A stretch of 64,000 bases of DNA from contig OZ316891.1 of NCBI GenBank assembly GCA_973895155.1, positions 25,357,899 through 25,421,898 of the forward strand, written 5' to 3'. The translations under genes were made by a program, and so were the position numbers. The notes under the pieces are model-generated. The model saw nothing but the letters and a program-made list of their open reading frames with translations, was not told where the DNA came from and ran no database searches. This DNA comes from Marsupella aquatica (lineage: Eukaryota; Plantae; Marchantiophyta). Below are positions 1 through 64,000 of the stretch, piece by piece. How positions within the stretch are numbered: the first letter of the stretch is position 1; every line of letters begins with the position of its first letter.

Positions 1-8
1 TTTGTTTT

Positions 9-26
9 TGGCGCTAGATGGAGGGG
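9..26 (+). promoter_or_regulatory. Primer-binding site, probably tRNA-Asn(GUU)
   Basis: TGGCGCTAGATGGAGGGG, one mismatch to the complement of the plant tRNA-Asn 3' end (..CCCCTCCTTCTAGCGCCA, recalled); element B has a near-identical PBS. Confidence 0.75.
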
Positions 27-119
27 GCACTCTACATATTGTAGAGGGGGACCGTGGGCGTATTCACCTGGGCAAAAGACATCAGGCCCTAGTACTAGTC
101 ATCGCATTTACATGAGTAA

Positions 120-2300
120 ATGCCCGTCACTCGTTCGCAAGCAGCTTACTTGAGAAGATTGACCAGCGAAGGAGAAGGTGCGACCACAACAAGCTCCGAT
201 TCGTCGGGCTCGGAGGACTCGCAGTCGCCCCGACGAATGAACATACCACCGGGACCTTCGGGGTCCGGTGCGACCGGTCCTACTGCGGTTCCTGCACCAC
301 CACCGCCTCCACCTATGGCAGCCGCACCACCGATGGCCCATGTTGCCCAAGCTCCTCCACAAATTTTGCAACGATTGCAATTTCATTATCGACCTTTTAA
401 AGGGTGTCACGGGGATGATCCGGATGAATGGTTGGATGAGTTTGAGGCCACTGCTAAAGCTAACGGGGAAGACGCCATTAAGCTAACCGTCCTCCCCGGA
501 GTGATGCGGGGAGAAGCTCGTCCATGGTACAACTTGCTGCCACCCGGGACTACATGTGCACAATTCCAAGCTGCGTTGCTGCAAGAATTTTGTGCTATTG
601 GATCCGAGCAACGTTCTTTATTAAAGATCGGCCAGCTTCGCATGGGAAAAAAGGAGTCCCTGCAAAAGTTCATCCAGAAATTTCAGAAGCTTGCGGCCAA
701 GATACGGCCCAGGCCGGGTGACGCACTCCAGCTTACATGGTTCCTCCATGGCTTGCCCACGAATATTCAATTCTGGGTGCGCCAGAATAATCCAATTTCA
801 ATGCAAGCGGCCATAGCGTGCGCCGAAACATACCGGGAGTCCACATATAACTCCCGACGGAGCCAGCGGGCACGCCGCAAGAAGGGAAAGTACGAGACCT
901 TTAGTGACAGTGACTCTGAAACGGATGACGAGAAGAAGAAAAAATGCAAAAAGAAGAAGAAACATTGTTTGACCTCGTCCTGTTCGGAGACGGAGTCTAG
1001 TTCAGATTCAACTTTGAACAGCGGGACCTCCGCCTCCAGCTCATCAGGAAGTGATTCGGAAAGTGAGAGCCGGAGCAAGAAGAAGAAAAGGCGGGTTAAG
1101 AAGGAAGGGAAAATCAAACCCCGTACTCCAAGAACGATACCCGATCCAAAGGCTTCCGAAGCAGACAAGCTTAACAAAATCACGGATCGCCTCAAAGCAC
1201 TGTCAGTACATCTCGCGGAAAAGCCGGTGGAGAAGAAGAAGCCATCTGAGATTCGAGCCCATGCATGGTGTTCAAAGTGCTTCCAATTCGGGCATGTCAT
1301 GCAGGAATGCCCAAGATGGAAGAACCGAGTTCACCAGGTGGAATTAGATGATGTCGACAACCCGGGACCTGAAGCGGAGTCCACGGAGTATTTCTTTGAA
1401 GACCCTCCTGATTTGGTGTATCAGATTTCAACGGTGGGTCCGCGTAATTTAGCAGGTAGAACTGCATACCCCTACCCAAACAATGGCCGAGGCGTCCAAG
1501 TTATCAGTAACCCTAGCATTCCACCCAAACCAGGGATTTGGCGATCCCCGGTTTGTTACAACTGTGAGAAGCCAGGCCATTTCGCGAGGGAATGCACAGA
1601 ACCAAGACGCCAGGGGGATGGCCGTGGCACGCCACTTTGTCAAGTCTGCAAAACGGAAGCTCATTCCACGGCCAACTGTCCATTGGTAATGGCCGCTCGA
1701 ACAAATGCAGCAAGACCAGCCCAGGGCGGACCGGCCTCGAGTGATGCGGTCGTCCAAATGATTGCGGTGGAATGGCAAGATGACAATACCAAGTGGGTGA
1801 TTCTGGTGGACGTGGCGGAGCACCCTAATCCATCTGACGAGGCGGAGTGCTATCGTGTGTCAACAAGAGCCGAACGGAAGGAAGAGAAGCAGGAAGAGAA
1901 GCAGGAAGAGAAACGCAGGAAAAAGCAAGATACTACTCCGGTGCAGCCAGTGATAGACATACCCCCGGAGAAGGACAATGACTACCGAAGGGACGACCCG
2001 AAGCTATTTTTCCCCCGCATCGAAGAATTGGTAAAGAAACAGCTAGAGGCCTACGAAGCTCGGGAGTACCAGAAGGCAATCGATAAGGACATCAAAGCAG
2101 CCGAGACCGCCCGGCGACAGGAGCAAGAAAAGCAAGAGGGAGCCAAGCAGCAGCCGAAGGAAGAAAAGAAGGAGGACTATGATATTAAAGAAGACGTGAA
2201 GAGTTGCCCGGTTACAGCAACGGTAGGACAATTGTTGCAAAACAATCCACAGTACCGACGGCAATTGAGGGAGTTGCTTATGGGTCGACGACGGAGATGA
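120..2300 (+). CDS. gag: Gag of Gypsy A (capsid-like domain plus three CCHC knuckles); originally continuous with pol
   Basis: DPDEWLDEFE..LPGVMRGEARPWY capsid motif; CSKCFQFGHVMQEC, CYNCEKPGHFAREC, CQVCKTEAHSTANC; reading continues in frame past TGA 2298. Confidence 0.9.
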   Translation: MPVTRSQAAYLRRLTSEGEGATTTSSDSSGSEDSQSPRRMNIPPGPSGSGATGPTAVPAPPPPPPMAAAPPMAHVAQAPPQILQRLQFHYRPFKGCHGDDPDEWLDEFEATAKANGEDAIKLTVLPGVMRGEARPWYNLLPPGTTCAQFQAALLQEFCAIGSEQRSLLKIGQLRMGKKESLQKFIQKFQKLAAKIRPRPGDALQLTWFLHGLPTNIQFWVRQNNPISMQAAIACAETYRESTYNSRRSQRARRKKGKYETFSDSDSETDDEKKKKCKKKKKHCLTSSCSETESSSDSTLNSGTSASSSSGSDSESESRSKKKKRRVKKEGKIKPRTPRTIPDPKASEADKLNKITDRLKALSVHLAEKPVEKKKPSEIRAHAWCSKCFQFGHVMQECPRWKNRVHQVELDDVDNPGPEAESTEYFFEDPPDLVYQISTVGPRNLAGRTAYPYPNNGRGVQVISNPSIPPKPGIWRSPVCYNCEKPGHFARECTEPRRQGDGRGTPLCQVCKTEAHSTANCPLVMAARTNAARPAQGGPASSDAVVQMIAVEWQDDNTKWVILVDVAEHPNPSDEAECYRVSTRAERKEEKQEEKQEEKRRKKQDTTPVQPVIDIPPEKDNDYRRDDPKLFFPRIEELVKKQLEAYEAREYQKAIDKDIKAAETARRQEQEKQEGAKQQPKEEKKEDYDIKEDVKSCPVTATVGQLLQNNPQYRRQLRELLMGRRRR

Positions 2301-5300
2301 CTACCCCGGGTTGGGACCGCGGATTGCAACATGATATGCGAGGACCTGGGAGCGTCGGACATCTCGATTGAAATTAATAATTGTACCATCAAGATGGTTC
2401 TTGTAGACAGAGGAGCGGGAGTCAACATCATGACTGAAGAAACATCAGTCAAGTTAGGATACCTCACGTATCAACCCACGGCCCGAGCTATCAGATTAGC
2501 AAACGGGGCACGGGTACTCCCATTGGGCACGCTTACACGGGTACTCACTCTGGTAGGAGGGGTGGAGTTCTATCTCAACTTCCTAGTCATGAGGCCGGTT
2601 CGGCCCTCCTAGGCAGGCCATGGCTATACGGTGGCCGTGTGGTCACGGATTGGGGAAAGAAGGAGCTACGGTTTGGGACACCCACAGTACGGGTATCATG
2701 GGCAATGGACGATTACCAGGGCGAAACTCCACAGGGACCCGAGGAATACAATTCGGAGACCTCGGAGGAAGAGGAACTCAATATGATCGAACTCATCTTG
2801 TCCCTGTCCGAGGAAGATGTCTTCGGAGTTAAGGCAACCCGCGAAACACATCTCCTGAATTACCCAAAGGCTGCTATTGAGTCCACCCCGAGCACCTCTA
2901 CTGCCCGGGATGAGGAACCGCAAAAGCAACTCATTGATACGGAGGACACAACTCCAGCTAAGCAGGGAGCCAATGCTGCTTTTACCAGGGCAGAGCCTCG
3001 TGACCATGAACCAGCTAAACAATCGCCCGAAGCCGAGAAACCGAGGCCGAGACCTAAAAAATGGGTCTCCTGGGATCCGTCCATTCCACTATTGGAGGAA
3101 GTAACTCCAATCCCAAAACCAATCCCGGTTCCACCCACGTACGGAGGAGTTCGGTTAGCCGAACTGGATGCGAGCCTGGACCCGAGCTTGCGGAACCAGG
3201 TTGAAGTCATCAGGAAGGAGCACTATCGGAAGTACACCATTGGGATGGATAAGTCGTTTAACCTGGGCCACGCTTTGACTGGGGAGGCAGAAAAATCTAT
3301 CCAAGCTTTGCTCAAGGAATATGAAGACGTGTTTGCATGGAGCCATCATGATCTAACCGGAGTCTCCCCCGAGTTAGGAGAACACACGATCGATTTGAAT
3401 TTGGGGGCCCATGCAGTACGGCAGCGACAACGTCGCATGAACCCGAGGTACTCCATCTTAGTGAAGGAGGAAATTGATCGTCTCCTCGCCGCAGATATCA
3501 TCTACCCGGTAATGGCCAGCGACTGGGTCTCTCCCATCATCATTGTACCAAAAAAGGGAGGAACGGACGGAAAACCTAAGATCCGGATCTGCCAGGACTA
3601 TCGTAAGCTGAACGACGCAACCCGAAAAGACCATTACCCATTACCATTCACGGACATGGTACTAGATATGGTAGCCCGAAATGAGATTTACACATTCCTT
3701 GATGGATATTCAGGTTATAACCAAATCTGGATTCGCCTCTCGGATCAGCTCAAAACAACGTTCACTACGGAATGGGGGACTTTCGCATTTCAGAGAATGC
3801 CGTTTGGACTGTGTAACACTCCGGCCATGTTTCAGCGACTCATGATGAATATCTTCCATGATTTCCTACGGGAATTTCTGGAAATATTTATCGACGACTT
3901 TGCCATTTTTGGAACCGTCGCCATGCACCCCGAACACCTAAGATGTACATTGCAACGGTGCCGAGAGGTTAACCTCAAGCTTCATCCCGCCAAATGTTTT
4001 TTCGGGGTAGAGGAGGGAGTGTTACTTGGGCATCGTGTGTCCAAACGGGGTATCAAGGTCGACCAAGAGAAGGTCGCGGCCTGGATGGTGGTGGTGTTCC
4101 CCGTGGATCAAAAAGCAGTACGATCCTTCTTGGGCTGTGTAGGGTATTACCGCCGGTTCATTAAAGACTTTGCTAAAATTGCATTGCCCTTAACTGAGAT
4201 GATGAAGAAGGACGCAGTGATTGAGGAGACACCCCAAAGACGGATTGCTTTTGAGAAACTCCGTAAACGACTCACCACCGCGCCTATCATGGTCACCCCA
4301 GACTGGAATAAGGAGTTCCACGTGTATGTCGATGTGTCAGGGTTCTGTATCGGGTCCGTACTTAGTCAGCTAGATGAGGATGGACGTGATCACCCCATCT
4401 ATTTCGCTAGCCGTCAACTATTTGCAGCCAAAAAGAATTATTCCCCCACTGATCGAGAAGCTTTGGGAATAATCTACTTGTGTAAAAAGTTCCGACACTA
4501 TCTGCTAGGCTACAAGGTCATATTCCACACGGATCATGATAGCCTGAAGTACATGGTCAACAAGGCGGACGTGACAGGACGGATAGCCCGGTGGGTGCTA
4601 CTTCTCCAGGAATTTAATTATGAAGTTCGGGTTCGGCCAGGAAAGGTACACCTCAATGCCAATTTCTTTTCAAGGCTGGACGGCGTGCCAGTCGATCAGC
4701 CAATTAATGATATTTTTCCGGATGAGGATTTGTTCCACGTAGGGGCGGGGACAACAACGTGGTACGGTTCAATAATAACCTTCCTCTTAACAGGCCGCAT
4801 CCCTGATGGCATCAATCAGGAAGCCGCCGCTGTGTTTTTAAGGAAAGCCGGGCCTTATGTCATGATATAGGGCCACCTACATAAAGAAGGAGTTAATGGG
4901 AAAGTACGATGCTGCTTAGAGTATAAGGAAACGCTTATCGTGATGCGGGCCCTGCATGAAGAGGAAGCTGGAGGCCATTTTGCGGCTATCACGACGTCCC
5001 AAAAGATTTTGGACTCCGGGTATTGGTGGCCTACGTTGCATCGGGATGTACAACGCTTCATCAAGGGCTGTGACCTGTGTTAGCGGACTGGGGCCCCGAG
5101 ACAAGCTCATCATCACCCTCTCACGTCTGTACTTCCATTAGCACCGTTCGAAAAGTGGGGTATTGATTATATCGGGCCATTTACTCCCGTTACCCGAAGA
5201 CAAAGATGCAGGTACATCCTGCTAGCTATTGATTACTCCACCAAGTGGGTCGAAGCACGGGCTACGGTGAAGGACGACGCTGCAACCAGTGCCAGGTTCT

Positions 5301-6100
5301 TATATGAACAGATTTTCACTCGGTTTGGACCACCCTTAGAGTTGGTAAGCGACCGTGGAACACACTTCCTCAATGACACTGTAGCCCAACTTACGGAGCG
5401 TTACCTAGTCAAGCACCGCAAGACTACCCCGTATCATCCTAAAGCCAATGGGATGGCAGAGAGAGCAAATGGTATCATTGGGAAGATCCTCAACAAAATT
5501 GTAGCTGCGCACAAAACGGATTGGGATGATAAGTTGTACACAGCGGTGTACTCGTATAATCTAGCTTACAAAACTACTACGAGTCACAGCCCGTACTTTC
5601 TCGTGTTCGGCCAACATTCGTTGGTGCCCGTCGAGTTTGAAGTACACACTCCACGGGTCAGCATTCGAGATCGCTTACCTGAATCTGAAAGTTCGTCAGA
5701 CCGAGCTTATCAGATTGAAGCCTTGGAGGAGGCACGGCTACTAGCAGCTCGACACACCGTAATGAAGCAGGCAACTTCCAAGAAACAGCACGACAAAGGA
5801 CTACGGAAGGTCGACGTCGTGACAGGCAATCTAGTCCTTCTGTATGACAGTAGGTACATGCAGTTTCCAGGGAAGCTTCATACCCGTTGGTTAGGGCCTT
5901 TCCTAGTCAATCAGATCTACCCTAACGGATCGCTGGAGCTTGCGACGTACGCCGGCGATTTACTCCCCACGCAAGTTAGTTATGATTGTGTAAAGAAGTA
6001 CCACCATCAAGACGACGACGCCAAGAGTGATGTTCGCGAGGACGCTTCACAATTAAGCAGGGAGCTATGTGACGCCGCCGGTACGGCAAGTAATGAGTAA
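2301..6100 (+). pseudogene. pol: pol of Gypsy A: protease, RT, RNase H, integrase (frameshift ~2610, stops at 4868 and ~5081)
   Basis: VLVDRGAGVNIM protease; RKDHYPLPF, LDGYSGYNQI, FIDDF RT; FHVYVDVS..ASRQL RNase H; H..GGHF..C..C zinc finger, SDRGTHF, YHPKANGMAER, RWLGPF integrase; no chromodomain. Confidence 0.95.
6051..6067 (+). promoter_or_regulatory. Polypurine tract of Gypsy A
   Basis: AATTAAGCAGGGAGCTA immediately before LTR-initial TG; homologous to element B PPT. Confidence 0.8.
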
Positions 6101-6424
6101 TTCGGTCTAAACCGTGCCTAGCACGCGCGTTAGGGGTATCTTAGGCCGCTATGATTAGCATAACGATAGTATTTAGGTAGCCATTATGAGTAGGAAATCA
6201 TTAGTCAATAAGGGGAATTCATGTTCGGGCTGGCGGCGCGTCCCCTTCGCACGCCCGGGTTACGAGCGTGGAGGGGCCCTCCTTCGGGTCCGTATAACAA
6301 ACTTCGGGAGGCATCCGCTGACACGCGGTGACTCAGACCGGCGGAGTGGCCGGTACACTACAAGCGTGAATGGTTCAGCCTATGGGCAGCGAGGAGATGA
6401 CGGGGGATTGGCAAGCCCTCAAGG

Positions 6425-6431
6425 TATAAAG
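6425..6431 (+). promoter_or_regulatory. Putative TATA box in LTR A
   Basis: TATAAAG followed by a CT-rich leader (~6490-6530) and ATG at 6533. Confidence 0.45.
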
Positions 6432-6532
6432 AGGGAGCTGACCCTTTGGAGTGCACCAGTCCATCAGTCCACGCGCCAACTTTGATCCCAGCTCTCTCGT
6501 TCTCTCTAAGTCGCCACTACTATCTCCTCTGA

Positions 6533-9163
6533 ATGTCGCGCACGATCCTCTCCAGTTTGGCCATTCGATTCTGGATGCAGTTCCTATCTACCGGAAGGCA
6601 CTTGGCCGACTCATTGAAACACGCCAACCCGCACCGATACAAAATAGAACGCGAGTATGAGAGAGCCATCCGCCTAGCAAGATGACACCACTACATCCTT
6701 AACTTTGACTACCCGTCCCAGAGCGAGCTTTACCGACCAGTTGAGGTATCTGGGTACTTCTTCAACGGAGACAAATATATCGGGTTTTGGGAAGCACTGC
6801 TTCGGCTTCCAGACGAGGTCTTCAATATCCCAGGGACGATCGACTTGCAACGACATCACTTTGACCACATCCCTGCTCAGGTTCGGGCTATCATCAACAA
6901 CGAGTCCAGTACTAACCGTTCGACAAGGTCGTCCGCACTTGTTTTGGAGAACTTCTACCAGCACCTGTAGAGCTTCATGGGAACTAGACCCGCAACCACC
7001 GGCGCCAGCCCGATGGACCCCATACCCATACCCATACCAATGCAGACTCAGGTTCAGGCTCAGGCTCAGGCTCAGCCTAGCCAACCCCCACCGCCGATCA
7101 TCCCGCCAGCTATACAAGTACGCTCCGTTATCAACGCTGTGGACCTTAGCGACGATGACAAACCTACCCCACCCTTGCTCAGGCGGCCAAGAGGAGCAAG
7201 CACTCGGGGGGCCGACACTACATCGTCCCCTCCTCGGACCCACGGAGCGGCTCCAACAGACAACACGGTGACCGTGGCTGCCCCGGGCCCATTACTAATG
7301 GCGGTAGCACTACCTGTGCCCGCTAGAGAGGATGGGGAGGTGTCACCATCCCCGAGCCAGCCACGGGGGAAGAAGAGGAAGGAACCCACCACTGCATCCG
7401 GGTTACCATTGGCCACGGTAGCCGTGGCCAAGGTGACAATGCACCGCATGGAGGAAAACGTGCATAACAACATCCTCCATCCCAAGCATGCGGTGTACCT
7501 GAAGACTCAGGGATTTGAGCACCTCACCTCTCTCCCCTGGAACACTTGCAGGTACTACGGGGAGGACATGACAGAATTTGTCAAGAATTATGACGATGTA
7601 CGTCAATGGACTCGGCTGCGGGGAAGGAATATGTCCCTCACGGAAGAACGGCTCAAGATGATCTTCGGACTACCCGAAGGTGACCATCGAGTTGAATCAC
7701 GGGCTCCCGGGGGCAAGGGAGCCAAGTACCAATCCTCAAGTTTTCCTTCGGAGGGAGTAGTGGACAACGGGTTTGTGATGAGGACCTGCCTCATGCCCGA
7801 GATAGCTGAGCGGCTGGAGTTCCAAAGGTACGCTCTCCACATGATGGAACCCGGGGGGAAGATCTCTGCCGCCCAGGTTATCCAGGTCGAGAACTATCGA
7901 CCCAGGAGGTGGGCGTCGTACTTTGTTAAGAAATTCCATGAAGAGATGGAGCGGCAAAAGAAGACGCTATATATTGGCGGGAAGGCATATTTCGCTAGCC
8001 ACATCGAGATCATTCTTGAGTGGTACGCTCGGTTTGATCGACGAACCCTTCCCCGTGTCAACGTTGCAAGGCTGGTCCCCGCTAGGTGGGTGTTCCCGGC
8101 CTTGGAGAGACGGCCCCAACCCGAGGCACGAAGTCCAACGGACACGCAGGCTTCACCTACCCCACCCCCGCAAGTAGCTGTAGTCATGACCGAGGAGGTA
8201 CCGGATGGGTCGGTTATCACAACCGTAGATGCGATCCAACAAGCCGGGCTAAGTACAAAAGTTGGTACAACGGAGGTCTTACTCGAGCCCGGACCTTCCA
8301 ATGACCCGGCGGTGGCTATTCCGGAGAACCGGACACCGCAGCAGCAGGACACTCCAGCCCCTTCCAACGCGTCACCTGGGCTGGATGTCACTGCCCCGGC
8401 CCCCGCGCGTGTTGACGTCTGCCCGTGCCCAACTCCGGACAGGCACAACCTGGACCACCCAGAACTCTTCGTACCGGGCACATTTCTGAATGGGCTCCTA
8501 GGAGATTTCTCTCATCAAATTGCCCGGGATACCGGGGAGTTCATGGCCCAAAAGGTAGCCTGTTTCTTCAATCAGGAGTTGGTTGCCGTAGTAAAAGCCG
8601 GTCAGGCCCAGTCGGAGGCCCTTCAGAGGATAGAGCGATACCGGGAGGAGTCTGTATACTTAAAGAACAAGGTTGCGGCTCAGGAGGCGGAGCTTCTGCA
8701 ACTACGACCCAAGGTCGCAGCCGCCGACGAGTCATTAGCAAAGGCGCACGCCCTTACCGCCCTAGCCGAGCAGGCCAAAGCAGGGAACGAGGCCGAGATT
8801 TCACGGCTCCGGTCCCAGATTGACAGTTTGAAGAAACAAACTGTCATCTGGCAGAAAGACTTGGAGGAGGCCGAAGAACGAGCCTAGCGGGACACTACGG
8901 AAATAGCCATGCTACAAGCCGAAGTAACGCGGCTTCAGACCGAAGCCGATAAGCAGGACCAGTTGGTAGGCAAGCTGACAAGCGACGCCCAGCAGCTGGA
9001 GGAGGCATGCCAGGAGGCAGCGGAGGAGACGGACGCGGCAAAGCGAGAGAACAAATCTCTGCTAGACCAAGTCTAGCTCCTCAAGTCGGACAACGATAGG
9101 CTTCGCAGACAGCGGGAAGACCGCTCCCACTCGGGCGGCTCTGGCAAGCGTGCCAGACATTAG
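6533..9163 (+). pseudogene. LTR-internal ORF of Gypsy A (~876 aa; PMD/Transposase_32-like segment plus C-terminal coiled coil)
   Basis: ORF 6977-8887 extends in frame upstream to ATG 6533 (MSRTILSS..) and downstream to TAG 9163 across four isolated stops; motif SLPW..EFVKNYD..LTEERLKMIFGLPEG; heptad-rich C-terminus. Confidence 0.7.
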
Positions 9164-10066
9164 CGGTAGAGTAGGAATAGAATAGGGTTAGGAGTAGCTA
9201 AAGTCAGGCTATTGGGACAGGCACCTACCTTAGTTACAGCAGCACTGCCGTGCTGTCCAGCCTGCGTAGATTAGGATCTTCTAATAAGACATGACCGTTT
9301 TTCGGCCTGACGGTCAGATTAGTTAGGACCTAAGTCAGCGGATCTTTGGGCGGGAGGACACTCCGTTCCTCGGCCCTTAGTATTTAGTGCACCCCTCGGT
9401 AGAGGCAAGGGGGGGGGTTTTAGTCTCAGAGTTGGACATCCGTGGTATGTGCGAGGAGTCCCGACCTCTGGGAATGAAAGAGTACCAAGGGGAGGGGGTA
9501 GGACTAAGTTTGTCGGGTGAGTGCGGAGCCGGGCTCCGTTGTAGTATACTCTCTCGGCCTTGAACCTATTCATTCCGGAGCTATCAGGTCAACCAAGTGT
9601 ACGCACATGTCCCCTATGTAGTAAAATCCTTTCCCATTATTTCCTTCGTGTAAATCAAGATTGTATGCTTGTGCGCGTGTATGTGTGTGTGTGAATCTCG
9701 TGTATAGGTGACAACGCCGGGCCGAACGCACTACCCGAGTCGTGGACGGGGTGCAGCCTGCGGGTATGTGGTTGCAAGCACGGGTTGAGGACCTGTATCA
9801 TAGAATCCGGATCAAAGGCGGACAACACGAAGGCTTAGAAGTCCTTAAGCCGGGGTCGATCCTGTTATCGACTAAGGTATGTTCCGGTGGCGGAACACAA
9901 ACCATACCTAGGAGATGTCCGTATCTAATAGTAGGCGCACTTAGCGCTAGTTTTTGTGAATTAGGTGCATGACGCGCTTCCCTCCCTGCCCGAACCCTCA
10001 TTTTTATGAAGGAGATGCCCGTTTAAAGCTGAAGCCTGAGTTACGGCCAAGGCAGATGACGTGACA

Positions 10067-12062
10067 ATCCGGTTAAATGTATATCGGGTTGTGCGGGAGT
10101 GATGGGTCCGAAGACCTGTCTGGATATGAGTGAGTCTAATTCTGAGTTGATGGCCGTCTCCCAAGCTGGCTTGTCTGAGTGTGTCTGTGCTTCCTGTACA
10201 GTTTTTGGTTCAGGGATCTCGTCGTCTATTTGATGTGAGATATGAAAAGCAAAGTGCTCGTCTACTTGTGTGTTTTCTCGATTCCAGATGTGTCCGGTAC
10301 TATTATAGTTGATTGCTATCTCCTCATGCTCCTCAGTGGGTTCGATGGTGAGCAGTGCTGTTGGGGGTGCCGGTGTAGGGGGTACAGACCTGCGTTGGCG
10401 TGGTTGCTTGTCACCTGATCCGAGAGGTCGTCCACGCTTTGCCCTGGGTGCTGCCTCTGTGGCTGGAGGTTCTAAGCCTTGTATTCTCGATGGTGCATTA
10501 GCAGCTGGTACGTGTGATCTTGTGACTGTAGCTGCATCTGCGAAGGAATCAGGTAGTCTTTCCATCATTTGCGTGAGGTGTATTATCCGCTGTACTTCTG
10601 TGTCTGTTTGGTTGGTTCTCGGGTCATTCCAGAATGGGGATTGTAATTGCCAAGTGAGCTCCATCTGTGGTGTCATGTATGTTGTGTTGGCTGTGTTTAG
10701 TTTTGGATATATTTCTTCGTAGAAGTGGCAGTCTATGAAGCGGGCCTTGAAGACGTCTGTTGTGGTCGGTTCCAGGTATCGGATTATGGAAGTAGAATCA
10801 AAACCAACGTATATACCCTCCTGTCGTTGTGGGCCCAGTTTAGTTTGTTTGGGGCCCATAATTGGTACTAAGACCTGGCAACCAAAGGTTCGCAGGTGGG
10901 AGATGGACGGGATATTGCCGAAGGCAAGGTGGTGGGGTGTATTAGTGTTAAAGGCGGATGGTCTGTAACTTAGGAGAGCTGCAGCGTGCAATATGGCGTG
11001 TCCCCAGGCAGATGTGGGGAGGGATGTGTGCATGAGGAGTGGTCTGGCTATGGTCTGGAGTCTTTTTATGAGGGATTCTGCGATCCCGTTCTGGAAGTGG
11101 ACATGTGCCATCAGGTATTGTATGTCTATTCCCGCTGTTGCGCAGAAGTCTTTGAAGTGCTTGGATGTAAATTTGCCGGCGTTGTCGACTCGTAATGTTC
11201 TGATTGGATAGTCTGGGAACTGTGCCTTTAGTCGGAGTATGTGTCCAAGTATTCGAGGGAATACCATATTTCTAGTTGATAGTAGGGATACTCTGGACCA
11301 CTTTGATGACGCGCAAATGATAGCGAGGAAGAATCGGAATGGGCCACTCTGCGGGGTTATGGGTCCACATACATCCACATGGAGTCTCTCGAGAAAATTG
11401 GGAATTTCTCTTTCAGTGGTGTTAGGTGCTGGTCTTATTGTCAGCTTGCCCTTGGAGCAGGCTATGCAGCCAAATTTTATTGATGTTGGGTGGACTGTTG
11501 GTGGGATGCCCCGGGTGCTTCGAATTATTCTTTGGGACATTGTAGTGCCCGGATGTCCCAATCTTTTGTGCCAGATTTTGGTGATGGGTTGTAGGGGGGC
11601 ATTGGTGTATAAGCTGTAGGTCCGAGTGACATAAAAGCCATGTGGGAAGGCTTTTAAGGTTTCTTTGGTCTGGTTTCCTGCCGGGGTTTCGGAGATTATG
11701 TGGAGGACTTCCTCATTGTTGAGGGTGCCAATAGAAATGTGAAGGTTATTGGCCCTGATATCACGGAAGCTAAGCAGGTTTCTGGTTGCTTTTGGTGCGT
11801 AAATTGCGGATTGTATTCTGATGGTTGTACCCCCAGGTAGTATCACTGTTGCTGGGCCGTGTCCTTCCTTTATTTGCTGTTGTCCCATTATTGTGGTGAT
11901 TCTGCGGTTGGATGGGTGGATTTCACTAAAGTATTCTCTGTCCCGCAGGATGGAGTGTGATGTTGCGCTATCGACAATACAGTGGTGGGGGTCGTCAGGG
12001 GAGGATGATTTGGCATTGTGGATTATCATGTGGATTTCAGGTAGGATCTCACTAGAGTCCAT
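10067..12062 (-). pseudogene. pol: Copia pol: protease, integrase and RT start, truncated by insertion
   Basis: CIVDSATSHSIL protease; WHKRLGHPG..CIACSKGK; LHVDVCGPI, LRVDNAGKF, QNGIAES integrase; EPKTVQEAQ..WETAINSELDSL..VFGPI RT start. Confidence 0.93.
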
Positions 12063-12278
12063 GAATGTGCTGTAGGTGGTTGTGTCATTGGGAGATACGC
12101 TCTATTGGTAGAGTGCTACTAGGTGTGTTGGGGCCCTGCATACTTTCTTGATGTGGCCCTTGGTTCCACAACGGTGGCATGTTGGGGGTTTTCGGGTGTC
12201 TCTGGTTCTCATATTACTTGTGTCTCTGTCCCAAGGTTTTCTGGTGTTGTTGTTTCTGTATCCAAATCTTCCTCGACC

Positions 12279-13055
12279 TCATCCTCGTCTCGAGTATGCG
12301 GTGCTCCAGCCTCTTCCCTGGTTGTAAGAGCTCCGGCCCATGTATGTTCCTCTCCCTCTCCCTCTAGTGGTATTCCACCTCTCCGAACGTGGTGCTATGT
12401 AATGGGACTCTGGGTTTGGTTGAGGTGGAAGCGTGCCTGGTGGGCGTTCTTGGGTGTTCCGTAGTAACAGGAGTTGGTGTTTTTCCGCCAGTAGCATGTG
12501 CGCCATTAGTTCAGAGTATCTGGTAAAGTTCATGTTCCGATATTGGGTTGAGAGTACTAAGTTTGTGGAATGCAAAGTTGATAATGTCTTCTCAATCTGC
12601 TCCTCGTCCGTCACTAGGTGGCCACATGTGGCCAGTTGGGCTACGATTCGAAACAACTCACTGTTGTAATCAGCCATCATTTTGTGGTCTTGGACGCGCA
12701 AATTAACCCAATCGTGTCTTGCCGCTGGCAGGAAGATAATTTGCGTGTGGTTGAATCGCGCGCTGAGGTCGTCCCACAGTCTCCTTGGGTTGTATTCGTT
12801 CATGTACTGCTGTTTGAGAGGTTCTTCGAGGTGGTGGCGGATGAGGATCAGAGCCTTGGCCTTCTCTTGTAGCGTCGTTCCGGCATCGGTGATTACTGTA
12901 TCTTGTAGGTTCTTGGCAGCCAAGTGTGAGTCAACGTCCAATGTCCATGACAAGTAGTTAGAGCCGTCAATCTTCAGAGCTTGGAAATTGAGTTTCTCAA
13001 TAGAATCCATGATTATCGGTAGAGTGTGCAATTGAAAAGGGGGAATTTGTGCCAC
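12279..13055 (-). CDS. gag: Copia (Bianca) Gag
   Basis: DGSNYLSWTLDVDSHL..ALILIRHHL..WVNLRVQD..EKTLSTL..YSELMAHMLLAEK, characteristic of Bianca Gag. Confidence 0.88.
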   Translation of the reverse strand: MAQIPPFQLHTLPIIMDSIEKLNFQALKIDGSNYLSWTLDVDSHLAAKNLQDTVITDAGTTLQEKAKALILIRHHLEEPLKQQYMNEYNPRRLWDDLSARFNHTQIIFLPAARHDWVNLRVQDHKMMADYNSELFRIVAQLATCGHLVTDEEQIEKTLSTLHSTNLVLSTQYRNMNFTRYSELMAHMLLAEKHQLLLLRNTQERPPGTLPPQPNPESHYIAPRSERWNTTRGRGRGTYMGRSSYNQGRGWSTAYSRRG

Positions 13056-13454
13056 TTGTGTACACTATTTATATCATTGAATCGATGCCTCCTCTCGTCT
13101 CTCTTTAGTGCTCAACGTTGTTCATGTTCAACAAGCAGAAGAGGGATTATTGTATGCAATGTTCATGACTATAGAAAAGAAATTTTGGAGGGTATGTTAC
13201 GGAATCGGTTATGAGTATGCTGGATCTCCTTCAATCGTTGTGCTCCTTTGATTCGTGTCCGATTGCTTTTGCGACTTGTCTCGTCCCGGTGCTATCTTCG
13301 GGTCTTCCCTGCAAGTTGGTAAGGTCTCTACGTTCTTGATTGCTGTAAGAGAGAAAAAAGAATGGAGAATTTCTTGGTGATGGTATTCTTCCCTTCGTCG
13401 AGGCCCGATCGCTTCCCCCAATATCAGTCGTAAAAAAAATTGCACGTGAGCCCT

Positions 13455-13468
13455 TCGTGCTGATAACA
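13455..13468 (-). promoter_or_regulatory. Bianca-type PBS (internal tRNA-Met fragment)
   Basis: TGTTATCAGCACGA directly after the LTR end ..TTCAACA. Confidence 0.75.
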
Positions 13469-13605
13469 TGTTGAACGTGAACTACAATCATACTTCCTTC
13501 ATCCTTGAGTAAATACATATAGGTTCCTTAAGGAGGAGCGGTTAAGGTAGTTATCCTTAACCCTAGTAGAGTATACTTAACCTGGTTCTAACCTGGGTTA
13601 TAACA
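13469..13605 (-). repeat. 5' LTR of Bianca element (137 bp)
   Basis: TGTTATAA...GTTCAACA termini on the minus strand, adjacent to the PBS; flank GTCAC is the predicted TSD. Confidence 0.75.
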
Positions 13606-13723
13606 GTCACAACATGATCAGTGGATGATGCAGTGAATCACAATTCAACTCTGCATTATGAAATATCTCGGTAACATTTGGCACCATGGATGCAGTTGTT
13701 TGTAAGTTTAGGCTAAAACTACA

Positions 13724-13800
13724 GGGCCCAACCTCTGTGACAGGAAATAGGAAACAGTAATGCTCATAACAGGAAAAAGAGTGCAACAAAACAGGAGATT
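13724..13800 (+). repeat. Left TIR of MULE (built from ACAGGAAA-like units)
   Basis: Core 13735-13760 is an inverted match to 56663-56688, both 11 bp inside the TSD. Confidence 0.8.
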
Positions 13801-14065
13801 ACCTACTATCATCAACAAAACATGACATAATTCTGGACAAAAAGGAGACCAAGTTCAATCGGAACTCCAATATTTTTAGGGCGGAATACAACAATATCGA
13901 AAGACCTTTTACTAGCGCCGAGCGCTACCCAAATACTTGTTGCCAGATAAAACAACATTACAAAATGCCGGCCTTTAACTAGCGCCGACCGCTAACAAAA
14001 TATTTGTTACCGTTAAAAACGGCAACCCAAAAATGCCCGTTCAATGTCTAGTAGATTGAAAAGAA

Positions 14066-17000
14066 TTATTCTAAACCATGCGAATTCCTCCTTCCTATGA
14101 TGTACTGGAGTTCTCCAACAGTCAAAATTGGCTGGCTTGGTAAGACCGAATCCAACGGATCAAGCTTGAAGATTGTTTTGTAAACCCAGTACAAATGTTT
14201 ACAAGGCATGAAAGGTCTTCCTCAAGAATGTCGGTGAAAGAAGTCCTCACAAGAGCAACAAGGGAATACGCAAATCTGCACCCAATAAGTGTTTGCTGTC
14301 CTTAGATGAGCGTGTGTTTGGATGAGTAATCGTTTCCCATATGAGTTCCCCGAGGAAACGTCCAATTCTGTGATAAGAGTCATTGTTTCCTTTGCAGCAG
14401 ATTTGATCCTTCTATGGTATTCCTGAGTAAGATTTGATCTGGGGTTCATTGGGCGCCCATTCCTAGTTCGAGCACGGATGTTGATTTGTGCCATATTGAT
14501 CTTCTTAGGAAAAATATCAATATTGATTCTCAAGTCAAAAGGCGTAGGGTTGGCAGGCATGCTTTGGTGGTGTTGTCTGGAGATTGCAACACCCTGTTCT
14601 TCCAGGAAACGTAACTCCAAGTTTGACAAATGTGTTCCTGTTAGTACTGGCAAGGAAACTGGATAAGGAGGCAGGTTAGCAATGCCTTGACGTGGGCGGC
14701 TTTTCCAACAACTGCCGTTGGGGCAAAACCACACGAACTCGGCATGAGGTTCACTCCTAAACAGGCGATGTCCCTTCGCAACAATTCCAATCACTCCAGC
14801 ATTAGAAGGATATCCAACCTTCTTAATCCAGTTTCGACACTCATCACAATCGCATCTACTTGACAATGTCCCATTACACTGAGGACCAGGCCCAAGTCTT
14901 GAAATTCGACGAAGATGCCAAGACCCAGGTTCAACGACCGACTCCAAAAGCGACGTGTCAGGGAGGACTGGAGTTTGGTCCATTTGAGAGACTTCTGGTA
15001 ATGTGGAAAATTCTTCACCTGGACCAGAAGCAGATGCGTCTGGCAAGTCACTCGGGCCCTCACTCCCAGTCAAATCGATCGGTGTCTCAAGAACACTTGG
15101 TGGAATATGAGAAAATGGAGCCGAGTTCAGATTTCTCCGTTTCAAACCCCGTGTATTCGGTGTTGTTATCAGAATGGTGTCATGACGATGGGAGTCTTGT
15201 GCCAAGACATTCCTTGTCGCTGGACCTTTTCTTTTGATAGATTTGGTTACAAAATCACCGTTCAATGGAGTACTCCTCTCCAAATCAAATTCCGCCGCAT
15301 TAGCTAGTAGCAAATTAGAAGCCTCTTCGAACAATCAAGGGGATCCAGCCAGGTCCGCTGAACGGAAAGCTAGTTCAAATACCATAGGACCTGTTCCTCT
15401 ATGTAACCCATCCCGATAGGCAGTATAAGCAGCAATTTGAGAGATTGCACGATTGTGGTCAATTTTACAACCCTCAAATAATCCAACAGTTTTCTTCCCT
15501 TGCCAAGCTTTCATGATACCATGAACTGCCTCAGATCCAGTGCAGTTAGGAATCATCCCTCCTTCTTGTGCACTTTTGCTCTGCAGGATGGCCAGAGTTC
15601 GTCAAATCTCAAAATCTACTTTTGGAAGATAAGTTGATATTCTTCAACAATATGTATCAATTAAAGGTAGCGCCAGGCGCAGACCAAAACGCTGAGAGAA
15701 TCAAGAAAAAAAAGGTGTTAATAATAGCGCCAAGCGCTAGTATGGAAGTGTCTATTCAATAAGTAAAAAATGGTGATACTTACAAGTCGAATAAAATTTC
15801 CCCATTGCCACCATCTTACAACCCACCAAGAGATCCATCCCTGCAGCATCCGAAGCTTCCCGGGAATGCAATTGCTAGATCTCCACCACAAATCAATTTC
15901 TCGGGAAATCCTGTAAGCTTCGACAAACGTTGATGCATTTCTGAGCTTGTCCTAGAGGAGGTGATGCTCAGAACGTTTGTCTTCAAGCACTCCTTCGATA
16001 GAATGGCGGTGCAAAGATTGGTAAAAATGAAAAGCATCCGATCTCTCTTTCTCCGGATTTGGATGGCCCCCAAAGAAAATGTTTCTGACCGCACGCCATC
16101 CCGACTGAGCATTATCAGCCATGAATCCATGAATTTGAACATCATCTACCCCATTTTCTAAAGCGACCTCGATCATTAATCTCCATGCTTTCTCAAGAGA
16201 TTTAGTGTCCTCCGCTTTCAGCTCACACGTAAATATTGTACATAAAGCTCGATAGTTATGGTCATAAACATGGGCGCTAAAAGTACTCCAATCTTTTGAC
16301 ATTCGTTTCATGACATCAAAACTCACCCACGCACCTTCAAGGGGTCCACCCTTTTTCATCTATCGCAACAAATCTACTCCAGATCCATGCCCTTTGATCG
16401 TCATTTTGAAAATATGAGCTCGGTCCTCCTTAGAACCTTGCCCTGGAAGTAGATACCTTTGAACAAACGGGAACCTGACATTCTTCTGCATCCAAACCAG
16501 ATATTCGAGGTCTCCTTGCCCGGCCTGATCTTTCCGGACACTCTTAAACAAGGCAGAGAACTTCTGCGGAGTCGAAACAAGCATAAGTGATTGCCAAATC
16601 TCACTCTCTTCCATCTTTGAGATGTCATCAATAGATTCATCTAGTGCATCCTTAAGAGATCCAGTGATCGCATTTTTCAAAACACTTGGCGAGGAAGAAG
16701 GATTCTTCAAATGCTCTTTCCGAATCTCTTCGACCGCTATCATCTCCAAACTTCTAGACCAGACCTTTCAACACGGATGGTTATGGACACCCATATGCAC
16801 TGCAAGGCATGACATATGTTGCGTTGTCGCTGAATCCAGGAGAACTTGTGGGTACATGTAAAACATTTTTGCGGAACAGGAGTCCAAACAGAACGGAAGT
16901 TGAAGACAATACCGACAAACAATCCCTCCTGAATCAATCAACTTTCCTGGACAATGTTGGCCTCCCAACTTGGGGGTCCCTTCCCAGGAGCTACAATTCC

Positions 17001-17811
17001 TACCATTTGTTCTGGTATAAAACTCGCATGATTTGTTTTGGCATTCAAGTGATCCGCTACAGCTGACTTTACCAAACTCCCACATCTTCTTCGGCAAAAC
17101 ATTTGCAGAAGTAGGAAGAATTCGAGTCTAGAGATAGCAATCCTTCGAACGGTCCATGTTAAGGAGACGCTTCCCCTTTGAACCCACACAATCGACAAGC
17201 GGAAGCTCAAATATGACATTGCCGTTGTAAGTTTTGGGAAGAAATTCTACTTGCTCGTGCTTGAAAGTCTCTGATCGTACAAATCGAGATAGCTCACTTT
17301 GACCAGTCGATTTCAGAAGGGCGTCTAATGCGCTCCTTTTGTAAACTATAGCAAGAGAAGGAGATTTAAGAAGCTTGTCACCTCCACTGTCTTCCGTTGA
17401 GGTACTACATTGATGCATTGGAAATGAATTCATTAACAAATGACACTCTTCACGCTTGATGTTCCTAATGTCAATTGGCAATTGAGAGACAGGGGAAGAG
17501 TCATCGCCATCAGACGTGAGGTCAATGACCTCTGTTGGTGCATCCACCGTCTCTAGTTTCACTACTTTTCCTCGGAGGAAAAACGTGTACTCGACACCGC
17601 AGTGCAGTTCCCACCATTTTTGACCAAAAATGTAAAAAGAATTCACTACCCCCTCGGCAACTGTCCCTAGGCTTTGAATGTCTTTCCTCCTAACATCAAA
17701 CCTTCCGCAAAGATAATCCTCACTCACACGCTGATTACCATCTCCGTAAGTCACAGGAACGCTAATTACGTCTCCCATTTCAGGACATTTTACCCTAATA
17801 ACCCGTGACAT
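14066..17811 (-). pseudogene. MULE transposase (~1180 aa; GCM/WRKY-like Zn domain, DDE core, C-terminal SWIM); intron ~15581-15783; about six in-frame stops
   Basis: Contiguous in-frame ORF pieces; CSGSLECQNKSC..CRYC..C..HMGVHNH; WVSFDVMKR (D1), GFMADNAQSGWRAVRNIF..DAFHFYQSL (D2), SEAVH (E); YWVQI..CSCEDF..PCKHLYWV SWIM; GTAAGT..CTGCAG intron. Confidence 0.85.
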
Positions 17812-18794
17812 TCTGACAGAATGGCAAAATGGTAAGGGTGTTTCCAGCCTCGGTTTATTATTTCCCTCAAGTAAATCATCAAGAACAAAGAAACCACACC
17901 CGGACGCAAAAAATATTTAGAACTTTACCGTTAACTCAACGGATAAATTTGAGATAAATGGCAACGGATGACCGTTGAAAACAAAATGTTTCCGTTAATT
18001 TAATGGACATTTCACAACGGAGAATAATAGCACCAAGCGCTAGCAAAAACACTACCAGATCTCTGTTCAAAAGCGTGAAATTTAAAATCAGAATTCTGCA
18101 AAATGTGACATTGTTTGATACTATACATTGATAGCGCCTGGCGCTATTATTGCGGAAAATGAAAAAACAAGAGATTCTCATATATATGATCGAACATTTG
18201 AAAGATTTTACGAATGTTAGACAACAATCAATAATAGCGTCGGGCGCTATTATAGAAACTCAGTGGATTGCTAGTATTTCAGGGTCAACTCACTAGAAAA
18301 TATGTATACTTTTTGGTCTAGGAGGAGTGGTGTTTATGATATCACCGGGCGCTATTAATGTTTATCCTCCGAGTTGTCTGTCCAACGGATATTTGTAACG
18401 GTAACTTTATGCCTGTGTGACCATTTTTACCTCTTGAATGAATGTTAATTATGAGATTCTTCGTTACATTTGAGTAGCCACGTCAGTACTATATGCCAAC
18501 TGTCCCTTTCTCTTTGGTTCGATTGCTCGATTACCTGATATTTTTCATCATGGAACATTCATATTTAAGTCAGCTGTCGGTCTTTTTAGGATCTTTTTCC
18601 TGTCAAAGGTCAATTTGACAGATCTGATCTTGCTGTGTGATTTGCTATCGTGTCATTCTATTGCGGGAAAACGGTCTCCATACTGGCTGTTTCGGACGTG
18701 GGTCGTATCTATTCGGTTGCAACAGTACGTTACAGGCCTTCGTGAGTGGCTGAGAACTCTCCAAATTTTAGGGCCAAAGGCTCTTTATCCAGAT

Positions 18795-20767
18795 ATGGAC
18801 AACACTTCCATGGGTAATTCTCAAACATCGGAGACATCTTTCGCTGGTTCTGTTTACACACGACGCGTTACTCGCTCGATTGCATCGCATTCTCTTCGGA
18901 ACTCTGCGCAGACTTTCCCAACGCAGAGACGAGGTATCATGGAGAATTCGAGTGATTTCATCATGGAAGACGGGTGTGAAGGGTCGCTAGCAATGGGAGA
19001 CGTGATTGCCAAACATGCAATGTCGTTCGGCACTGATTTCAGAGGAGAGCCCAAGGACCCTCCGCGTATACCGCTTTGTCGCCTAGTCAATATGGAAGTT
19101 GTTCGGACTCTCCAGAAGGAGAGTGCTTCAATCAAGAAGCTAAAAGAATCATTTCGCAGTTCCAGTTACAACTCCTCCATTGGAATGCGATTCTATGTGC
19201 AACCCGCTGATTCTGAAGGCGTCATCCAATTTTGTACCCCCGAAATCCGTGAGAGTTGGGATGCTGTCTGGACAGTCCAGAATGAGAAATTTGAAGCGGA
19301 CTGTGAAGCTGATCCAGATTTCCTTGTCTTAAAAGACAAGATGTTTTGTGTGTTCGACGGGAATCATCGTCTGTATTCCTGGTCGCAGGTAACAAAAGAG
19401 AACCCCAAAAATGTCAAGTACCACCCTCGTGTGCTATGCACTGTGTTCAAGGGAGATCGAGGTTCTCTTATTGAGATTGAAGCCGCCATGCACACTATCA
19501 ATCAGTAAGTTTGGTCATTTTCTTTGATTTGGACAAATTTTCAATTGTGGGATTTTGGTTAGCGTTTGGCGCTAACAAATTATGGTTGTATACAGATTGG
19601 GGCAAGCCGTTGTAGAACCGTCGTGGATCCTCGATGCTGACAGAATTGGTCGGATTCTGTCCCATGACCTTGATTATTACAAGACGATAATTGACGCCAG
19701 AAACTTCAAACGCTTTGAGGCAATTCGCGCAAAGACAAGGAAAGGCTCTTGGTATACGAAGAAGATGCCTTTGGAGGCCTTGTGTACATCTTGTGTGAGA
19801 ACAAGATCAAGTCATACTCTGTGCAATTCAAACTGGACATGGCGACTGCAAACACTCAAGGGAGGCCGTGGTCAAAGGATGAGGTCACCAAGCGTCATGC
19901 GGCAATGATGAAGGAGGCCACAAAAGAATGGAGCGTGAAGACCTCAAAGATCACTCCACTCCTTAGCCCCGAATTCGAAGATTTTCTGTCAACATGTGCG
20001 GAAATGTACACGCTGACAGAGAAAAACAAGCGATAACGGAAAGCAGACGCTGTGGTTTGCACGATGGATCGTGCTCGTCTCTTTACTGCCGTCTCAGCTT
20101 TGAACCCAAAGTTGTGTTCCACTCTTCTTGTGGCGCATTGCACGCCCGAACTTTGCAAGCAATTTTTCCATCCGCCGAGTGTGAACGACGAACCAGTTAA
20201 ACAATGGTGTCACACTTGGCACATGTGGAGTTGGATCGAAGGAATTTCAATGGGGATGATGCAGACAGCTCTCAGACAAGTTCAATCTGTCATGCCTCCG
20301 GAACGACTTGTCACAGGAGGTGTAGAAACTTTTGATGCTTTAGTGCAGACCATTTGCAATGATTTCAAAAGTTACGGAGATACAGTCAAGGCAAAGTTTT
20401 TTAACACAATGTGGGCATCAAAGTACGGGGAGAAAGAAGATTTTTCTTCCCAAAACCAGAAGCGGGCAAAGAGATACCTTTATCGGTTCTTCTTGTCGAT
20501 GGAGAGCAATTCTTCTGAATATTTCTGGGCTTATCCTCCTGCGTTCCAGAGGTGGTCGGTCATGGATGGGGATGATTTCAGTGAGGTTTACTCGATGTAT
20601 CCTGCAGAAGGAGCCAATCCTCCACGTGACATTTCCGTTTGGGAGCGAACAAACTGTCCCTGGTACCTTGATACTGATAAGTGGGATACACCTTTTGATG
20701 AATCTGAGAAAGACGCCTTTTTGAAATTGTCCAAATCTTTAGTTCCTCGCAAATGGTTGTCTGAGAT
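18795..20767 (+). pseudogene. MULE accessory gene, 5' half: ParB/Srx-like domain plus helical region (intron 19505-19595)
   Basis: RIPLCRLVNMEVVRTLQ..IKKLKESF..FCVFDGNHRLYSW (ParB-type DGxHR); frame-preserving GT..AG intron; frameshift ~19770, stop 20034; cut by Gypsy B and resumes in frame at 53228. Confidence 0.75.
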
Positions 20768-23700
20768 TGTGGTGCGTCCCATGGCTCCCTAAACCCAAGA
20801 AACCCCCCAGCACAAGCCAATTCCCGCAGGTTTCGCGCTTGGCGGGGCCGTTTCCGCGGCTTAGCGGCATGGGACGCTGCTAATCTCTTCTACATCTATT
20901 AACATTTTACACACATATACTGGACAGATCCTTCATCGGGTCATGAGATATGAAGCCGGCCTACTCTAGGCCTTCCCTTTATTTTTCTCTCCTTTGGTTA
21001 GGTATATTTGGATTCCGCCGCCGGAATGATCCCCAATAGGCTTGGTTAAGCCGCTAAGACCTCTCTCAGCTCGACACATCCAACTCTCACTCCCTTGCTT
21101 ACTTTCCTTTCCCTATTAGTTGATGTGGGCACTCTTCACACAAGTTAATGCGACACACAAATAGTAAAATGACTCCTTCTGACTGAGTCATACCATGCAC
21201 TTGCCATACAAACAGTACATCTCATACACAAGCTCTGCGAACTAAGCCGTGAGGCCAACTCTATTCAGCTCTTAGGCATGAGGAAACATGAATATACACA
21301 AGGTCACGGTATAACTAACCGAGAGCTTCTCTTACTACTTGATCCCAGCCGGCTGGTGCAAACTAAAAACTTGCTAAAGAAGAGGCCCTGAGCTCCCCGC
21401 AGCCTAGGTATTTATCCTGGTAGCGGATCCGCCTAATTCTTTGCAGCGTAAGCCTAATCTACCTAACAGTAATCTACCTGTCCGGAGCTACCTATGTACA
21501 GCAAGGCAGGGGCACAAGTGTTGCTCCTACCAGTGGAACCGCAATCCCACAAAGCTAAGTGTCAGGGCCGCTCCTGGTCCTGATCCTAATCTTAAACCTG
21601 GAGATCAGCGCCCGCCCGGCCCACTCACGCCTCCTACCTCCACGTCCGCCCTTCCTAAAAGGAACGGCGCCCTTGCACCGTCACGATACCGGTGGTGGAT
21701 CCTCAATGGATGCCCCCAACGCTTCCTCCTCAGCCACTGCCGTTGGCCCGCCTACTGACAGATTACCTGCCCTTGACCAAGTCAACTCTCCCTCGGCCTG
21801 ACTGGGTCCATCTTCGGCTTCGGCCTCGACACCGGCCTCGGCAATACCCACGGCTTCGGCTTCAGCCACTCCCACGGCTTTGGCTTCACCTTCTTCTAGG
21901 GTAGTTGGATCCTTAGCCGTGACCTTGTCTGGGGTCGGTGCTGGGTCTACCTCCTTGGTCACCACGGCCTGTGGAGTCGTATTACTCTTTGACCCAGAAG
22001 GTTTCCGCTTCTTCTTCGTTGCCGGCTCGGCAGCTGGTCCCTTCCCCTTCCCACTTACTTTCAGCACTGGTGCAGGTGGCGCGGTTTGTTCTTCAGCCAG
22101 TACCACTCCTGGTAACTGGTTCGCCCCAACGGGAGATGGACCTGCTGCAGCTAAGCATTTAAATACTATGGCTTGTTTCTTTAGCCGCTCCGTTTGGTTG
22201 TCGGCCCGCCGCTGTAGGTTCTCCATCTTCCTCGTGATTTCCTCCAACTCCTCCTGGGTCTCATCCAGGTCCTTACGTGCCCCCTCCAGCTCTCTATGGG
22301 CTTCCTCCTGCTCTTTGTGGGCTTCTTCCAATTCCTTCTTCAAGGTAGCCCTCTCCTCCTGGGTTGCTCTTAGCTCTTTGTCGAGCTCTGTCACGATTTC
22401 AGACTCCATTTTATCCATCTTGGCATAAGTCTGACCGAGCATATCGTCCTTCTCCTTTAGGTCGGCTTTGAAGCTGGCCATTAGGGATGCAAGCTCCTGC
22501 TGCAGCGCAATAATCCCTTGATAGGATTTCCCTAACTCGGCCTCCTTCTGCTCAAGGGCTCCGCGGCTTTTCTCGAGCTCCCCCTTCAACGCCCATTTCT
22601 TTCTTTGGGTCTCCGCCATGACCCGGTTGTTGACTGCTATATGGGCCTCCTCTACGTCTCTCAGCTCCTTCTTCCATTTCTCCCTGTCCTTGATTGCGTC
22701 GGCCAATTCTCCTTGGGCCTGAGTCAGTTTATCCTTGATAATCTGACTATCCGCCTGCGCTATGTCCAACTGCCCCTGCATGATATTTAGCTCATGCCGT
22801 TTAATCCGCAGCTCATCTTGGGCTTTCTTGGCCGTCCTTAGATCTTCAATCTCGGCTTCCATCCTCCTAAGCCGTCGGATGACCTCGTCCTTCTTGCTTC
22901 TCTCTAAAGCCACCGCTTCTTCTAATTGGTGCTTCTCCAACTGCTCCCTATGGAAAAAGGGTCCTACCTCCAACTCCTCCCCAAAGATGCCGAGCGCAAG
23001 TTCCCCACACATCTCACCATACTCCATGGCTCTATTCTTAGCGTAGGTGGAGTAAGTAGAGGTGATCGGCATCGCCCATCGCGGCCTCTGCTCCCAAGCC
23101 GTCTTGCGGATCTCTTCAATCGTGGCTAGAGGTTTGCTTCCTTTTTTGGCTAGCCGCCTGATGTCCTCCGGCCAATCTACTCCTGGTAAATCCTTTTCCC
23201 TAGCCAGGGCTGCCTCCTCTCCCTGCCTGATTCGCTCCTGAAATTCCTGCACTGTCTGTTTTATGCCGTCAAAGCTCGGGGGAGCAACATCTGGTGGAGG
23301 AGACTCAGGGCTACTCTGCTGGTTGGGGTCCCCTCGTACTACCCTTGGAAGTGTGGGGATAAACCGGCCACAGGTCCTTACTCCTGGAACGTGATGGTCC
23401 GACCCATAGCCGGAGTTATCATGGCCGCAGTCCTCCACTGCCTCCTCTACTTCTTCTACTTCCGGCTTCTCCCTCTCTTCTTCGTTGGTAGGAGCTTCCG
23501 ACAATTCTGCCTCAGATTCAGAGCTTGAGACTCCGGTAGAGGGGTTTTCCCTTCTAAGTCTGCTTAAGTTGACCTCTGGGGCAGTGTCCTGCATTGTTGT
23601 CATTGTCATTGTCGTTGTTGTTGCCGATCTCCTTTCTTTCTCCAGTAGTTTAAGCAGATTCTGCATGCCTGGTTGCTGCATCGGCAAGTCTTCCTTCCTT

Positions 23701-25343
23701 GGCTTAAACACCTGCTCAATCGTAGGGCTAACAGGTGGTTGAGGCTTTTCTGCTACCGGCCTCGGTGCTGGAGCTTCCTCGGGTGCCCTTACCTGCAGAG
23801 GAAGTACTGGGGCAAAGGTCTGACCTCTGGCATACCGGCACAACAGCGGCATGTGATAGCCAAGCCGCGACATGCTCCCCATGCCGATTACCTGCTGCTC
23901 CTCCTTTAGGATCTTCTTCAATTGGTTGAGGAGGTAGCCGTTGTAGTCCCGGCTTGGGTCAGGCCTTTCTGCCAGATAGACCTGTGCCTTGCCGATCTCC
24001 GCTCTCGGCAAGTTACAATGCATGGTTACCCGCAAGAAGTCGATCATCTCTCCTATGTGCGGGTTGGTGCAGGTGTTTCTGAAGAAGCCATTCTTCGTTG
24101 ATGGTCCGGGAAATGACCGGAACTCCTTGTCAAGCAAGGTCTTCCTGGTATCAACCTTGGTCTTATTGCCTATCGGCAAGCCAAACACTTTGGCAATTAC
24201 CTTGGGAGTAAGATAGAAATCCTTCCCATATATTCTCATGCAATTGGTCTCGGGTTCCCATGACCCCACGAATTCTAATAGGTCTGAATCCGGCACCTCT
24301 GGCTTCAGCCATGGTAATCTTACAAAGGCCTCTAAGCTAGATCCGGCCATGAAGCCTTGGTACTTCTTGGTCTGCATGGCCGTAAAGCATGCATCCTCCT
24401 CCCTTGCAAAATGTAGTTGCACCTCCACCGGTAGAGTTGCCGCCCAGCCCTTCCAGGTGTCATCCTTGGTTGCATTGGCTTTAATGGGATCGACCTCCTC
24501 TACTTCGGCTTCTCCCTGCCTCCTGCTCTACTGTTCGGCTGGCTTCATTGGTGCCGCCGACCTCGTTCTTTTGGCCGGGGTGGTTTCATCGTTGACGGCT
24601 CCCTTCCTCTTCATCTCGGCTGCCGTGGAGGTTTCTCCTAACACCGTTGCTCGGTTCCACCTTTCCGTGCTACCCTTCAATTCCCAGTGTATGTCGTTGT
24701 AGTTCTTGATGGCCTCTCGAATGCCGATGATTCTGTCTTTGCAAAACAGAAGATCGTCGAGCTGATTGGAAGTAGGCGTCCACAAGAACTCGGCCTTGAT
24801 AAGTTCGCCTCCTAAGAAAGCCGTTTTCTGTAGCTCCCACAATCGAGCGAGCTCCTGTCGTTCTCGAGCTGCCCTTTCTGATTCTTTGTCCTCGTAAGTC
24901 TTGATGTACTCAGTTGCCCGTTCAAACAGGCATCCCCAGAAATGTGCCGCTTGATTGACGTTGCTCATACCCTCCTTAGGTCGATCGTCGGTATCTACTC
25001 TCTCCCCGAGTGCTTGCCTAAACAGCTGACAGTAGTTGGCCTCCCGTAGTCGTCTGCCTAGTTCGTGCTCGCAAGTGAGCCACCATCTTCTGCGAGCGCT
25101 CCTTACCCCTCTCCTCTTCCGGCCCTTCCTCCCGTTGATCCTTCCCAGCCGCCGATGCTTAGCGCGCCCTAACCCTAATCGAGTTTTCACCCCCAGTGTT
25201 TTTACCTCCGGCCTCGGCCCGGGTTCCATAGTTGCCCCTAATTATTTATATTTTCTTGTTTTGTCCCTATACTAAGGTGTTTCCAGGGTGTATTCCTGCT
25301 TTACCTACTTAACTGGCCAAGTGATTCCTGGCTAGGCATCACA
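20768..25343 (-). repeat. 3' LTR of Gypsy B (4576 bp)
   Basis: Near-identical to 31567-34026 plus 51084-53224; preceded by the PPT; TG..CA ends. Confidence 0.95.
21681..25229 (-). pseudogene. LTR-internal ORF of Gypsy B (up to ~1180 aa; PMD-like domain plus long coiled coil), one premature stop at 24528
   Basis: ORFs 24528-25229 and 21681-24428 in one frame; the stop is CAG (Gln) in the other two LTR copies; EFVGSWEPETNCMRIYGKDFYLTPKVIAKVFGLPIG. Confidence 0.85.
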
Positions 25344-28300
25344 TAGCTCCCCACTTAATTGTGAAGCATCCTCGCGAACAACTTCATCTTCGTCCATATA
25401 GTATTTCTTGAGGCGGTCATAATGGATGTGAACTGGATACACTTCTCCTGTAATGTTGGCCAATTGTACGGAGCCATTGGAGAACCTCATGGTTACTCTA
25501 AAGGGTCCTAACCATCGAGTGTAAAGCTTCCCTGGAAACCTACTATACCTACTATCATAAAGTAACACAAGATCACCGGTGTGAATACTAACTACTTTCA
25601 ACCTTTTATCATACTACTGCTTCATGATATTCTGTCTATATTCTACTCTCTCGGTTGAAATCATTCTCGCCTCCTCTAAAGCTTCTAACCTATATTCTTG
25701 CTCCTTTAGGCTCTCCTCCGCCGAGGCTCTTTCCTCAATTGTAACTTGAAATGTTGGTATCTCAAGTTGCATGGGTACCAGGGCTTCTTGTCCAAAGGTT
25801 AAGAAGAAGGGTGTATGACCGGTAGTGGATTTATAGGCCAAATTGTAAGCAAAAACAGCAGCAAACAATTTATCATCCCAATCGAGTTTGTTCTGAGCTA
25901 CTGTCTTGTTCAAAATCTTTCCTATAATTCCATTGGCTCGTTCTGTCAATCCATTTGCCTTTGGGTGGTAAGGAGTAGTAGGCCTATGTCTAACTAAATA
26001 CTGTTCATTTAAACGACTAATTATATCATTCAGAAAATGGGTTCCTCTATCACTAACTAATTCTAGGGGTGCTCCATACCTGGTGAAGATCTGCTCATAC
26101 ATGAATCTAGCCGTAGTAATTGCATCATCCTTCGTGGTCGGTCTGGCCTCTACCCATTTAGTTGCATAATCCGTAGCCAGGATTATGTACTTGTTTCGTC
26201 GAGGGTGGGTCAGTGGTTTCAGAGGTCCGATGTAATCAATACCCCACTTCTTGAATGGTGCCAGAGGTAGAATAGGGTGCAGTGGATGTCTGGTGGACGC
26301 CCTTGGTCCTCCCGCTCGTTGACAAGGATCGCATTGTTTGATAAACTGATAGACATCCTTGTGCAACGTAGGCCACCAGTAACCGGCATTTAATATCTTT
26401 TTAGATGTGGTTACTGGAGCAAAATGTCCTCCGGCCTCTTCTCCATGCATAGCCTGTAAGACTCGTTTTACCTCTCCTTTTTCCAAACACCTTTGGATAG
26501 TGCCGCTGATTCCATACCTGTGTAGCACACCCTTAATGTACTGATACTGTCTGACCTTCCGTAAAAAGACTGCGGCTTTTTCTCGGCTTACTCCTGGCTG
26601 TAATCTGGAAGTGCTGAGAAATTGTAAAATCTCAGGGTACCATGTATCAGCTAATTCCACAACGAATAGCTCCTCGTCGGGAAATCGATCATCGATGCAA
26701 TCCGTGGCTGGTTCACCTGTGATCCTTGAAAAGAAGTTGGCATTGGCATGTAGCTTCCTCGGTTTGATCCTCAGCTCATAGTCAAACTCCTGTAATAGCA
26801 AAATCCATCTTGCTACTCTGCCTATAAGGTCCGGCTTATTGACTAGGTATTTCAAACTTTCATGATCGGTATGAAAGATTACCTTGTACCCTAGTAAATA
26901 ATGCCTAAACTTTTTACAGGAATAAATGACTCCTAATGCTTCTCTTTCTGTGGTGGAGTAGTTCCGTTCGGCATCGGCAAGCTGACGGCTTGCGAAGTAT
27001 ATGGGATGGTCCCTTCCTTTCTCATCCAACTAACTTAGTACTGAGCCGATACAGAAGCCCGAGACATCTACAAAAACATGAAAATCTTTGTTCCAGTCCG
27101 GTGCTATCATGACTGGGGCCTCAACTAACATCTGCTTCAATTCTACCACCGCTGTGACTCGTTCGGGTGTGGGTTCGAAGTCTGCACCTGCCTTGAGCAT
27201 GTTGGTTAATGGTAAGGCTAGTTTGGCAAAATCTTTAATAAACCGACGATAATACCCAATGCAGCCTAAGAAGGATCTTACATCCTTTATGTTCTTAGGT
27301 TGCATGATGTCAAGCCATATTGCTAGCTTACCTTTGTCAATCTCAATGCCCTTCTTTGATACCTTGTGACCTAGTAGCACCCCCTCGGTTACTGCAAAGA
27401 AACATTTATCTGGGTGTAATTTGAGACCTACCTCTCTGCATCTCATGAAGGTTTTCCTGAGATATTTAGCATGTTTCGACGCCTTCCCAAATACTGCAAA
27501 GTCATCAATGAAGATTTCCATGAACTTTCTCAAGTAATCATGAAAAATGTTCACCATCAATCGTTGGAACATAGCTGGTGTGTTGCAGAGTCCAAACGGC
27601 ATACGATTGAAGACATAGATCCCCCATTCCGTGATGAAGGCCGTCTTGATTTGGTCTTCCTGCCGAATCCTGATTTGGTTATAACCAGAGTACCCATCCA
27701 TGAATGAATATAGTTCATGACTGGCTACCATGTCTAGTACCATATCAGTAAAGGGTAAGGGAAAATGGTCTTTTAACGTCGCTTCATTCAGTTTCCTGTA
27801 ATCCTGACAAACCCGGATCTTGGGTTTACCATCGGGTCCAGCTTTCTTGGGAACTATCACAATTGGAGACACCCAGTCTGAATGCAGGACTGGAGTGATG
27901 AATCCAGCTTCCACTAGTTTGTCGATTTCCGTTTTGACCAGCAGGGAATACTTCGGGTTCATCCTTCGAATTGGTTGTCGAAATGATTTGGCCCCTAACA
28001 TGAGATCGATTCGGTGTTCTCCTAGTTTTGGGTCTACTCCCTTTAGATCCTGGTGACTCCATGCGAACACATCCTGAAATTCAATCAATAAGTCACTGAT
28101 CTCTTTCTCGAGCTCAGGTGCTAGGTTTCTCCCTAAATTCAGTTCCCTTCCCTCTCCTAAGTCTAGCTTCTGATATTGCCGTGCTTGGATCATATTAATC
28201 TGCTTCTTTAAATTCGGGTCCAGCTCGGCTTCCAGTCTCTCCAGTCTCATACCTCCATAAATAGGAATCTCGGCTGTACTAGCCGAGTCAGTTTCTACCT

Positions 28301-29514
28301 TGATGCCCACAGATTGTCCCCTTGCCGGTCTATGCGGTTTTGAATTGTTTGTTGGCTTCCCATCCTGACTCGGCTCTGGATTCTGTCTGTGCATCTCATT
28401 CACCTCTTCTTCCTGAGGGTCAGGCCGCTGTGCTCTTCCGGCTTCTAATAGGGCCTCAATTTGTTCTGCCCTTGTAATCGGCTTGTATGCCGATCCCTTG
28501 GTATTTAATTCCTTGCCGATGATCGATGGCGTTGTGAACCCTGCCGGCTCTGCCACAACGCGTGCAAAAAATCCACCGTCTCGGGTATTGCTCCCCACTT
28601 AGCCATTTCATCCAACTGGCTTACTTCTTGTGTTTCCTCCGGAATAGAAGCTAAAAAGGTGGACTCTATTGTAAAGCAGTCCTCGACTTCTTCGTATTCT
28701 TCTTCCAAGTCACCTTCCATTGGTTCTTGCCATAATCCACTAGGGGATACCTCTGGTCCAAAGACACTTTCTTCGGTTTGGTCAGCGAGGCATTCTAACC
28801 ATCGTACCTCATCGGCTGATTCCAGTCCACTGTCGTACCCGTCTACCTCCCTGATGCTTCTTTTGCGGTCATCCTTGGTATCCCAGGATACCGTGATAGA
28901 GGGGGTCCCAAAAGTGAACTCCTTCTTACCCCAATCCTCTATTACCTTGGCTAGGTATAGCCATGGCCTACCAATCAATAGCCAAAATGACGTAGGATTT
29001 ACCGGTTTCATTACTACATAGTTAATGCTAAAGAAGATGCCTCCTATTTCTGTTTTGATGCCGGTTAACACTCCCGTGGGAATGACTGATATCCATTGGC
29101 CATGTTCAACACTCTTCCAGTCATCTGTGGTGTTAGACCCCACCCTTTTGCTGTTGAATCAATCATAATACATACCCCTGATCCTCCATCAATGGGTACC
29201 CGTAGTAATAATTCTCCTTGAATCATTAATGGTAAAGCGGGGGCTCCTTGATCTTCTTCTATCATCAGCACGTCGGATTTGGTTGCTACCTTGGGTAATC
29301 TCGGCTTGCCGAGAATAGCCTTCCTTAATTGCTTCCTGAAGTACGGGCTATTTTTAAGTAGTTGACCTACTGTTGCCGAGACTCTAGATTCTAGTACATC
29401 TTTAGCCAGGTCATAGGGAACAATCGGCTTCTCCCTTGGTGGTGTCTCTATCTTGGATTCGGCTTGTTTTGCCATGCTAATCTCCACAGCTGTTGGATCC
29501 TCCGAAGCAAACAA
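25332..29514 (-). pseudogene. pol: pol of Gypsy B (PR-RT-RH-INT) with frameshifts and stops
   Basis: VPIDGGSGVCIM..LLIGRPWL protease; KDHFPLPF, MDGYSGYNQI, FIDDF; ASRQL..TEREALG; WGIDYIGP, SDRGTHF, ANGLTER, RWLGPF. Confidence 0.95.
25344..25360 (-). promoter_or_regulatory. Polypurine tract of Gypsy B
   Basis: AATTAAGTGGGGAGCTA directly before LTR TG. Confidence 0.85.
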
Positions 29515-29523
29515 TGCTTTTGC

Positions 29524-31497
29524 TCATTTCACATCCTTGGCAATGGCTTCAGTGTTCTCCAGGGTTTCTAATTCTCGCAGCTGTTCCTTAACACTAGCCG
29601 TAATAGAGGGGTAGAACAACTTAGGGTGATCTTGATTGAAATCGCTGTCCTGTGAAGGATTGGGGTCGCTGGTGAGCTCATGGCTTACCTGTGTTGCCGG
29701 CGCCTTTCCTTCTCCTTCTGTTGATGTTGACGAAGAGTCAATCTTCTCTTCTTTATCCTTCCCTTTATTTTTGGCTAGCCCATCCCACCTTTCCTTCCTT
29801 CTGGTTGATCGAGTAGAGACGCGGTAGCAATCATGATCCATATCCTCTTCTGAAAATGTTGATAGGGCCTCGGTCTCATCATCAGATGGTCCAAACTCTG
29901 CCTCGGCATCCACTTGCCATCCGAGCTCAATGTGGTTGATCTGAACTCCTCCTAGGGCAGTACCTGGCGGCAAGACCTTGACCGGCAAAAGTTTATGATT
30001 TGCGGCCAATCCTGCCAACCAAGTAGGACATTGTCCTAGCATATGACCTTCCTGTCGGCATCCCATACATAGCTGAGCTGGTTGTCCATCACCCTGTTTG
30101 CGTGCATTCGGGCATTCTCTAGCAAAATGGCCAGGTTGACCACAATTATAGCATGCTGCAAATCTCTGCACATTCAGCCTAGGAGGTACTGACGGATTCT
30201 GAATAATCCAAGGATACATCTCTCCCGGATTGTTCCTTAATCCTGACCACAGGGATGCAGGTCTGTTGGATAGGTCCCGTGCTCCAGTCTCACTAATGCC
30301 AAAAACACTATCAGCGGCATCTCCTAAAAAGTACTCTACTTCTCCCTGACACGGTCTAATCTCGGCCACATGCCGAACATGACTAGTATTGAGTTTAGGA
30401 CATGCATCTTTATGGTGTCCGGTTTTATAACATAAGGCACACCATATAGAGCTATCCTCCTGTACTACTTTCTTCTTCGGCTTTACCTCTGCTATTATAG
30501 CCTTAAGTTGCTCGGTAAGGGCCACGATGTTATCTGGTGGCTTAGCCTCCAGCTTGACTTTCGTCTTCCCTCTTCTTCTGCCCTTCCTCTTCCTAGTTTT
30601 TTCTTCTTCAGAACTAGAAGATGACTCACTCTTGCTACCTCCACTATCCGAGCTTGAGTTATCACTTCTTGACTTCTTAGAATGTTTCTTTTTCTTATCC
30701 TTTTTCTTATGGGGTGATCCCTCCTATGATGAGGAACTCTCAGACTTAAGCTGTTTCTTCCGGCTTGTGATATCTGCATTAATGTATAATTGAATATCCT
30801 TAATTGCATCAACTAAAGTCTCTGGGTTCTCCTTCCTAATTGCAAAACTCATCTTCTGTGGCAAAGCATTCACCAACCATTGAAGTTGCATACCTTCAGA
30901 TGCATTGGTCTTTGTACGTCTTACCAGTTTCTGAAAGCATTACAAGAACTTCCTGAAGGATTTGTTCTCTTTGAACCGAAGTCGTCCCAACTTCAGCACT
31001 GCTAGTTCTGAAGTTCCAATGGGTCGAAACTCCTTAACAAAGAGTGTTTTGAAGCTATCCCAGATGGCTTGATCTTCCACATCTAATGCTCTGTACCAAG
31101 GCCTAGCCTCACCCTTGAACAGGCCGGGAAGAATCTGCATCTTGATGGCCGATTCTCCATTTGCTGCAGCGGTTCCCTCGAAATCATCCAACCATTCATC
31201 CGGATCCTCATCTCCTCTCCCATGAAATGCCTTATAATGTATGCGCGACCGCTGGCTCAGTCTGGTCCCGGGCCTCTCGTCTGGCCGTGCCTCAGGTTCT
31301 CCCATGTCGGTTGGGTACTCGCGTCTTCCTACCGACTCCTCTTCTGGTATATCTTCTTCGACGCCACTTCCAGCTTCGGAGCTACCAGCTCTTTCTGCCC
31401 CTCTCAGTCGCTGTGTATCATGCCACCCGGCGAGCTGCTGCAGTCGAGCTCTCTCCCGTTGAATCACTCTTTCTTCCCTTGGCGTAAGGTCAGTCAT
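29524..31497 (-). pseudogene. gag: gag of Gypsy B (three CCHC knuckles; in-frame stops)
   Basis: DEDPDEWLDDFE..LPGLFKGEARPWY; CALCYKTGHHKDAC, CYNCGQPGHFAREC, CMGCRQEGHMLGQC; homologous to gag A. Confidence 0.9.
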
Positions 31498-31544
31498 TAC
31501 CTATACTTCCTTTCTAACTTCATATCTCACGGCTTAAGAAATGC

Positions 31545-31562
31545 CCCCTCCATCTAGTGCCA
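31545..31562 (-). promoter_or_regulatory. PBS of Gypsy B (tRNA-Asn-like)
   Basis: TGGCACTAGATGGAGGGG 4 nt after the 5' LTR end CGCACCACA. Confidence 0.8.
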
Positions 31563-31566
31563 AAAA

Positions 31567-34026
31567 TGTGGTGCGTCCCATGGCTCCCTAAACCCAAGAA
31601 AACCCCCCAGCACAAGCCGATTCCCGCAGGTTTCGCGCTTGGTGGGGCCGTTTCCGCGGCTTAGCAGCATGGGACGCTGCTAATCTCTTCTACATCTATT
31701 AACATTTTACACACATATACTGGACAGATCCTTCATCGGGTCATGAGATATGAAGCTGTCCTACTCTAGGCCTTCCCTTTATTTTTCTCTCCTTTGGTTA
31801 GGTATATTTGGATTCCGCCGCCGGAATGATCCCCAATAGGCTTGGTTAAGCCGCTAAGACCTCTCTCAGCTCGACACATCCAACTCTCACTCCCTTGCTT
31901 ACTTTCCTTTCCCTATTAGTTGATGTGGGCACTCTTCACACAAGTTAATGCGACACACAAATAGTAAAATGACTCCTTCTGACTGAGTCATACCATGCAC
32001 TTGCCATACAAACAGTACATCTCATACACAAGCTCTGCGAACTAAGCCGTGAGGCCAACTCTATTCAGCTCTTAGGCATGAGGAAACATGAATATACACA
32101 AGGTCACGGTATAACTAACCGAGAGCTTCTCTTACTACTTGATCCCAGCCCGGCTGGTGCAAACTAAAAACTTGCTAAAGAAGAGGCCCTGAGCTCCCCG
32201 CAGCCTAGGTATTTATCCTGGTAGCGGATCCGCCTAATTCTTTGCAGCGTAAGCCTAATCTACCTAACAGTAATCTACCTGTCCGGAGCTACCTATGTAC
32301 AGCAAGGCAGGGGCACAAGTGTTGCTCCTACCAGTGGAACCGCAATCCCACAAAGCTAAGTGTCAGGGCCGCTCCTGGTCCTGATCCTAATCTTAAACCT
32401 GGAGATCAGCGCCCACCCGGCCCACTCACGCCTCCTACCTCCACGTCCGCCCTTCCTAAAAGGAACGGCGCCCTTGCACCGTCACGATACCGGTGGTGGA
32501 TCCTCAATGGACGCCCCCAACGCTTCCTCCTCAGCCACTGCCGTTGGCCCGCCTACTGACAGATTACCTGCCCTTGACCGAGTCAACTCTCCCTCGGCCT
32601 GACTGGGTCCATCTTCGGCTTCGGCCTCGACACCGGCCTCGGCAATACCCACGGCTTCGGCTTCAGCCACTCCCACGGCTTCGGCTTCAGCCACTCCCAC
32701 GGCTTCGGCTTCACCTTCTTCTAGGGTAGTTGGATCCTTAGCCGTGACCCTGTCTGGGGTCGGTGCTGGGTCTACCTCCTTGGTCACCATGGCCTGTGGA
32801 GTCGTATTACTCTTTGACCCAGAAGGTTTCCGCTTCTTCTTCGTTGCCGGCTTGGCAGCTGGTCCCTTCCCCTTCCCACTTACTTTCAGCATCGGTGCAG
32901 GTGGCGCGGTTTGTTCTTCGGCCAGTACCACTCCTGGTAACTGGTTCGCCCCAATGGGAGATGGACCTGCTGCAGCTAAGCATTTAAATACTACGGCTTG
33001 TTTCTTTAGCCGCTCCGTTTGGTTGTCGGCCCGCCACTGTAGGTTCTCCATCTTCCTCGTGATTTCCTCCAACTCCTCCTGGGTCTCATCCAGGTCCTTA
33101 CGTGCCCCCTCCAGCTCTCTGTGGGCTTCCTCCTGCTCTTTGTGGGCTTCTTCCAATTCCTTCTTCAAGGTAGCCCTCTCCTCCTGGGTTGCTCTTAGCT
33201 CTTTGTCGAGCTCTGTCACGATTTCAGACTCCATTTTATCCATCTTGGCATAAGTCTGACTGAGCATATCGTCCTTCTCCTTTAGGTCGGCTTTGAAGCT
33301 GGCCGTTAGGGACGCAAGCTCCTGCTGCAGCGCAATAATCCCTTGATATGATTCCCTAACTCGGCCTCCTTCTACTCAAGGGCTCCGCGGCTTTTCTCGA
33401 GCTCCCCCTTCAACGCCCATTTCTTTCTTTGGGTCTCCGCCATGACCCGGTTGTTGACTGCTATATGGGCCTCCTCTGCGTCTCTCAGCTCCTTCTTCCA
33501 TTTCTCCCTGTCCTTGATTGCGTCGGCCAATTCTCCTTGGGCTTGAGTCAGTTTATCCTTGATAATCTGACTATCCGCCTGCGCTATGTCCAACTGCCCC
33601 TGCATGATATTTAGCTCATGCCGTTTAATCCGCAGCTCATCTTGGGCTTTCTTGGCCGTCCTTAGATCTTCAATCTCGGCTTCCATCCTCCTAAGCTGCC
33701 GGATGACCTTGTCCTTCTTGCTTCTCTCTAAAGCCACCGCTTCTTCTAATTGGTGCTTCTCCAACTGCTCCCTATGGAAAAAGGGTCCTACCTCCAACTC
33801 CTCCCCAAAGATGCCGAGCGCAAGTTCCCCACACATCTCACCATACTCCATGGCTCTATTCTTAGCGTAGGTGGAGTAAGTAGAGGTGATCGGCATCGCC
33901 CATCGCGGCCTCTACTCCCAAGCCGTCTTGCAGATCTCTTCAATCGTGGCTAGAGGTTTGCTTCCTTTTTTGGCTAGCCGCCTGATGTCCTCCGGCCAAT
34001 CTCCTCCTGGTAAATCCTTTTCCCTA
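31567..34026 (-). repeat. 5' LTR of Gypsy B, distal part (split by CACTA); carries the 3' part of the LTR-ORF
   Basis: Matches 20768-~23202; includes ORF pieces 32482-33267 and 33372-33896. Confidence 0.95.
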
Positions 34027-34927
34027 CACTAGTAGAAACCGGGGGGTATTTAGACCCCATTAAACGACTATTCAATACCGTATAGGACTTGGAAACGACT
34101 GGGAAGGACTCTAGTCCTTTATAGGACTGCGAGTCGTATGTTTTGTTACTATAATCAACTGAGTCCTTTATAGAACTGGTTTATAAGTCGTTTAATAGAC
34201 TGGATTTTCAGTCTATTTTAGTCTTTGTGTGGGTAGCTTTGGTGAGTCTTTTTCAGTCTTTTATGGGCTGCGATGGTGAGTCGTTGGGAACAACTCAAAA
34301 GGTTATGGAGGGTAGTCTTTAAATATACTTTGTGGGTTTATAAAATGACTAAAGTAGACACTTTGTGGGGGTTTATAAAACGACTAAAGTAGACACTTTG
34401 TGGGGTATGTACAAGTCTTTCATGTCAACTGGAAATGAGTGATGAAGACCCCACTATACTACTTGGAATGAACTCACTCTTGTGCACAAATAACACATTT
34501 CATTCATGTTTTATTGTGTACTTGGAATGAACTCACTCTATAAGGTCACCATTCACCATGTTAACATTAGAACCTCACACAAATTTTCAGAAAGCCATCT
34601 TCTATACCATGTACACTAATATGAATTCACAGATTCAAACATCATAGACTACAAAGAAGGTCACAAAGCATTCGTCTATACCATACACACTAATACTGAA
34701 TTGATACAAAACAGATTCAAGTATCATAGACAATCACCATAGAGCCATAGTTTGACATCAATCACTTGTTTCATACATACAGAATTCAGAAATATCAATG
34801 TCACACACAACGGCTCCTTCATCCTCTTTACCAAATGGAAAAATTGGTACAGATATTTCTTGGATTTTTCCAAGGCAATGTCAAAATGTAACACAATTCA
34901 CATGATTCTATCTACACTTGTATTCAG

Positions 34928-37900
34928 TCACTGCAGACTAACACACTCTGATGGCCAGAGCACAAGAGATCCTACTGCATCTGCAATTATTTCTTGAGGT
35001 GGATCATCGTCTCTATTCGGAAATGGCAAATTACAATCAGATACAATCACTGTAGTCAACAACACTACTACATGGTCATCCGGGACCACTTTGCCATGGA
35101 ATTTAGCATGATCCGGTCGCAAAATGCCTGTACCCACACATACCTGCGAGTCATTCTCCCATGATAGAAGATTATGGACTGGCTCTGCTGTGGCTATCAC
35201 CTCCACCTTACCCTGGCTGTTTTTCTTGGCTTTCCTGGGTGGCTTATACATGACATTATTCATACCTTGGTTGCGAGTCATGACTTTGGCACGAGTGTTT
35301 TGTGCTGGTGATCGAGAATTGGCTACACTCTTCTTCAAAGAATCTGCATCCATATTTGACACTTCCGATTGTGTAGCAGGATTTCCCTGCGACATCATCT
35401 CAGTATCTGCTAACATTGTACTTGCTTCAATTGAAGCATCTACAATCTTACTTGCATCCAATGTTGCTCCCAAGTTTCGACGTCGCTTCACCCTGCTCCC
35501 ACTTGGTTGAGAGTCTGTCAACTCTGCATCAACTACAATTCAATGCATTGTCCAACATAAGTGAATCACTCATCACATGTGCGCCATGTACATGTCACCA
35601 TCCACAAAGTTGTCACTATCTCCTTACCATTATGAACAGCCTTCTTCCCCTTCTTTGCCATTGCCATATCCTCCATGTCTGCTTCTGCTGATCAATAAAC
35701 AGACCACAAGATTCAGGTTCAATCTATTAACCACTGAATTGTTTCTCAACAATGGTAGGAGAGGAATTTAAAGCATCAGCTTACCTGATACCTCCTTGGC
35801 TATGGTCACTGAGGCACTTGGCACATCTTTTTCATTGCTCTTTGAATCACCTGATACATCAATCATGATGTCACTTCAATTCCCAGTTTATCCAACCAAT
35901 TCTTACAGAAAAGATTACCTCCAACCGGCTTAAGCTTCACAAAACTCCATGCACTTTTCAAATGTAATGTACTGGATCATAGCAGGTTACCTGTCTCAGC
36001 AACCTTTTTGCCATTCTGCTTACCGATTACAGGGTCCAGGTTCTCTGCCTCCACTCTTCCTGCATTCAAACCATTCACTCAATTCATGAAAACTTACTTC
36101 TAACATTTGAACATAGGACACAATGAACAATGGGCCTCTCTTGTTTCAAAATCCTCATTGCATACCTGTGTCAGATTTGCCAATTCCCTTTTTTGTTAAC
36201 AAGGGCACACTTTGTACAATGTTGCCCTCATTGTTTGGTTGGGAACCACCCAATTTTTCAATCACAAGCTTGAAATTAGATTCCACTGATGCAAGAAGGT
36301 TCGCTACAGATGCCTCCACAATATCCAAACGATCAGCCAATTTACTTTCCACTCGAGGGAGTCCACACTCTAATGACTTCAACCGTTCAGACATCTTTGT
36401 GAGAGTTGTAACAGTTCCCTGTCATAACACAGTTTACATATCTCAGATAATTGTCCCCAAGAACTGGTTGCTTACTTCCTACTACAATTCTTTCTGATGC
36501 TCAAGGCCAAATAGTCACAGAACATATAGAATTACAACATAATCACCTGTTTGGAAGTCACACTTGTCACCTCACTCCTTTGTTTCATGAACTCCTCTCT
36601 CACTTCTTGTGCTGATGGTTCTTCACCTGTCAATTTCTTCTGCAGTCCACATCAACATACATATGAATGAAACCAAGTGTTGATTGTCCATGAAAATGTA
36701 ATAATGGTAGCAAGATGATAAGTTTGAGGCTTACTATTAGGCATGTCACTGCCTTACCAATTGTTCTTTCACTGGAGCATAACTTCCTCTCCCAGCCTGT
36801 GAAAGGTGTTTCACTTTGCCTCGAGCATTTGACATCAGTTCACTCTTGCTCTGTCCAGCCTCCGACATGAACCCTTTGATTAACCGTGTCCATTGATCCA
36901 GTTCCAATGATGGGGGTGGTGGCATTCTCCTGTTAGAACCATTGTCTATCCACATCCTTTTCAACCTATGCCTCTCTTGTTTCAAAATCCTCATTGCATA
37001 ATCTGATATGCAATCTTCAACTGGGCCCTTACCATCATTACCAACATAGTCCCACCGTTCAAGAATGTCCTTGCAGATAGCAGCCCAATCAGCTTTGTTC
37101 TGACTCCTAAACTCTGTAATGCTCAAATCTAACCAACGCAATACTTCTCCTCTTAGGTCAGAATGCCAACGGTTCTTACCATCACATGTGGGAGTTATCC
37201 AACCTTCGGAATTCACTTCTACTTTACCAAATTTGTTACTGTCTCCTGCCTTGGTACTCCCTGAAGCGCTACTAGGTGTCCCTCCACGGCCTGGTGTCCC
37301 CCCACGGCCTGGGGTCCCTCCACGGCCTGATCTCCCCCCACGGCCTGGATTGCATTGTCCAAACCTCCCTGGAGTCCCTGCACATTTACAGGATCCATTT
37401 ACAGTCACTTACATTAGGTAAGTATGAATCATAAATCCTGCTGCCAAATATACACTGGACTTCAGAGCAATTCTGCAATGACCAAGTTACCTCTCCCTTG
37501 GCGCATAGATGGTTCTGGACCACCTGTCCTATTGCTTTGTCTTGATGAATTAGGGCCGTTTCTCCCGCCTGTGAATGATTGCCGCCTATCTGAACGTGGA
37601 TGGCCTTTGTTGTTTTCGTGATTGTCCCAATCAGAGTCTGCATACCAACAGGTACATGCCACACTCATGGACCTGTAAGATAAACTCTTTGCCCTAGCTA
37701 CACATCAGATAAGTCCATATTGAGCTAAATCTCTACTACCATCACAAAATCACTAGCACAAGGCACTTACTTGTCCAATCATCCTCCTCACCTGTCCATT
37801 GCCCTCTGTACCCGTCTCTACCACGCTCTGGGTGTTCATATTCATCCCATCCATCTTCTGCTCCATCATAGTCATCATCATAATTATCAGGCGTCCCTTG

Positions 37901-38113
37901 CCAATAACTCTGGCTCCTTCTAGGGTATGGATTATGTGATTTCTCTCTAGCTGCCCACCTACCTGGGACTTGATGAGGGCCCTGTGCATCCTGCACAGGT
38001 GCATTTTTCTGTGAGCCCCCTGCATCTGGGTCTCCATCCATATCCAATCTTTCCTCTTCACCCCACTCTCCAAGCCCCATGTCTGTCTCCATGTCATCAC
38101 CCTCTTCCCCCAT
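34928..38113 (-). CDS. CACTA TnpA/ORF2-like multi-exon gene (Ptta/Transposase_24-like exon 36746-37408, DUF8039-like last exon 34928-35521)
   Basis: LKQERHRLKRMW..QWTRLIKGFMSEAGQSKSELMSNAR; FHGKVVPDDHVVV..IADAVGSLVLWP; exon-by-exon homology to 56737-62300. Confidence 0.7.
37275..37348 (-). repeat. 18-bp coding tandem repeat (PGRGG[T/R] x4)
   Basis: GGTGTCCCTCCACGGCCT-like units. Confidence 0.85.
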
Positions 38114-38290
38114 AGCTTCTGCACAGCACCCACAACCAAACAGGGAGAATCAGCACACTAAATTCAAAGTATCAATCAATTTCATGCATATCCAACTACC
38201 CTAAACATCATTCCAGGCAGCAATTCCCGTTCTGTGACTCTGTGCAGGTAGTCATCCTCAACCTCATACTTGCCAATCGCCAGCTGTTGC

Positions 38291-41200
38291 CTATTGCAAA
38301 TCATCAACCTCATCATATTCCATTTGCCCAGGTTCATCATATGTCTCTCTCAATGTTAAGGGGATGTAGTCAGTCCCTGCCCGAGTTGGAAGTACAGTCT
38401 CATGACTAGGATGCTCGAATGCAGCATGGTCATCCAAACTGAACTCTACTTTACTTCCATCCATCCGCCTGTTCCGTGCTTGGCTATGGCATACCACCCT
38501 CCAGCCATGTGACTCCTCCACATCTGCAAAGAAAGCCTGTTCAACTTGGCTAGGGAAAACAAAAGGCTCAGACCATTCTGGTACTCTGGACCTAAAATTG
38601 GCCAACAAGAACCCATCATGATCACGCTTCATGGTGGCCCTTGGTCTCTGCCACTCTGATTTCACCCATGATCCCTTCATCAATATCACTGGGACACTTG
38701 TGTTACCATAATTCAACACCCAAATGTCGGTCAACTCCCCCACGTAACCCATCTTCATCCACCCCCTCTGTTCTTCAGAGGTTCTCTGCTCAAACACAGA
38801 AATCAAACCACAATCATATGATACACAATGGTCACCCTGCTCATCCCTCACTCGATAATGATTTCCATAAGCTCTCATCCGTTTGTAGGTCAGAATAGAC
38901 AATCGTGGTGGCACAGATAGAAGATACAAATCCTTCTCCATATCTGGGTGATGTCTACTATGCTCTCGAATTGTCACCCGAATCCACTGCTCGAACTGTG
39001 GGAAGGGATCCTGCTGCCCAGAGTGTGCAGCTTTTTGCATATCATATTCCCTGCAATATGAGGTACAGGCATAGTTAGGTCTAAACAACACATGACAACC
39101 TAAGATCACCCTTGGAACAGACAAGAAGCATCACAACAAAGGCAAGTCAATTCAATCACTCACCTCCACCATGGTTGCATAGGCTCTGTGTTTGCCAGCA
39201 CATATGAATGAGCCTTGTCTCGAATCGCAACAGGCAGCTGAACAGCACGTCCCACACCTTCAACAACCTCGCCACTCACTCCATCTTCACCAGATTTCCA
39301 AACTCTTGTCATAGCTTCACCAGACCCAGCCATGTACTCTGTTAGGAATCCCAACGTCTCATCCTTAATGTACCCCAATGCCATGGAAGCCTCTGGCCTG
39401 TAGTATGTTCTCACATGACCTTTCAACAACTTCATGTATCGCTCCATAGGGTACATCCATCTGGTACTGACTGGCCCATACTGCCCTAGCTCTTCTACCA
39501 CATGGATTAGGAGATGAGTCATAACATCAAAGAAAGCAGGGGGGAAGTATATCTCCAAGTCACAGAGGACATAAGCAGCATCCTGCTTCAACTGCTCCAA
39601 TCCTTGGGGATCCCACACTTTCACACATATACGGCGAAATACATTGCACAGTCGAAGAATGACATTACGGACTGGTTTCTGCATGAGACCTCTGAGGCAT
39701 AGGGGCAGAATGTGCTGCATCAACACATGGTAGTCATGTGTTTTCATACTGCCAAGTTTATTCTTTGTAATATGCTTCTTGAAGGCACCAGCATAGCCAG
39801 AGGGCACTTTCAGACAGCTCAATCTATACAAGAATGTCTTCCATTCATCCTGTGTGCACACATAGGGAGCTTGGAACTTGAGAAGTACATTGGGATTGCT
39901 TGCATGGGGCTTCAACCAAAGGTGAGGGCGAATCCCCTTCTGTTGCATATCAGCTCGAACTGCTCCTGTATCTTTCTCACCCGACAAGAACTTCAGCAAG
40001 CTCTCACAAATATTTTTCTCAATGTGCATGACGTCCACATTGTGTTTGCTGGGCTCGAATTCCTGCACTCCACAAAGCAAAGAATTCAACAACAGAAACA
40101 CTAATTAACCACATAGGAGGATTGTAACCAACATCAATCCACCATTGCTCCAATCTAAAATTGCAATCATACAGGGGCTGGAGGCTAAGTACATTACCCT
40201 CCAGTACTCCAACTCCAAGTCCATCAAGGTCTGTCTTTTCACACCGTGTTTCACCACTGGATCCTCAGGTTCTCGATCAGTGGCACTTCTCTTGTCCCAA
40301 TCAGCCTTCCTGGCTGCCCACCTCAGGACTTGCTCTCTGGTGACCCTCTGTGGTGGGCCACGAAGCTCTGTTTTGTTGTTGAAGTGTGCAATTTGAGACC
40401 GTGTGTGCCTGTAAGGATGATCAACAGGCAGATACCTTCTATGCCCCTGAAATTTCATACTGTGCAGGGCATGCGACCACTCACTTGTCACATTTTTCCC
40501 ACATGGTGTGCACCCCACATAGCCCTTTGTCACTCGTCCAGATATGATGCCATGGCCTGGGTAATCTGCTATATCCAGCAAACAAATTGCATGCAGTCTA
40601 AAGGGGCTGGGTCGAAGAAGCCCCTTCAGAACATCATGGGTTAACACCCCTTCTATCCACAAAGTCTTCCACTCTTCCACTGCTGGAGCCAACATGATAT
40701 CTATGAATTGCTCGGTCACAGAAGCTGGTCCAGGGATTAACAGCACCATCATGACAAAAAACCTCTTTGTAGTCATCCATGGGGGAAGGTTGTAATTTAG
40801 CAGCGTAACCGGCCAACATGAATAACGGTTGTTTTTGTCTCCAAATGGGTTTACTCCATCCAGTGATAGACCAAATCGAAAGTTCCGCTTCTCTGCAGCA
40901 AACTGTGGCCACCTCTCATCAACAAATTTCCAATGGTTGGAATCTCCAATGTGACGCTGCAGGCCATCACTGCTCTTGTTATCAGGAGTCCATGTCATCA
41001 GCTTGGAAATGGCAGGGCATCTAAACAGACGTTGTAGTCTAGGAATGAGAGGAAAATGACGAAGAACCTTGGCAGGGTGTGTACATTTCCCTACATTCTT
41101 GTACCTGTGCTTACCACAATGAGGGCATGTCAATTTATCTGCATGCTCTTTGCGAAAGAGAACACACCCATCAGGGCATGCGTCAATAGACACATAGTTC

Positions 41201-42000
41201 AGCCCAAGGTTAGACATCAATTTCCTAGCCTCGTACATATTTTTTGGAATTGAATTACCATCTGGTAACACATTTCGGCGCAGGAAGGTCAACAACTCTG
41301 TCACAAATATATTGGGAACATTGTGATTGCCACAGATGTTCAACAACAACACGACAAAACCCAGCTTGGAGCAGTTCGACCCCTCGTAGATAGGAATGCA
41401 AGCTTCTTTGATGTGTTTTGGGCCCCCAAACACCCACTCCCTCTCTGCTGCACCTTCCCCAATGTCAAAGTCAGGTTCAGCTTGGCCGTCGCCAATGTGT
41501 GGCTGCGGTTCATTGTCCTCTTCTGATTCCACTGTGTCGTAAAAAGCATCAAGGTCTTCAAAAATCTCTTGAACCATTCTTGGGACATCCATCCCACCGT
41601 CCTCAGTGACTGCCTCTGCATCTCCATCTTGGTCATCCACGTTCTCATGTTGGACCCCAGGACCATCCTCTGCACAGTCTATGTCCTGCTCTACGTAGTC
41701 TCTACGCCTAGCTGTATTAGAATCCACAAAGTCAGCTCTCCACTCTTCATCAGAGGAGTCTTCTTCTGCTGGTACATTCCAAACCCTCCACCGAGGGTGC
41801 CTTTCATGCCGCATCAGGTGAAGGTGCACAGTGTTCAAACTCAATGACTTGAATCCTTGGCACTGTGTGCATGGGCATCTCATCCTCCTACTCCTACCTT
41901 GGGCGGCCCGGGCTTGTTCACGCATCCACAATTTAGAATCATGATGCCTAATCCTAAATGGGTTGTGAAGAGGCAACCTTGGAGCCATCACTATACACAC
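38291..42000 (-). CDS. tnpD: CACTA TnpD-like transposase (3 exons: transposase-associated domain and Transposase_21; DUF4218; DUF4216)
   Basis: MRCPCTQC; IDACPDGCVLF; LRHFPLIPRLQRLF; GLSLDGVNPFG; YNLPPW; DVMHIEKN; MKTHDYHVLMQ; FFDVMTHLLIH; WMYPMERYM; EPFVFPSQVEQAFF. Confidence 0.93.
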
Positions 42001-42314
42001 GCACTCAGCACCCTGTCATTTTATTATGCAAGTGAAAAATACACTTCCTGTTAAGGATTTCACCCCCGACTGTACTTGCCAAAATACGTAACGTTCCAAA
42101 AAAACAAAAAAACAAAAAATATAGGTGCCTGAGTCATGTACCTATTCTCAAGTGAATGAGACAAAATTCCTAAATGTTTGAGGGTGTCAACTCCTCCGCT
42201 GTCCTCACATGTACTGCCTCTGCACGTACATCCATGACCATATCAGAGTCCAATCATGTATAGTCATAGACACAGGTGCCAGGTGCGAGACCGGTGTGAG
42301 ATGTCCTCATCTTA

Positions 42315-42884
42315 CTACCACATCAAATACGGATACCAATCTTGTTGTCGATGCCACTCAGCCCTGAGGTACTCAGGCATGTACATTAAGTCATCAAGGT
42401 CTAAACCCTGCTCATGCCATGGTGGTCTTCGATCCGTGCCTACAAGCAGTGGCAGCAGTGCCCTCCATGGTGCACATGTTGCTACCAAGTCCCTCCACTG
42501 GGTACTAATTAGTCTATATTTGCAGATATCTTGTGCGCCAGACACCACAAGAACCCTCGGCCAGACATGTGTAAGAACTATATCATCTGCCAAATCAGGC
42601 AACAAGGAACCACCTACAGCATCGTGCTTGTCTAACTCATCTGCTGAAAAGTAAATGTCCTCTTCCGACTGTGCATCCTCATTCACCACAGCATTCACAA
42701 CACATCCAAGGTCTGCAGGCATTATCTCGGATGGAGCTACACTCTGTCTGGTTACCAATCCACACAAGTAAGCCCAAGCAGTAGCCATGCACGATGCAAC
42801 CCGTAGGAGGACCCTACACAGGGCCTGACGGTCTGGAAGAGGCAGCATACCCACCAAAGTCTTCAGCCAAACAGAGCCCAGCAA
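42315..42884 (-). CDS. CACTA cargo ORF with F-box-like motif
   Basis: SLLPDLADDIVLTHVWPRV..KYRLISTQWRDLV. Confidence 0.55.
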   Translation of the reverse strand: MLGSVWLKTLVGMLPLPDRQALCRVLLRVASCMATAWAYLCGLVTRQSVAPSEIMPADLGCVVNAVVNEDAQSEEDIYFSADELDKHDAVGGSLLPDLADDIVLTHVWPRVLVVSGAQDICKYRLISTQWRDLVATCAPWRALLPLLVGTDRRPPWHEQGLDLDDLMYMPEYLRAEWHRQQDWYPYLMW

Positions 42885-43024
42885 GTAGATTCACAGTCAC
42901 ACCCCACGCAGCAGGAAACAACAATCACTTCAACTGCGACCAACCATGACAAGATGAGTTAGTTCAAGGATCACATTTATTACAAAATTGTGATTTATAC
43001 AAAAATATGAGGGACTCCTACTCC

Positions 43025-43888
43025 TCACTCTCTCCCACCTTTGCTAAGCATACATCTCCGCTGAATCTTGGAGGGCCAGGCCTCAAAAATATCAAAGTCC
43101 CAAGCATTCTGTCGCTTCCCTCTAGCTGCTGATTCCAGAAGCCAATCAGGGGAAAGCACCCAAAGATTGTTGTTCATGACAAAATCACGCACTGTTGTCT
43201 TAAAGAATTTTCTGCATATTTTCATGTATGACAGACCTACAACATGAGTGGAGGTTTCTGTTAGACTCTCCTCCACTGTCCCACCTAGCTCAACAACTAT
43301 AGACTTGTACAGTCTGCACTTAGTCTCCCCAATTCCTTCTTCTGCAAATACCACACTGAACCCCTTCATAATGGTATTTCTCTCCTTGCCATGCTCATTC
43401 AATATAGCATCTGCACGCATAGGATGGTGTCCTATGTTGACAACAGGTCCATATTGGACAGAAGCAAAGTTGGGTTTCTCTGCCGCTGCTTCATAGGCTT
43501 CCTTTTCAGCCAAAGCCTCTACAGTGGCCTCCTCACTCTCCCACAACTCATATTGCTCAGTACTCTGTACACACCTATGTTTAACAGAATCGGTCAGCCA
43601 AGAGACTTCAACTACTTTTAGACCTTGGTTGGTAATGGCAGAATCAATGAAGGACCATGACCACTTGTTCATCACATCCAGCCATGTCCCCGCAACAACA
43701 TGTGTAGTCTGTGGAGTGATGTCCTTGACTTCAGTCCCATGGAACTCTGAGAATCGTTTTTGTACAATTGGCCAACTCACTTGGGTGAACCCATAGTGGC
43801 CAGGAATCAAAATGGCTTTGATTCCAGCCAACAGAGGCGGGTGGTCAACATTTGTACGTTTCCTAGAGGCCATGTACACACGGGCCAC
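43025..43888 (-). CDS. CACTA cargo ORF: tandem BRCT-domain protein
   Basis: Two repeats: FHGTEVKDITPQTTHVVA..VVEVSWLTDSV..EQYEL and LGGTVEESLTETSTHVVG..VLSPDWLLESA..WDFDI. Confidence 0.8.
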   Translation of the reverse strand: MARVYMASRKRTNVDHPPLLAGIKAILIPGHYGFTQVSWPIVQKRFSEFHGTEVKDITPQTTHVVAGTWLDVMNKWSWSFIDSAITNQGLKVVEVSWLTDSVKHRCVQSTEQYELWESEEATVEALAEKEAYEAAAEKPNFASVQYGPVVNIGHHPMRADAILNEHGKERNTIMKGFSVVFAEEGIGETKCRLYKSIVVELGGTVEESLTETSTHVVGLSYMKICRKFFKTTVRDFVMNNNLWVLSPDWLLESAARGKRQNAWDFDIFEAWPSKIQRRCMLSKGGRE

Positions 43889-44591
43889 CTAATCACTGCA
43901 GACCGGAAGATAATGCGTTCACCTGATAATCGGAGGGCCCTTAAAATGCTGCGTTTATAACTTGGTCCAGTCCAGTCGTCTGGTGAGTCTCTGCTCCGAT
44001 TCCAAACGGGAGAAATATTGGGACAAACGTACTAGACACCTGCAAGCATGCACTTCATAGTTTGAATATGTGCCTTCACAATATTGAAGGTGACAAGTGC
44101 AATTGTTTTGTGATGCCACATACAGATGTTTCGTATGGGGGCAGACATTCAATGAGAATACAAAATGTTGGTACACTTTAAGGGAATTCTCGCAAATTAA
44201 ATAGCCTTGTAACTTATATGCTCATAATGAGAAGTCCTGATTTAATTTAAGCAGTGTCATGTAAGTCGTGATCAAAATGATTGCAGAGTTAAAAAAGTTC
44301 CTAGAGGGCTTAAGGGGAGATTTTGAAGGCATGTACCCAGGAACAAGTAATGAACTTAGGGTACTTGTTGCCTAAGCATCCTCTCCTACAGAGGTCCTTC
44401 TTCTCAAAATTGGAATGTCTGCAATCTCCAAGGTATCCACATCAGGTGCACTATGCATGTACATTATTCAGGTTCAAAGCCAAGAAATGTGATCTCTCAT
44501 GGGAGTGTGCAAAGTAGGATCTATGGCATGGCGATGACAATAGAAGATCCATCGATCAACACCATGTGCAGAGTGATCATAGATGTGTCTG

Positions 44592-45155
44592 TCACAAGCA
44601 TAGCCTTCGGGCTTGACGCTCCTTCAAACAATGAAAGTGCCACATGGTGGGACACCTAACACAGTGGACTATGTCCACCCAGAAATCTTCATCGTGCTGA
44701 CCACATGCCTTGCACTTATGAAGTGGGCAAGCTGTGGCAAGATCGGGCAAACATGAAAAACAAAAGAACCTCACACAATATCTGTCAGGGCATTTCCTAA
44801 CAAGTGGTGGAGCATCAACAGAGCCCTCATAAGACCCCAACTTCCCACACTGTGCACACTTAGCCTGCTTCTCCAAACAATCAGTGCACATCCAGCCTCC
44901 TTGGTGTGCTGACGGGAGGCCCACCCCTGGACAGTTGTTTTCTGCAGCAAGGTCAGACTCCGGGTTGAGGTGGAAATGCCTCATGCAAGGGCCCTCACAT
45001 ATGGCTAAGTCACCACCATCGTCACAAATGGCACAACAATGAGCTGCCTTCTGGAAAATCTGACTTGCGGAGAAGTTACTACCATCTGGCCCAACTACAC
45101 CTGTGTTGCTCACCTCTGTCCCCCGCTTCTTGGCTCGGATTTTAGGGCGTGCCAT
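44592..45155 (-). CDS. CACTA cargo ORF: EDM2/NSD-type composite PHD-finger protein
   Basis: CAICDDGGDLAICEGPCMRHFH..WMCTDC..CAQCGKLGS..CPDRYCVRFF..CPLHKCKAC..CVRCPTMWHFHCL; basic N-terminus. Confidence 0.82.
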   Translation of the reverse strand: MARPKIRAKKRGTEVSNTGVVGPDGSNFSASQIFQKAAHCCAICDDGGDLAICEGPCMRHFHLNPESDLAAENNCPGVGLPSAHQGGWMCTDCLEKQAKCAQCGKLGSYEGSVDAPPLVRKCPDRYCVRFFCFSCLPDLATACPLHKCKACGQHDEDFWVDIVHCVRCPTMWHFHCLKERQARRLCL

Positions 45156-48100
45156 GCCTACGCATGAGACAGATAGTACAATTTAGCAGAGTGCACAGAC
45201 AATACAATTTAGTGCAGTGTACAAAAAGTACAGTGTAGCATATAGACTAGAGTGGCAATTGCTACTGCAATGAAATGTTCACACACATGTGCAGAGTAGA
45301 CATACTTTTTGGTTTGTTGAGCCCACACTAAAAACTGATCCCCTCGTACAATAGCTCCACCTACACCTCAATTTTGTGGCTATGATTCACCAAAGGAGAT
45401 CTGCAACAAGATTTAATGCATTTGAATCACATATAACAGTCGTGACATGTAAAACAGGCATTTTTTGAACAGGATTGGTATCAAGCAGTGTGATCAGGGT
45501 TGTAATTTATACATCCTAAATAGGCTATGATAGTGAATGAGACAAATAAGTTAGGCATAAATCACTTTTTCCAGGTTATCACATGGCCCATTAATTCCAG
45601 TCTTTGAAAGGAGACTTTTAAGTGAGCTTGCTAGCCTCTTAAATTAGGATATTGTACTTAGTGCAGCCATAATAGGATAAGTTATGTACTGTTGACCCTA
45701 AACCCTGGACCCAAAATTGGTCATAATTCAAAATCTTAAGTAAATATCCTCTCTGTTCAAGTCAAAGTGTTAAGTTATAGGTCAATGGTCTCTGGTTTGT
45801 GCATGCGGTGTGACAAGTGGTCCTCTAGAGCGTGTGATCCAAACATGTGTAGACACCAAAGTGACCGGTGGTGGGGTCTGGGAGGGCAGGACAAGTGACA
45901 TTGCCAGGCACACTGCAGGATGGCGAGTGGTTCCAGATGATACATTGTGCTCTGTGAAAAAACCGACATCCAAGAGAACGGTCATCCAACTCTAGGCCAG
46001 AAGCCCTACAGGCAGGACAGTCATATTGGCAACTGTGCACACACCCTTGGGCCCTAATTTGTGGCGGGTCATGTACAAGAGACAGAAATAACAAGGATGT
46101 TGGGAAGGGTGGAGAAGCAGGTACAGGCCGACTGTAGTTGTTCCTGGCAACAACTGGGTACTCAAAGTACCATGCAGACTGGGCTGGAAGGATCCCAAGT
46201 CTGACATACTCAAGGCGCAACATCTCTGCCTTGCGTGCAAGCCGCACATGTTCAGCGTTGCGGGTCCTCACCATAAGTGTTGCTTTTGTGGAGATGTCGT
46301 GTGTTCACGTCCTCTGATAAGCACCTTCGATCAGCAAGGTGAGCAGGAGCTGTACTTGCCTCACCAACAGCAACCAACCTTAAATTATCAGTTCCCACTC
46401 ACTGTGTCATTCCATTGGTTCCAGCTAGGGGTCACAATGTAAACATAGCATGAAACACTCCTAATCAACTTGCTTACAAACTACAATATCCAGAAAGAGT
46501 GAAAGTCTCACCCTCCAGTGAGCAGCAGAGAGGTAGTTCACTAGATGTGTTGATGTGCAGTTAAACCTCCACTATTGCTTACTTCTGGTGTATGCTGCTC
46601 AGAAGAAGACATATTAGTAGCAGCAAATTGCAAATAATGGCCATAAGCAAACCGTGAGAGTTTGCAGAATGCTACGACAAATCCATCACAGCAGTGCTCC
46701 ACAGGAATGAAACCAAGCAAAATTTGGTGACCTCGGCCAATGACAAGGCCAATGTAGTGAACAATCCTTGACCGATCAGGATATGGATTGGAATTACAAT
46801 TAGTCAGCTCTTCTTCTTTGTTTTCTAACTCTGGGGGAAATGAGCATGACCAGGGAATTCTCTGAGAAATAGAAGTGCACAGGGAAAATGAAATTGGCTC
46901 ATTCAGCTCTGCAAGATGGACCATTGCAGCATACTTGGACAGTTGTTCCGCAATACATAAAATACCCTGACTTACATGCAATTGATACAATCTGCTTCTG
47001 TTGGCTGTCCTACAGCTCATGGCAGTGCCGTTGGGACAGGGTAAGTGAATATTGCCATAGCTGAAGCACATTGAGCTTGCAGCAACAAGTGAAGGAGCAT
47101 GGCCAAAAGCAGAAAAGACAGACAGGTTTTACAAGAAGAAACTAACAACCGCCAATCTGCTCAAATCCGCTGCATAGATCAAACCCTCCGAACTACACAG
47201 CCCTCCTTTGAAAACAATCCAATGTGCTTTGGCTGGTGGATGACAAGGACTGGGAGAAGAGGAAACGTCTGCACAATCAATCCAAATGACGGTACACAGA
47301 GACCAGGCACAGAGAGGATTTGTGCTTAGACAAAAACCACAAATTGTAGCATGGGCGCCATAGCATTCTAGACAAAGCACAAAACATAGAATCTATGAAT
47401 CTATGACTCATGGACTAACAAAATGATTGGGTAGCATGGCAAAAGGAAAGACAAATTTCAAAATGACAACATGGCCCGTTTCCACCATTCATTTGACGTT
47501 GCTAGGTGTCCGTAAGATGACTGACCCACAAACAATCCCGACAACCTCATCCGACAGACTGCTTTTCTAGTGTGAAGAAATACATGATTACAAGCAACAC
47601 CACGCCTCATCCAAGCAGGGAATTGAAAACATAACCATGTCATTCCTATATTGGACAGTGTCCTCTGCCATTGCACTGCATAGTTGTTATTCCATGTTGG
47701 TTGTCAATAGTTTGTTGGCTTGCCACAACCTAGATAGAACAATAAAATATTGTACATGAATACAACAAGAAAAATCTGCATACAGCGATGGCCCGGTCAC
47801 TTGAGGAAAAAACAAAACTAAGAAGGCAGGCACACGGGCAACCGAGAAAAAAAGCTAGTGGCGCCTCGCGGAGAATCCAGAATGGTAATGCCCTCGCCCA
47901 GAAGCTTGGGAAACAAAAGAGAAAAAAGCAAAAACGAGCTACCGACCACCGTCTTGACCAGGCCTGCCACAAGGTATGGCTGGAGGCTGTGGTCCCCCCC
48001 TCAGTAAAGAAAAGGATGCAGGTTGGAGCACGGGGCACAAGGCATGTTTGGATCCAGGAGGAGCAAAACAGTAATGTCAAGCAGGAAGTGTGGAGAGACC

Positions 48101-49680
48101 AATCAGTAAACAAAAATAGGGGAGAACAAACATACATCAGCAGCAACAGGAAACGAGAAAGTTGATTTAGGAGGGATTGTAGGGAGAGAGCTTTTGGTGG
48201 GCTCGGCTGTGCGTGAAATATCGGGAGATAGATGCGCGAGAGAGTGAGGAGGGTGGCAAGCGGAAGACGGGTTGGGACTGGACCCTTGGTGCCGGTGGGT
48301 AATATATGGGGTTTCAGCAGACTTGGGGCCAGTTTGAGGAGGATTGAGAAGCGCGCACCCCACGTTCTTGGGTGGTGGTTGGGTGGGGTTTTGTTTGATT
48401 GAAGAAGAAATCACCATTCTCTTCTAGAAGAAAGAAAATCACAGGAAATAGTGGACGGGAGAACAAGGCATGTAATAGAGAACAACAAGGCATGTAATAG
48501 AGACAGTGCGCAGCTCAGCTCCGAGGTCACACTTTATGATGCACAGGGGGTCCTTGGTTGCACGTAGGAGAAGGACTGAATCACTGTGGCTGCTCTTCTC
48601 TACTATCAAAGCACCCGGCTGGCAGCTCCGCAAACACTGATCGTAGCTACAATCTCTACACCGTTGATTGAAGAGCAGCTGCAGCACAGTAAGGAGCTCC
48701 CACAGCCTCCCTCTTCAAAGCTCGGTTGACCTAGCTCTACGATCGACGGAGCATGGGCGCCAGACAAAGCACAAACTGTACCATGGAGCTGGAGAAAAAC
48801 ACAGAGTAATTGAAGCCTAACAATACCCTTCTCAGCTCCTGATTGAATGAGGAAAAACACATTACAAGACACATTGCAGGCAATAGGATTTTAACAATGA
48901 AGTCTCGCCTGTGCTGACAGAATACCTGCTTACAGCCACGCGTTGCTCATCCTCCCACAGTTCGGTGGCACACTATCCAGATGGCATGACGCATGCCTTA
49001 ACTTATGACGATTTGCGCAGCTCAAATCAAGTAGGTTGTCCCCACAAAAAGACAGAGGACAACAAAGAAAAGCAATGTAGCCGTGATGTCTTACCAGCCC
49101 TGACAATGGGAGCTTCAAAGGCGGTGCACTATGGCTGAAATGGCAGCACGCTGCTCGAACACTAAAGCAACACAAAACTTGGACTCTCACCTTATGCAAC
49201 TCCTGGCTTGTATTCAGCTGGCGTTGGCCCACTCTAAGCTCCTGCGCCGCTCCGACTGCCAGTCGTTCTGTAGACGGTCTGTATCCTCCCTGACTGCAGC
49301 TCCTCCCCGCCCCCAGCTCGTCACCCGCGTCTTCTCCCCAATTTGTGGTGAGCTCCTCCTCGACCACAGCACCCTAAACTGCTTTGCCCAGCCTCTGATG
49401 GCCTTCACGTTGTTACCGATTGTCGCTCCCCACAAAGTCCACAATCCATAAACCAGGCAGATAGTGCGCCCGTAGAACAGATGCAACCCGCATGCAGCTT
49501 CACCAGCTCAATGGCAGCTCAACAGCTTAAGGGTGCAGCAAAAGGGCGTTGAATAGGTTGTCTCACCTCACCCTTCGAGAGCCGGTCATTGCAGCATCCC
49601 TAAACTCCCGATCCCTCTTCTCGGATTCCACAGAGCCGACCACAAGAAAATGGGAACACTAAACCTCACTGTAGAGACGT

Positions 49681-49812
49681 TCCCACCAAGATTACACGGA
49701 AAACCTTGCTCCGATCCCTAAGCTCCCAATCCCATCGAGAGAACACGATAAAACCTTGCTCCAATCCCTAAACTCCCGATCCCACCAAGAGAACACAATA
49801 AACCTTGCTCCG
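49681..49812 (+). repeat. ~50-bp tandem repeat (~2.6 units) in the CACTA 5' region
   Basis: AAACCTTGCTCC at 49701, 49751 and 49800. Confidence 0.8.
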
Positions 49813-50128
49813 CAAGTTGGGAATGTGGCGGGATCCCTAAACACATCAACAACCTGCTAAGTGTAAGCAAAGTTGCATAACCGGCTTGTTCCCTTCCAAC
49901 GGTCGCGCGACTCGGGTGTCCAAACGGTACTGCAAGCGGTACAGGCCCCTAGCTTGGGATACCCTTACCAAAGTCACTGGTGTTGCCGACATGGTAACGG
50001 CAAGATTATCCTGACCCTCCATAAACCCCCTCCATTCACTCAAGTGTTGTGAGTGACAACTTAGTGTAGTGTCGCTAAACAAATACTTTGGCCTTAGCAA
50101 ATATCTGTGGTGATCGAACTTCATTAAA

Positions 50129-50874
50129 CCAAACCTCTTTTGGTCACAAATAAGGCCATTTAATGAGTGATGCCCCTTGTCATCACCCTCTTAATTTATG
50201 CAATTACCCCTCCTGAACACAATTGAACATTGTCCAAATTGCCTACCCTCATGAATAATTTGTCAATTATCTTTCCCGACATATATGATGTCAATGGACA
50301 TGATGGGGAACATGATGTCAATGGACATGATGCCAACGATCCAATGGTTCCTAAACCCCCATCCCCTTAACATGCAACCCCCGACCCTTGACATCAAACC
50401 CCCCTAAACCCCCTTTAGTGAAAACCCAGCCACCCCCTAGCCTTGACATATAAACCCCCTAAACGTCTTCACAACTCGACTGTGGCCAGACTATCTTTGC
50501 AATGCCAAGGGCCATTTTTAGAGTGCATGCCGCTTGCAAGCTCAGGCTCTCAAGATCCTCCCACGGCAGCAAACAAGTTAGGGTCCCTAAACATGTTCCT
50601 TTACCCTAAACCATTGCGTCACTATTTCAATCGAGTGTTCTTTGCCTGGACAACCCCCTAACCCTAAACCCACACCCCCTTGAGACCGGTACAAATCTAC
50701 CTTTGTGCATCTTGGCCTTTTATTGATGGAGTTAGTAATCGATCCCTCCGTAGTCCACCCTCCATGAACCTCACTCCAAAACCTTTTTTGTCACAAATAA
50801 GGCCATTTATTGAGTTATGCCCCTTGCTATCTCCCTCTTTACAGAATTACCCCTCCTCAATATAAGTGAACATT
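50129..50874 (+). repeat. ~100-bp direct repeat pair (50129-50231 and ~50776-50874)
   Basis: Shared GTCACAAATAAGGCCATTTA.TGAGT.ATGCCCCTTG..AATTACCCCTCCT..GAACATT. Confidence 0.75.
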
Positions 50875-51083
50875 ACCCATGATGTGCTAGACTATTCACC
50901 GTTCACAAAGTAGCAAGGTTACTTCTCATAGTCTTTTAGTGAACCATAAAACACTAATAGTCTTTTGTAGTCTTCAACAAAACTGGTGCAATGGGTGCGA
51001 GTCGTTTCAAGTATGGAAAAAGGACTTAGTGGGCTTAGTCCTATAAGGTATGGTCTAAATTGCCCCGGATTCTACTAGTGCTA

Positions 51084-53224
51084 GCCAGGGCTGCCTCCTC
51101 TCCCTGCCTGATTCGCTCCTGAAATTCCTGCACTGTCTGTTTTATGCCGTCAAAGCTCGGGGGAGCAACATCTGGTGGAGGAGACTCAGGGCTACTCTGC
51201 TGGTTGGGGTCCCCTCGTACTACCCTTGGAAGTGTGGGGATAAACCGGCCACAGGTCCTTACTCTTGGAACGTGATGGTCCGACCCATAGCCGGAGTTAT
51301 CATGGCCGCAGTCCTCCACTGCCTCCTCTACTTCTTCTACTTCCGGCTTCTCCCTCTCTTCTTCGTTGGTAGGAGCTTCCGGCAATTCTGCCTCAGATTC
51401 AGAGCTTGAGACTCCGGTAGAGGGGTTTTCCCTTCTAAGTCTGCTTAAGTTGACCTCTGGGGCAGTGTCCTGCATTGTTGTCATTGTCATTGTCGTTGTC
51501 GTTGCCGATCTCCTTTCTTTCTCCAGTAGTTTCAGCAGATTCTGCATGCCTGGTTGCTGCATCGGCAAGTCTTCCTTCCTTGGCTTAAACACCTGCTCAA
51601 TCATAGGGCTAACAGGTGGTTGAGGCTTTTCTGCTACCGGCCTCGGTGCTGGAGCTTCCTCGGGTGCCCTTACCTGCAGGGGAAGTACTGGGGCAAAGGT
51701 CTGACCTCTGGCATACCGGCACAACAGCGGCATGTGATAGCCAAGCTGTGACACGCTCCCCATGCCGATTACCTGCTGCTCCTCCTTTAGGATCTTCTTC
51801 AATTGGTTGAGGAGGTAGCCGTTGTAGTCCCGGCTTGGGTCTGGCCTTTCTGCCAGATAGACCTGTGCCTTGCCGATCTCCGCTCTTGGCAAGTTACAAT
51901 GCATGGTTACCCGCAAGAAGTCGATCATCTCTCCTATGTGCGGGTTGGTGCAGGTGTTTCTGAAGAAGCCATTCTTCGTTGATGGTCCGGGAAACGACCG
52001 GAACTCCTTGTCAAGCAAGGTCTTCTTGGTATCAACCTTGGTCTTATTGCCTATCGGCAAGCCAAACACTTCGGCAATTACCTTGGGAGTAAGATAGAAA
52101 TCCTTCCCATATATTCTCATGCAATTGGTCTCGGGTTCCCATGACCCCACGAATTCTAATAGGTCTGAATCCGGCACCTCCGGCTTCAGCCATGGTAATC
52201 TTACAAAGGCCTCTAAGCTAGATCCGGCCATGAAGCCTTGGTACTTCTTGGTCTGCATGGCCGTAAAGCATGCATCCTCCTCCCTTGCAAAATGTAGTTG
52301 CACCTCCACCGGTAGAGTTGCCGCCCAGCCCTTCCAGGTGTCATCCTTGGTTGCATTGGCTTTAATGGGATCGACCTCCTCTACTTCGGCTTCTCCCTGC
52401 CTCCTGCTCTGCTGTTCGGCTGGCTTCGTTGGTGCCGCCAACCTCGTTCTTTTGGCCGGGGTGGTTTCATCGTTGACGGCTCCCTTCCTCTTCATCTCGG
52501 CTGCTGTGGAGGTTTCTCCTAACACCGTTGCTCGGTTCCACCTTTCCGTGCTACCCTTCAATTCCCAGTGTATGTCGTTGCAGTTCTTGATGGCCTCTCG
52601 AATGCCGATGATTCTGTCTTTGCAAAACAGAAGATCGTCGAGCTGATTGGAAGTAGGCGTCCATAAGAACTCGGCCTTGATAAGTTCGCCTCCTAAGAAA
52701 GCCGTTTTCTGCAGCTCCCACAATCGAGCGAGCTCCTGTTGTTCTCGAGCTGCCCTTTCTGATTCTTCATCCTCGTAAGTCTTGATGTACTCAGTTGCCC
52801 GTTTGAACAGGCATCCCCAGAAATGTGCCGCTTGATTGACGTTGCTCATACCCTCCTTAGGTCGATCGTCGGTATCTACTCTCTCCCCGAGTGCTTGCCT
52901 AAACAGCTGACAGTAGTTGGCCTCCTGTAGTCGTCTGCCTAGTTCATGCTCACAAATGAGCCACCATCTTCTGCGAGCGATCCTTACCCCTCTCCTCTTC
53001 CGGCCCTTCCTCCCGTTGATCCTTCCCAGCCGCCGATGCTTAGCGCGCCCTAACCCTAATCGAGTTTTCACCCCCAGTGTTTTTACCTCCGGCCTTGGCC
53101 CGGGTTCCATAGTTGTTCCTAATTATTTATATTTTCTTGTTTTGTCCCTATACTAAGGTGTTTCCAGGGTGTATTCCCGCTTTACCTACTTAACTGGCCG
53201 AGTGATTCCTGGCTAGGCATCACA
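51084..53224 (-). repeat. 5' LTR of Gypsy B, proximal part; carries the 5' part of the LTR-ORF (from 53110)
   Basis: Matches ~23203-25343; ORF open until the CACTA junction. Confidence 0.95.
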
Positions 53225-53227
53225 GAG

Positions 53228-55042
53228 ATGAAGGAAGGATTGGTGGGAGAAGTTGAAGCTTCTGCAGTGGAGCTTCAAAAAATATGTGAGACTGAAGTCT
53301 TACATGTTGACAGGAGCCAAAAACCTCGCGCAAAAGTAAAAGTTGATACAGGATTGAATAGCCCATCCATGAGATCCAGAAGAAAACGTAAGTTATATGA
53401 CTTTTTGAAGTTCTTCTTGATCTTTTCCTCTGAAATTCACTTAGTTGTTTGCATTGATTTTGGTTAGCGCCAAGCGCTATTTTAAACTATTAAATGTATA
53501 CTCATACAAGAGAATTTAGAAAGTAAATGTTTGGCTAGCGTCGGGCGCTGTTATAGTTTCCCCAGTGTTCTTACCTTTTCGATTCTCTGTAGGGGGTAGG
53601 AAATCAGAGGGAGAAGAAACTCAAGATGCAAAGACGACCATTACCCCTGATCAATCTGAAGCAAACACTGAGGCTGCCGATGCTACCCAAGAGCAGACTC
53701 CTCCTGCAAATACCAACATTGATCGTCCGATTGATGCCACAAGCACCAAAAAAAAGAAGAAAAAAACTCTTGATCTTGGTTCTTCTTCTAGAGATTTGTA
53801 TGCATGTACTGGCGTCCAACGAGAAGTTGGTCAATTCAAGTCCAAAGTTTGCCGTCATATATTTGTTGAGTCCAGTCTAATGGACTTTTTTGATTCTGTT
53901 TTTACAAAAGAGACTAAACCCAGGTGGGTGACGAATGTCGAGAAGTGGGGAAAAGACTTAGTGACACTTGGTCTCCGGGAGAAAGGGGTAGTTAGGGGAG
54001 GCAAGTTGAGATCTTTTGGGGTGGATGCGGGTTTTGTCTACCTACCGACAGGTCTACGACCTTCTTTGCTTCACCGAAAATCGCCAAAGTGGAATGTACC
54101 GGATCACTGAATGGTTGGCTCTTTCTTTCGGGCAATGGACCCATTTCTTGTCGATGATGGGTTGTTAGCAGTTTTGCACACTGGGGAGTATGACCAGATC
54201 TCCCAAGTAATTTTGGCCAGCCAAGATTCCCAAAAGTTCCAGTGCCTCAAAACGCTCAACGTTGTTATGGGTGCCCCAATGTACATGGCCAAAAGCGATT
54301 GTCAGGTAATTGTCCTTTTGAATCAAGAGAATCATTTGCTAGCGCTTGGTGCTATTAATAGATCTCATTTCATGTTTGATGTCCTCGTGTACGCAGGGTC
54401 TTTTGGGTAGCGCCAGGCGCTATTAATATATGTTACCAAATCTCATATTGAATATTGTTTATTTTCCAGGTTTTCACCTTAAGACTTGATATCTTTAGTC
54501 GAGTTACATCGAAGGTTAGGGTCCCCAAAGATTCAAAGTTCAAACCTTTGTCTTCAACCGAGGACCCTTCAATCACAAACCTCATTGGGCTGCAGAGTTT
54601 GAAGAAGGATCCTGTTCCAGAAGCTGCATTTGCAGCGAATGCACGACTACCGGTTGGCTTCATGCAGTCTGTCCTGGAGTTAATTTCTCGTCCGGGAGAT
54701 ATTATTATGGACTGGACGGTTGGGTCAGGAAGTACATTTGTGGCTGGTGATTTTTGTGGCCGTTTCATCCTTGGGATTGAGAATCGCAAGGACTTTGTTT
54801 CTATTGCAGAGAGGATATACACTGACTTGCTCCTCCCGAAAGAATCGAGTGAGGCTGGTCCGAGCAAAGACATGGAGAAAAAAGTGAAAGATAAAGTTTG
54901 ATCTGTTCTGAATTTTGATTCTGAAGAAGAAGAAGACGATGTACCTGATGAAGAGGCCGGGATTGATGTCCAGAAAGAAGGAGAGAAAAAGGATGAGGGG
55001 AATTCAGAAGGAGAAACGGAAGATTCAGATTCTTTTGAGTAA
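53228..55042 (+). pseudogene. MULE accessory gene, 3' half: beta-class (N6_N4_Mtase-like) DNA methyltransferase fold plus acidic tail; introns 53388-53592 and 54306-54469
   Basis: VDAGFVYLPTGL..KWN..FFRAMDPFLVDDGLLAVL (motif IV-VI region), then RLPVGFMQSVLELISRPGDIIMDWTVGSGSTFVAGDFCGRFILGIENRKDFVSIAERI (motif X-I-II); stops at 54108 and 54899. Confidence 0.78.
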
Positions 55043-56629
55043 TGCCCGTAAGCTCCTTTACATTACTTAACTTTCCGTTTTCTTTTTATCTTGTATACTT
55101 GAATTACTGGAATCTCTCGAAGTGTACTTAGTGTTTCAACTGACTCGCAGGTCAGAGTGGAATCTTCGCGAGAGGTTCAATCTGCGAAGGAAATTTTCAA
55201 GCAAAGTCCTAATTACCCCTGAGAAACCATTTGTATTGCCTTCATACGCAGAGTATGCCGCTCGCAAAGAAGAGAGTAGAAGAACCTTGACTTGGGAGAA
55301 TAAGGGCTTGCGATTGAGACGTGGTTTGGATAGAAAGTTCATCCGTTATCCATTTGTCGATGATATGGCACAAAATGAATTTATCGACAATGAAGCAGAG
55401 AGTACGGATAGATTGGAGAGTAGTGAGTCGGAATCTGGAGATTAGATTACATTGGATTAGGTTAGTTTAAATTAGATTAGTTATATATTCATGATTTTAA
55501 AACAGATTACCTCCTCCAAAATAGTAGCGCCGGGCGCTACTTATTGTACGCATCAATTTTATATAAATATGAAGTGGGAAAGGTATTAGCTTCCGCATAT
55601 CTTTTTCTGATGTGAAGTGTAGTGTAATGTTTTTCAAACTGCAAGTACATGTATTGATGTACGATAAAAATCCTTAATGACCTTGACTACCATACGTACC
55701 TGTTTCCCTAGGTTGAATTCCTTCGCAACGGTAGGTATTTCGACACCCTCTTCTATTTTACACCCTCTCTGTTTGACATCGCCGATGTTCAAGGATTTCT
55801 AGGAGCTCTTTTGCATTTAGCGCCGCATAGACATTGATCCAGAGACCATGGAGAAAGGAAAGCAAGTCTTGTGTGAGAGAACTTCCGGCCCCACAAAGTT
55901 GGAAGAAAAAGCTTCAATTGATTTGCTTGCCTCAGAGGTCCCGATCGACGAGACTCCTCACCCTGTCACCTCAATGGAGAGGAATCGACTATGGCTGGCC
56001 TCGGACAAGGGGATAAGCCTTTGAGCAAAACCAGAATCATGCCCTGATTCGTCTCCTCCCCGGTCTTTTAGAGAACGGTTCTCTATTCACGATCCGGATC
56101 CTTCCGATGTCTATAGGGTTGGACGGACGGCGTTTTTCAGGGGCATTCAACAATGGACCAGGCGAGTCGGATTTTCTGACTCCAACATTCCAAATTGCAG
56201 GCTGAGGAGTCGCCTTCCAGGACCGCGTTTTTTTGCTGAGCGAGAGGATGGATTTCGCCAAGACGAGGATCGCTTCAATGCGGGAGTCGATGATGAGTGT
56301 CATTCATCGACGTCCTGAGATTGTTTGAAAGATGGAGTCTTCTTAAAGACTTTTGCGATAGTAGCGCCTGGCGCTACCGCCATCGGAGATTGAAGGTGTT
56401 AGGTTGTAGTCTTGGTTCTCCATGTTTTCTTGCGAGCTTACTACATCCCAGTTCTTTAGCCGTTTTTCTGCTTGCGGTATCTCTTAAGATTTTGTATTGT
56501 CGTCGGGCTTTGTGTTTTTGCTACCATGTAACACACATTTTAAAGTAGCACCAGGCGCTATTAATATACTCGGCATTTTTATACACCCTTTTTATTGATG
56601 GATGTCACAAATATTGTGTAAATTTCCTC

Positions 56630-56699
56630 ACTTATTTTACTGTTACCATTTCCTGTTTCCTGTTACTGTTTCCTGTTTCCTGTCACAGCGAAAAACCTC
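56630..56699 (-). repeat. Right TIR of MULE
   Basis: TGTTACCATTTCCTGTTTCCTGTTACTGTTTCCTGTTTCCTGTCACAG, inverted match to the left end. Confidence 0.8.
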
Positions 56700-56817
56700 A
56701 AAACTACAAACCACACATTTCAGGTGTCCCTATGTATTATGTTGGCCACAACACCAAAGAGTTCAAAGCATCTGCAATAGTTGTCTGTGGCGGGTCATCA
56801 TTCAAATTAGGAACTGG

Positions 56818-59800
56818 TGTGATGCCTAGACAGGAATCACTCGGCCGGTTAAGTGGGTAAAGCAGGAAGGCACCCTAGGAACACCTTAGTATAGTGACAA
56901 AACAAGGAAAATATAAACAATTAGGGGCAACCATGGAACCCGGGCAGAGGCCGGAGGTAAGGCTGAGGGTGAAAACCCGATTAGGGTTAGGGCGCGTTAA
57001 GCGTCGGCGGCTAGGAAGGATCAACGGGAAGAAGGACCGGCAGAGGAGAGGGGTAAGGAGCGCTTGCAGGAGATGGTGGCTCATTTGCGAGCACGAACTA
57101 GGCAGACGACTACGGGAGGCCAACTACTGTCAGCTGCTTAGGCAAGCACTCGGGGAGAGAGTAGATACCGATGATCGACCTAAGGAGGGTATGAGCAACG
57201 TCAATCAAGCGGCACATTTCTGGGGATGCCTGTTCGAACGGGCAACTGAGTACATCAAGACTTACGAGGACGAGGAGTCAGAAAGGGCAGCTCGAGAACG
57301 GCAGGAGCTCGCTCGATTGTGGGAGCTGCAGAAGACGGCTTTCTTAGGAGGCGAACTCATCAAGGACGAGTTCCTGTGGACGCCTACTTCCAATCAACTC
57401 GACGATCTTCTGTTTTGCAAAGACAGCGTCGTCGGCATCCGAGAGGCCATCAAGAACTGCAACGACATACACTGGGAATTAAAGGGTAGCATGGAAAGGT
57501 GGACCCGGGCAACGGTGCTAGGAGAAACCTCCATGGCAGCAGAGATGAAGAGGAAGGGGGCCGTCAACGATGAAGCCACCCCGGCAAAAAGAATGAGGTC
57601 GGCGGCACCAAAGAAGCCAGCCGAGCAGCAGAGCAGGAGGCAGGGAGAAGCCGAAGAGGAGGAGGTCGATCCCATCAAGGCCATTCCAACCAGGGATGAC
57701 ACCTGGAAGGGCTGGGCGGCAACCCTACCGGTGGAGGTGCAACTACATTTTGCACGGGAGGAGGATGCATGCTTTACGGCCATGCAGACCAAGAAGTACC
57801 AAGGCTTCATGGTCGGATCCGGCTTGGAGGCCTTTGTAAGATTACCATGGCTGAAGCCGGAGGTACCGGAGTCAGACCTATTAGAATTCGTGGGGTCATG
57901 GGAACCCGAGACCAATTGCACGAGGATATATGGGAAGGATTTCTATCTTACTCCCAAGGTGATTGCCGAAGTGTTTGGCTTGCCGATGGGCAATAAGACC
58001 AAAGTTGATACCAGGAAGACCTTGCCTGACAAGGAGTTCCGGTCGTTCCCCGGGCCATCAACGAAGAATGGCTTCTTCCGGAACACCTGCACCAACCCGC
58101 AAATAGGAGAGATGATCGACTTCTTGCGGGTGACCATGCATTGTAACTTACCGAGGGCAGAGATCGGCAAGGCACAGGTCTATCTGGCAGAAAGGCCAGA
58201 CCCAAGCCGGGACTACAACGGGTACCTCCTCAACCAATTGAAGAAGATCTTAAAGGAGGAGCAGCAGGTAATCGGCATGGGGAGCGTGTCGCGGCTTGGC
58301 TATCACATGCCGCTGTTGTGCCGGTATGCCAGAGGTCAGACTTTTGCCCCGGTACTTCCCCTGCAGGTAAGGGCACCCGAGGAAGCTCCAACGCCGAGGC
58401 CGTTGGCTGAGAAGCCTCAACCACCTGTTAGTCCTACGATCGAGCAGGTGTTTAGGCCCAGGAAGGAAGACTTGCCGATGCAGCAACCAGGCATGCAGAG
58501 TCTGCTGAAACTACTGGAGAAAGAAAAGAAATCGGCATCGGCAACAACAACGGCAACGACAACAATGCAGGACACTACTACAGAGGTAGGCCTACACCGG
58601 CTCACAAGAGAAAACCCCTTTGCTGGAGACAAGAAGAGAATCAGGCCGGAATCCAAGCCAGGTGTTCGAATGTACGTGGGAACCTCAAGCTCCGAATCTG
58701 AGGCAGAATTGCCTGAAGCTCCTACCGAGGAAGAGGAGAGGGAGAAGCCGGAAATCCAAGAGGTAGAGGAGGCAGTGGAGGACTGCAGCCATGATAATTC
58801 CGGCTATGGGTCGGACCATCACGTTCCAGGAGTAAGGACCTGTGGCCGGTTTGTCCCCACACTTCCAAGGGTAGTGCGAGGGGACCCCAACCAGCAGAGT
58901 AGCCCTGAGTCTCCCCCACCAGATGTTGCTCCCCCGAGCTTCGACGGCATAAAATAGAAACCCAAGAGGAGTTGGAGGAAATCACGAGGAAGATGGAGAA
59001 CCTACAGCGGCGGGCCGACAACCAAACAGAGCGGCTGAAGAAACAAGCCGCAGTATTTAAATGCTTAGCTACAGCAGGTCCATCTCCCGTTGGGACAAAC
59101 CAGTTACCAGGGGTGGTAATTGCCGAAGGACAAGCCGCGTCAACTGCACCAGTGCCGGAAGTAAGTGGGAAGGGGAAGGGACCAGCTGCCGAGCCACCAA
59201 CGAAGAAGAAGCGGAAACCTCCAGGGTCAAGGAGTAATACGACTTCACAGGCCGTGGTGATCAAGGAGGTAGACCCAGCACCGACCCCAGACAGGGTCAC
59301 GGCTAAGGATCCAACTACCCTAGGGGAAGGGGAGGCCGAAGCCGTGGGAGTGGCTGAGGCCGAAGCCGTGGGTATTGCCGAGGCCGGTGTCGAGGCTGAA
59401 GCCGAAGGTGGACCCAGTCAGGCCGATGGAGAGTTGACTCGGTCAAGGGCAGGTAATCTGTCAGTAGGCGGGCCAACGGCAGTGGCTGAGGAGGAAGTGT
59501 TGGGGGCGTCCATTGAGGATCCACCACCGGTGTCATGACGGTGCAAGGGCGCCGTTCCTTTTAGGGAGGGCGGACGTGGAGGGAGGAGGCGTGAGTGGGC
59601 AGGGCGGGCGCGGATCTCCACGTTTAGGATTAGGATCAGAACCAGGAGCGGCCCTGACACTTAGCTTAGTGGGATTGCGGTTCCACTGGTAGGAGCAACA
59701 CTTGTGCTCCTGCCTTGCTGTACATAGGTAGATTCGGGCAAGTAGATTACTGTCAGGTAGATTAGGCTTACGATGCAAAGAATGGCGGATCCACTACCAG

Positions 59801-60459
59801 GATAAGTACCTGGGCAGCGGGGAGCTCAGGGCCTCTTCTTTAGCAAGTTTTTAGTTTGCACCAGCCGGGCTGGGATCAAGTAGTACGAGAAGCTCTCGGT
59901 TAGTCATACAGTGACCCTTGTGTATATTCATGTTTCCTCATGCCTAAGAGCTGAATAGAGTTGGCCTCACGGCTTAGTTCGCAAAACTTGTGTATGAGAT
60001 GTACTGTTTGTATGGCAAGTGCATGGTATGACTCAGTCAAAATGAGTCATTTTGCTATTTGTGTGTCGCATTAACTTGTGTGAAGAGTGCCCACATCAAC
60101 AGAAGGAAGGAAAGTAAGCAGGGGAGTGATAGTTGGATGTGTCGAGCTGAGAGAGGTCTTAGCGGCTTAACCAAGCCTATTGGGGATCATTCCGGCGGCG
60201 GAATCCAAACATACCTAACAAGATGGAGGGGAAGACAGGGGAAGACAAGGGAAGGCCTATATTAGGCCGGCTACGTATCTCATGACCCGATGAAGGATCT
60301 GTCCAGTATATGTGTGTAAAATGTTAATAGTAGTAGTAGAAGGTTAGCAGCGTCCCATGCCGCTAAGCCGCGGAAACGGCCTCGCCAAGCACGAAACCTG
60401 CGGGAATCGGCTTGAGCTGGGGGGTTTCTTGGGTTTAGGGAGCCATGGGACGCACCACA
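56818..60459 (+). mobile_element. Solo LTR of the Gypsy B family (3642 bp, ~1-kb internal deletion)
   Basis: TGTGATGCCTAG...CGCACCACA flanked by TSD ACTGG (56813-56817, 60460-60464); no PBS, PPT or internal domain adjacent. Confidence 0.95.
56933..59538 (+). pseudogene. LTR-ORF in the solo LTR (truncated at 58957 by a stop and deletion; C-terminal remnant to 59538)
   Basis: Colinear homolog of the element B LTR-ORF; most of the coiled coil deleted. Confidence 0.85.
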
Positions 60460-63400
60460 ACTGGCAAAGGGGTCTTTGGCTTCACAAGCTTTGTCAACAA
60501 CACTACAGAATACCCTGTTGGTACTTCTTTGCAATGGAATGTAATTTGCTTTGGGCGCAATTTTCCATACCCTACACACAACTCATTTTGCTGTGGTGAG
60601 AACAATACATACTCAGGATGTGCCTGAGTCTTCAATTCTACATCAGCTTTACGCTTCTTTGCCGCTGCCACTCTACCACTTGCCCTGGCTTGACTCTTCA
60701 CCTTCTGAATAGGTCTCCCAACAGCTGAAAGCTCTACTTCTACTCCACCGTCTGTGGTCACACCCTGTATGTCACCTGCCTATGATGGAATTTGGGTCTC
60801 CACCTGGCCCTCTATTTCGCATCCATTCTCATAGGCTTTGGCAACTTCTATGAACTCTTCATATGGATCCAAACTGGGGGTATTCAGTACATTGGTAACC
60901 TCTGCAATAACAAAATAGCAAGTCAACACCCTATCAACATTTTTGCCTTATCTCCAATCATGGAAACATATAACAAAACACATTTTTTGTCTCATCTCCA
61001 ATCATGGAAACACATGAGAAACCTTACCTTCCATTGTTGGGGCCATGGTACCCTCCACATCCCTTTCTGTGGGCTCCACCTCCATTTGCTGTTCAATGTT
61101 ACCCTTTGGATTCATCAAATTGGAGTAATGTGGCAGGTCTCTAGAACCTCCATTCCATATTGCATTCATTATACATTTGTATTGGTCTTCTTGCACACGA
61201 ATAAGCTTCTGAACATCTTCCTTTAAAGCAATCAACTCACTTGCCATTTCACTCAATTTCACGGTCACATCATTCTCATGAGACTCCATACATTTCACAC
61301 GATCTGATAAATTGCTAAGAGAACATGATCCACCTCCCTGCAAACACATATGTCCAACATAGTCAATCCATTACACCTGAAAAATAATATATGGTCCCAT
61401 TGTTCATGCAAACTATGGAATGTGGAGCAAAAAAACACTAGCTGGTATGAGTACTCACTTGGTTTGAAGGATCACTCTGGCTAGATTTCTGCTTCTGTTT
61501 TCTTGCTTTAGCTCTCACCTCTTCTTTTGTAGGGGACTGTCCATTTTGTGCCTTCTGCATATAACATATTTTCACACATTATTTGCTCGGACACAAAAAA
61601 ACTCAAATACATTGTAGAAGCTAGGTCTGCCAATCCAACGATTATTCTTACCAGCTACTCTACTATTGGAGCATTCCCTTTCCTTCCTGTCAAGTTAAGG
61701 TTCTGAACGTTGCCACGTGCATATGCCATCTGGGAACTCTTACTCTTGCCGGATTCACTCAAGAAGTGATGGACTAGCTTGCTCCATTGAAGAGGATCTG
61801 TCAATGGGGGAGCAGGCATTCTTTGGTCCTCTCCACCTTCTTGAAACAACACGTGCAATCTCCACCTCTCATTCTTCAGAATTGTCTTTGCATGAGCCTG
61901 AAGACATCCATGGCTACTCCATCCGGATGGCTGACATATTTCCATTTTGCGGCTATATTGTCAACAACTTGTTGCCAATCCGCTGGATGCTGCTGCACAA
62001 AATTCACCACACTCAAATCCAGCCATCACAATATTTCACCTTTCAAGTCAGCCAACCAACGATTCTTCCCTGCAGATGCACTGTTCACCCAACGGTTGCT
62101 CCCAATCTCCACTACTCCTTTCTTGGTTCTGTCAGGTCCTGCATTGCTTTCTGTGGTACTGCTTGGTGTGACAGGTTTAGGATTTGCTGGAACTTTTGTA
62201 CTACCCTTTAGTGGACTTATAATGCCCCCTGCATCATCCCACATCCATGTGATATCATACAATAGTAACATCAATACCTTTGTATATGTCAAATAGTGGA
62301 TACCAATTGCAATTGTTTATTGTTTCATAAGTGTAACTTACCAGATGCTTTGGCAACACTCTGTGGATAAGAGGCAGGCTCAACTACCTGTACATCTTCC
62401 CCACCAGCCAACCAATTAGGCTCTGGCCATTGCTCAGAACCATAGGCTACAGTTGTCCCTTGTCCTGCCTCTACTTCAGGTTCATAGTAAACCTCCTTGT
62501 CAGTTACTCCCCAATCAGGATGGGCAGAATCTGCAGTCACATAATTAAGCACTTTAATTAGGTCTTTAACATCACACTAGCATACCCTTTATTTCCAAAG
62601 TAATTTACATAAATGCCAGAATTGAAGGGCAATTCCTACTCACATCTCCATCGTCTCTTGTTGCTCCATACTACTCAGTATGTTGTGTTGGTCTACCTTG
62701 GCCCCGTGTAATGTGTGCTGGTGGTGGACCCGTAACATACACAATAGTGTGCCCAGCAGGTGGTGGTGGTCCATACCCATCCACTTGTGGGTCTGCTCTC
62801 CCCTGAGAGGGTGCACTGTGTGTTGGTGGTGCTCCATACACCACAGTGTACCCCTCGCTGCGTGGGGTTGCTCTAACCTGACCTGTGCTGTGGGTATGTG
62901 TTGTTGCTCTACTTGCAAAGGAGGGTGGGATGTGCCCACCATGTGGTGCAGCTCCATACACAACAGTGTGACCACCTACACCAACAGTTGTTGTTCCATA
63001 CCCATTGCTCTGTTGGGTTTTACCTGGAGGTGGAGGTGGTATGTGCCCAGCACGCCCCACCGGACCCACTGCAATGTAATGCACTGTGCTTCGCCCTCCA
63101 AATGTTGTTGTACTGTGCCCACGGCCCATACCCTGAGCAGCAAGTCCACCTCTCTTAGCCTGCAAGAACATATGTGCAAGGACAATAAACTTAAAAGAAG
63201 TATCTTCCTCTGACTTGCCACACTCACATGAGCCAAACATATCACTACTGTGATACACTACTTCAACACTTCATTACCAAAATTTTCCTGGGCTCCTCGA
63301 CAGTACGCTTGCCCTGCCCATATTCTTCATCATGTGCATTGGGCTCCTCCTCTGGATAGTACTCTACATCATCAAATTCCTTATGGTTTTCACTAGACCC

Positions 63401-63797
63401 AACATCTTGCCCATCATCTGCAGAATCTGCCATCGATGGAATGTCCTTTACTGCTAGTCTCTCACTACGTCACCGAGGTCCACTTGCACTGTCACTAATG
63501 CTTTGCCTAGCCCTTCTGTGCACTATACTTCTCCTGTCTGGGAGCCTGCAAGCCATCCAAAAGCAACATCCATTGAACAACTCTAGTAAACATAGCTACA
63601 TTCATTCCAATTAATGAGCAAAGTCTGGATAGGTTCTGTGGATGATAATTGTTCCCTTACAAAGCGGAAAATCCCTATTTGAGCTCAGCTCCCAAAGTTG
63701 CCAGCCTCTCATCAACATATGTTGCACGTATCATGGCTTGCTTTTCAGACTCACTCATCTCATCATCATCTTCTTCCATCCTATTCAATGACAAACA

Positions 63798-64000
63798 TTA
63801 TTGCATACGCATGGTGTCAGGCTCAGCCTCTACAAATGGCTCCTCACCCTCCCAAGCATCCACCCATGTTAGAGGAACATACTCTGTGCTTGTCTGAATA
63901 GTACCAACGTCTCCAATACGTGGTTGTTCAAATGCACTATGTCTATCTAAATGAAACTCTAGCTTTGAGCCTTCTACCCTACGATTTCTGGGCTGCTTAT
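63798..64000 (-). CDS. tnpD: 3' end of the TnpD transposase of CACTA 2
   Basis: KQPRNRRVEGSKLEFHLDRHSAFEQP..TEYVPLT versus CACTA 1 SQARNRRMDGSKVEFSLDDHAAFEHP..TDYIPLT. Confidence 0.75.
   Translation of the reverse strand, partial: KQPRNRRVEGSKLEFHLDRHSAFEQPRIGDVGTIQTSTEYVPLTWVDAWEGEEPFVEAEPDTMRMQ

What the first reader, a model, noticed from the sequence alone, without database searches (positions are those of the whole stretch)
13913..56560. Sixteen TAGCGC-N3-GCGCTA palindromes confined to the MULE's non-coding DNA, including every intron: candidate cis-sites
Seen: copies at both subtermini (13913, 13980; 56546), in the transposase intron (15668, 15725), the divergent intergenic region (18028, 18132, 18235, 18340), all three introns of the ParB-MTase gene (19560; 53465, 53536; 54340, 54408) and the 3' region (55525, 56362). 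Several extend to longer palindromes (ATAATAGCG..CGCTATTAT). I saw none in the identified exons or in the ~53 kb of other elements. The flanks mostly differ, so the motif itself is what is conserved, despite its mutable CG dinucleotides. Established: ParB dimers load at ~16-bp palindromic parS sites; Arabidopsis VANC proteins bind short motifs accumulated in non-coding regions of cognate VANDAL MULEs to remove silencing. Inference: a parS-like recognition code for the element's own accessory protein or transposase, i.e. a protein + site system.
Basis: partly seen in the sequence, partly recalled or inferred. Interest (0 to 1): 0.88.

Follow-up and report, generated by a model that had tools for sequence, protein, structure and literature searches.

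The report
Transposon studded with its own palindromes
A broken jumping gene carries 16 copies of one mirror-image DNA word, at least 15 of them outside its coding parts, and a distant relative has the same word one letter shorter in the same intron, so the word is likely a docking tag for a protein that the element itself makes, possibly to escape the host's silencing.

Summary
The motif is real. All 16 sites are at the stated places (chance 0.7), inside one dead 10.5-kb Mutator-like element with a 9-bp target duplication; none lies in the other 53.5 kb. The consensus is TAGCGCC-N-GGCGCTA, and the spacers between sites are unrelated. A sister element (transposase 66% identical) has three copies of the same half-site with no central base in the same intron, whose other sequence does not align. 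Two corrections: a candidate fourth intron has no site, and site 56362 may be coding. The accessory protein's methyltransferase lacks the DPPY catalytic motif in all 15 aligned sequences, and its ParB label rests only on sub-threshold hits. Best reading (0.5): docking sites for the element's accessory protein, likely VANC-like anti-silencing. Rivals are the transposase, hairpins or a host factor. No binding was shown. The pairing of a ParB-like gene with inverted repeats is already proposed for red-algal Plavaka elements, so this is a new variant. It adds a named candidate site and a natural specificity variant that make the idea testable.

The parts
13724..56699 (.). Mutator-like DNA transposon, 10,514 bp once the nested insert is left out; 9-bp target duplication AAAACTACA at 13715-13723 and 56700-56708; short subterminal inverted repeat with ACAGGAAA-type direct repeats
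   Evidence: many related contigs laid in runs X1-X5
14040..17811 (-). Transposase pseudogene: exon 1 15784-17811 (4 in-frame stops), intron 15581-15783, exon 2 to about 14040 (stops, frameshift); D..D..DxxH..E pattern and a C-terminal SWIM-like Cys/His motif read by eye
   Evidence: intron position shared with L001 and with the read-through ends of homologues; no Pfam hit
18798..55445 (+). Accessory pseudogene: ParB/Srx-like N-terminal exon (about 18798-19504, DGNHR), exon 19596-20767 plus 53230-53387, methyltransferase-like exons 53593-54305 and 54470-55047, candidate last exon 55151-55445; start codon uncertain
   Evidence: (PF01555, E 2.5e-8)
20768..53224 (-). Nested LTR retrotransposon (TG...CA, 5-bp duplication GAGAT) with a CACTA element inside; splits the accessory gene and holds no site
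13913..13994 (.). Two sites (13913, 13980) 3' of the transposase, near the left end
15668..15739 (.). Two sites (15668, 15725) in the transposase intron
   Evidence: related contigs carry the consensus T at 15681
18028..18354 (.). Four sites (18028, 18132, 18235, 18340), 103-105 bp apart, between the two divergent genes
19560..19574 (.). Site in accessory-gene intron 1 (19505-19595)
53465..53550 (.). Two sites (53465, 53536) in accessory-gene intron 2 (53388-53592)
54340..54422 (.). Two sites (54340, 54408) in accessory-gene intron 3 (54306-54469)
55048..55150 (+). Candidate fourth intron WITHOUT a site
   Evidence: splice signals and in-frame join; 1-2 base indels in related contigs; no motif
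55525..55539 (.). Site 3' of the accessory gene
56362..56376 (.). Site whose coding status is unresolved (possible third ORF in about 55592-56398)
56546..56560 (.). Site near the right end

Best explanation
The 16 palindromes are confined to one Mutator-like element and are likely double-stranded docking sites for a dimer of that element's own accessory protein, which would mark cognate copies and likely help them resist host cytosine-methylation silencing. Shown: the motif, its confinement, its symmetry up to the central base, its presence in related copies, the same half-site without the central base in a sister family, and the loss of the DPPY motif. In this dead copy the sites are now decaying.
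For: Confinement and statistics. Sister element L001: transposase 66% identical, same intron position, 3 sites reading TAGYGCY-GGCGCTA with different outer arms, 0 in its 1,761 exon bases, and no blastn alignment of the intron. Three contig joints show motif pairs with new 33-35 base spacers, seen in runs of two species labels (table 5c). The bases next to the centre are complementary (25 of 32 half-sites match consensus, the other 7 by transition) although they could not pair in a hairpin, which favours two-fold recognition of duplex DNA. The terminal inverted repeats lack the palindrome and carry a different short repeat: 4 of the 5 ACAGGAAA copies in the element are within 55 bp of an end, a better candidate for transposase binding. 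The layout (introns, intergenic, terminal non-coding) matches VANC21 binding (PMC5735166, passages), whereas the AtMu1 transposase and TnpA bind at termini (bioRxiv 10.64898/2026.08.24.746577, sections 4 and 7). The host shows CG>CHG>CHH decay. With motifs masked the element keeps more CG (mean o/e 0.75, 10 windows) than the rest of the window (0.56, 52 windows, p 0.008); the nested CACTA is at 0.20-0.70.
Against: No binding, methylation or RNA data. Only one sister element with DNA, and it lacks the accessory gene region, so co-variation of site and protein is untested. The ParB assignment is weak: best E 0.014-0.05 in three libraries, no match to chromosomal ParB profiles, folds failed, and no DNA-recognition domain was identified. 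CG retention shows no gradient with distance from the sites (0.84, 0.65, 0.76, 0.78, 0.51), and the first 10 kb of the window, mostly another retroelement, keeps as much CG (0.70-1.0). A candidate intron lacks a site. Intronic departures are biased to C>T on the sense strand (8 to 1, p 0.04, post hoc), and one L001 site sits in a perfect 30-bp-arm palindrome; both suit a hairpin reading.
Confidence: 0.5

Rival explanations
1. The palindromes are binding sites for the transposase (its N-terminal Cys/His domain), used for synapsis or for self-activation.
For: Sites occur near both ends. The AtMu1 transposase binds cognate motifs and hypomethylates termini without any accessory factor. The only sister with DNA is linked to the motif through its transposase gene.
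Against: 11 of 16 sites are in introns or between the genes. The end sites are not symmetric (189 bp from the left end, 139 bp from the right). The terminal repeats lack the motif and hold another repeat. Published transposase binding is at terminal repeats.
Confidence: 0.2
2. The palindromes act as RNA hairpins in introns and UTRs, or as DNA cruciforms, read by shape and not as duplex sequence.
For: The 4 transition changes in stem positions of window intronic sites and the 1 in L001 all leave G-U pairs on the sense strand. The L001 intron folds at z -12. A change of spacer is cheap for a hairpin.
Against: Sequence, not just pairing, is conserved, with no compensatory change. The inner bases are complementary though they would lie in a loop. 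The window's transposase intron folds no better than shuffles (z -0.7). Sites also lie between the genes. Sense-strand C>T bias can come from transcription or U-rich introns (own knowledge). No Rfam family reached its threshold.
Confidence: 0.12
3. The element has amplified a site for a host transcription or chromatin factor.
For: Transposons can spread host factor sites (own knowledge, recalled for E2F in Brassicaceae MITEs). Site 19560 contains TTTGGCGC, an E2F-like word (recalled consensus).
Against: None in 53.5 kb of other elements. The spacer differs between sister families, which a conserved host dimer would not easily allow. Only 1 of 16 sites has the E2F-like word.
Confidence: 0.1
4. 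The sites are neutral leftovers of local duplication or self-templated palindrome repair.
For: Some variants recur (18028 is the reverse complement of 54340). Motif CG sites decay at the neutral rate in this copy (4 of 64 against 40 of 820, p 0.55). The long L001 palindrome suggests fold-back copying.
Against: Spacers are unrelated, and the half-site survives in an intron that otherwise no longer aligns. Neutral decay is expected in a dead copy.
Confidence: 0.05

Closest known systems
Plavaka PAG3 of Bostrychia moritziana (bioRxiv 10.1101/2025.02.11.637652; passages and section 8 read; supplements not seen)
   Same: Eukaryotic DNA transposon with a ParB-like accessory gene and nearby inverted repeats, proposed (not tested) as its binding sites.
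   Different: There: EnSpm-type element, ParB fused to a 2OG oxygenase, repeats in tandem arrays beside the gene. Here: Mutator-like, ParB-like fused to a methyltransferase-like domain without DPPY, single sites spread over introns, promoter region and ends with unrelated spacers.
Sola1-1_Ec32 accessory gene of Ectocarpus (PMC12477816; passages read)
   Same: ParB-like plus N4/N6 methyltransferase gene of about 1,100 aa on the strand opposite the transposase; proposed to bind and modify its own element.
   Different: Sola superfamily, brown alga; the passages read name no target site and do not report loss of the catalytic motif. Homology to the protein here was not tested.
VANDAL/VANC of Arabidopsis (PMC5735166, passages; PMC10398659, abstract)
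   Same: Mutator-like element whose accessory protein binds family-specific short motifs in introns, intergenic and terminal non-coding DNA; motifs differ by a few bases between families.
   Different: VANC motifs are 8-9 bases and sit in tandem repeats; 'palindrom' does not occur in that paper's text. Here they are 15-base palindromes without tandem repeats, and the accessory protein is of another kind.
KorB/OB of plasmid RK2 and VirB of Shigella (PMC11790492, passages; PMC10653881, abstract)
   Same: ParB-family CTP-binding proteins acting in gene control: KorB loads at palindromic OB sites and slides; VirB is an anti-silencer. The OB oligonucleotide also has TAGC...GCTA arms.
   Different: Bacterial; CTP binding, clamp formation and a DNA-binding domain are shown there and none is shown here; the spacing of the arms differs.

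Membership tests
Mutator-like elements (MULE) | 8-9 bp target site duplication | tested here: met
   AAAACTACA on both sides; 8-9 bp TSD as a MULE trait in PMC5225508
Mutator-like elements (MULE) | Terminal inverted repeats | tested here: inconclusive
   Only a short (about 26 bp) inverted repeat starting 11-12 bp inside each end; not a long TIR
Mutator-like elements (MULE) | DDE transposase of the MULE family with CxxH-type and SWIM motifs | tested here: inconclusive
   FDVM, FMADN, DxFH conserved in 12 sequences and a Cys/His C-terminus read by eye; no Pfam MULE or SWIM hit
ParB/Srx superfamily N-terminal domain | GxxR nucleotide-binding motif (recalled) | tested here: met
   FDGNHR invariant in 8 of 8
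ParB/Srx superfamily N-terminal domain | Significant profile or fold match | tested here: inconclusive
   Sub-threshold only: ParB-like phrog_1033 in 5 of 8 (best E 0.054), DGQHR in 3 of 8 (0.05), DUF1015 in 1 of 8 (0.019); no match to 30 chromosomal ParB domains; model pLDDT 45, best Z 4.7
ParB-parS-type systems | CTP-dependent loading at the palindrome through a helix-turn-helix domain | not testable with these tools
   No binding assay; no DNA-binding domain identified in exon 2
Beta-class N4C/N6A DNA methyltransferases | PF01555 domain with motif IV before the SAM-binding motif I | tested here: met
   PF01555 E 2.5e-8; DWTVGSGS aligns with CcrM and DpnA motif I in a homologue; order IV then I
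Beta-class N4C/N6A DNA methyltransferases | Catalytic (D/N/S)PP(Y/F/W) motif | tested here: not met
   Replaced by xLP(T/N/L/C)G, x(F)PTH in one, in 15 of 15 sequences; aligned to the DPPY position by hhalign, E 0.006 but probability only 6%; SPPY shown to be required in N4CMT (PMC8885841)
VANDAL/VANC anti-silencing systems | Family-specific motif in non-coding regions | tested here: met
VANDAL/VANC anti-silencing systems | Motifs carried in tandem repeats | tested here: not met
   Spacers unrelated in 28 pairs
VANDAL/VANC anti-silencing systems | VANC-homologous protein | not tested
   No direct comparison with VANC; the domains found are of another kind
VANDAL/VANC anti-silencing systems | Sequence-specific loss of methylation in trans | not testable with these tools
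   Only indirect CG-content data, mixed

The most novel reading that the evidence does not exclude
A plant-type transposon family uses a bacterial-style ParB clamp as an anti-silencer: the accessory protein loads at the palindromes, spreads along the element with CTP, and its catalytically altered methyltransferase domain shields or reads cytosines. Sister families stay orthogonal by changing the spacer of the palindrome by one base, which would be a programmable, family-specific epigenetic address code.
Probability: 0.2. Interest if true: 0.9.

Novelty: new variant of a known kind. Interest (0 to 1): 0.6.

Why it matters
Published work proposes that ParB-like accessory proteins of eukaryotic transposons bind and modify their own element, but the passages I read name no target word for the methyltransferase type and report no test. 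One of them calls VANDAL the only transposon known to do so. This element gives a precise candidate site and a natural variant (same half-site, spacer 1 versus 0), so one binding experiment with cognate and non-cognate sites could settle it. If true it would be an independently evolved anti-silencing system and a possible tool for targeting methylation changes. The loss of DPPY also argues that these proteins need not be active methyltransferases.

Tried and rejected
No host genome is held, so no genome-wide scan was possible. No RNA holder listed. Homologue search for proteins longer than the ParB exon found none (weak evidence). Scans of viral contigs for relatives found none. The prokaryote scan gave one 18-residue hit (L087), not used as a relative. 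The exact 15-mer in viral contigs gave 85 stretches, in the 80 listed one site each, read as background; the L001-type long palindrome and a paired-site pattern gave 0. The metagenome scan gave 1 relative among 70 candidate stretches. Two folds of the ParB-like exon were unusable (pLDDT 30 and 45) and the fold search was uninformative. PDB and phage sequence searches with that exon gave nothing significant. The protein atlas did not complete, so that test is missing. Intron read-through in 27 homologous proteins showed no translated motif. Rejected: tandem-repeat origin of the 104-bp spacing; active 4mC/6mA marking as the default reading; protection of motif CG sites in this copy; local CG retention around the sites. 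No complex prediction was run. Literature searches found no paper describing this motif or a Mutator element with this gene pair and sites; the library lacks most subscription papers, and Iyer 2011, cited for green-algal cases, was seen only as a reference entry.
Full report
Observation. The 16 sites are at the coordinates given: 7 exact, 13 within one mismatch, 16 within two (chance 0.69, largest 4 in 100 shuffles). The fuller consensus is TAGCGCC-N-GGCGCTA. The central base is free (6 G, 6 A, 4 T). 19 of 224 positions depart, 14 as C>T or G>A, and 4 sites match all 14 positions. A weight matrix trained on the sites scores them 21-34 and the next place 8.8 (circular, but it shows no further weak sites). 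An unbiased palindrome count singles out this word in this element only.

The element. It runs 13724-56699 between 9-bp duplications and measures 10,514 bp without a nested LTR retrotransposon (20768-53224, 5-bp duplication) that splits the second gene. A transposase pseudogene on the minus strand and an accessory pseudogene on the plus strand are divergent. The Mutator label rests on the 9-bp duplication and on motifs read by eye; Pfam gave no transposase hit. Differences between the nested LTRs fall at CG (about 10%), CHG (about 3%) and CHH (0-1%), which I read as plant-type methylation (inference). The family is multi-copy: 964, 836, 2,876 and 193 contigs were laid on the left part from four runs under three species labels.

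Where the sites lie. 7 are in four introns whose positions are supported by homologues ending or starting there, 4 are between the genes, and 5 are in 3' or end regions. None is in 7,194 bp of exon (compartment bounds there were within 3 bases of those fixed). A candidate fourth intron of the accessory gene (55048-55150) has no site. Site 56362 may be coding: a minus-strand frame over 55592-56398 has 8 stops, 2 of which read Trp in related contigs, and a plus-strand frame has 2 stops in about 190 codons. Neither has a Pfam hit, so this is unresolved.

Conservation. Of 1,555 differences found only 40 were shown. Three fall in sites: 15681 and 19566 move to the consensus in related contigs, and 19570 breaks a CG in some. 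Three joints in that call show motif pairs separated by 33-35 bases not found in the stretch laid; which element those contigs belong to is unknown. The strongest test is L001, the single relative found in the metagenome scan (1 of 70 candidates). Its transposase is 66% identical in the core. Its intron is at the same position and does not align by blastn (masked local score p 0.047 against simple shuffles). It holds three sites, TAGYGCY-GGCGCTA with TATTGC/GCAAT arms. The half-site is the same and the central base is gone. No spacer-3 site occurs in L001. No spacer-2 site occurs in the element; one 2-mismatch match lies outside it at 6119. This is one sister only, and the contig does not reach an accessory gene.

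The candidate reader. The N-terminal exon has 7 homologues (40-70% identity) with FDGNHR invariant. Three libraries give sub-threshold hits: a ParB-like PHROG, the DGQHR family and DUF1015; that the last two belong with ParB/Srx is recalled. A profile of 30 chromosomal ParB domains did not match and folding failed. The label is therefore plausible, not established. The C-terminal part is a PF01555 domain with a SAM-binding loop. The place of DPPY reads xLP(T/N/L/C)G or a close variant in all 15 aligned sequences (register from a weak hhalign match), so canonical amino-methylation is unlikely.

Mechanism. I favour duplex recognition by a dimer of the accessory protein (0.5). Symmetry extends to bases that could not pair in a hairpin. 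Most sites are far from the ends, and the ends carry a different short repeat. The layout mirrors VANC21 binding, while transposases and TnpA bind termini. Anti-silencing is the likeliest purpose by analogy. The only sequence hint is that the element is less CG-depleted than most neighbours, and it is mixed: no gradient around sites, and another retroelement is as CG-rich. In this copy the motif's CG sites decay neutrally, as expected after death. Against the duplex reading stand a sense-strand C>T bias in intronic sites (8 to 1, post hoc) and a 30-bp-arm palindrome in L001.

Comparison with what is known. A ParB-like accessory gene with nearby inverted repeats is proposed for red-algal Plavaka elements (the preprint's supplementary figure of the repeats could not be seen and may bear on how similar they are). 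A ParB-methyltransferase accessory gene is described in Ectocarpus Sola1-1. ParB-HTH methylase fusions in chlorophytes and chytrids are noted in PMC4738411 (passages). VANC and TnpA are the tested anti-silencers; KorB and VirB are the bacterial ParB-family regulators. It works like VANDAL/VANC in layout but fails the tandem-repeat feature and has another protein, so I do not file it there. Earlier AI notes of this scan report similar gene-plus-palindrome pairs in other transposons and in phages. They are unchecked leads, and they lowered my novelty rating.

Verdict. A real, family-specific motif; a new variant of a proposed but untested kind of system; interest 0.6 because the site and its natural variant make the open question directly testable.

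Noticed in passing
window 34027-51080: A 17-kb CACTA element (CACTA...TAGTG, 3-bp duplication CTA; Transposase_21 and DUF4218) inserted in the 3' LTR of the nested retrotransposon. It carries an ORF with a BRCT domain (43025-43888, E 6.5e-14) and is strongly CG-depleted.
   Followed up: partly
window 20768-25343; second LTR 31567-34026 plus 51081-53224; third copy 56818-60460 (inverted): The nested retrotransposon has LTRs of about 4.6 kb that themselves contain a 948-codon open frame (21681-24527, minus strand) with no Pfam hit. A 90-93% identical partial copy lies just outside the right end.
   Followed up: partly
L001 1171-1232: The middle site of the sister's intron is the centre of a perfect palindrome with 30-bp arms; Rfam miRNA models hit it only far below their thresholds.
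   Followed up: partly
window 55592-56398: Possible third ORF of the element; strand unresolved; no family hit.
   Followed up: partly
window 18028-18354: The four intergenic sites are 104, 103 and 105 bp apart, about ten helical turns, with unrelated spacers. Other pairs (57-90 bp) show no common phase.
   Followed up: partly
window 120-12101: A Gypsy-type element (gag, RT, integrase; 120-6100) with a 638-codon ORF of no known family (6971-8887), next to a Copia-type element (10041-13064). The first 10 kb keep nearly undepleted CG.
   Followed up: no
all 16 sites: Of the two cytosines in each half-site's CG, one changed in 4 of 32 half-sites and its partner in 0 of 32; not significant, and L001 has one change at the partner.
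   Followed up: no

What the first reader, a model, noticed from the sequence alone, without database searches (positions are those of the whole stretch)
18795..55042. MULE transposon carrying a spliced ParB-like + N4C/N6A-methyltransferase-fold gene, divergent from its transposase
Seen: removing Gypsy B and one GAGAT joins ..KWLSE|MKEGLV.. in frame, giving one gene with three GT-AG introns, an N-terminal VFDGNHR motif and a C-terminal RLPVGF..SRPGDIIMDWTVGSGSTFVAG..GRFILGIE segment. It lies inside the TIRs and 9-bp TSD, head-to-head with the transposase. Established: DGxHR is the ParB/Srx signature; KP..L...S.PGD.VLDPF.GSGTT..A....R..IGIE is the motif X-I-II block of permuted beta-class amino-MTases; ParB-MTase fusions are typical of phages and prokaryotic mobile elements; eukaryotic N4C MTases are known only sporadically (bdelloid N4CMT, Marchantia DN4MT1); known MULE accessory genes are MURB, VANC, ULP1-like and PMD. 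Inference: a prokaryote-derived DNA-modifying or DNA-binding module domesticated as a MULE accessory protein, possibly for self-marking or anti-silencing, and a possible route for amino-MTases into plant genomes.
Basis: partly seen in the sequence, partly recalled or inferred. Interest (0 to 1): 0.92.

Follow-up and report, generated by a model that had tools for sequence, protein, structure and literature searches.

The report
Plant transposon with bacterial-style helper gene
A broken jumping gene, probably from a seed-free land plant, carries beside its transposase a second gene resembling bacterial ParB and DNA-methylase proteins, and is studded with one 15-letter palindrome that this helper protein likely binds to keep the element from being silenced, a design already reported in algae.

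Summary
The architecture is real. A 10.5-kb Mutator-like element (9-bp TSD, short TIRs) is split by a 32-kb Gypsy/CACTA nest. Head-to-head with the transposase lies a spliced gene: ParB/Srx fold (confident model; all 11 PDB matches are ParB-type), helical middle, beta-class amino-methyltransferase fold (Pfam above cut-off). It aligns end to end with a 1,207-aa Riccia protein, and a Gypsy-free junction exists in a DNA run. (1) This copy is dead: one frameshift, four stops. (2) The catalytic DPPY/SPPY motif is altered in this copy (YLPT) and in all 22 named relatives (D-x-P-S/T, DVPF), so methylation is doubtful. (3) Sixteen copies of a 15-bp palindrome sit only in the element's introns, spacer and ends. 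The pairing is a family trait: 9 of 15 testable related loci have the transposase divergent upstream, none in the other orientation. The design is known from Ectocarpus Sola1 and red-algal transposons; I found no land-plant report. Best reading: a VANC-like self-recognition and anti-silencing factor (inferred, untested). A link to Marchantia DN4MT1 is unsupported. New variant of a known kind.

The parts
13715..13723 (.). left 9-bp target-site duplication AAAACTACA
13724..13775 (.). left terminal inverted repeat (starts with G, about 40-50 bp, imperfect)
14081..15583 (-). transposase 3' exon (approximate ends): candidate catalytic Glu (TGSEAVH), C-terminal CxC..CKH SWIM-like motif read by eye; 2 stops
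   Evidence: no Pfam hit
15784..17811 (-). transposase 5' exon: Cys/His-rich DNA-binding region, D..D..DxxH..W core; 4 in-frame stops
   Evidence: no Pfam hit
18795..19504 (+). accessory gene exon 1: ParB/Srx-fold domain (IPLCR..VR..DGNHR..MHxxN)
19596..20767 (+). accessory gene exon 2, 5' part (middle domain); frameshift near 19755-19770, TAA at 20034
20768..53224 (-). inserted Gypsy LTR retrotransposon (LTR copies about 98% alike, TSD GAGAT) holding a nested CACTA element at 34027-51080
53230..53387 (+). accessory gene exon 2, 3' part after the insertion
53593..54305 (+). accessory gene exon 3: linker and MTase motifs IV-VI; motif IV reads YLPT at 54039-54050; TGA at 54108
54470..55047 (+). 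accessory gene exon 4: MTase motifs X-I-II (PF01555, 34.6 bits) and acidic stretch; stops at 54899 and 55040
55151..55445 (+). predicted exon 5: conserved LPxYA..F[IV]DxEA acidic tail
   Evidence: profile built without the window hits it at E 1.3e-5
13913..56560 (.). 16 copies of the palindrome TAGCGCCNGGCGCTA starting at 13913, 13980, 15668, 15725, 18028, 18132, 18235, 18340, 19560, 53465, 53536, 54340, 54408, 55525, 56362, 56546; all outside the modelled exons
56650..56699 (.). right terminal inverted repeat
56700..56708 (.). right 9-bp target-site duplication AAAACTACA

Best explanation
This is a dead copy of a two-gene Mutator-like transposon whose second gene encodes a ParB-fold plus methylase-fold protein that likely binds the element's own repeated 15-bp palindromes and would keep the element from being silenced, probably without acting as a normal DNA methylase. 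Shown: element structure, gene model, both folds, family-wide divergent pairing with the transposase, non-canonical motif IV, palindromes confined to the element's non-coding DNA, and different palindromes in relatives. Inferred steps: (1) the protein dimerises through a nucleotide-binding ParB domain and recognises the two-fold symmetric site, as ParB does with parS; (2) sites in the shared promoter spacer, every intron and both ends load it along the element; (3) the MTase fold, which keeps its SAM-binding motifs, acts as a base-binding or shielding module, and the acidic tail may contact histones, lowering host cytosine methylation, as VANC does for VANDAL elements; (4) protein and site co-diverge, so each subfamily protects only itself.
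For: Palindrome: 16 matches against 1.0 expected, 0 of 100 shuffles reach it; 16 of 16 in 3,660 non-coding bases of the element, 0 in 6,859 coding bases, 0 in the other 53,481 bases. Arrays of 4 or more copies of some palindrome lie upstream of the ParB exon in 13 of 27 related loci against 3 of 26 distal control windows, Fisher p 0.006, loci not independent; the sequences differ between subfamilies. VANC21 binds short motifs in introns, intergenic and terminal non-coding regions, and targets differ between families (PMC5735166, passages). ParB fold: pLDDT 95 model; Z 7.9, rmsd 2.6, 97 residues to Caulobacter ParB; 11 of 48,161 chains reach Z 2 and all are ParB/Srx-type (membership of SerK, SbnI, SspE, BrxU recalled). 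DGNHR or EGNHR in 107 of 124 motif matches. Linkage: 9 of 15 de-duplicated loci with at least 6 kb upstream carry the same transposase family on the opposite strand, 0 on the same strand. Motif IV aligns to phage DPPY and is D[LM][PS][ST] in 21 and DVPF in 1 of 22 named relatives. Locus L010 gives an open 1,088-aa frame over ten predicted exons with DYPE at motif IV, so the altered motif is not only decay. Red-algal ParB-bearing accessory genes also lie beside inverted-repeat arrays.
Against: No binding, expression or methylation data. Transposases can themselves bind cognate copies and activate them (abstract), so the palindromes may be transposase sites. The fold match is modest: Foldseek best E 0.022, Z under 8, no Pfam ParB hit among 100 members. 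No helix-turn-helix or other sequence reader was identified; the middle domain was not modelled. Asp of motif IV and a downstream P-x-W-N are conserved across clades, which could mean a non-canonical active site. 14 of 27 upstream windows show no array, and some arrays are plain tandem repeats. The histone-contact idea rests on a recalled motif only.
Confidence: 0.45

Rival explanations
1. The protein is an active amino-methyltransferase with a non-canonical site: it docks on the palindromes and writes 4mC or 6mA on its own element, which blocks or hides from 5mC silencing.
For: Complete beta-class order IV..X-I-II; SAM-binding glycine loop and acidic residue kept. Asp kept in 22 of 22 named relatives, DVPF in one fern protein, DIPW in decayed loci L031 and L036, conserved P-x-W-N nearby. 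Unusual strand-4 motifs occur in some eukaryotic clades (PMC4738411 section 8). The window's palindrome contains CG and CCWGG cytosines (sequence).
Against: No member seen has D/N/S-P-P-Y/F/W; replacing Ser and Tyr of SPPY abolishes rotifer N4CMT activity. The window has Tyr for Asp, and the listed differences in diverged sibling contigs across GFVYLP are synonymous (only 40 of 615 rows shown). Transposon-borne inactive MTase folds have precedent in DIRS1.
Confidence: 0.22
2. The palindromes are transposase sites, and the accessory protein is a transposition co-factor (end pairing, target capture or insertion), like maize MURB, not an anti-silencing factor.
For: Sites occur near both ends. Transposases can be sequence-specific regulators of their own copies (abstract). 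ParB proteins bridge and spread on DNA (established knowledge). Shared divergent promoter layout.
Against: Most sites are internal: in all three confirmed accessory-gene introns, the transposase intron and the spacer, the pattern described for VANC targets. Does not explain keeping an MTase fold.
Confidence: 0.25
3. The gene is a captured passenger with no role for the element.
For: This copy and most fetched loci are decayed; 6 of 15 testable loci show no transposase upstream; no TIR pair found in 8 loci searched.
Against: Same orientation in 9 of 9 linked loci across clades of about 30% identity; 26 dispersed MTase-part proteins on 8 large Riccia contigs; first-intron position shared by many relatives.
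Confidence: 0.08

Closest known systems
ParB-like plus N4C/N6A methyltransferase accessory gene of Ectocarpus Sola1-1_Ec32 (PMC12477816; passages read)
   Same: One protein of similar size (1,104 aa against about 1,200) with ParB-like and amino-MTase domains, on the strand opposite the transposase; self-modification proposed.
   Different: Brown alga and Sola-1 transposase there; land plants and a 9-bp-TSD Mutator-like transposase here. Motif IV state and palindromes are not given in the passages read. Direct homology was not tested (sequence not at hand).
Plavaka accessory genes PAG2/PAG3 of Bostrychia, also in Chondrus Mutator elements (bioRxiv 10.1101/2025.02.11.637652; passages read)
   Same: ParB-like domain and PF01555 methylase carried by DNA transposons, Mutators included; inverted-repeat arrays beside the ParB gene.
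   Different: There ParB is fused to a 2OG oxygenase and the methylase to a SET domain, in separate genes; here both are in one protein.
VANC/VANDAL anti-silencing system of Arabidopsis (PMC5735166; passages read)
   Same: MULE accessory protein; short family-specific motifs in introns, intergenic and terminal regions.
   Different: VANC is an unrelated protein with 8-9-base non-palindromic motifs and shown activity; here the site is a 15-bp palindrome and activity is untested.
Phage beta-class amino-MTases and ParB/Noc/KorB CTP clamps
   Same: Motif order, SAM-binding motifs (159 phage records hit, best E 1e-6 among those listed) and ParB/Srx fold with GxxR motif.
   Different: Long middle domain, introns, altered motif IV; no relative of the ParB part in GTDB genomes by a pattern search; no specific donor identified.
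Marchantia DN4MT1 and rotifer N4CMT (passages)
   Same: Beta-class amino-MTase fold in a eukaryote.
   Different: Host genes with SPPY and proven 4mC activity; DN4MT1 has no extra domains and N4CMT is not described with ParB.

Membership tests
MULE/Mutator superfamily | 8-10-bp target-site duplication | tested here: met
   exact 9-bp TSD, unique among offsets tested; feature as in PMC5225508
MULE/Mutator superfamily | terminal inverted repeats | tested here: met
   about 40-50 bp imperfect TIRs, shorter than typical long MULE TIRs
MULE/Mutator superfamily | DDE core with CxxH and W | tested here: inconclusive
   conserved D (FDVM), D (MADNA), [DC]xFH and W in 8 aligned relatives, read by eye; the motifs are shared with hAT
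MULE/Mutator superfamily | profile match to MULE, MuDR or SWIM families | tested here: inconclusive
ParB/Srx superfamily | ParB/Srx fold | tested here: met
   Z 7.9, rmsd 2.6, 97 residues; below Z 8 but no unrelated fold listed in the wide search
ParB/Srx superfamily | GxxR nucleotide-binding motif | tested here: met
   G 92, N 97, H 91, R 82 of 100 rows
canonical ParB CTP clamp | HTH parS reader, C-terminal dimer domain, CTP hydrolysis | not tested
   middle domain not modelled; weak hits point also to DGQHR/DndB-type ParB (E 0.13; E 0.066)
beta-class N4C/N6A DNA methyltransferases | motif order IV..X-I-II and SAM-binding motifs | tested here: met
   PF01555 34.6 bits, cut-off 26.7; alignment to a phage MTase
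beta-class N4C/N6A DNA methyltransferases | catalytic (D/N/S)PP(Y/F/W) | tested here: not met
   YLPT in the window; 0 of 22 named relatives canonical; DYPE in intact L010
beta-class N4C/N6A DNA methyltransferases | methyl transfer to DNA | not testable with these tools
   needs an assay
algal ParB-MTase transposon accessory proteins (Sola1-1_Ec32 type) | ParB-like plus amino-MTase in one protein, opposite the transposase | tested here: met
algal ParB-MTase transposon accessory proteins (Sola1-1_Ec32 type) | sequence homology to the algal proteins | not tested
   algal sequences not at hand; none among the 30 clusters whose names were looked up
VANC-type anti-silencing system | family-specific motifs in non-coding parts of the element | tested here: met
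VANC-type anti-silencing system | accessory protein binds the motif and lowers DNA methylation | not testable with these tools
   needs EMSA/ChIP and methylomes

The most novel reading that the evidence does not exclude
Liverworts, ferns and other seed-free plants harbour an old, diverse transposon family that runs a bacterial ParB-parS-style system on eukaryotic chromatin: a nucleotide-gated clamp loads at element-specific palindromes, spreads along the element, and uses a rewired methylase fold (new active site or reader) plus a histone-binding tail to defeat silencing, giving a programmable family of protein-palindrome pairs.
Probability: 0.25. Interest if true: 0.88.

Novelty: new variant of a known kind. 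Interest (0 to 1): 0.6.

Why it matters
How transposons escape host methylation is understood for very few systems, VANC above all. This family extends the algal ParB-methylase accessory design to land plants and supplies what a test needs: a predicted binding site per subfamily, an apparently intact gene (L010; Riccia R1sor_027256) and hosts related to tractable models. If it works as inferred, it is a second, independent plant anti-silencing system built from bacterial parts, and a set of natural protein-palindrome pairs for targeting chromatin. If it is an active methylase, it would put 4mC or 6mA on plant transposons through a new catalytic motif.

Tried and rejected
No genome is held for the window, so sibling copies with TIRs could not be read whole. 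Single-sequence fold failed (pLDDT 30). Pfam found no ParB family for exon 1 or 100 relatives; the profile found nothing in PDB sequences, nor did the Riccia MTase profile. A search for longer relatives of exon 4 found none (weak by the tool's own note). Single-protein scan of metagenomes found nothing; GTDB none; viral contigs one 20-residue match, dropped; transposase in viral contigs none. The transposase search gave 7 unnamed relatives and no Riccia or fern protein, so transposase linkage in the named hosts is untested. No TIR pair in 8 loci. No RNA holder listed: splicing is inferred, not observed. A closer look at motif IV and the 54108 stop in sibling contigs was not obtained, so whether these are copy-specific is open. 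The protein atlas gave no answer; no complex prediction was run. Rejected: one-off capture; two unrelated genes joined by chance (end-to-end match to one Riccia protein); a DN4MT1 link (different motif and architecture, no tree possible). Literature searches for a land-plant report found only the two algal papers; Iyer et al. 2011 (PMID 21507349), cited there for green-algal cases, is not held, and supplements of these papers were not seen; they may list land-plant members.
Full report
Element. A 9-bp duplication AAAACTACA flanks 13724-56699; it is the only match among 40 symmetric offsets and four lengths tested. The ends are imperfect inverted repeats of about 40-50 bp. A Gypsy element (20768-53224, TSD GAGAT, LTR copies about 98% alike) sits inside, with a CACTA element nested in one LTR. 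Without them the element is 10,514 bases. The left gene (ATG 17811, minus strand) has six in-frame stops. It has 7 relatives in the protein search, six covering the whole searched region at 49-56% identity. It shows conserved D, D, [DC]xFH and W and a SWIM-like end by eye but hits no Pfam, NCBIfam or PDB profile. Mutator-like is therefore likely from TSD, TIRs and motifs (features as in PMC5225508, passages), not proven.

Accessory gene. The conceptual protein, with X at breaks, aligns from residue 31 to 1056 with one Riccia sorocarpa protein, R1sor_027256 (1,207 aa; 25% identity, E 7e-73). A contig of run X1 reads straight across the Gypsy site, and hundreds of contigs at 80-100% identity were laid on the right half from organisms A and B, so the family is multicopy and uninterrupted copies exist. 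This copy is dead: a frameshift near 19755-19770 and stops at 20034, 54108, 54899 and 55040. A profile from eight Riccia tails and L010, built without the window, hits 55215-55379 (E 1.3e-5), and an intron 55048-55150 joins it in frame, giving a five-exon model of 1,208 codons. No RNA run was listed, so splicing is inferred.

ParB part. Exon 1 has 206 relatives at E 0.001 among 1.84 billion representatives. Of 30 clusters looked up, the named ones are Riccia sorocarpa, Adiantum nelumboides and A. capillus-veneris; the rest are unnamed. The host is thus probably a seed-free land plant (inference). With a 100-row alignment the model reached pLDDT 95. Foldseek ranked ParB, KorB, sulfiredoxin and Noc first but at E 0.022 or worse; phage ParB proteins led the viral library. 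VIA-align gave Z 7.9, rmsd 2.6 over 97 residues to Caulobacter ParB, and in a search of 48,161 chains only 11 reached Z 2, all ParB/Srx-type (membership of four of them recalled). DGNHR is conserved. No Pfam ParB model hits.

Methylase part. Exon 4 passes the PF01555 cut-off (34.6 against 26.7 bits) and matches DpnA, CcrM and MboIIA. Aligned to a phage enzyme, the DPPY position falls on YLPT in the window, on DLPS, DLPT, DMPT, DMPS, DLSS or DMSS in 21 Riccia proteins, and on DVPF in one fern protein (22 examined). Locus L010, an open frame of 1,088 residues over ten exons that I predicted, has DYPE. Five listed differences across GFVYLP in diverged sibling contigs are synonymous, suggesting Tyr is not unique to this copy, but only 40 of 615 rows were shown. 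In rotifer N4CMT, SPPY to APPA abolishes activity (PMC8885841, passages). Against a dead enzyme: Asp and a nearby P-x-W-N are conserved, and SAM motifs are kept.

Family trait. A metagenome scan found 92 loci and kept 80; with one viral locus, these collapsed to 56 groups at 97%, and I dropped two weak ones (L068, L081), leaving 54. Of 15 groups with at least 6 kb upstream, 9 carry the same transposase family on the opposite strand and none on the same strand; the same 9 appeared with the un-iterated profile. Of 18 with at least 6 kb downstream, 1 has a transposase hit. Of 25 with at least 3 kb downstream, 17 have the MTase part on the same strand (profile iterated on these loci; the first round found 1). 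Four groups show all three parts. No TIR pair was found in 8 loci. In Riccia, 26 MTase-part proteins lie on 8 large contigs, four of them one locus tag from a ParB-part protein; their transposase neighbours could not be checked.

TAGCGCCNGGCGCTA occurs 16 times (1.0 expected): all in the element's 3,660 non-coding bases (three accessory-gene introns, transposase intron, spacer, both ends), none in 6,859 coding bases, none in the other 53,481 bases (exon 5 and a degenerate ORF near 55770-56317 were counted as non-coding there, and no copy falls in them). Relatives carry other palindromes, for example 17 copies in L004. Arrays of four or more lie upstream of the ParB exon in 13 of 27 loci and in 3 of 26 distal windows (p 0.006; loci not independent; some arrays are tandem repeats). 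This is the layout of VANC targets (PMC5735166, passages) and the symmetry of parS sites (established knowledge). A preprint abstract shows transposases can also act on cognate copies, the main rival.

What is known. Ectocarpus Sola1-1_Ec32 carries a 1,104-aa ParB-like plus N4C/N6A MTase gene opposite its transposase, and the authors propose self-modification (PMC12477816, passages). Bostrychia Plavaka elements and Chondrus Mutators carry ParB-like and PF01555 accessory genes with inverted-repeat arrays (bioRxiv 10.1101/2025.02.11.637652, passages). Iyer et al. 2016 (PMC4738411, passages and section 8) describe no such land-plant clade in what I read and note inactive MTase folds in DIRS1. DN4MT1 has TSPPY (bioRxiv 10.1101/2021.02.12.428880, passages). 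Searches gave no land-plant report; Iyer 2011 was not held and no supplements were read. Earlier notes of this scan describe similar elements in other genomes; I saw them after forming my reading, and they are not independent support.

Verdict. Real, family-wide, dead in this copy. It works most likely like a VANC-type self-recognition factor built from ParB and methylase folds (0.45); transposition co-factor 0.25; active non-canonical methylase 0.22; passenger 0.08. It is not filed as a beta-class methyltransferase because the catalytic motif test failed. New variant of a known kind; interest 0.6.

Noticed in passing
window 34027-51080: CACTA element (CACTA..TAGTG, 3-bp TSD) of 17 kb nested in the Gypsy LTR, with Tnp2 transposase and extra ORFs with weak F-box and NSD-like PHD hits.
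   Followed up: partly
window 21684-25241 and 51044-53122 (minus), 56879-59535 (plus): The Gypsy family carries a long extra ORF (948 aa in one copy) inside LTRs of about 4.6 kb; the 693-aa copy scanned had no Pfam hit.
   Followed up: partly
window 55151-55445; L010 near 4200-4450: Conserved tail LPxYA..F[IV]DxEA followed by acidic residues in window, Riccia and L010; resembles acidic histone-binding motifs of chromatin factors (recalled, not tested).
   Followed up: partly
window about 55770-56317, plus strand: Degenerate ORF of about 160 codons with one stop inside the element's right end; possible third gene.
   Followed up: no
window 16771-17385, minus strand: The transposase's Cys/His-rich region ending in HMGVHNHP looks like a GCM/WRKY-type zinc-binding domain (recalled; no Pfam hit).
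   Followed up: partly
L010 1-4830: Apparently intact member of a distant clade with nine introns, against four in the window; a candidate for assays.
   Followed up: yes
window 6971-8884, plus strand: A second Gypsy element left of the MULE also carries a long extra ORF (638 aa) after pol, without a significant Pfam hit.
   Followed up: partly
L080 and L046, distal downstream windows: Palindrome arrays of 13 and 5 copies more than 6 kb downstream of the ParB exon; may be other elements or the far end of the same one.
   Followed up: no

Follow-up and report, generated by a model that had tools for sequence, protein, structure and literature searches.

We propose, with a confidence evenly poised between acceptance and rejection, that the retrotransposon Gypsy B belongs to a clade that carries its accessory gene within the long terminal repeat (LTR), and that the predicted VANC21-like DNA-binding protein of this gene likely protects copies of the element itself from silencing by the host. 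The element was found in a 64,000-nt stretch of Marsupella aquatica DNA, the whole of which is called the window. It is a Ty3/Gypsy LTR retrotransposon by its TG..CA ends, PBS, PPT, TSD and the order GAG-(PR)-RT-RH-INT. What extra ORFs do in plant Gypsy elements is a long-standing question, and the fold model would now tie one family to the solved VANC21 fold. A 3-kb protein gene was apparently able to move into an LTR and to persist across a deep clade. Because the gene lies inside the LTR, surveys of the internal region alone would miss it, and solo LTRs, commonly seen as non-coding remnants, may be coding units in these genomes.

The LTR of about 4.6 kb, delimited in an earlier note on this DNA by PPT, PBS, TG..CA ends and TSD, was confirmed on all four marks, with a length of 4,576 bp and a 5-bp TSD. 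The sequence GAGAT stands on both sides of the complete Gypsy B (20763-20767 and 53225-53229), the PPT adjoins the outer edge of the 3' LTR and the PBS comes next after the 5' LTR. The 5' LTR is interrupted by a 17-kb CACTA element, and the two LTRs have a K2P distance of 1.5 %. We take the PBS of Gypsy B to be of the tRNA-Asn type and that of the relatives to be of the Asp type. The features are listed in Table 1.

Table 1. Features of the two Gypsy elements and the solo LTR, with positions in the window
Feature	Position	Strand	Description
Gypsy A 3' LTR	6068..10066	+	3,999 bp, directly after the PPT block
Gypsy A LTR-internal ORF	6533..9163	+	876 codons, one frame, 4 premature stops
Gypsy B 3' LTR	20768..25343	-	4,576 bp, TG...CA; self-BLAST and ends
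Non-coding LTR tail	20768..21680	-	913 bp, TGT/TGTA-rich
LTR-internal accessory ORF	21681..25229	-	1,182 codons counted from the first ATG
Basic NLS-like run KKKRK	22002..22016	-	aa 1072-1076; putative function
Heptad-like coiled-coil region	22146..22931	-	aa ~767-1028; crude heptad scan, composition
Core globular domain	23814..24431	-	aa 267-472; predicted VANC21/PMD-type fold
N-terminal conserved domain	24630..24968	-	aa 88-200; dN/dS, phmmer; no known family
TATA-like box	25244..25250	-	LTR position 94; consensus match only; candidate promoter of the ORF
PPT and conserved upstream block	25344..25380	-	overlaps pol end
gag-pol, degenerate	25381..31500	-	GAG, zinc knuckle, RT, RH, INT; Pfam, translation
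PBS	31545..31562	-	24/25 nt same as Gypsy A PBS region
Gypsy B 5' LTR, downstream half	31567..34026	-	ORF codons ~677-1182 and tail
CACTA DNA transposon inside 5' LTR ORF	34027..51080	-	TSD CTA; ends; Transposase_21, DUF4218, DUF4216
Gypsy B 5' LTR, upstream half	51081..53224	-	ORF codons 1-~676, open
Solo LTR, B family	56818..60459	+	TSD ACTGG; 7.3 % K2P from 3' LTR

The sense frame of 1,182 codons occupies 77.6 % of each Gypsy B LTR and was found in all three copies, in agreement with the earlier claim of an ORF covering up to ~77 % of both LTRs and the solo LTR. Its longest stop-free stretch has 948 codons, the mean of 1,000 simulated LTRs being 161 and their maximum 312. None of the three copies in the window is intact. 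A premature stop interrupts the ORF of the 3' LTR at codon 234 (24528-24530). In the 5' LTR the ORF is broken by the CACTA insertion, by two stops (codons 714 and 894) and by the loss of 1 bp. In the solo LTR the ORF starts at 56933 and has in-frame indels of -3 and +54 and zero stops among the aligned codons; the statement that this copy keeps the frame holds for the first ~660 codons only, because a deletion of 994 bp then puts the sequence out of frame, ending the ORF at 58957. Homologues of the LTR ORF start near Met88 (24968), the likely start, and no selection was seen on codons 1-87 (5 of 16 differences synonymous, null 5.9), thus the real gene may consist of ~1,095 codons, ~72 % of the LTR.

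Purifying selection on the ORF, suspected in the earlier note, was recovered in the comparison of the solo copy with the LTRs: dN/dS was 0.27-0.47 in the frame of the ORF, whereas the two shifted frames gave 1.36 and 1.70; it was 0.13-0.23 for the core domain and 0.15-0.28 for the N-terminal conserved domain. Between solo and 3' LTR, 94 of 183 differences were synonymous, for a context-matched null of 58.0 ± 5.9 (p 0.0002); the core domain had 24 of 36 (null 10.9). Purifying selection was thereby shown for codons 88-472. The dN/dS comparison among LTR copies had a second outcome: solo versus LTR values lay well under 1, but for 5' versus 3' LTR neutrality was not rejected (24 of 59 synonymous, null 19.7, p 0.15), which is what decay following insertion would give. 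The signal dates from active ancestral lineages and says nothing of the solo copy itself, for which selection was not supported.

An LTR-borne accessory gene had been suspected as a lineage trait, and it is indeed common to Gypsy A and seven metagenome loci. The ORF of Gypsy A is homologous to that of Gypsy B (tblastn E 5e-14, 23 % identity). The start of the Gypsy A LTR was set by the PPT, its end by a loose end joining the PBS, a fall in depth and contigs that begin at 10067; the LTR bins had ~4x the depth of internal bins (X1, summed contig depth), and since such a sum does not measure copy number this value was used for locating ends only. Among 80 metagenome loci fetched, 13 had the ORF domain, with the PPT block before the domain in seven, after it in three and off the contig in three; in the seven loci the contig with the ORF end does not include the LTR 3' end, so their LTR-internal state follows from the PPT position. 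Locus L012 is a complete element with an LTR of 991 bp, in which the ORF precedes the PPT. In an integrase tree, whose references are database proteins carrying no lineage labels, the window rows clustered with Calypogeia and Riccia proteins, away from a Gossypium protein. The layout changed once over 16 labelled rows, a result reached by 1 of 2,000 label shuffles, and the LTR-type clade appeared in 899 of 1,000 bootstrap trees (support 90/90, not starred). Within this clade falls L029, whose 162 nt past pol are without the PPT block. The nearest named pol matches of Gypsy B were liverworts, and the clade likely comprises bryophyte Gypsy retrotransposons. Word-based searching with the ORF gave no homologue among 7,988 candidates, and a scan of viral_contigs and a metagenome scan with P0143 were without match.

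The LTR gene is homologous to the ordinary extra ORFs between pol and PPT of sister lineages, and it probably derives from the 3' extra ORF of the element itself. A single shift of layout, from ordinary pol-ORF-PPT to LTR-internal, would have placed the ORF in U3. As the PPT block and the first LTR bases stayed one unit, a promoter-plus-ORF cassette most likely entered U3, ahead of the ancestral ~1-kb LTR. The tails measure 913 bp in Gypsy B and 903 bp in Gypsy A; the Gypsy B tail presumably holds the ancestral promoter, R and U5. A switch to a cryptic upstream PPT is disfavoured because the entire conserved PPT block, beyond a purine run, changes its side of the ORF; a G-rich run follows pol in L008, L012 and L014. 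No second PPT block was found in the LTR tails.

By prediction, a VANC/PMD-type fold is followed in the protein by a disordered linker, then by a long coiled-coil stretch and a basic nuclear signal; the N-terminal domain preceding the fold is common to Gypsy A and a Calypogeia protein. An AF2 model of the core domain, built from the 5'-LTR copy (51695-52312), reached a pLDDT of 81 and a pTM of 0.81; an earlier model from a shallower alignment had a pLDDT of 46. The best Foldseek match was 9lnj_A (TMq 0.55, E-value 0.7, identity 10-13 %), the other rows listed having ≤0.18. VIA-align gave 9lnk_A with Z 9.1 and rmsd 3.8 over 197 of 206 residues, followed by Z 2.2 (48,161 chains). The core domain is thus predicted to have a VANC21/PMD-type fold. 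In the viral fold library the model found nothing at E≤0.001 (best E 0.058, TMq 0.37), and a PDB sequence profile search had 0 matches. Pfam assigned no family to the window ORF, including PMD (PF10536), Transposase_32 (PF20167) and ATHILA ORF1 (PF03078); one of 11 ORFs of relatives (L017) matched PF20167 weakly (E 2.5e-4, 21 bits, cut-off 45), and Atlas feature matches to PF20167 and PF03078 clusters at 0.85 served as a lead only. An env-like function was rejected because a membrane helix is absent (top 19-residue hydropathy 0.98).

From the predicted VANC21-like fold, the protein likely helps the element to evade host silencing; it is probably a coiled-coil anti-silencing factor of the PMD/VANC fold. 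A promoter near the LTR start would yield a sub-genomic mRNA ending in the LTR tail. The protein would oligomerise, bind a short family-specific DNA motif and locally relieve silencing in trans, and any intact LTR, solo or paired, could be a protein source. The gene, wholly within the LTR, is duplicated with each integration and remains in solo LTRs. That each LTR is a self-contained anti-silencing cassette, with promoter, VANC-like gene and 3' end inside the repeat, appears rather unlikely. If true, integration would double the gene dose, solo LTRs left by recombination would keep unsilencing the family in trans, and the system would be the first of VANC type in a retrotransposon, extending the counter-silencing role of the VANC/PMD fold to bryophytes.

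Against anti-silencing stands that a shared fold shows no function and that no over-represented 6-8-mers were found in the non-coding LTR parts of Gypsy A, Gypsy B and the solo LTR. Lack of a repeated target motif in these LTRs would suit a different nuclear job of the VANC/PMD-fold protein, e.g., integration guiding, transcription activation or RNA export, encoded by a gene that is genuinely LTR-internal. Such a job is possible, if doubtful. The additional N-terminal domain, outside the VANC21-like core, is equally conserved, and plant extra ORFs are described as functionally unexplained, with several roles proposed (PMC7264820, PMC11963269, available parts). However, among solved structures the searches showed this fold in one only, that of an anti-silencing factor encoded by a TE and bound to its target DNA, and TCCGGA builds up element-wide in one sub-clade of relatives: (A)TCCGGA exceeded all 100 simulations in L007 (26, maximum 14) and L006 (11, maximum 7), and is also frequent in the coding DNA of these two.

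Equally doubtful is the reading that the gene sits in the LTR by harmless accident, being expressed by splicing or read-through from the 3' LTR of full-length elements only, with silent 5' and solo copies. In all copies the start context of the first ATG is good, and this codon lies only 15 nt past the TATA-like box, too near for that box to serve; env-like 3' ORFs are reported to come from spliced RNA (PMC7264820, available part), and the solo copy in the window is frameshifted. But the unselected codons 1-87 and the homologues beginning around Met88, 282 nt downstream of the box, speak against this reading. TATA-like boxes 108-311 nt upstream of the presumed start occur in six of eight LTR-type families (L006 and L009 have none), several with pyrimidine-rich leaders behind the box, though these patterns were picked post hoc and 11-58 % of shuffles match. 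The layout was also kept across a deep clade despite a quadrupled LTR length.

A location of the ORF in R or U5 is quite improbable. Genomic RNA would begin near the LTR 5' end and the ORF would be the first cistron, as in an Ogre-type 5' extra ORF, in keeping with the clearest TATA-like box near the LTR start and the single weak variant (position 3928) in the Gypsy B tail. Minus-strand strong-stop DNA of ~4.4 kb would then be needed, the ~0.9-kb tails match the full LTR length of the conventional relative L012, and TGT/TGTA-rich, 3'-end-like sequence lies behind the ORF and none before it. Barely credible, an artefact (a local duplication or internal sequence taken for an LTR, or a chance frame in GC-rich DNA) could appeal to the foreign 17 kb splitting the 5' LTR, but is already refuted by the matching TSDs of element and solo LTR, PPT and PBS at the exact ends, tails without a second PPT block, the ORF-length null and the selection signal.

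Among known lineages, a chromovirus was excluded, as no chromodomain matched and the Gypsy B pol stops at the PPT. Tat elements with an extra RNase H (TatI-III, Ogre, Retand) were rejected since Gypsy B has one RNase H, which passes straight into the integrase zinc finger. Gypsy B has the 5-bp TSD of Athila and TatII, and its PBS is Asn-like by our presumed label. Athila and TatII are listed with 5-bp TSDs and a tRNA-Asp/Asn PBS, and Phygy and Selgy with a 4-bp TSD and without an extra ORF, in the available part of PMC6317226; the 5-bp TSDs and extra ORF of the Gypsy B family exclude the latter two. Tat Z1/Z2, elements without extra RNase H, are reported from Marchantia (PMC10508981, available part). 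Gypsy B resembles these in lacking an extra RNase H and a chromodomain and in the visible catalytic D-E-D of its native RNase H.

The extra ORFs of Athila, Ogre and Retand (OTA) are likewise long, with a globular domain and coiled coil, purifying selection and nuclear-signal-like runs; their Pfam families are PF03078, PF20167, PF10536 and TRP28 (PF04195). Surveys place plant Gypsy extra ORFs in the internal region, on either the 5' or the 3' side of gag-pol (PMC6317226, PMC7264820, available parts), and no protein ORF inside plant Gypsy LTRs was described in the literature searched, mostly papers outside subscription. The Gypsy B ORF differs from OTA ORFs in lying past the PPT, within the LTR. 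Genes in LTRs are known elsewhere, namely MMTV sag, the HIV nef overlap and the 5S rRNA of Cassandra in plant LTRs. These are also doubled with the LTR at each integration, but have no homology to the Gypsy B gene of 3-3.5 kb, three quarters of its LTR. VANC proteins, reported as dicot-specific and encoded by Mutator-type DNA transposons, are described as sharing structural homology with MAIN, a PMD protein; coiled-coil oligomers are reported both for VANC and for the Athila domain (PMC13547354, available part). The targets of VANC are short motifs that recur in non-coding DNA (PMC5735166, available part). MAIN/MAIL1, although related in fold, have a role in TE silencing (PMC5418596, available part). 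VANC21 of Arabidopsis VANDAL21 (PDB 9LNJ/9LNK) resembles the Gypsy B protein in its core fold, as predicted, its coiled coil and its encoding by a TE, but is carried by a Mutator-type DNA transposon and shows no sequence match. Being LTR-borne in a Gypsy element, with no VANDAL/Mutator carrier, the Gypsy B protein may work like VANC and is not classed as VANC.

By self-comparison one long repeat was present in three copies within the window, with gag-pol (Pfam) on the minus strand between the 3' and 5' LTR copies of the element Gypsy B. The TG..CA ends, the PPT adjoining 25343, the PBS following 31567 and the TSDs (GAGAT around the whole element, ACTGG around the solo LTR of the family) agree, thus an LTR length of 4,576 bp was assigned. 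The closest named integrase relatives were from Calypogeia fissa and Riccia, which points to a liverwort as host. Besides its transposase, the CACTA element in the 5' LTR carries on the minus strand (43028-45182) matches to BRCT (E 6.5e-14) and an NSD-like PHD finger, probably captured or accessory chromatin-reader domains. Gypsy B itself sits within a plus-strand coding region (18474-20767 and 53230 onward) that had no match in Pfam; a VFDGNHR stretch in the ORF 18474-19508 presumably recalls ParB/sulfiredoxin-type domains.

Coordinates of repeats in the window and of the metagenome element L012 (own numbering)
Feature	Position	Length	Basis or remark
Gypsy A 3' LTR	6068-10066	3,999 bp	start after PPT block; end from contigs
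copia-type gag-PR-INT fragment	10067-13064		minus strand
Gypsy B 3' LTR	20768-25343	4,576 bp	self-comparison, ends
Gypsy B 5' LTR, split in two	31567-34026 + 51081-53224		self-comparison
CACTA element splitting 5' LTR	34027-51080	17 kb	CACTA ends, TSD CTA, Transposase_21 gene
Solo LTR	56818-60459		self-comparison; inverted relative to other copies
L012 ORF	4213-6447		
L012 PPT	~6536-6573		
L012 LTR	6574-7564	991 bp	
L012 PBS	~7576		

The ORF of about 3.5 kb that the earlier note had placed inside the LTR, covering up to ~77% of it, was confirmed: in the sense of gag-pol it runs from an ATG at 25229 to a stop at 21681 and comprises 1,182 codons (77.6% of the LTR). Its longest stop-free run was 948 codons; among 1,000 simulated LTRs no run exceeded 312. 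Homologues begin near Met88 (24968), therefore this residue appears the likelier start. None of the three copies is whole; codon 234 is a stop in the 3' LTR copy, and the 5' LTR copy is broken by the CACTA element, by two stops and by the loss of 1 bp. The solo copy, claimed to keep the frame including an in-frame indel, does have in-frame indels of -3 and +54, but a 994-bp deletion shifts its frame. Purifying selection, suggested from this copy, was reflected in a dN/dS of 0.27-0.47 between the solo and either LTR (848 codons; range from transition weighting). By region the ratio was 0.13-0.23 for codons 249-472, 0.15-0.28 for 88-200 and 0.49-1.15 for 1-87; the two shifted frames gave 1.36 and 1.70. 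Against a null that kept the trinucleotide context of each mutation, 94 of 183 solo differences were synonymous (null 58.0, p 0.0002), 24 of 59 between 5' and 3' LTR (null 19.7, p 0.15) and 5 of 16 in codons 1-87 (null 5.9). Since the signal was present between solo and LTR while the 5'-3' comparison remained at p 0.15, selection worked on the ORF during the activity of the sub-families, which says nothing of a use of the solo copy. The non-coding LTR tails (20768-21680 versus 31567-32481) differed at 6 of 913 sites versus 59 of 3,548 in the ORF, a paucity that may stem from mutation at a lower rate or from partial gene conversion.

A second family of the window, Gypsy A, shares 67% nucleotide identity in pol with Gypsy B, and the two have their PBS and the PPT block at the pol end in common. 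Gypsy A sequence that stops at 10066 was linked to the PBS by a loose contig end; depth collapsed at this LTR end, and the contigs of the copia-type element next to it started at 10067. Gypsy A is inserted into the copia fragment at 10066/10067. Its LTR holds a homologous frame of 876 codons with four stops (tblastn E 5e-14), and ~0.9 kb of LTR is left after the ORF in both families. A block of ~35 nt before the PPT (25344-25380, 6031-6067) overlaps the pol end in both and is conserved among families with integrases only ~50-65% identical, possibly as a structured signal for plus-strand priming.

Relatives were taken from metagenomes with an integrase query, of whose 309 matches the best 80 were kept. 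In 13 of these 80 loci an iterated profile located the core domain (aa 267-472 of the LTR ORF protein) downstream of pol on the same strand. A conserved block ending in PPT plus TG lies between pol and ORF in seven loci (L002, L003, L004, L006, L007, L009, L010), but after the ORF in three (L012, L017, L075); three contigs (L008, L011, L013) lack the block, none of them having it ahead of the ORF. In L001 the PPT block follows pol, and the contig ends ahead of any ORF. The complete, circularly assembled L012 (1-10852) reads pol, ORF, PPT, LTR and PBS and is a useful outgroup with conventional layout; a second G-rich PPT-like run directly follows its pol. Rows with the PPT block before the ORF formed one clade (90/90; 899 of 1,000 bootstraps) in a careful 41-row tree, its rows hand-picked from a quick 99-row tree that grouped them likewise, and pol-ORF-PPT rows fell in three branches outside. 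One layout change sufficed for 16 labelled rows, with the three contigs lacking the block scored as pol-ORF-PPT; 1 of 2,000 label shuffles equalled this, though kin share labels. Against this stand L029, a locus inside the clade without a PPT block in the 162 nt after pol, and the location of LTR 3' ends and ORF ends on different metagenome contigs. An insertion of a promoter-plus-ORF cassette into U3, which would have left the PPT block joined to the LTR start, seems to fit best, because block and LTR start move as one unit.

The LTR ORF protein consists of an N-terminal conserved domain, the core domain, a low-complexity linker and heptad-like repeats (aa ~767-1028); KKKRK lies at aa 1072, and a membrane helix is absent. 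A HMMER search of 1.84 billion proteins yielded 15 relatives, and of the ten looked up three were Calypogeia proteins. Pfam gave no match for the protein of the window, and one of 11 relative ORFs (L017) matched, below cut-off, Transposase_32, a family that PMC11728184 relates to Athila ORF1. The AF2 core model (pLDDT 81, pTM 0.81, 25-row alignment) had VANC21 with its target DNA as top PDB row in Foldseek (TMq 0.55, probability 0.66, E 0.7; other rows listed ≤0.18). Independently, VIA-align gave VANC21 a Z of 9.1, with 197 residues aligned at rmsd 3.8, and the second-ranked chain 2.2; values of Z below 8, for helical bundles below about 13, can be frequent. The much lower score of the runner-up and an alignment spanning the whole domain speak for a true match of the predicted fold.

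VANC proteins lift silencing and bind short motifs within the transposon that encodes them (PMC5735166). In structure VANC is a homologue of the PMD protein MAIN, and VANC and the Athila domain were both modelled as coiled-coil oligomers (PMC13547354). Angiosperm Gypsy elements contain PMDs (PMC5418596), and PMD-C proteins counteract Polycomb silencing and bind to DNA motifs (10.1101/2024.09.27.615353). We give about even chances to the LTR ORF protein being a nuclear accessory factor that binds DNA and oligomerises, with anti-silencing as its most likely role. An accumulated VANC-like target motif was not found in the LTRs of the window. TCCGGA was abundant throughout the elements of one related sub-clade, with ~3-8 copies per kb of pol in most of them and up to 16-18 per kb in non-coding parts (the L007 LTR end, for example, has 23 within 1,391 nt), and near 0 in L008, L012 and L017; it may be a candidate target motif or an effect of host composition. 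This palindrome was rich in coding and non-coding parts of L002, L003, L006, L007 and L009. TATA-like boxes preceded the ORF in six of eight families with the ORF inside the LTR, by patterns picked after looking.

Genes in LTRs have precedents in sag of MMTV and nef of HIV. In the literature searched, with incomplete coverage, no plant Gypsy element was found whose LTR is described as containing a protein gene, and passages of PMC12885004 and PMC2410132 contained nothing on ORFs in LTRs. Liverwort elements without extra RNase H are described as Tat Z1/Z2 (PMC10508981, PMC13468544). Surveys agree with the earlier statement that extra ORFs of plant Gypsy elements normally lie between the LTRs, the well-known ones of OTA elements being placed in the internal region, 5' or 3' of gag-pol (PMC6317226, PMC7264820, PMC11963269). 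Gypsy A and Gypsy B carry the ORF inside the LTR.
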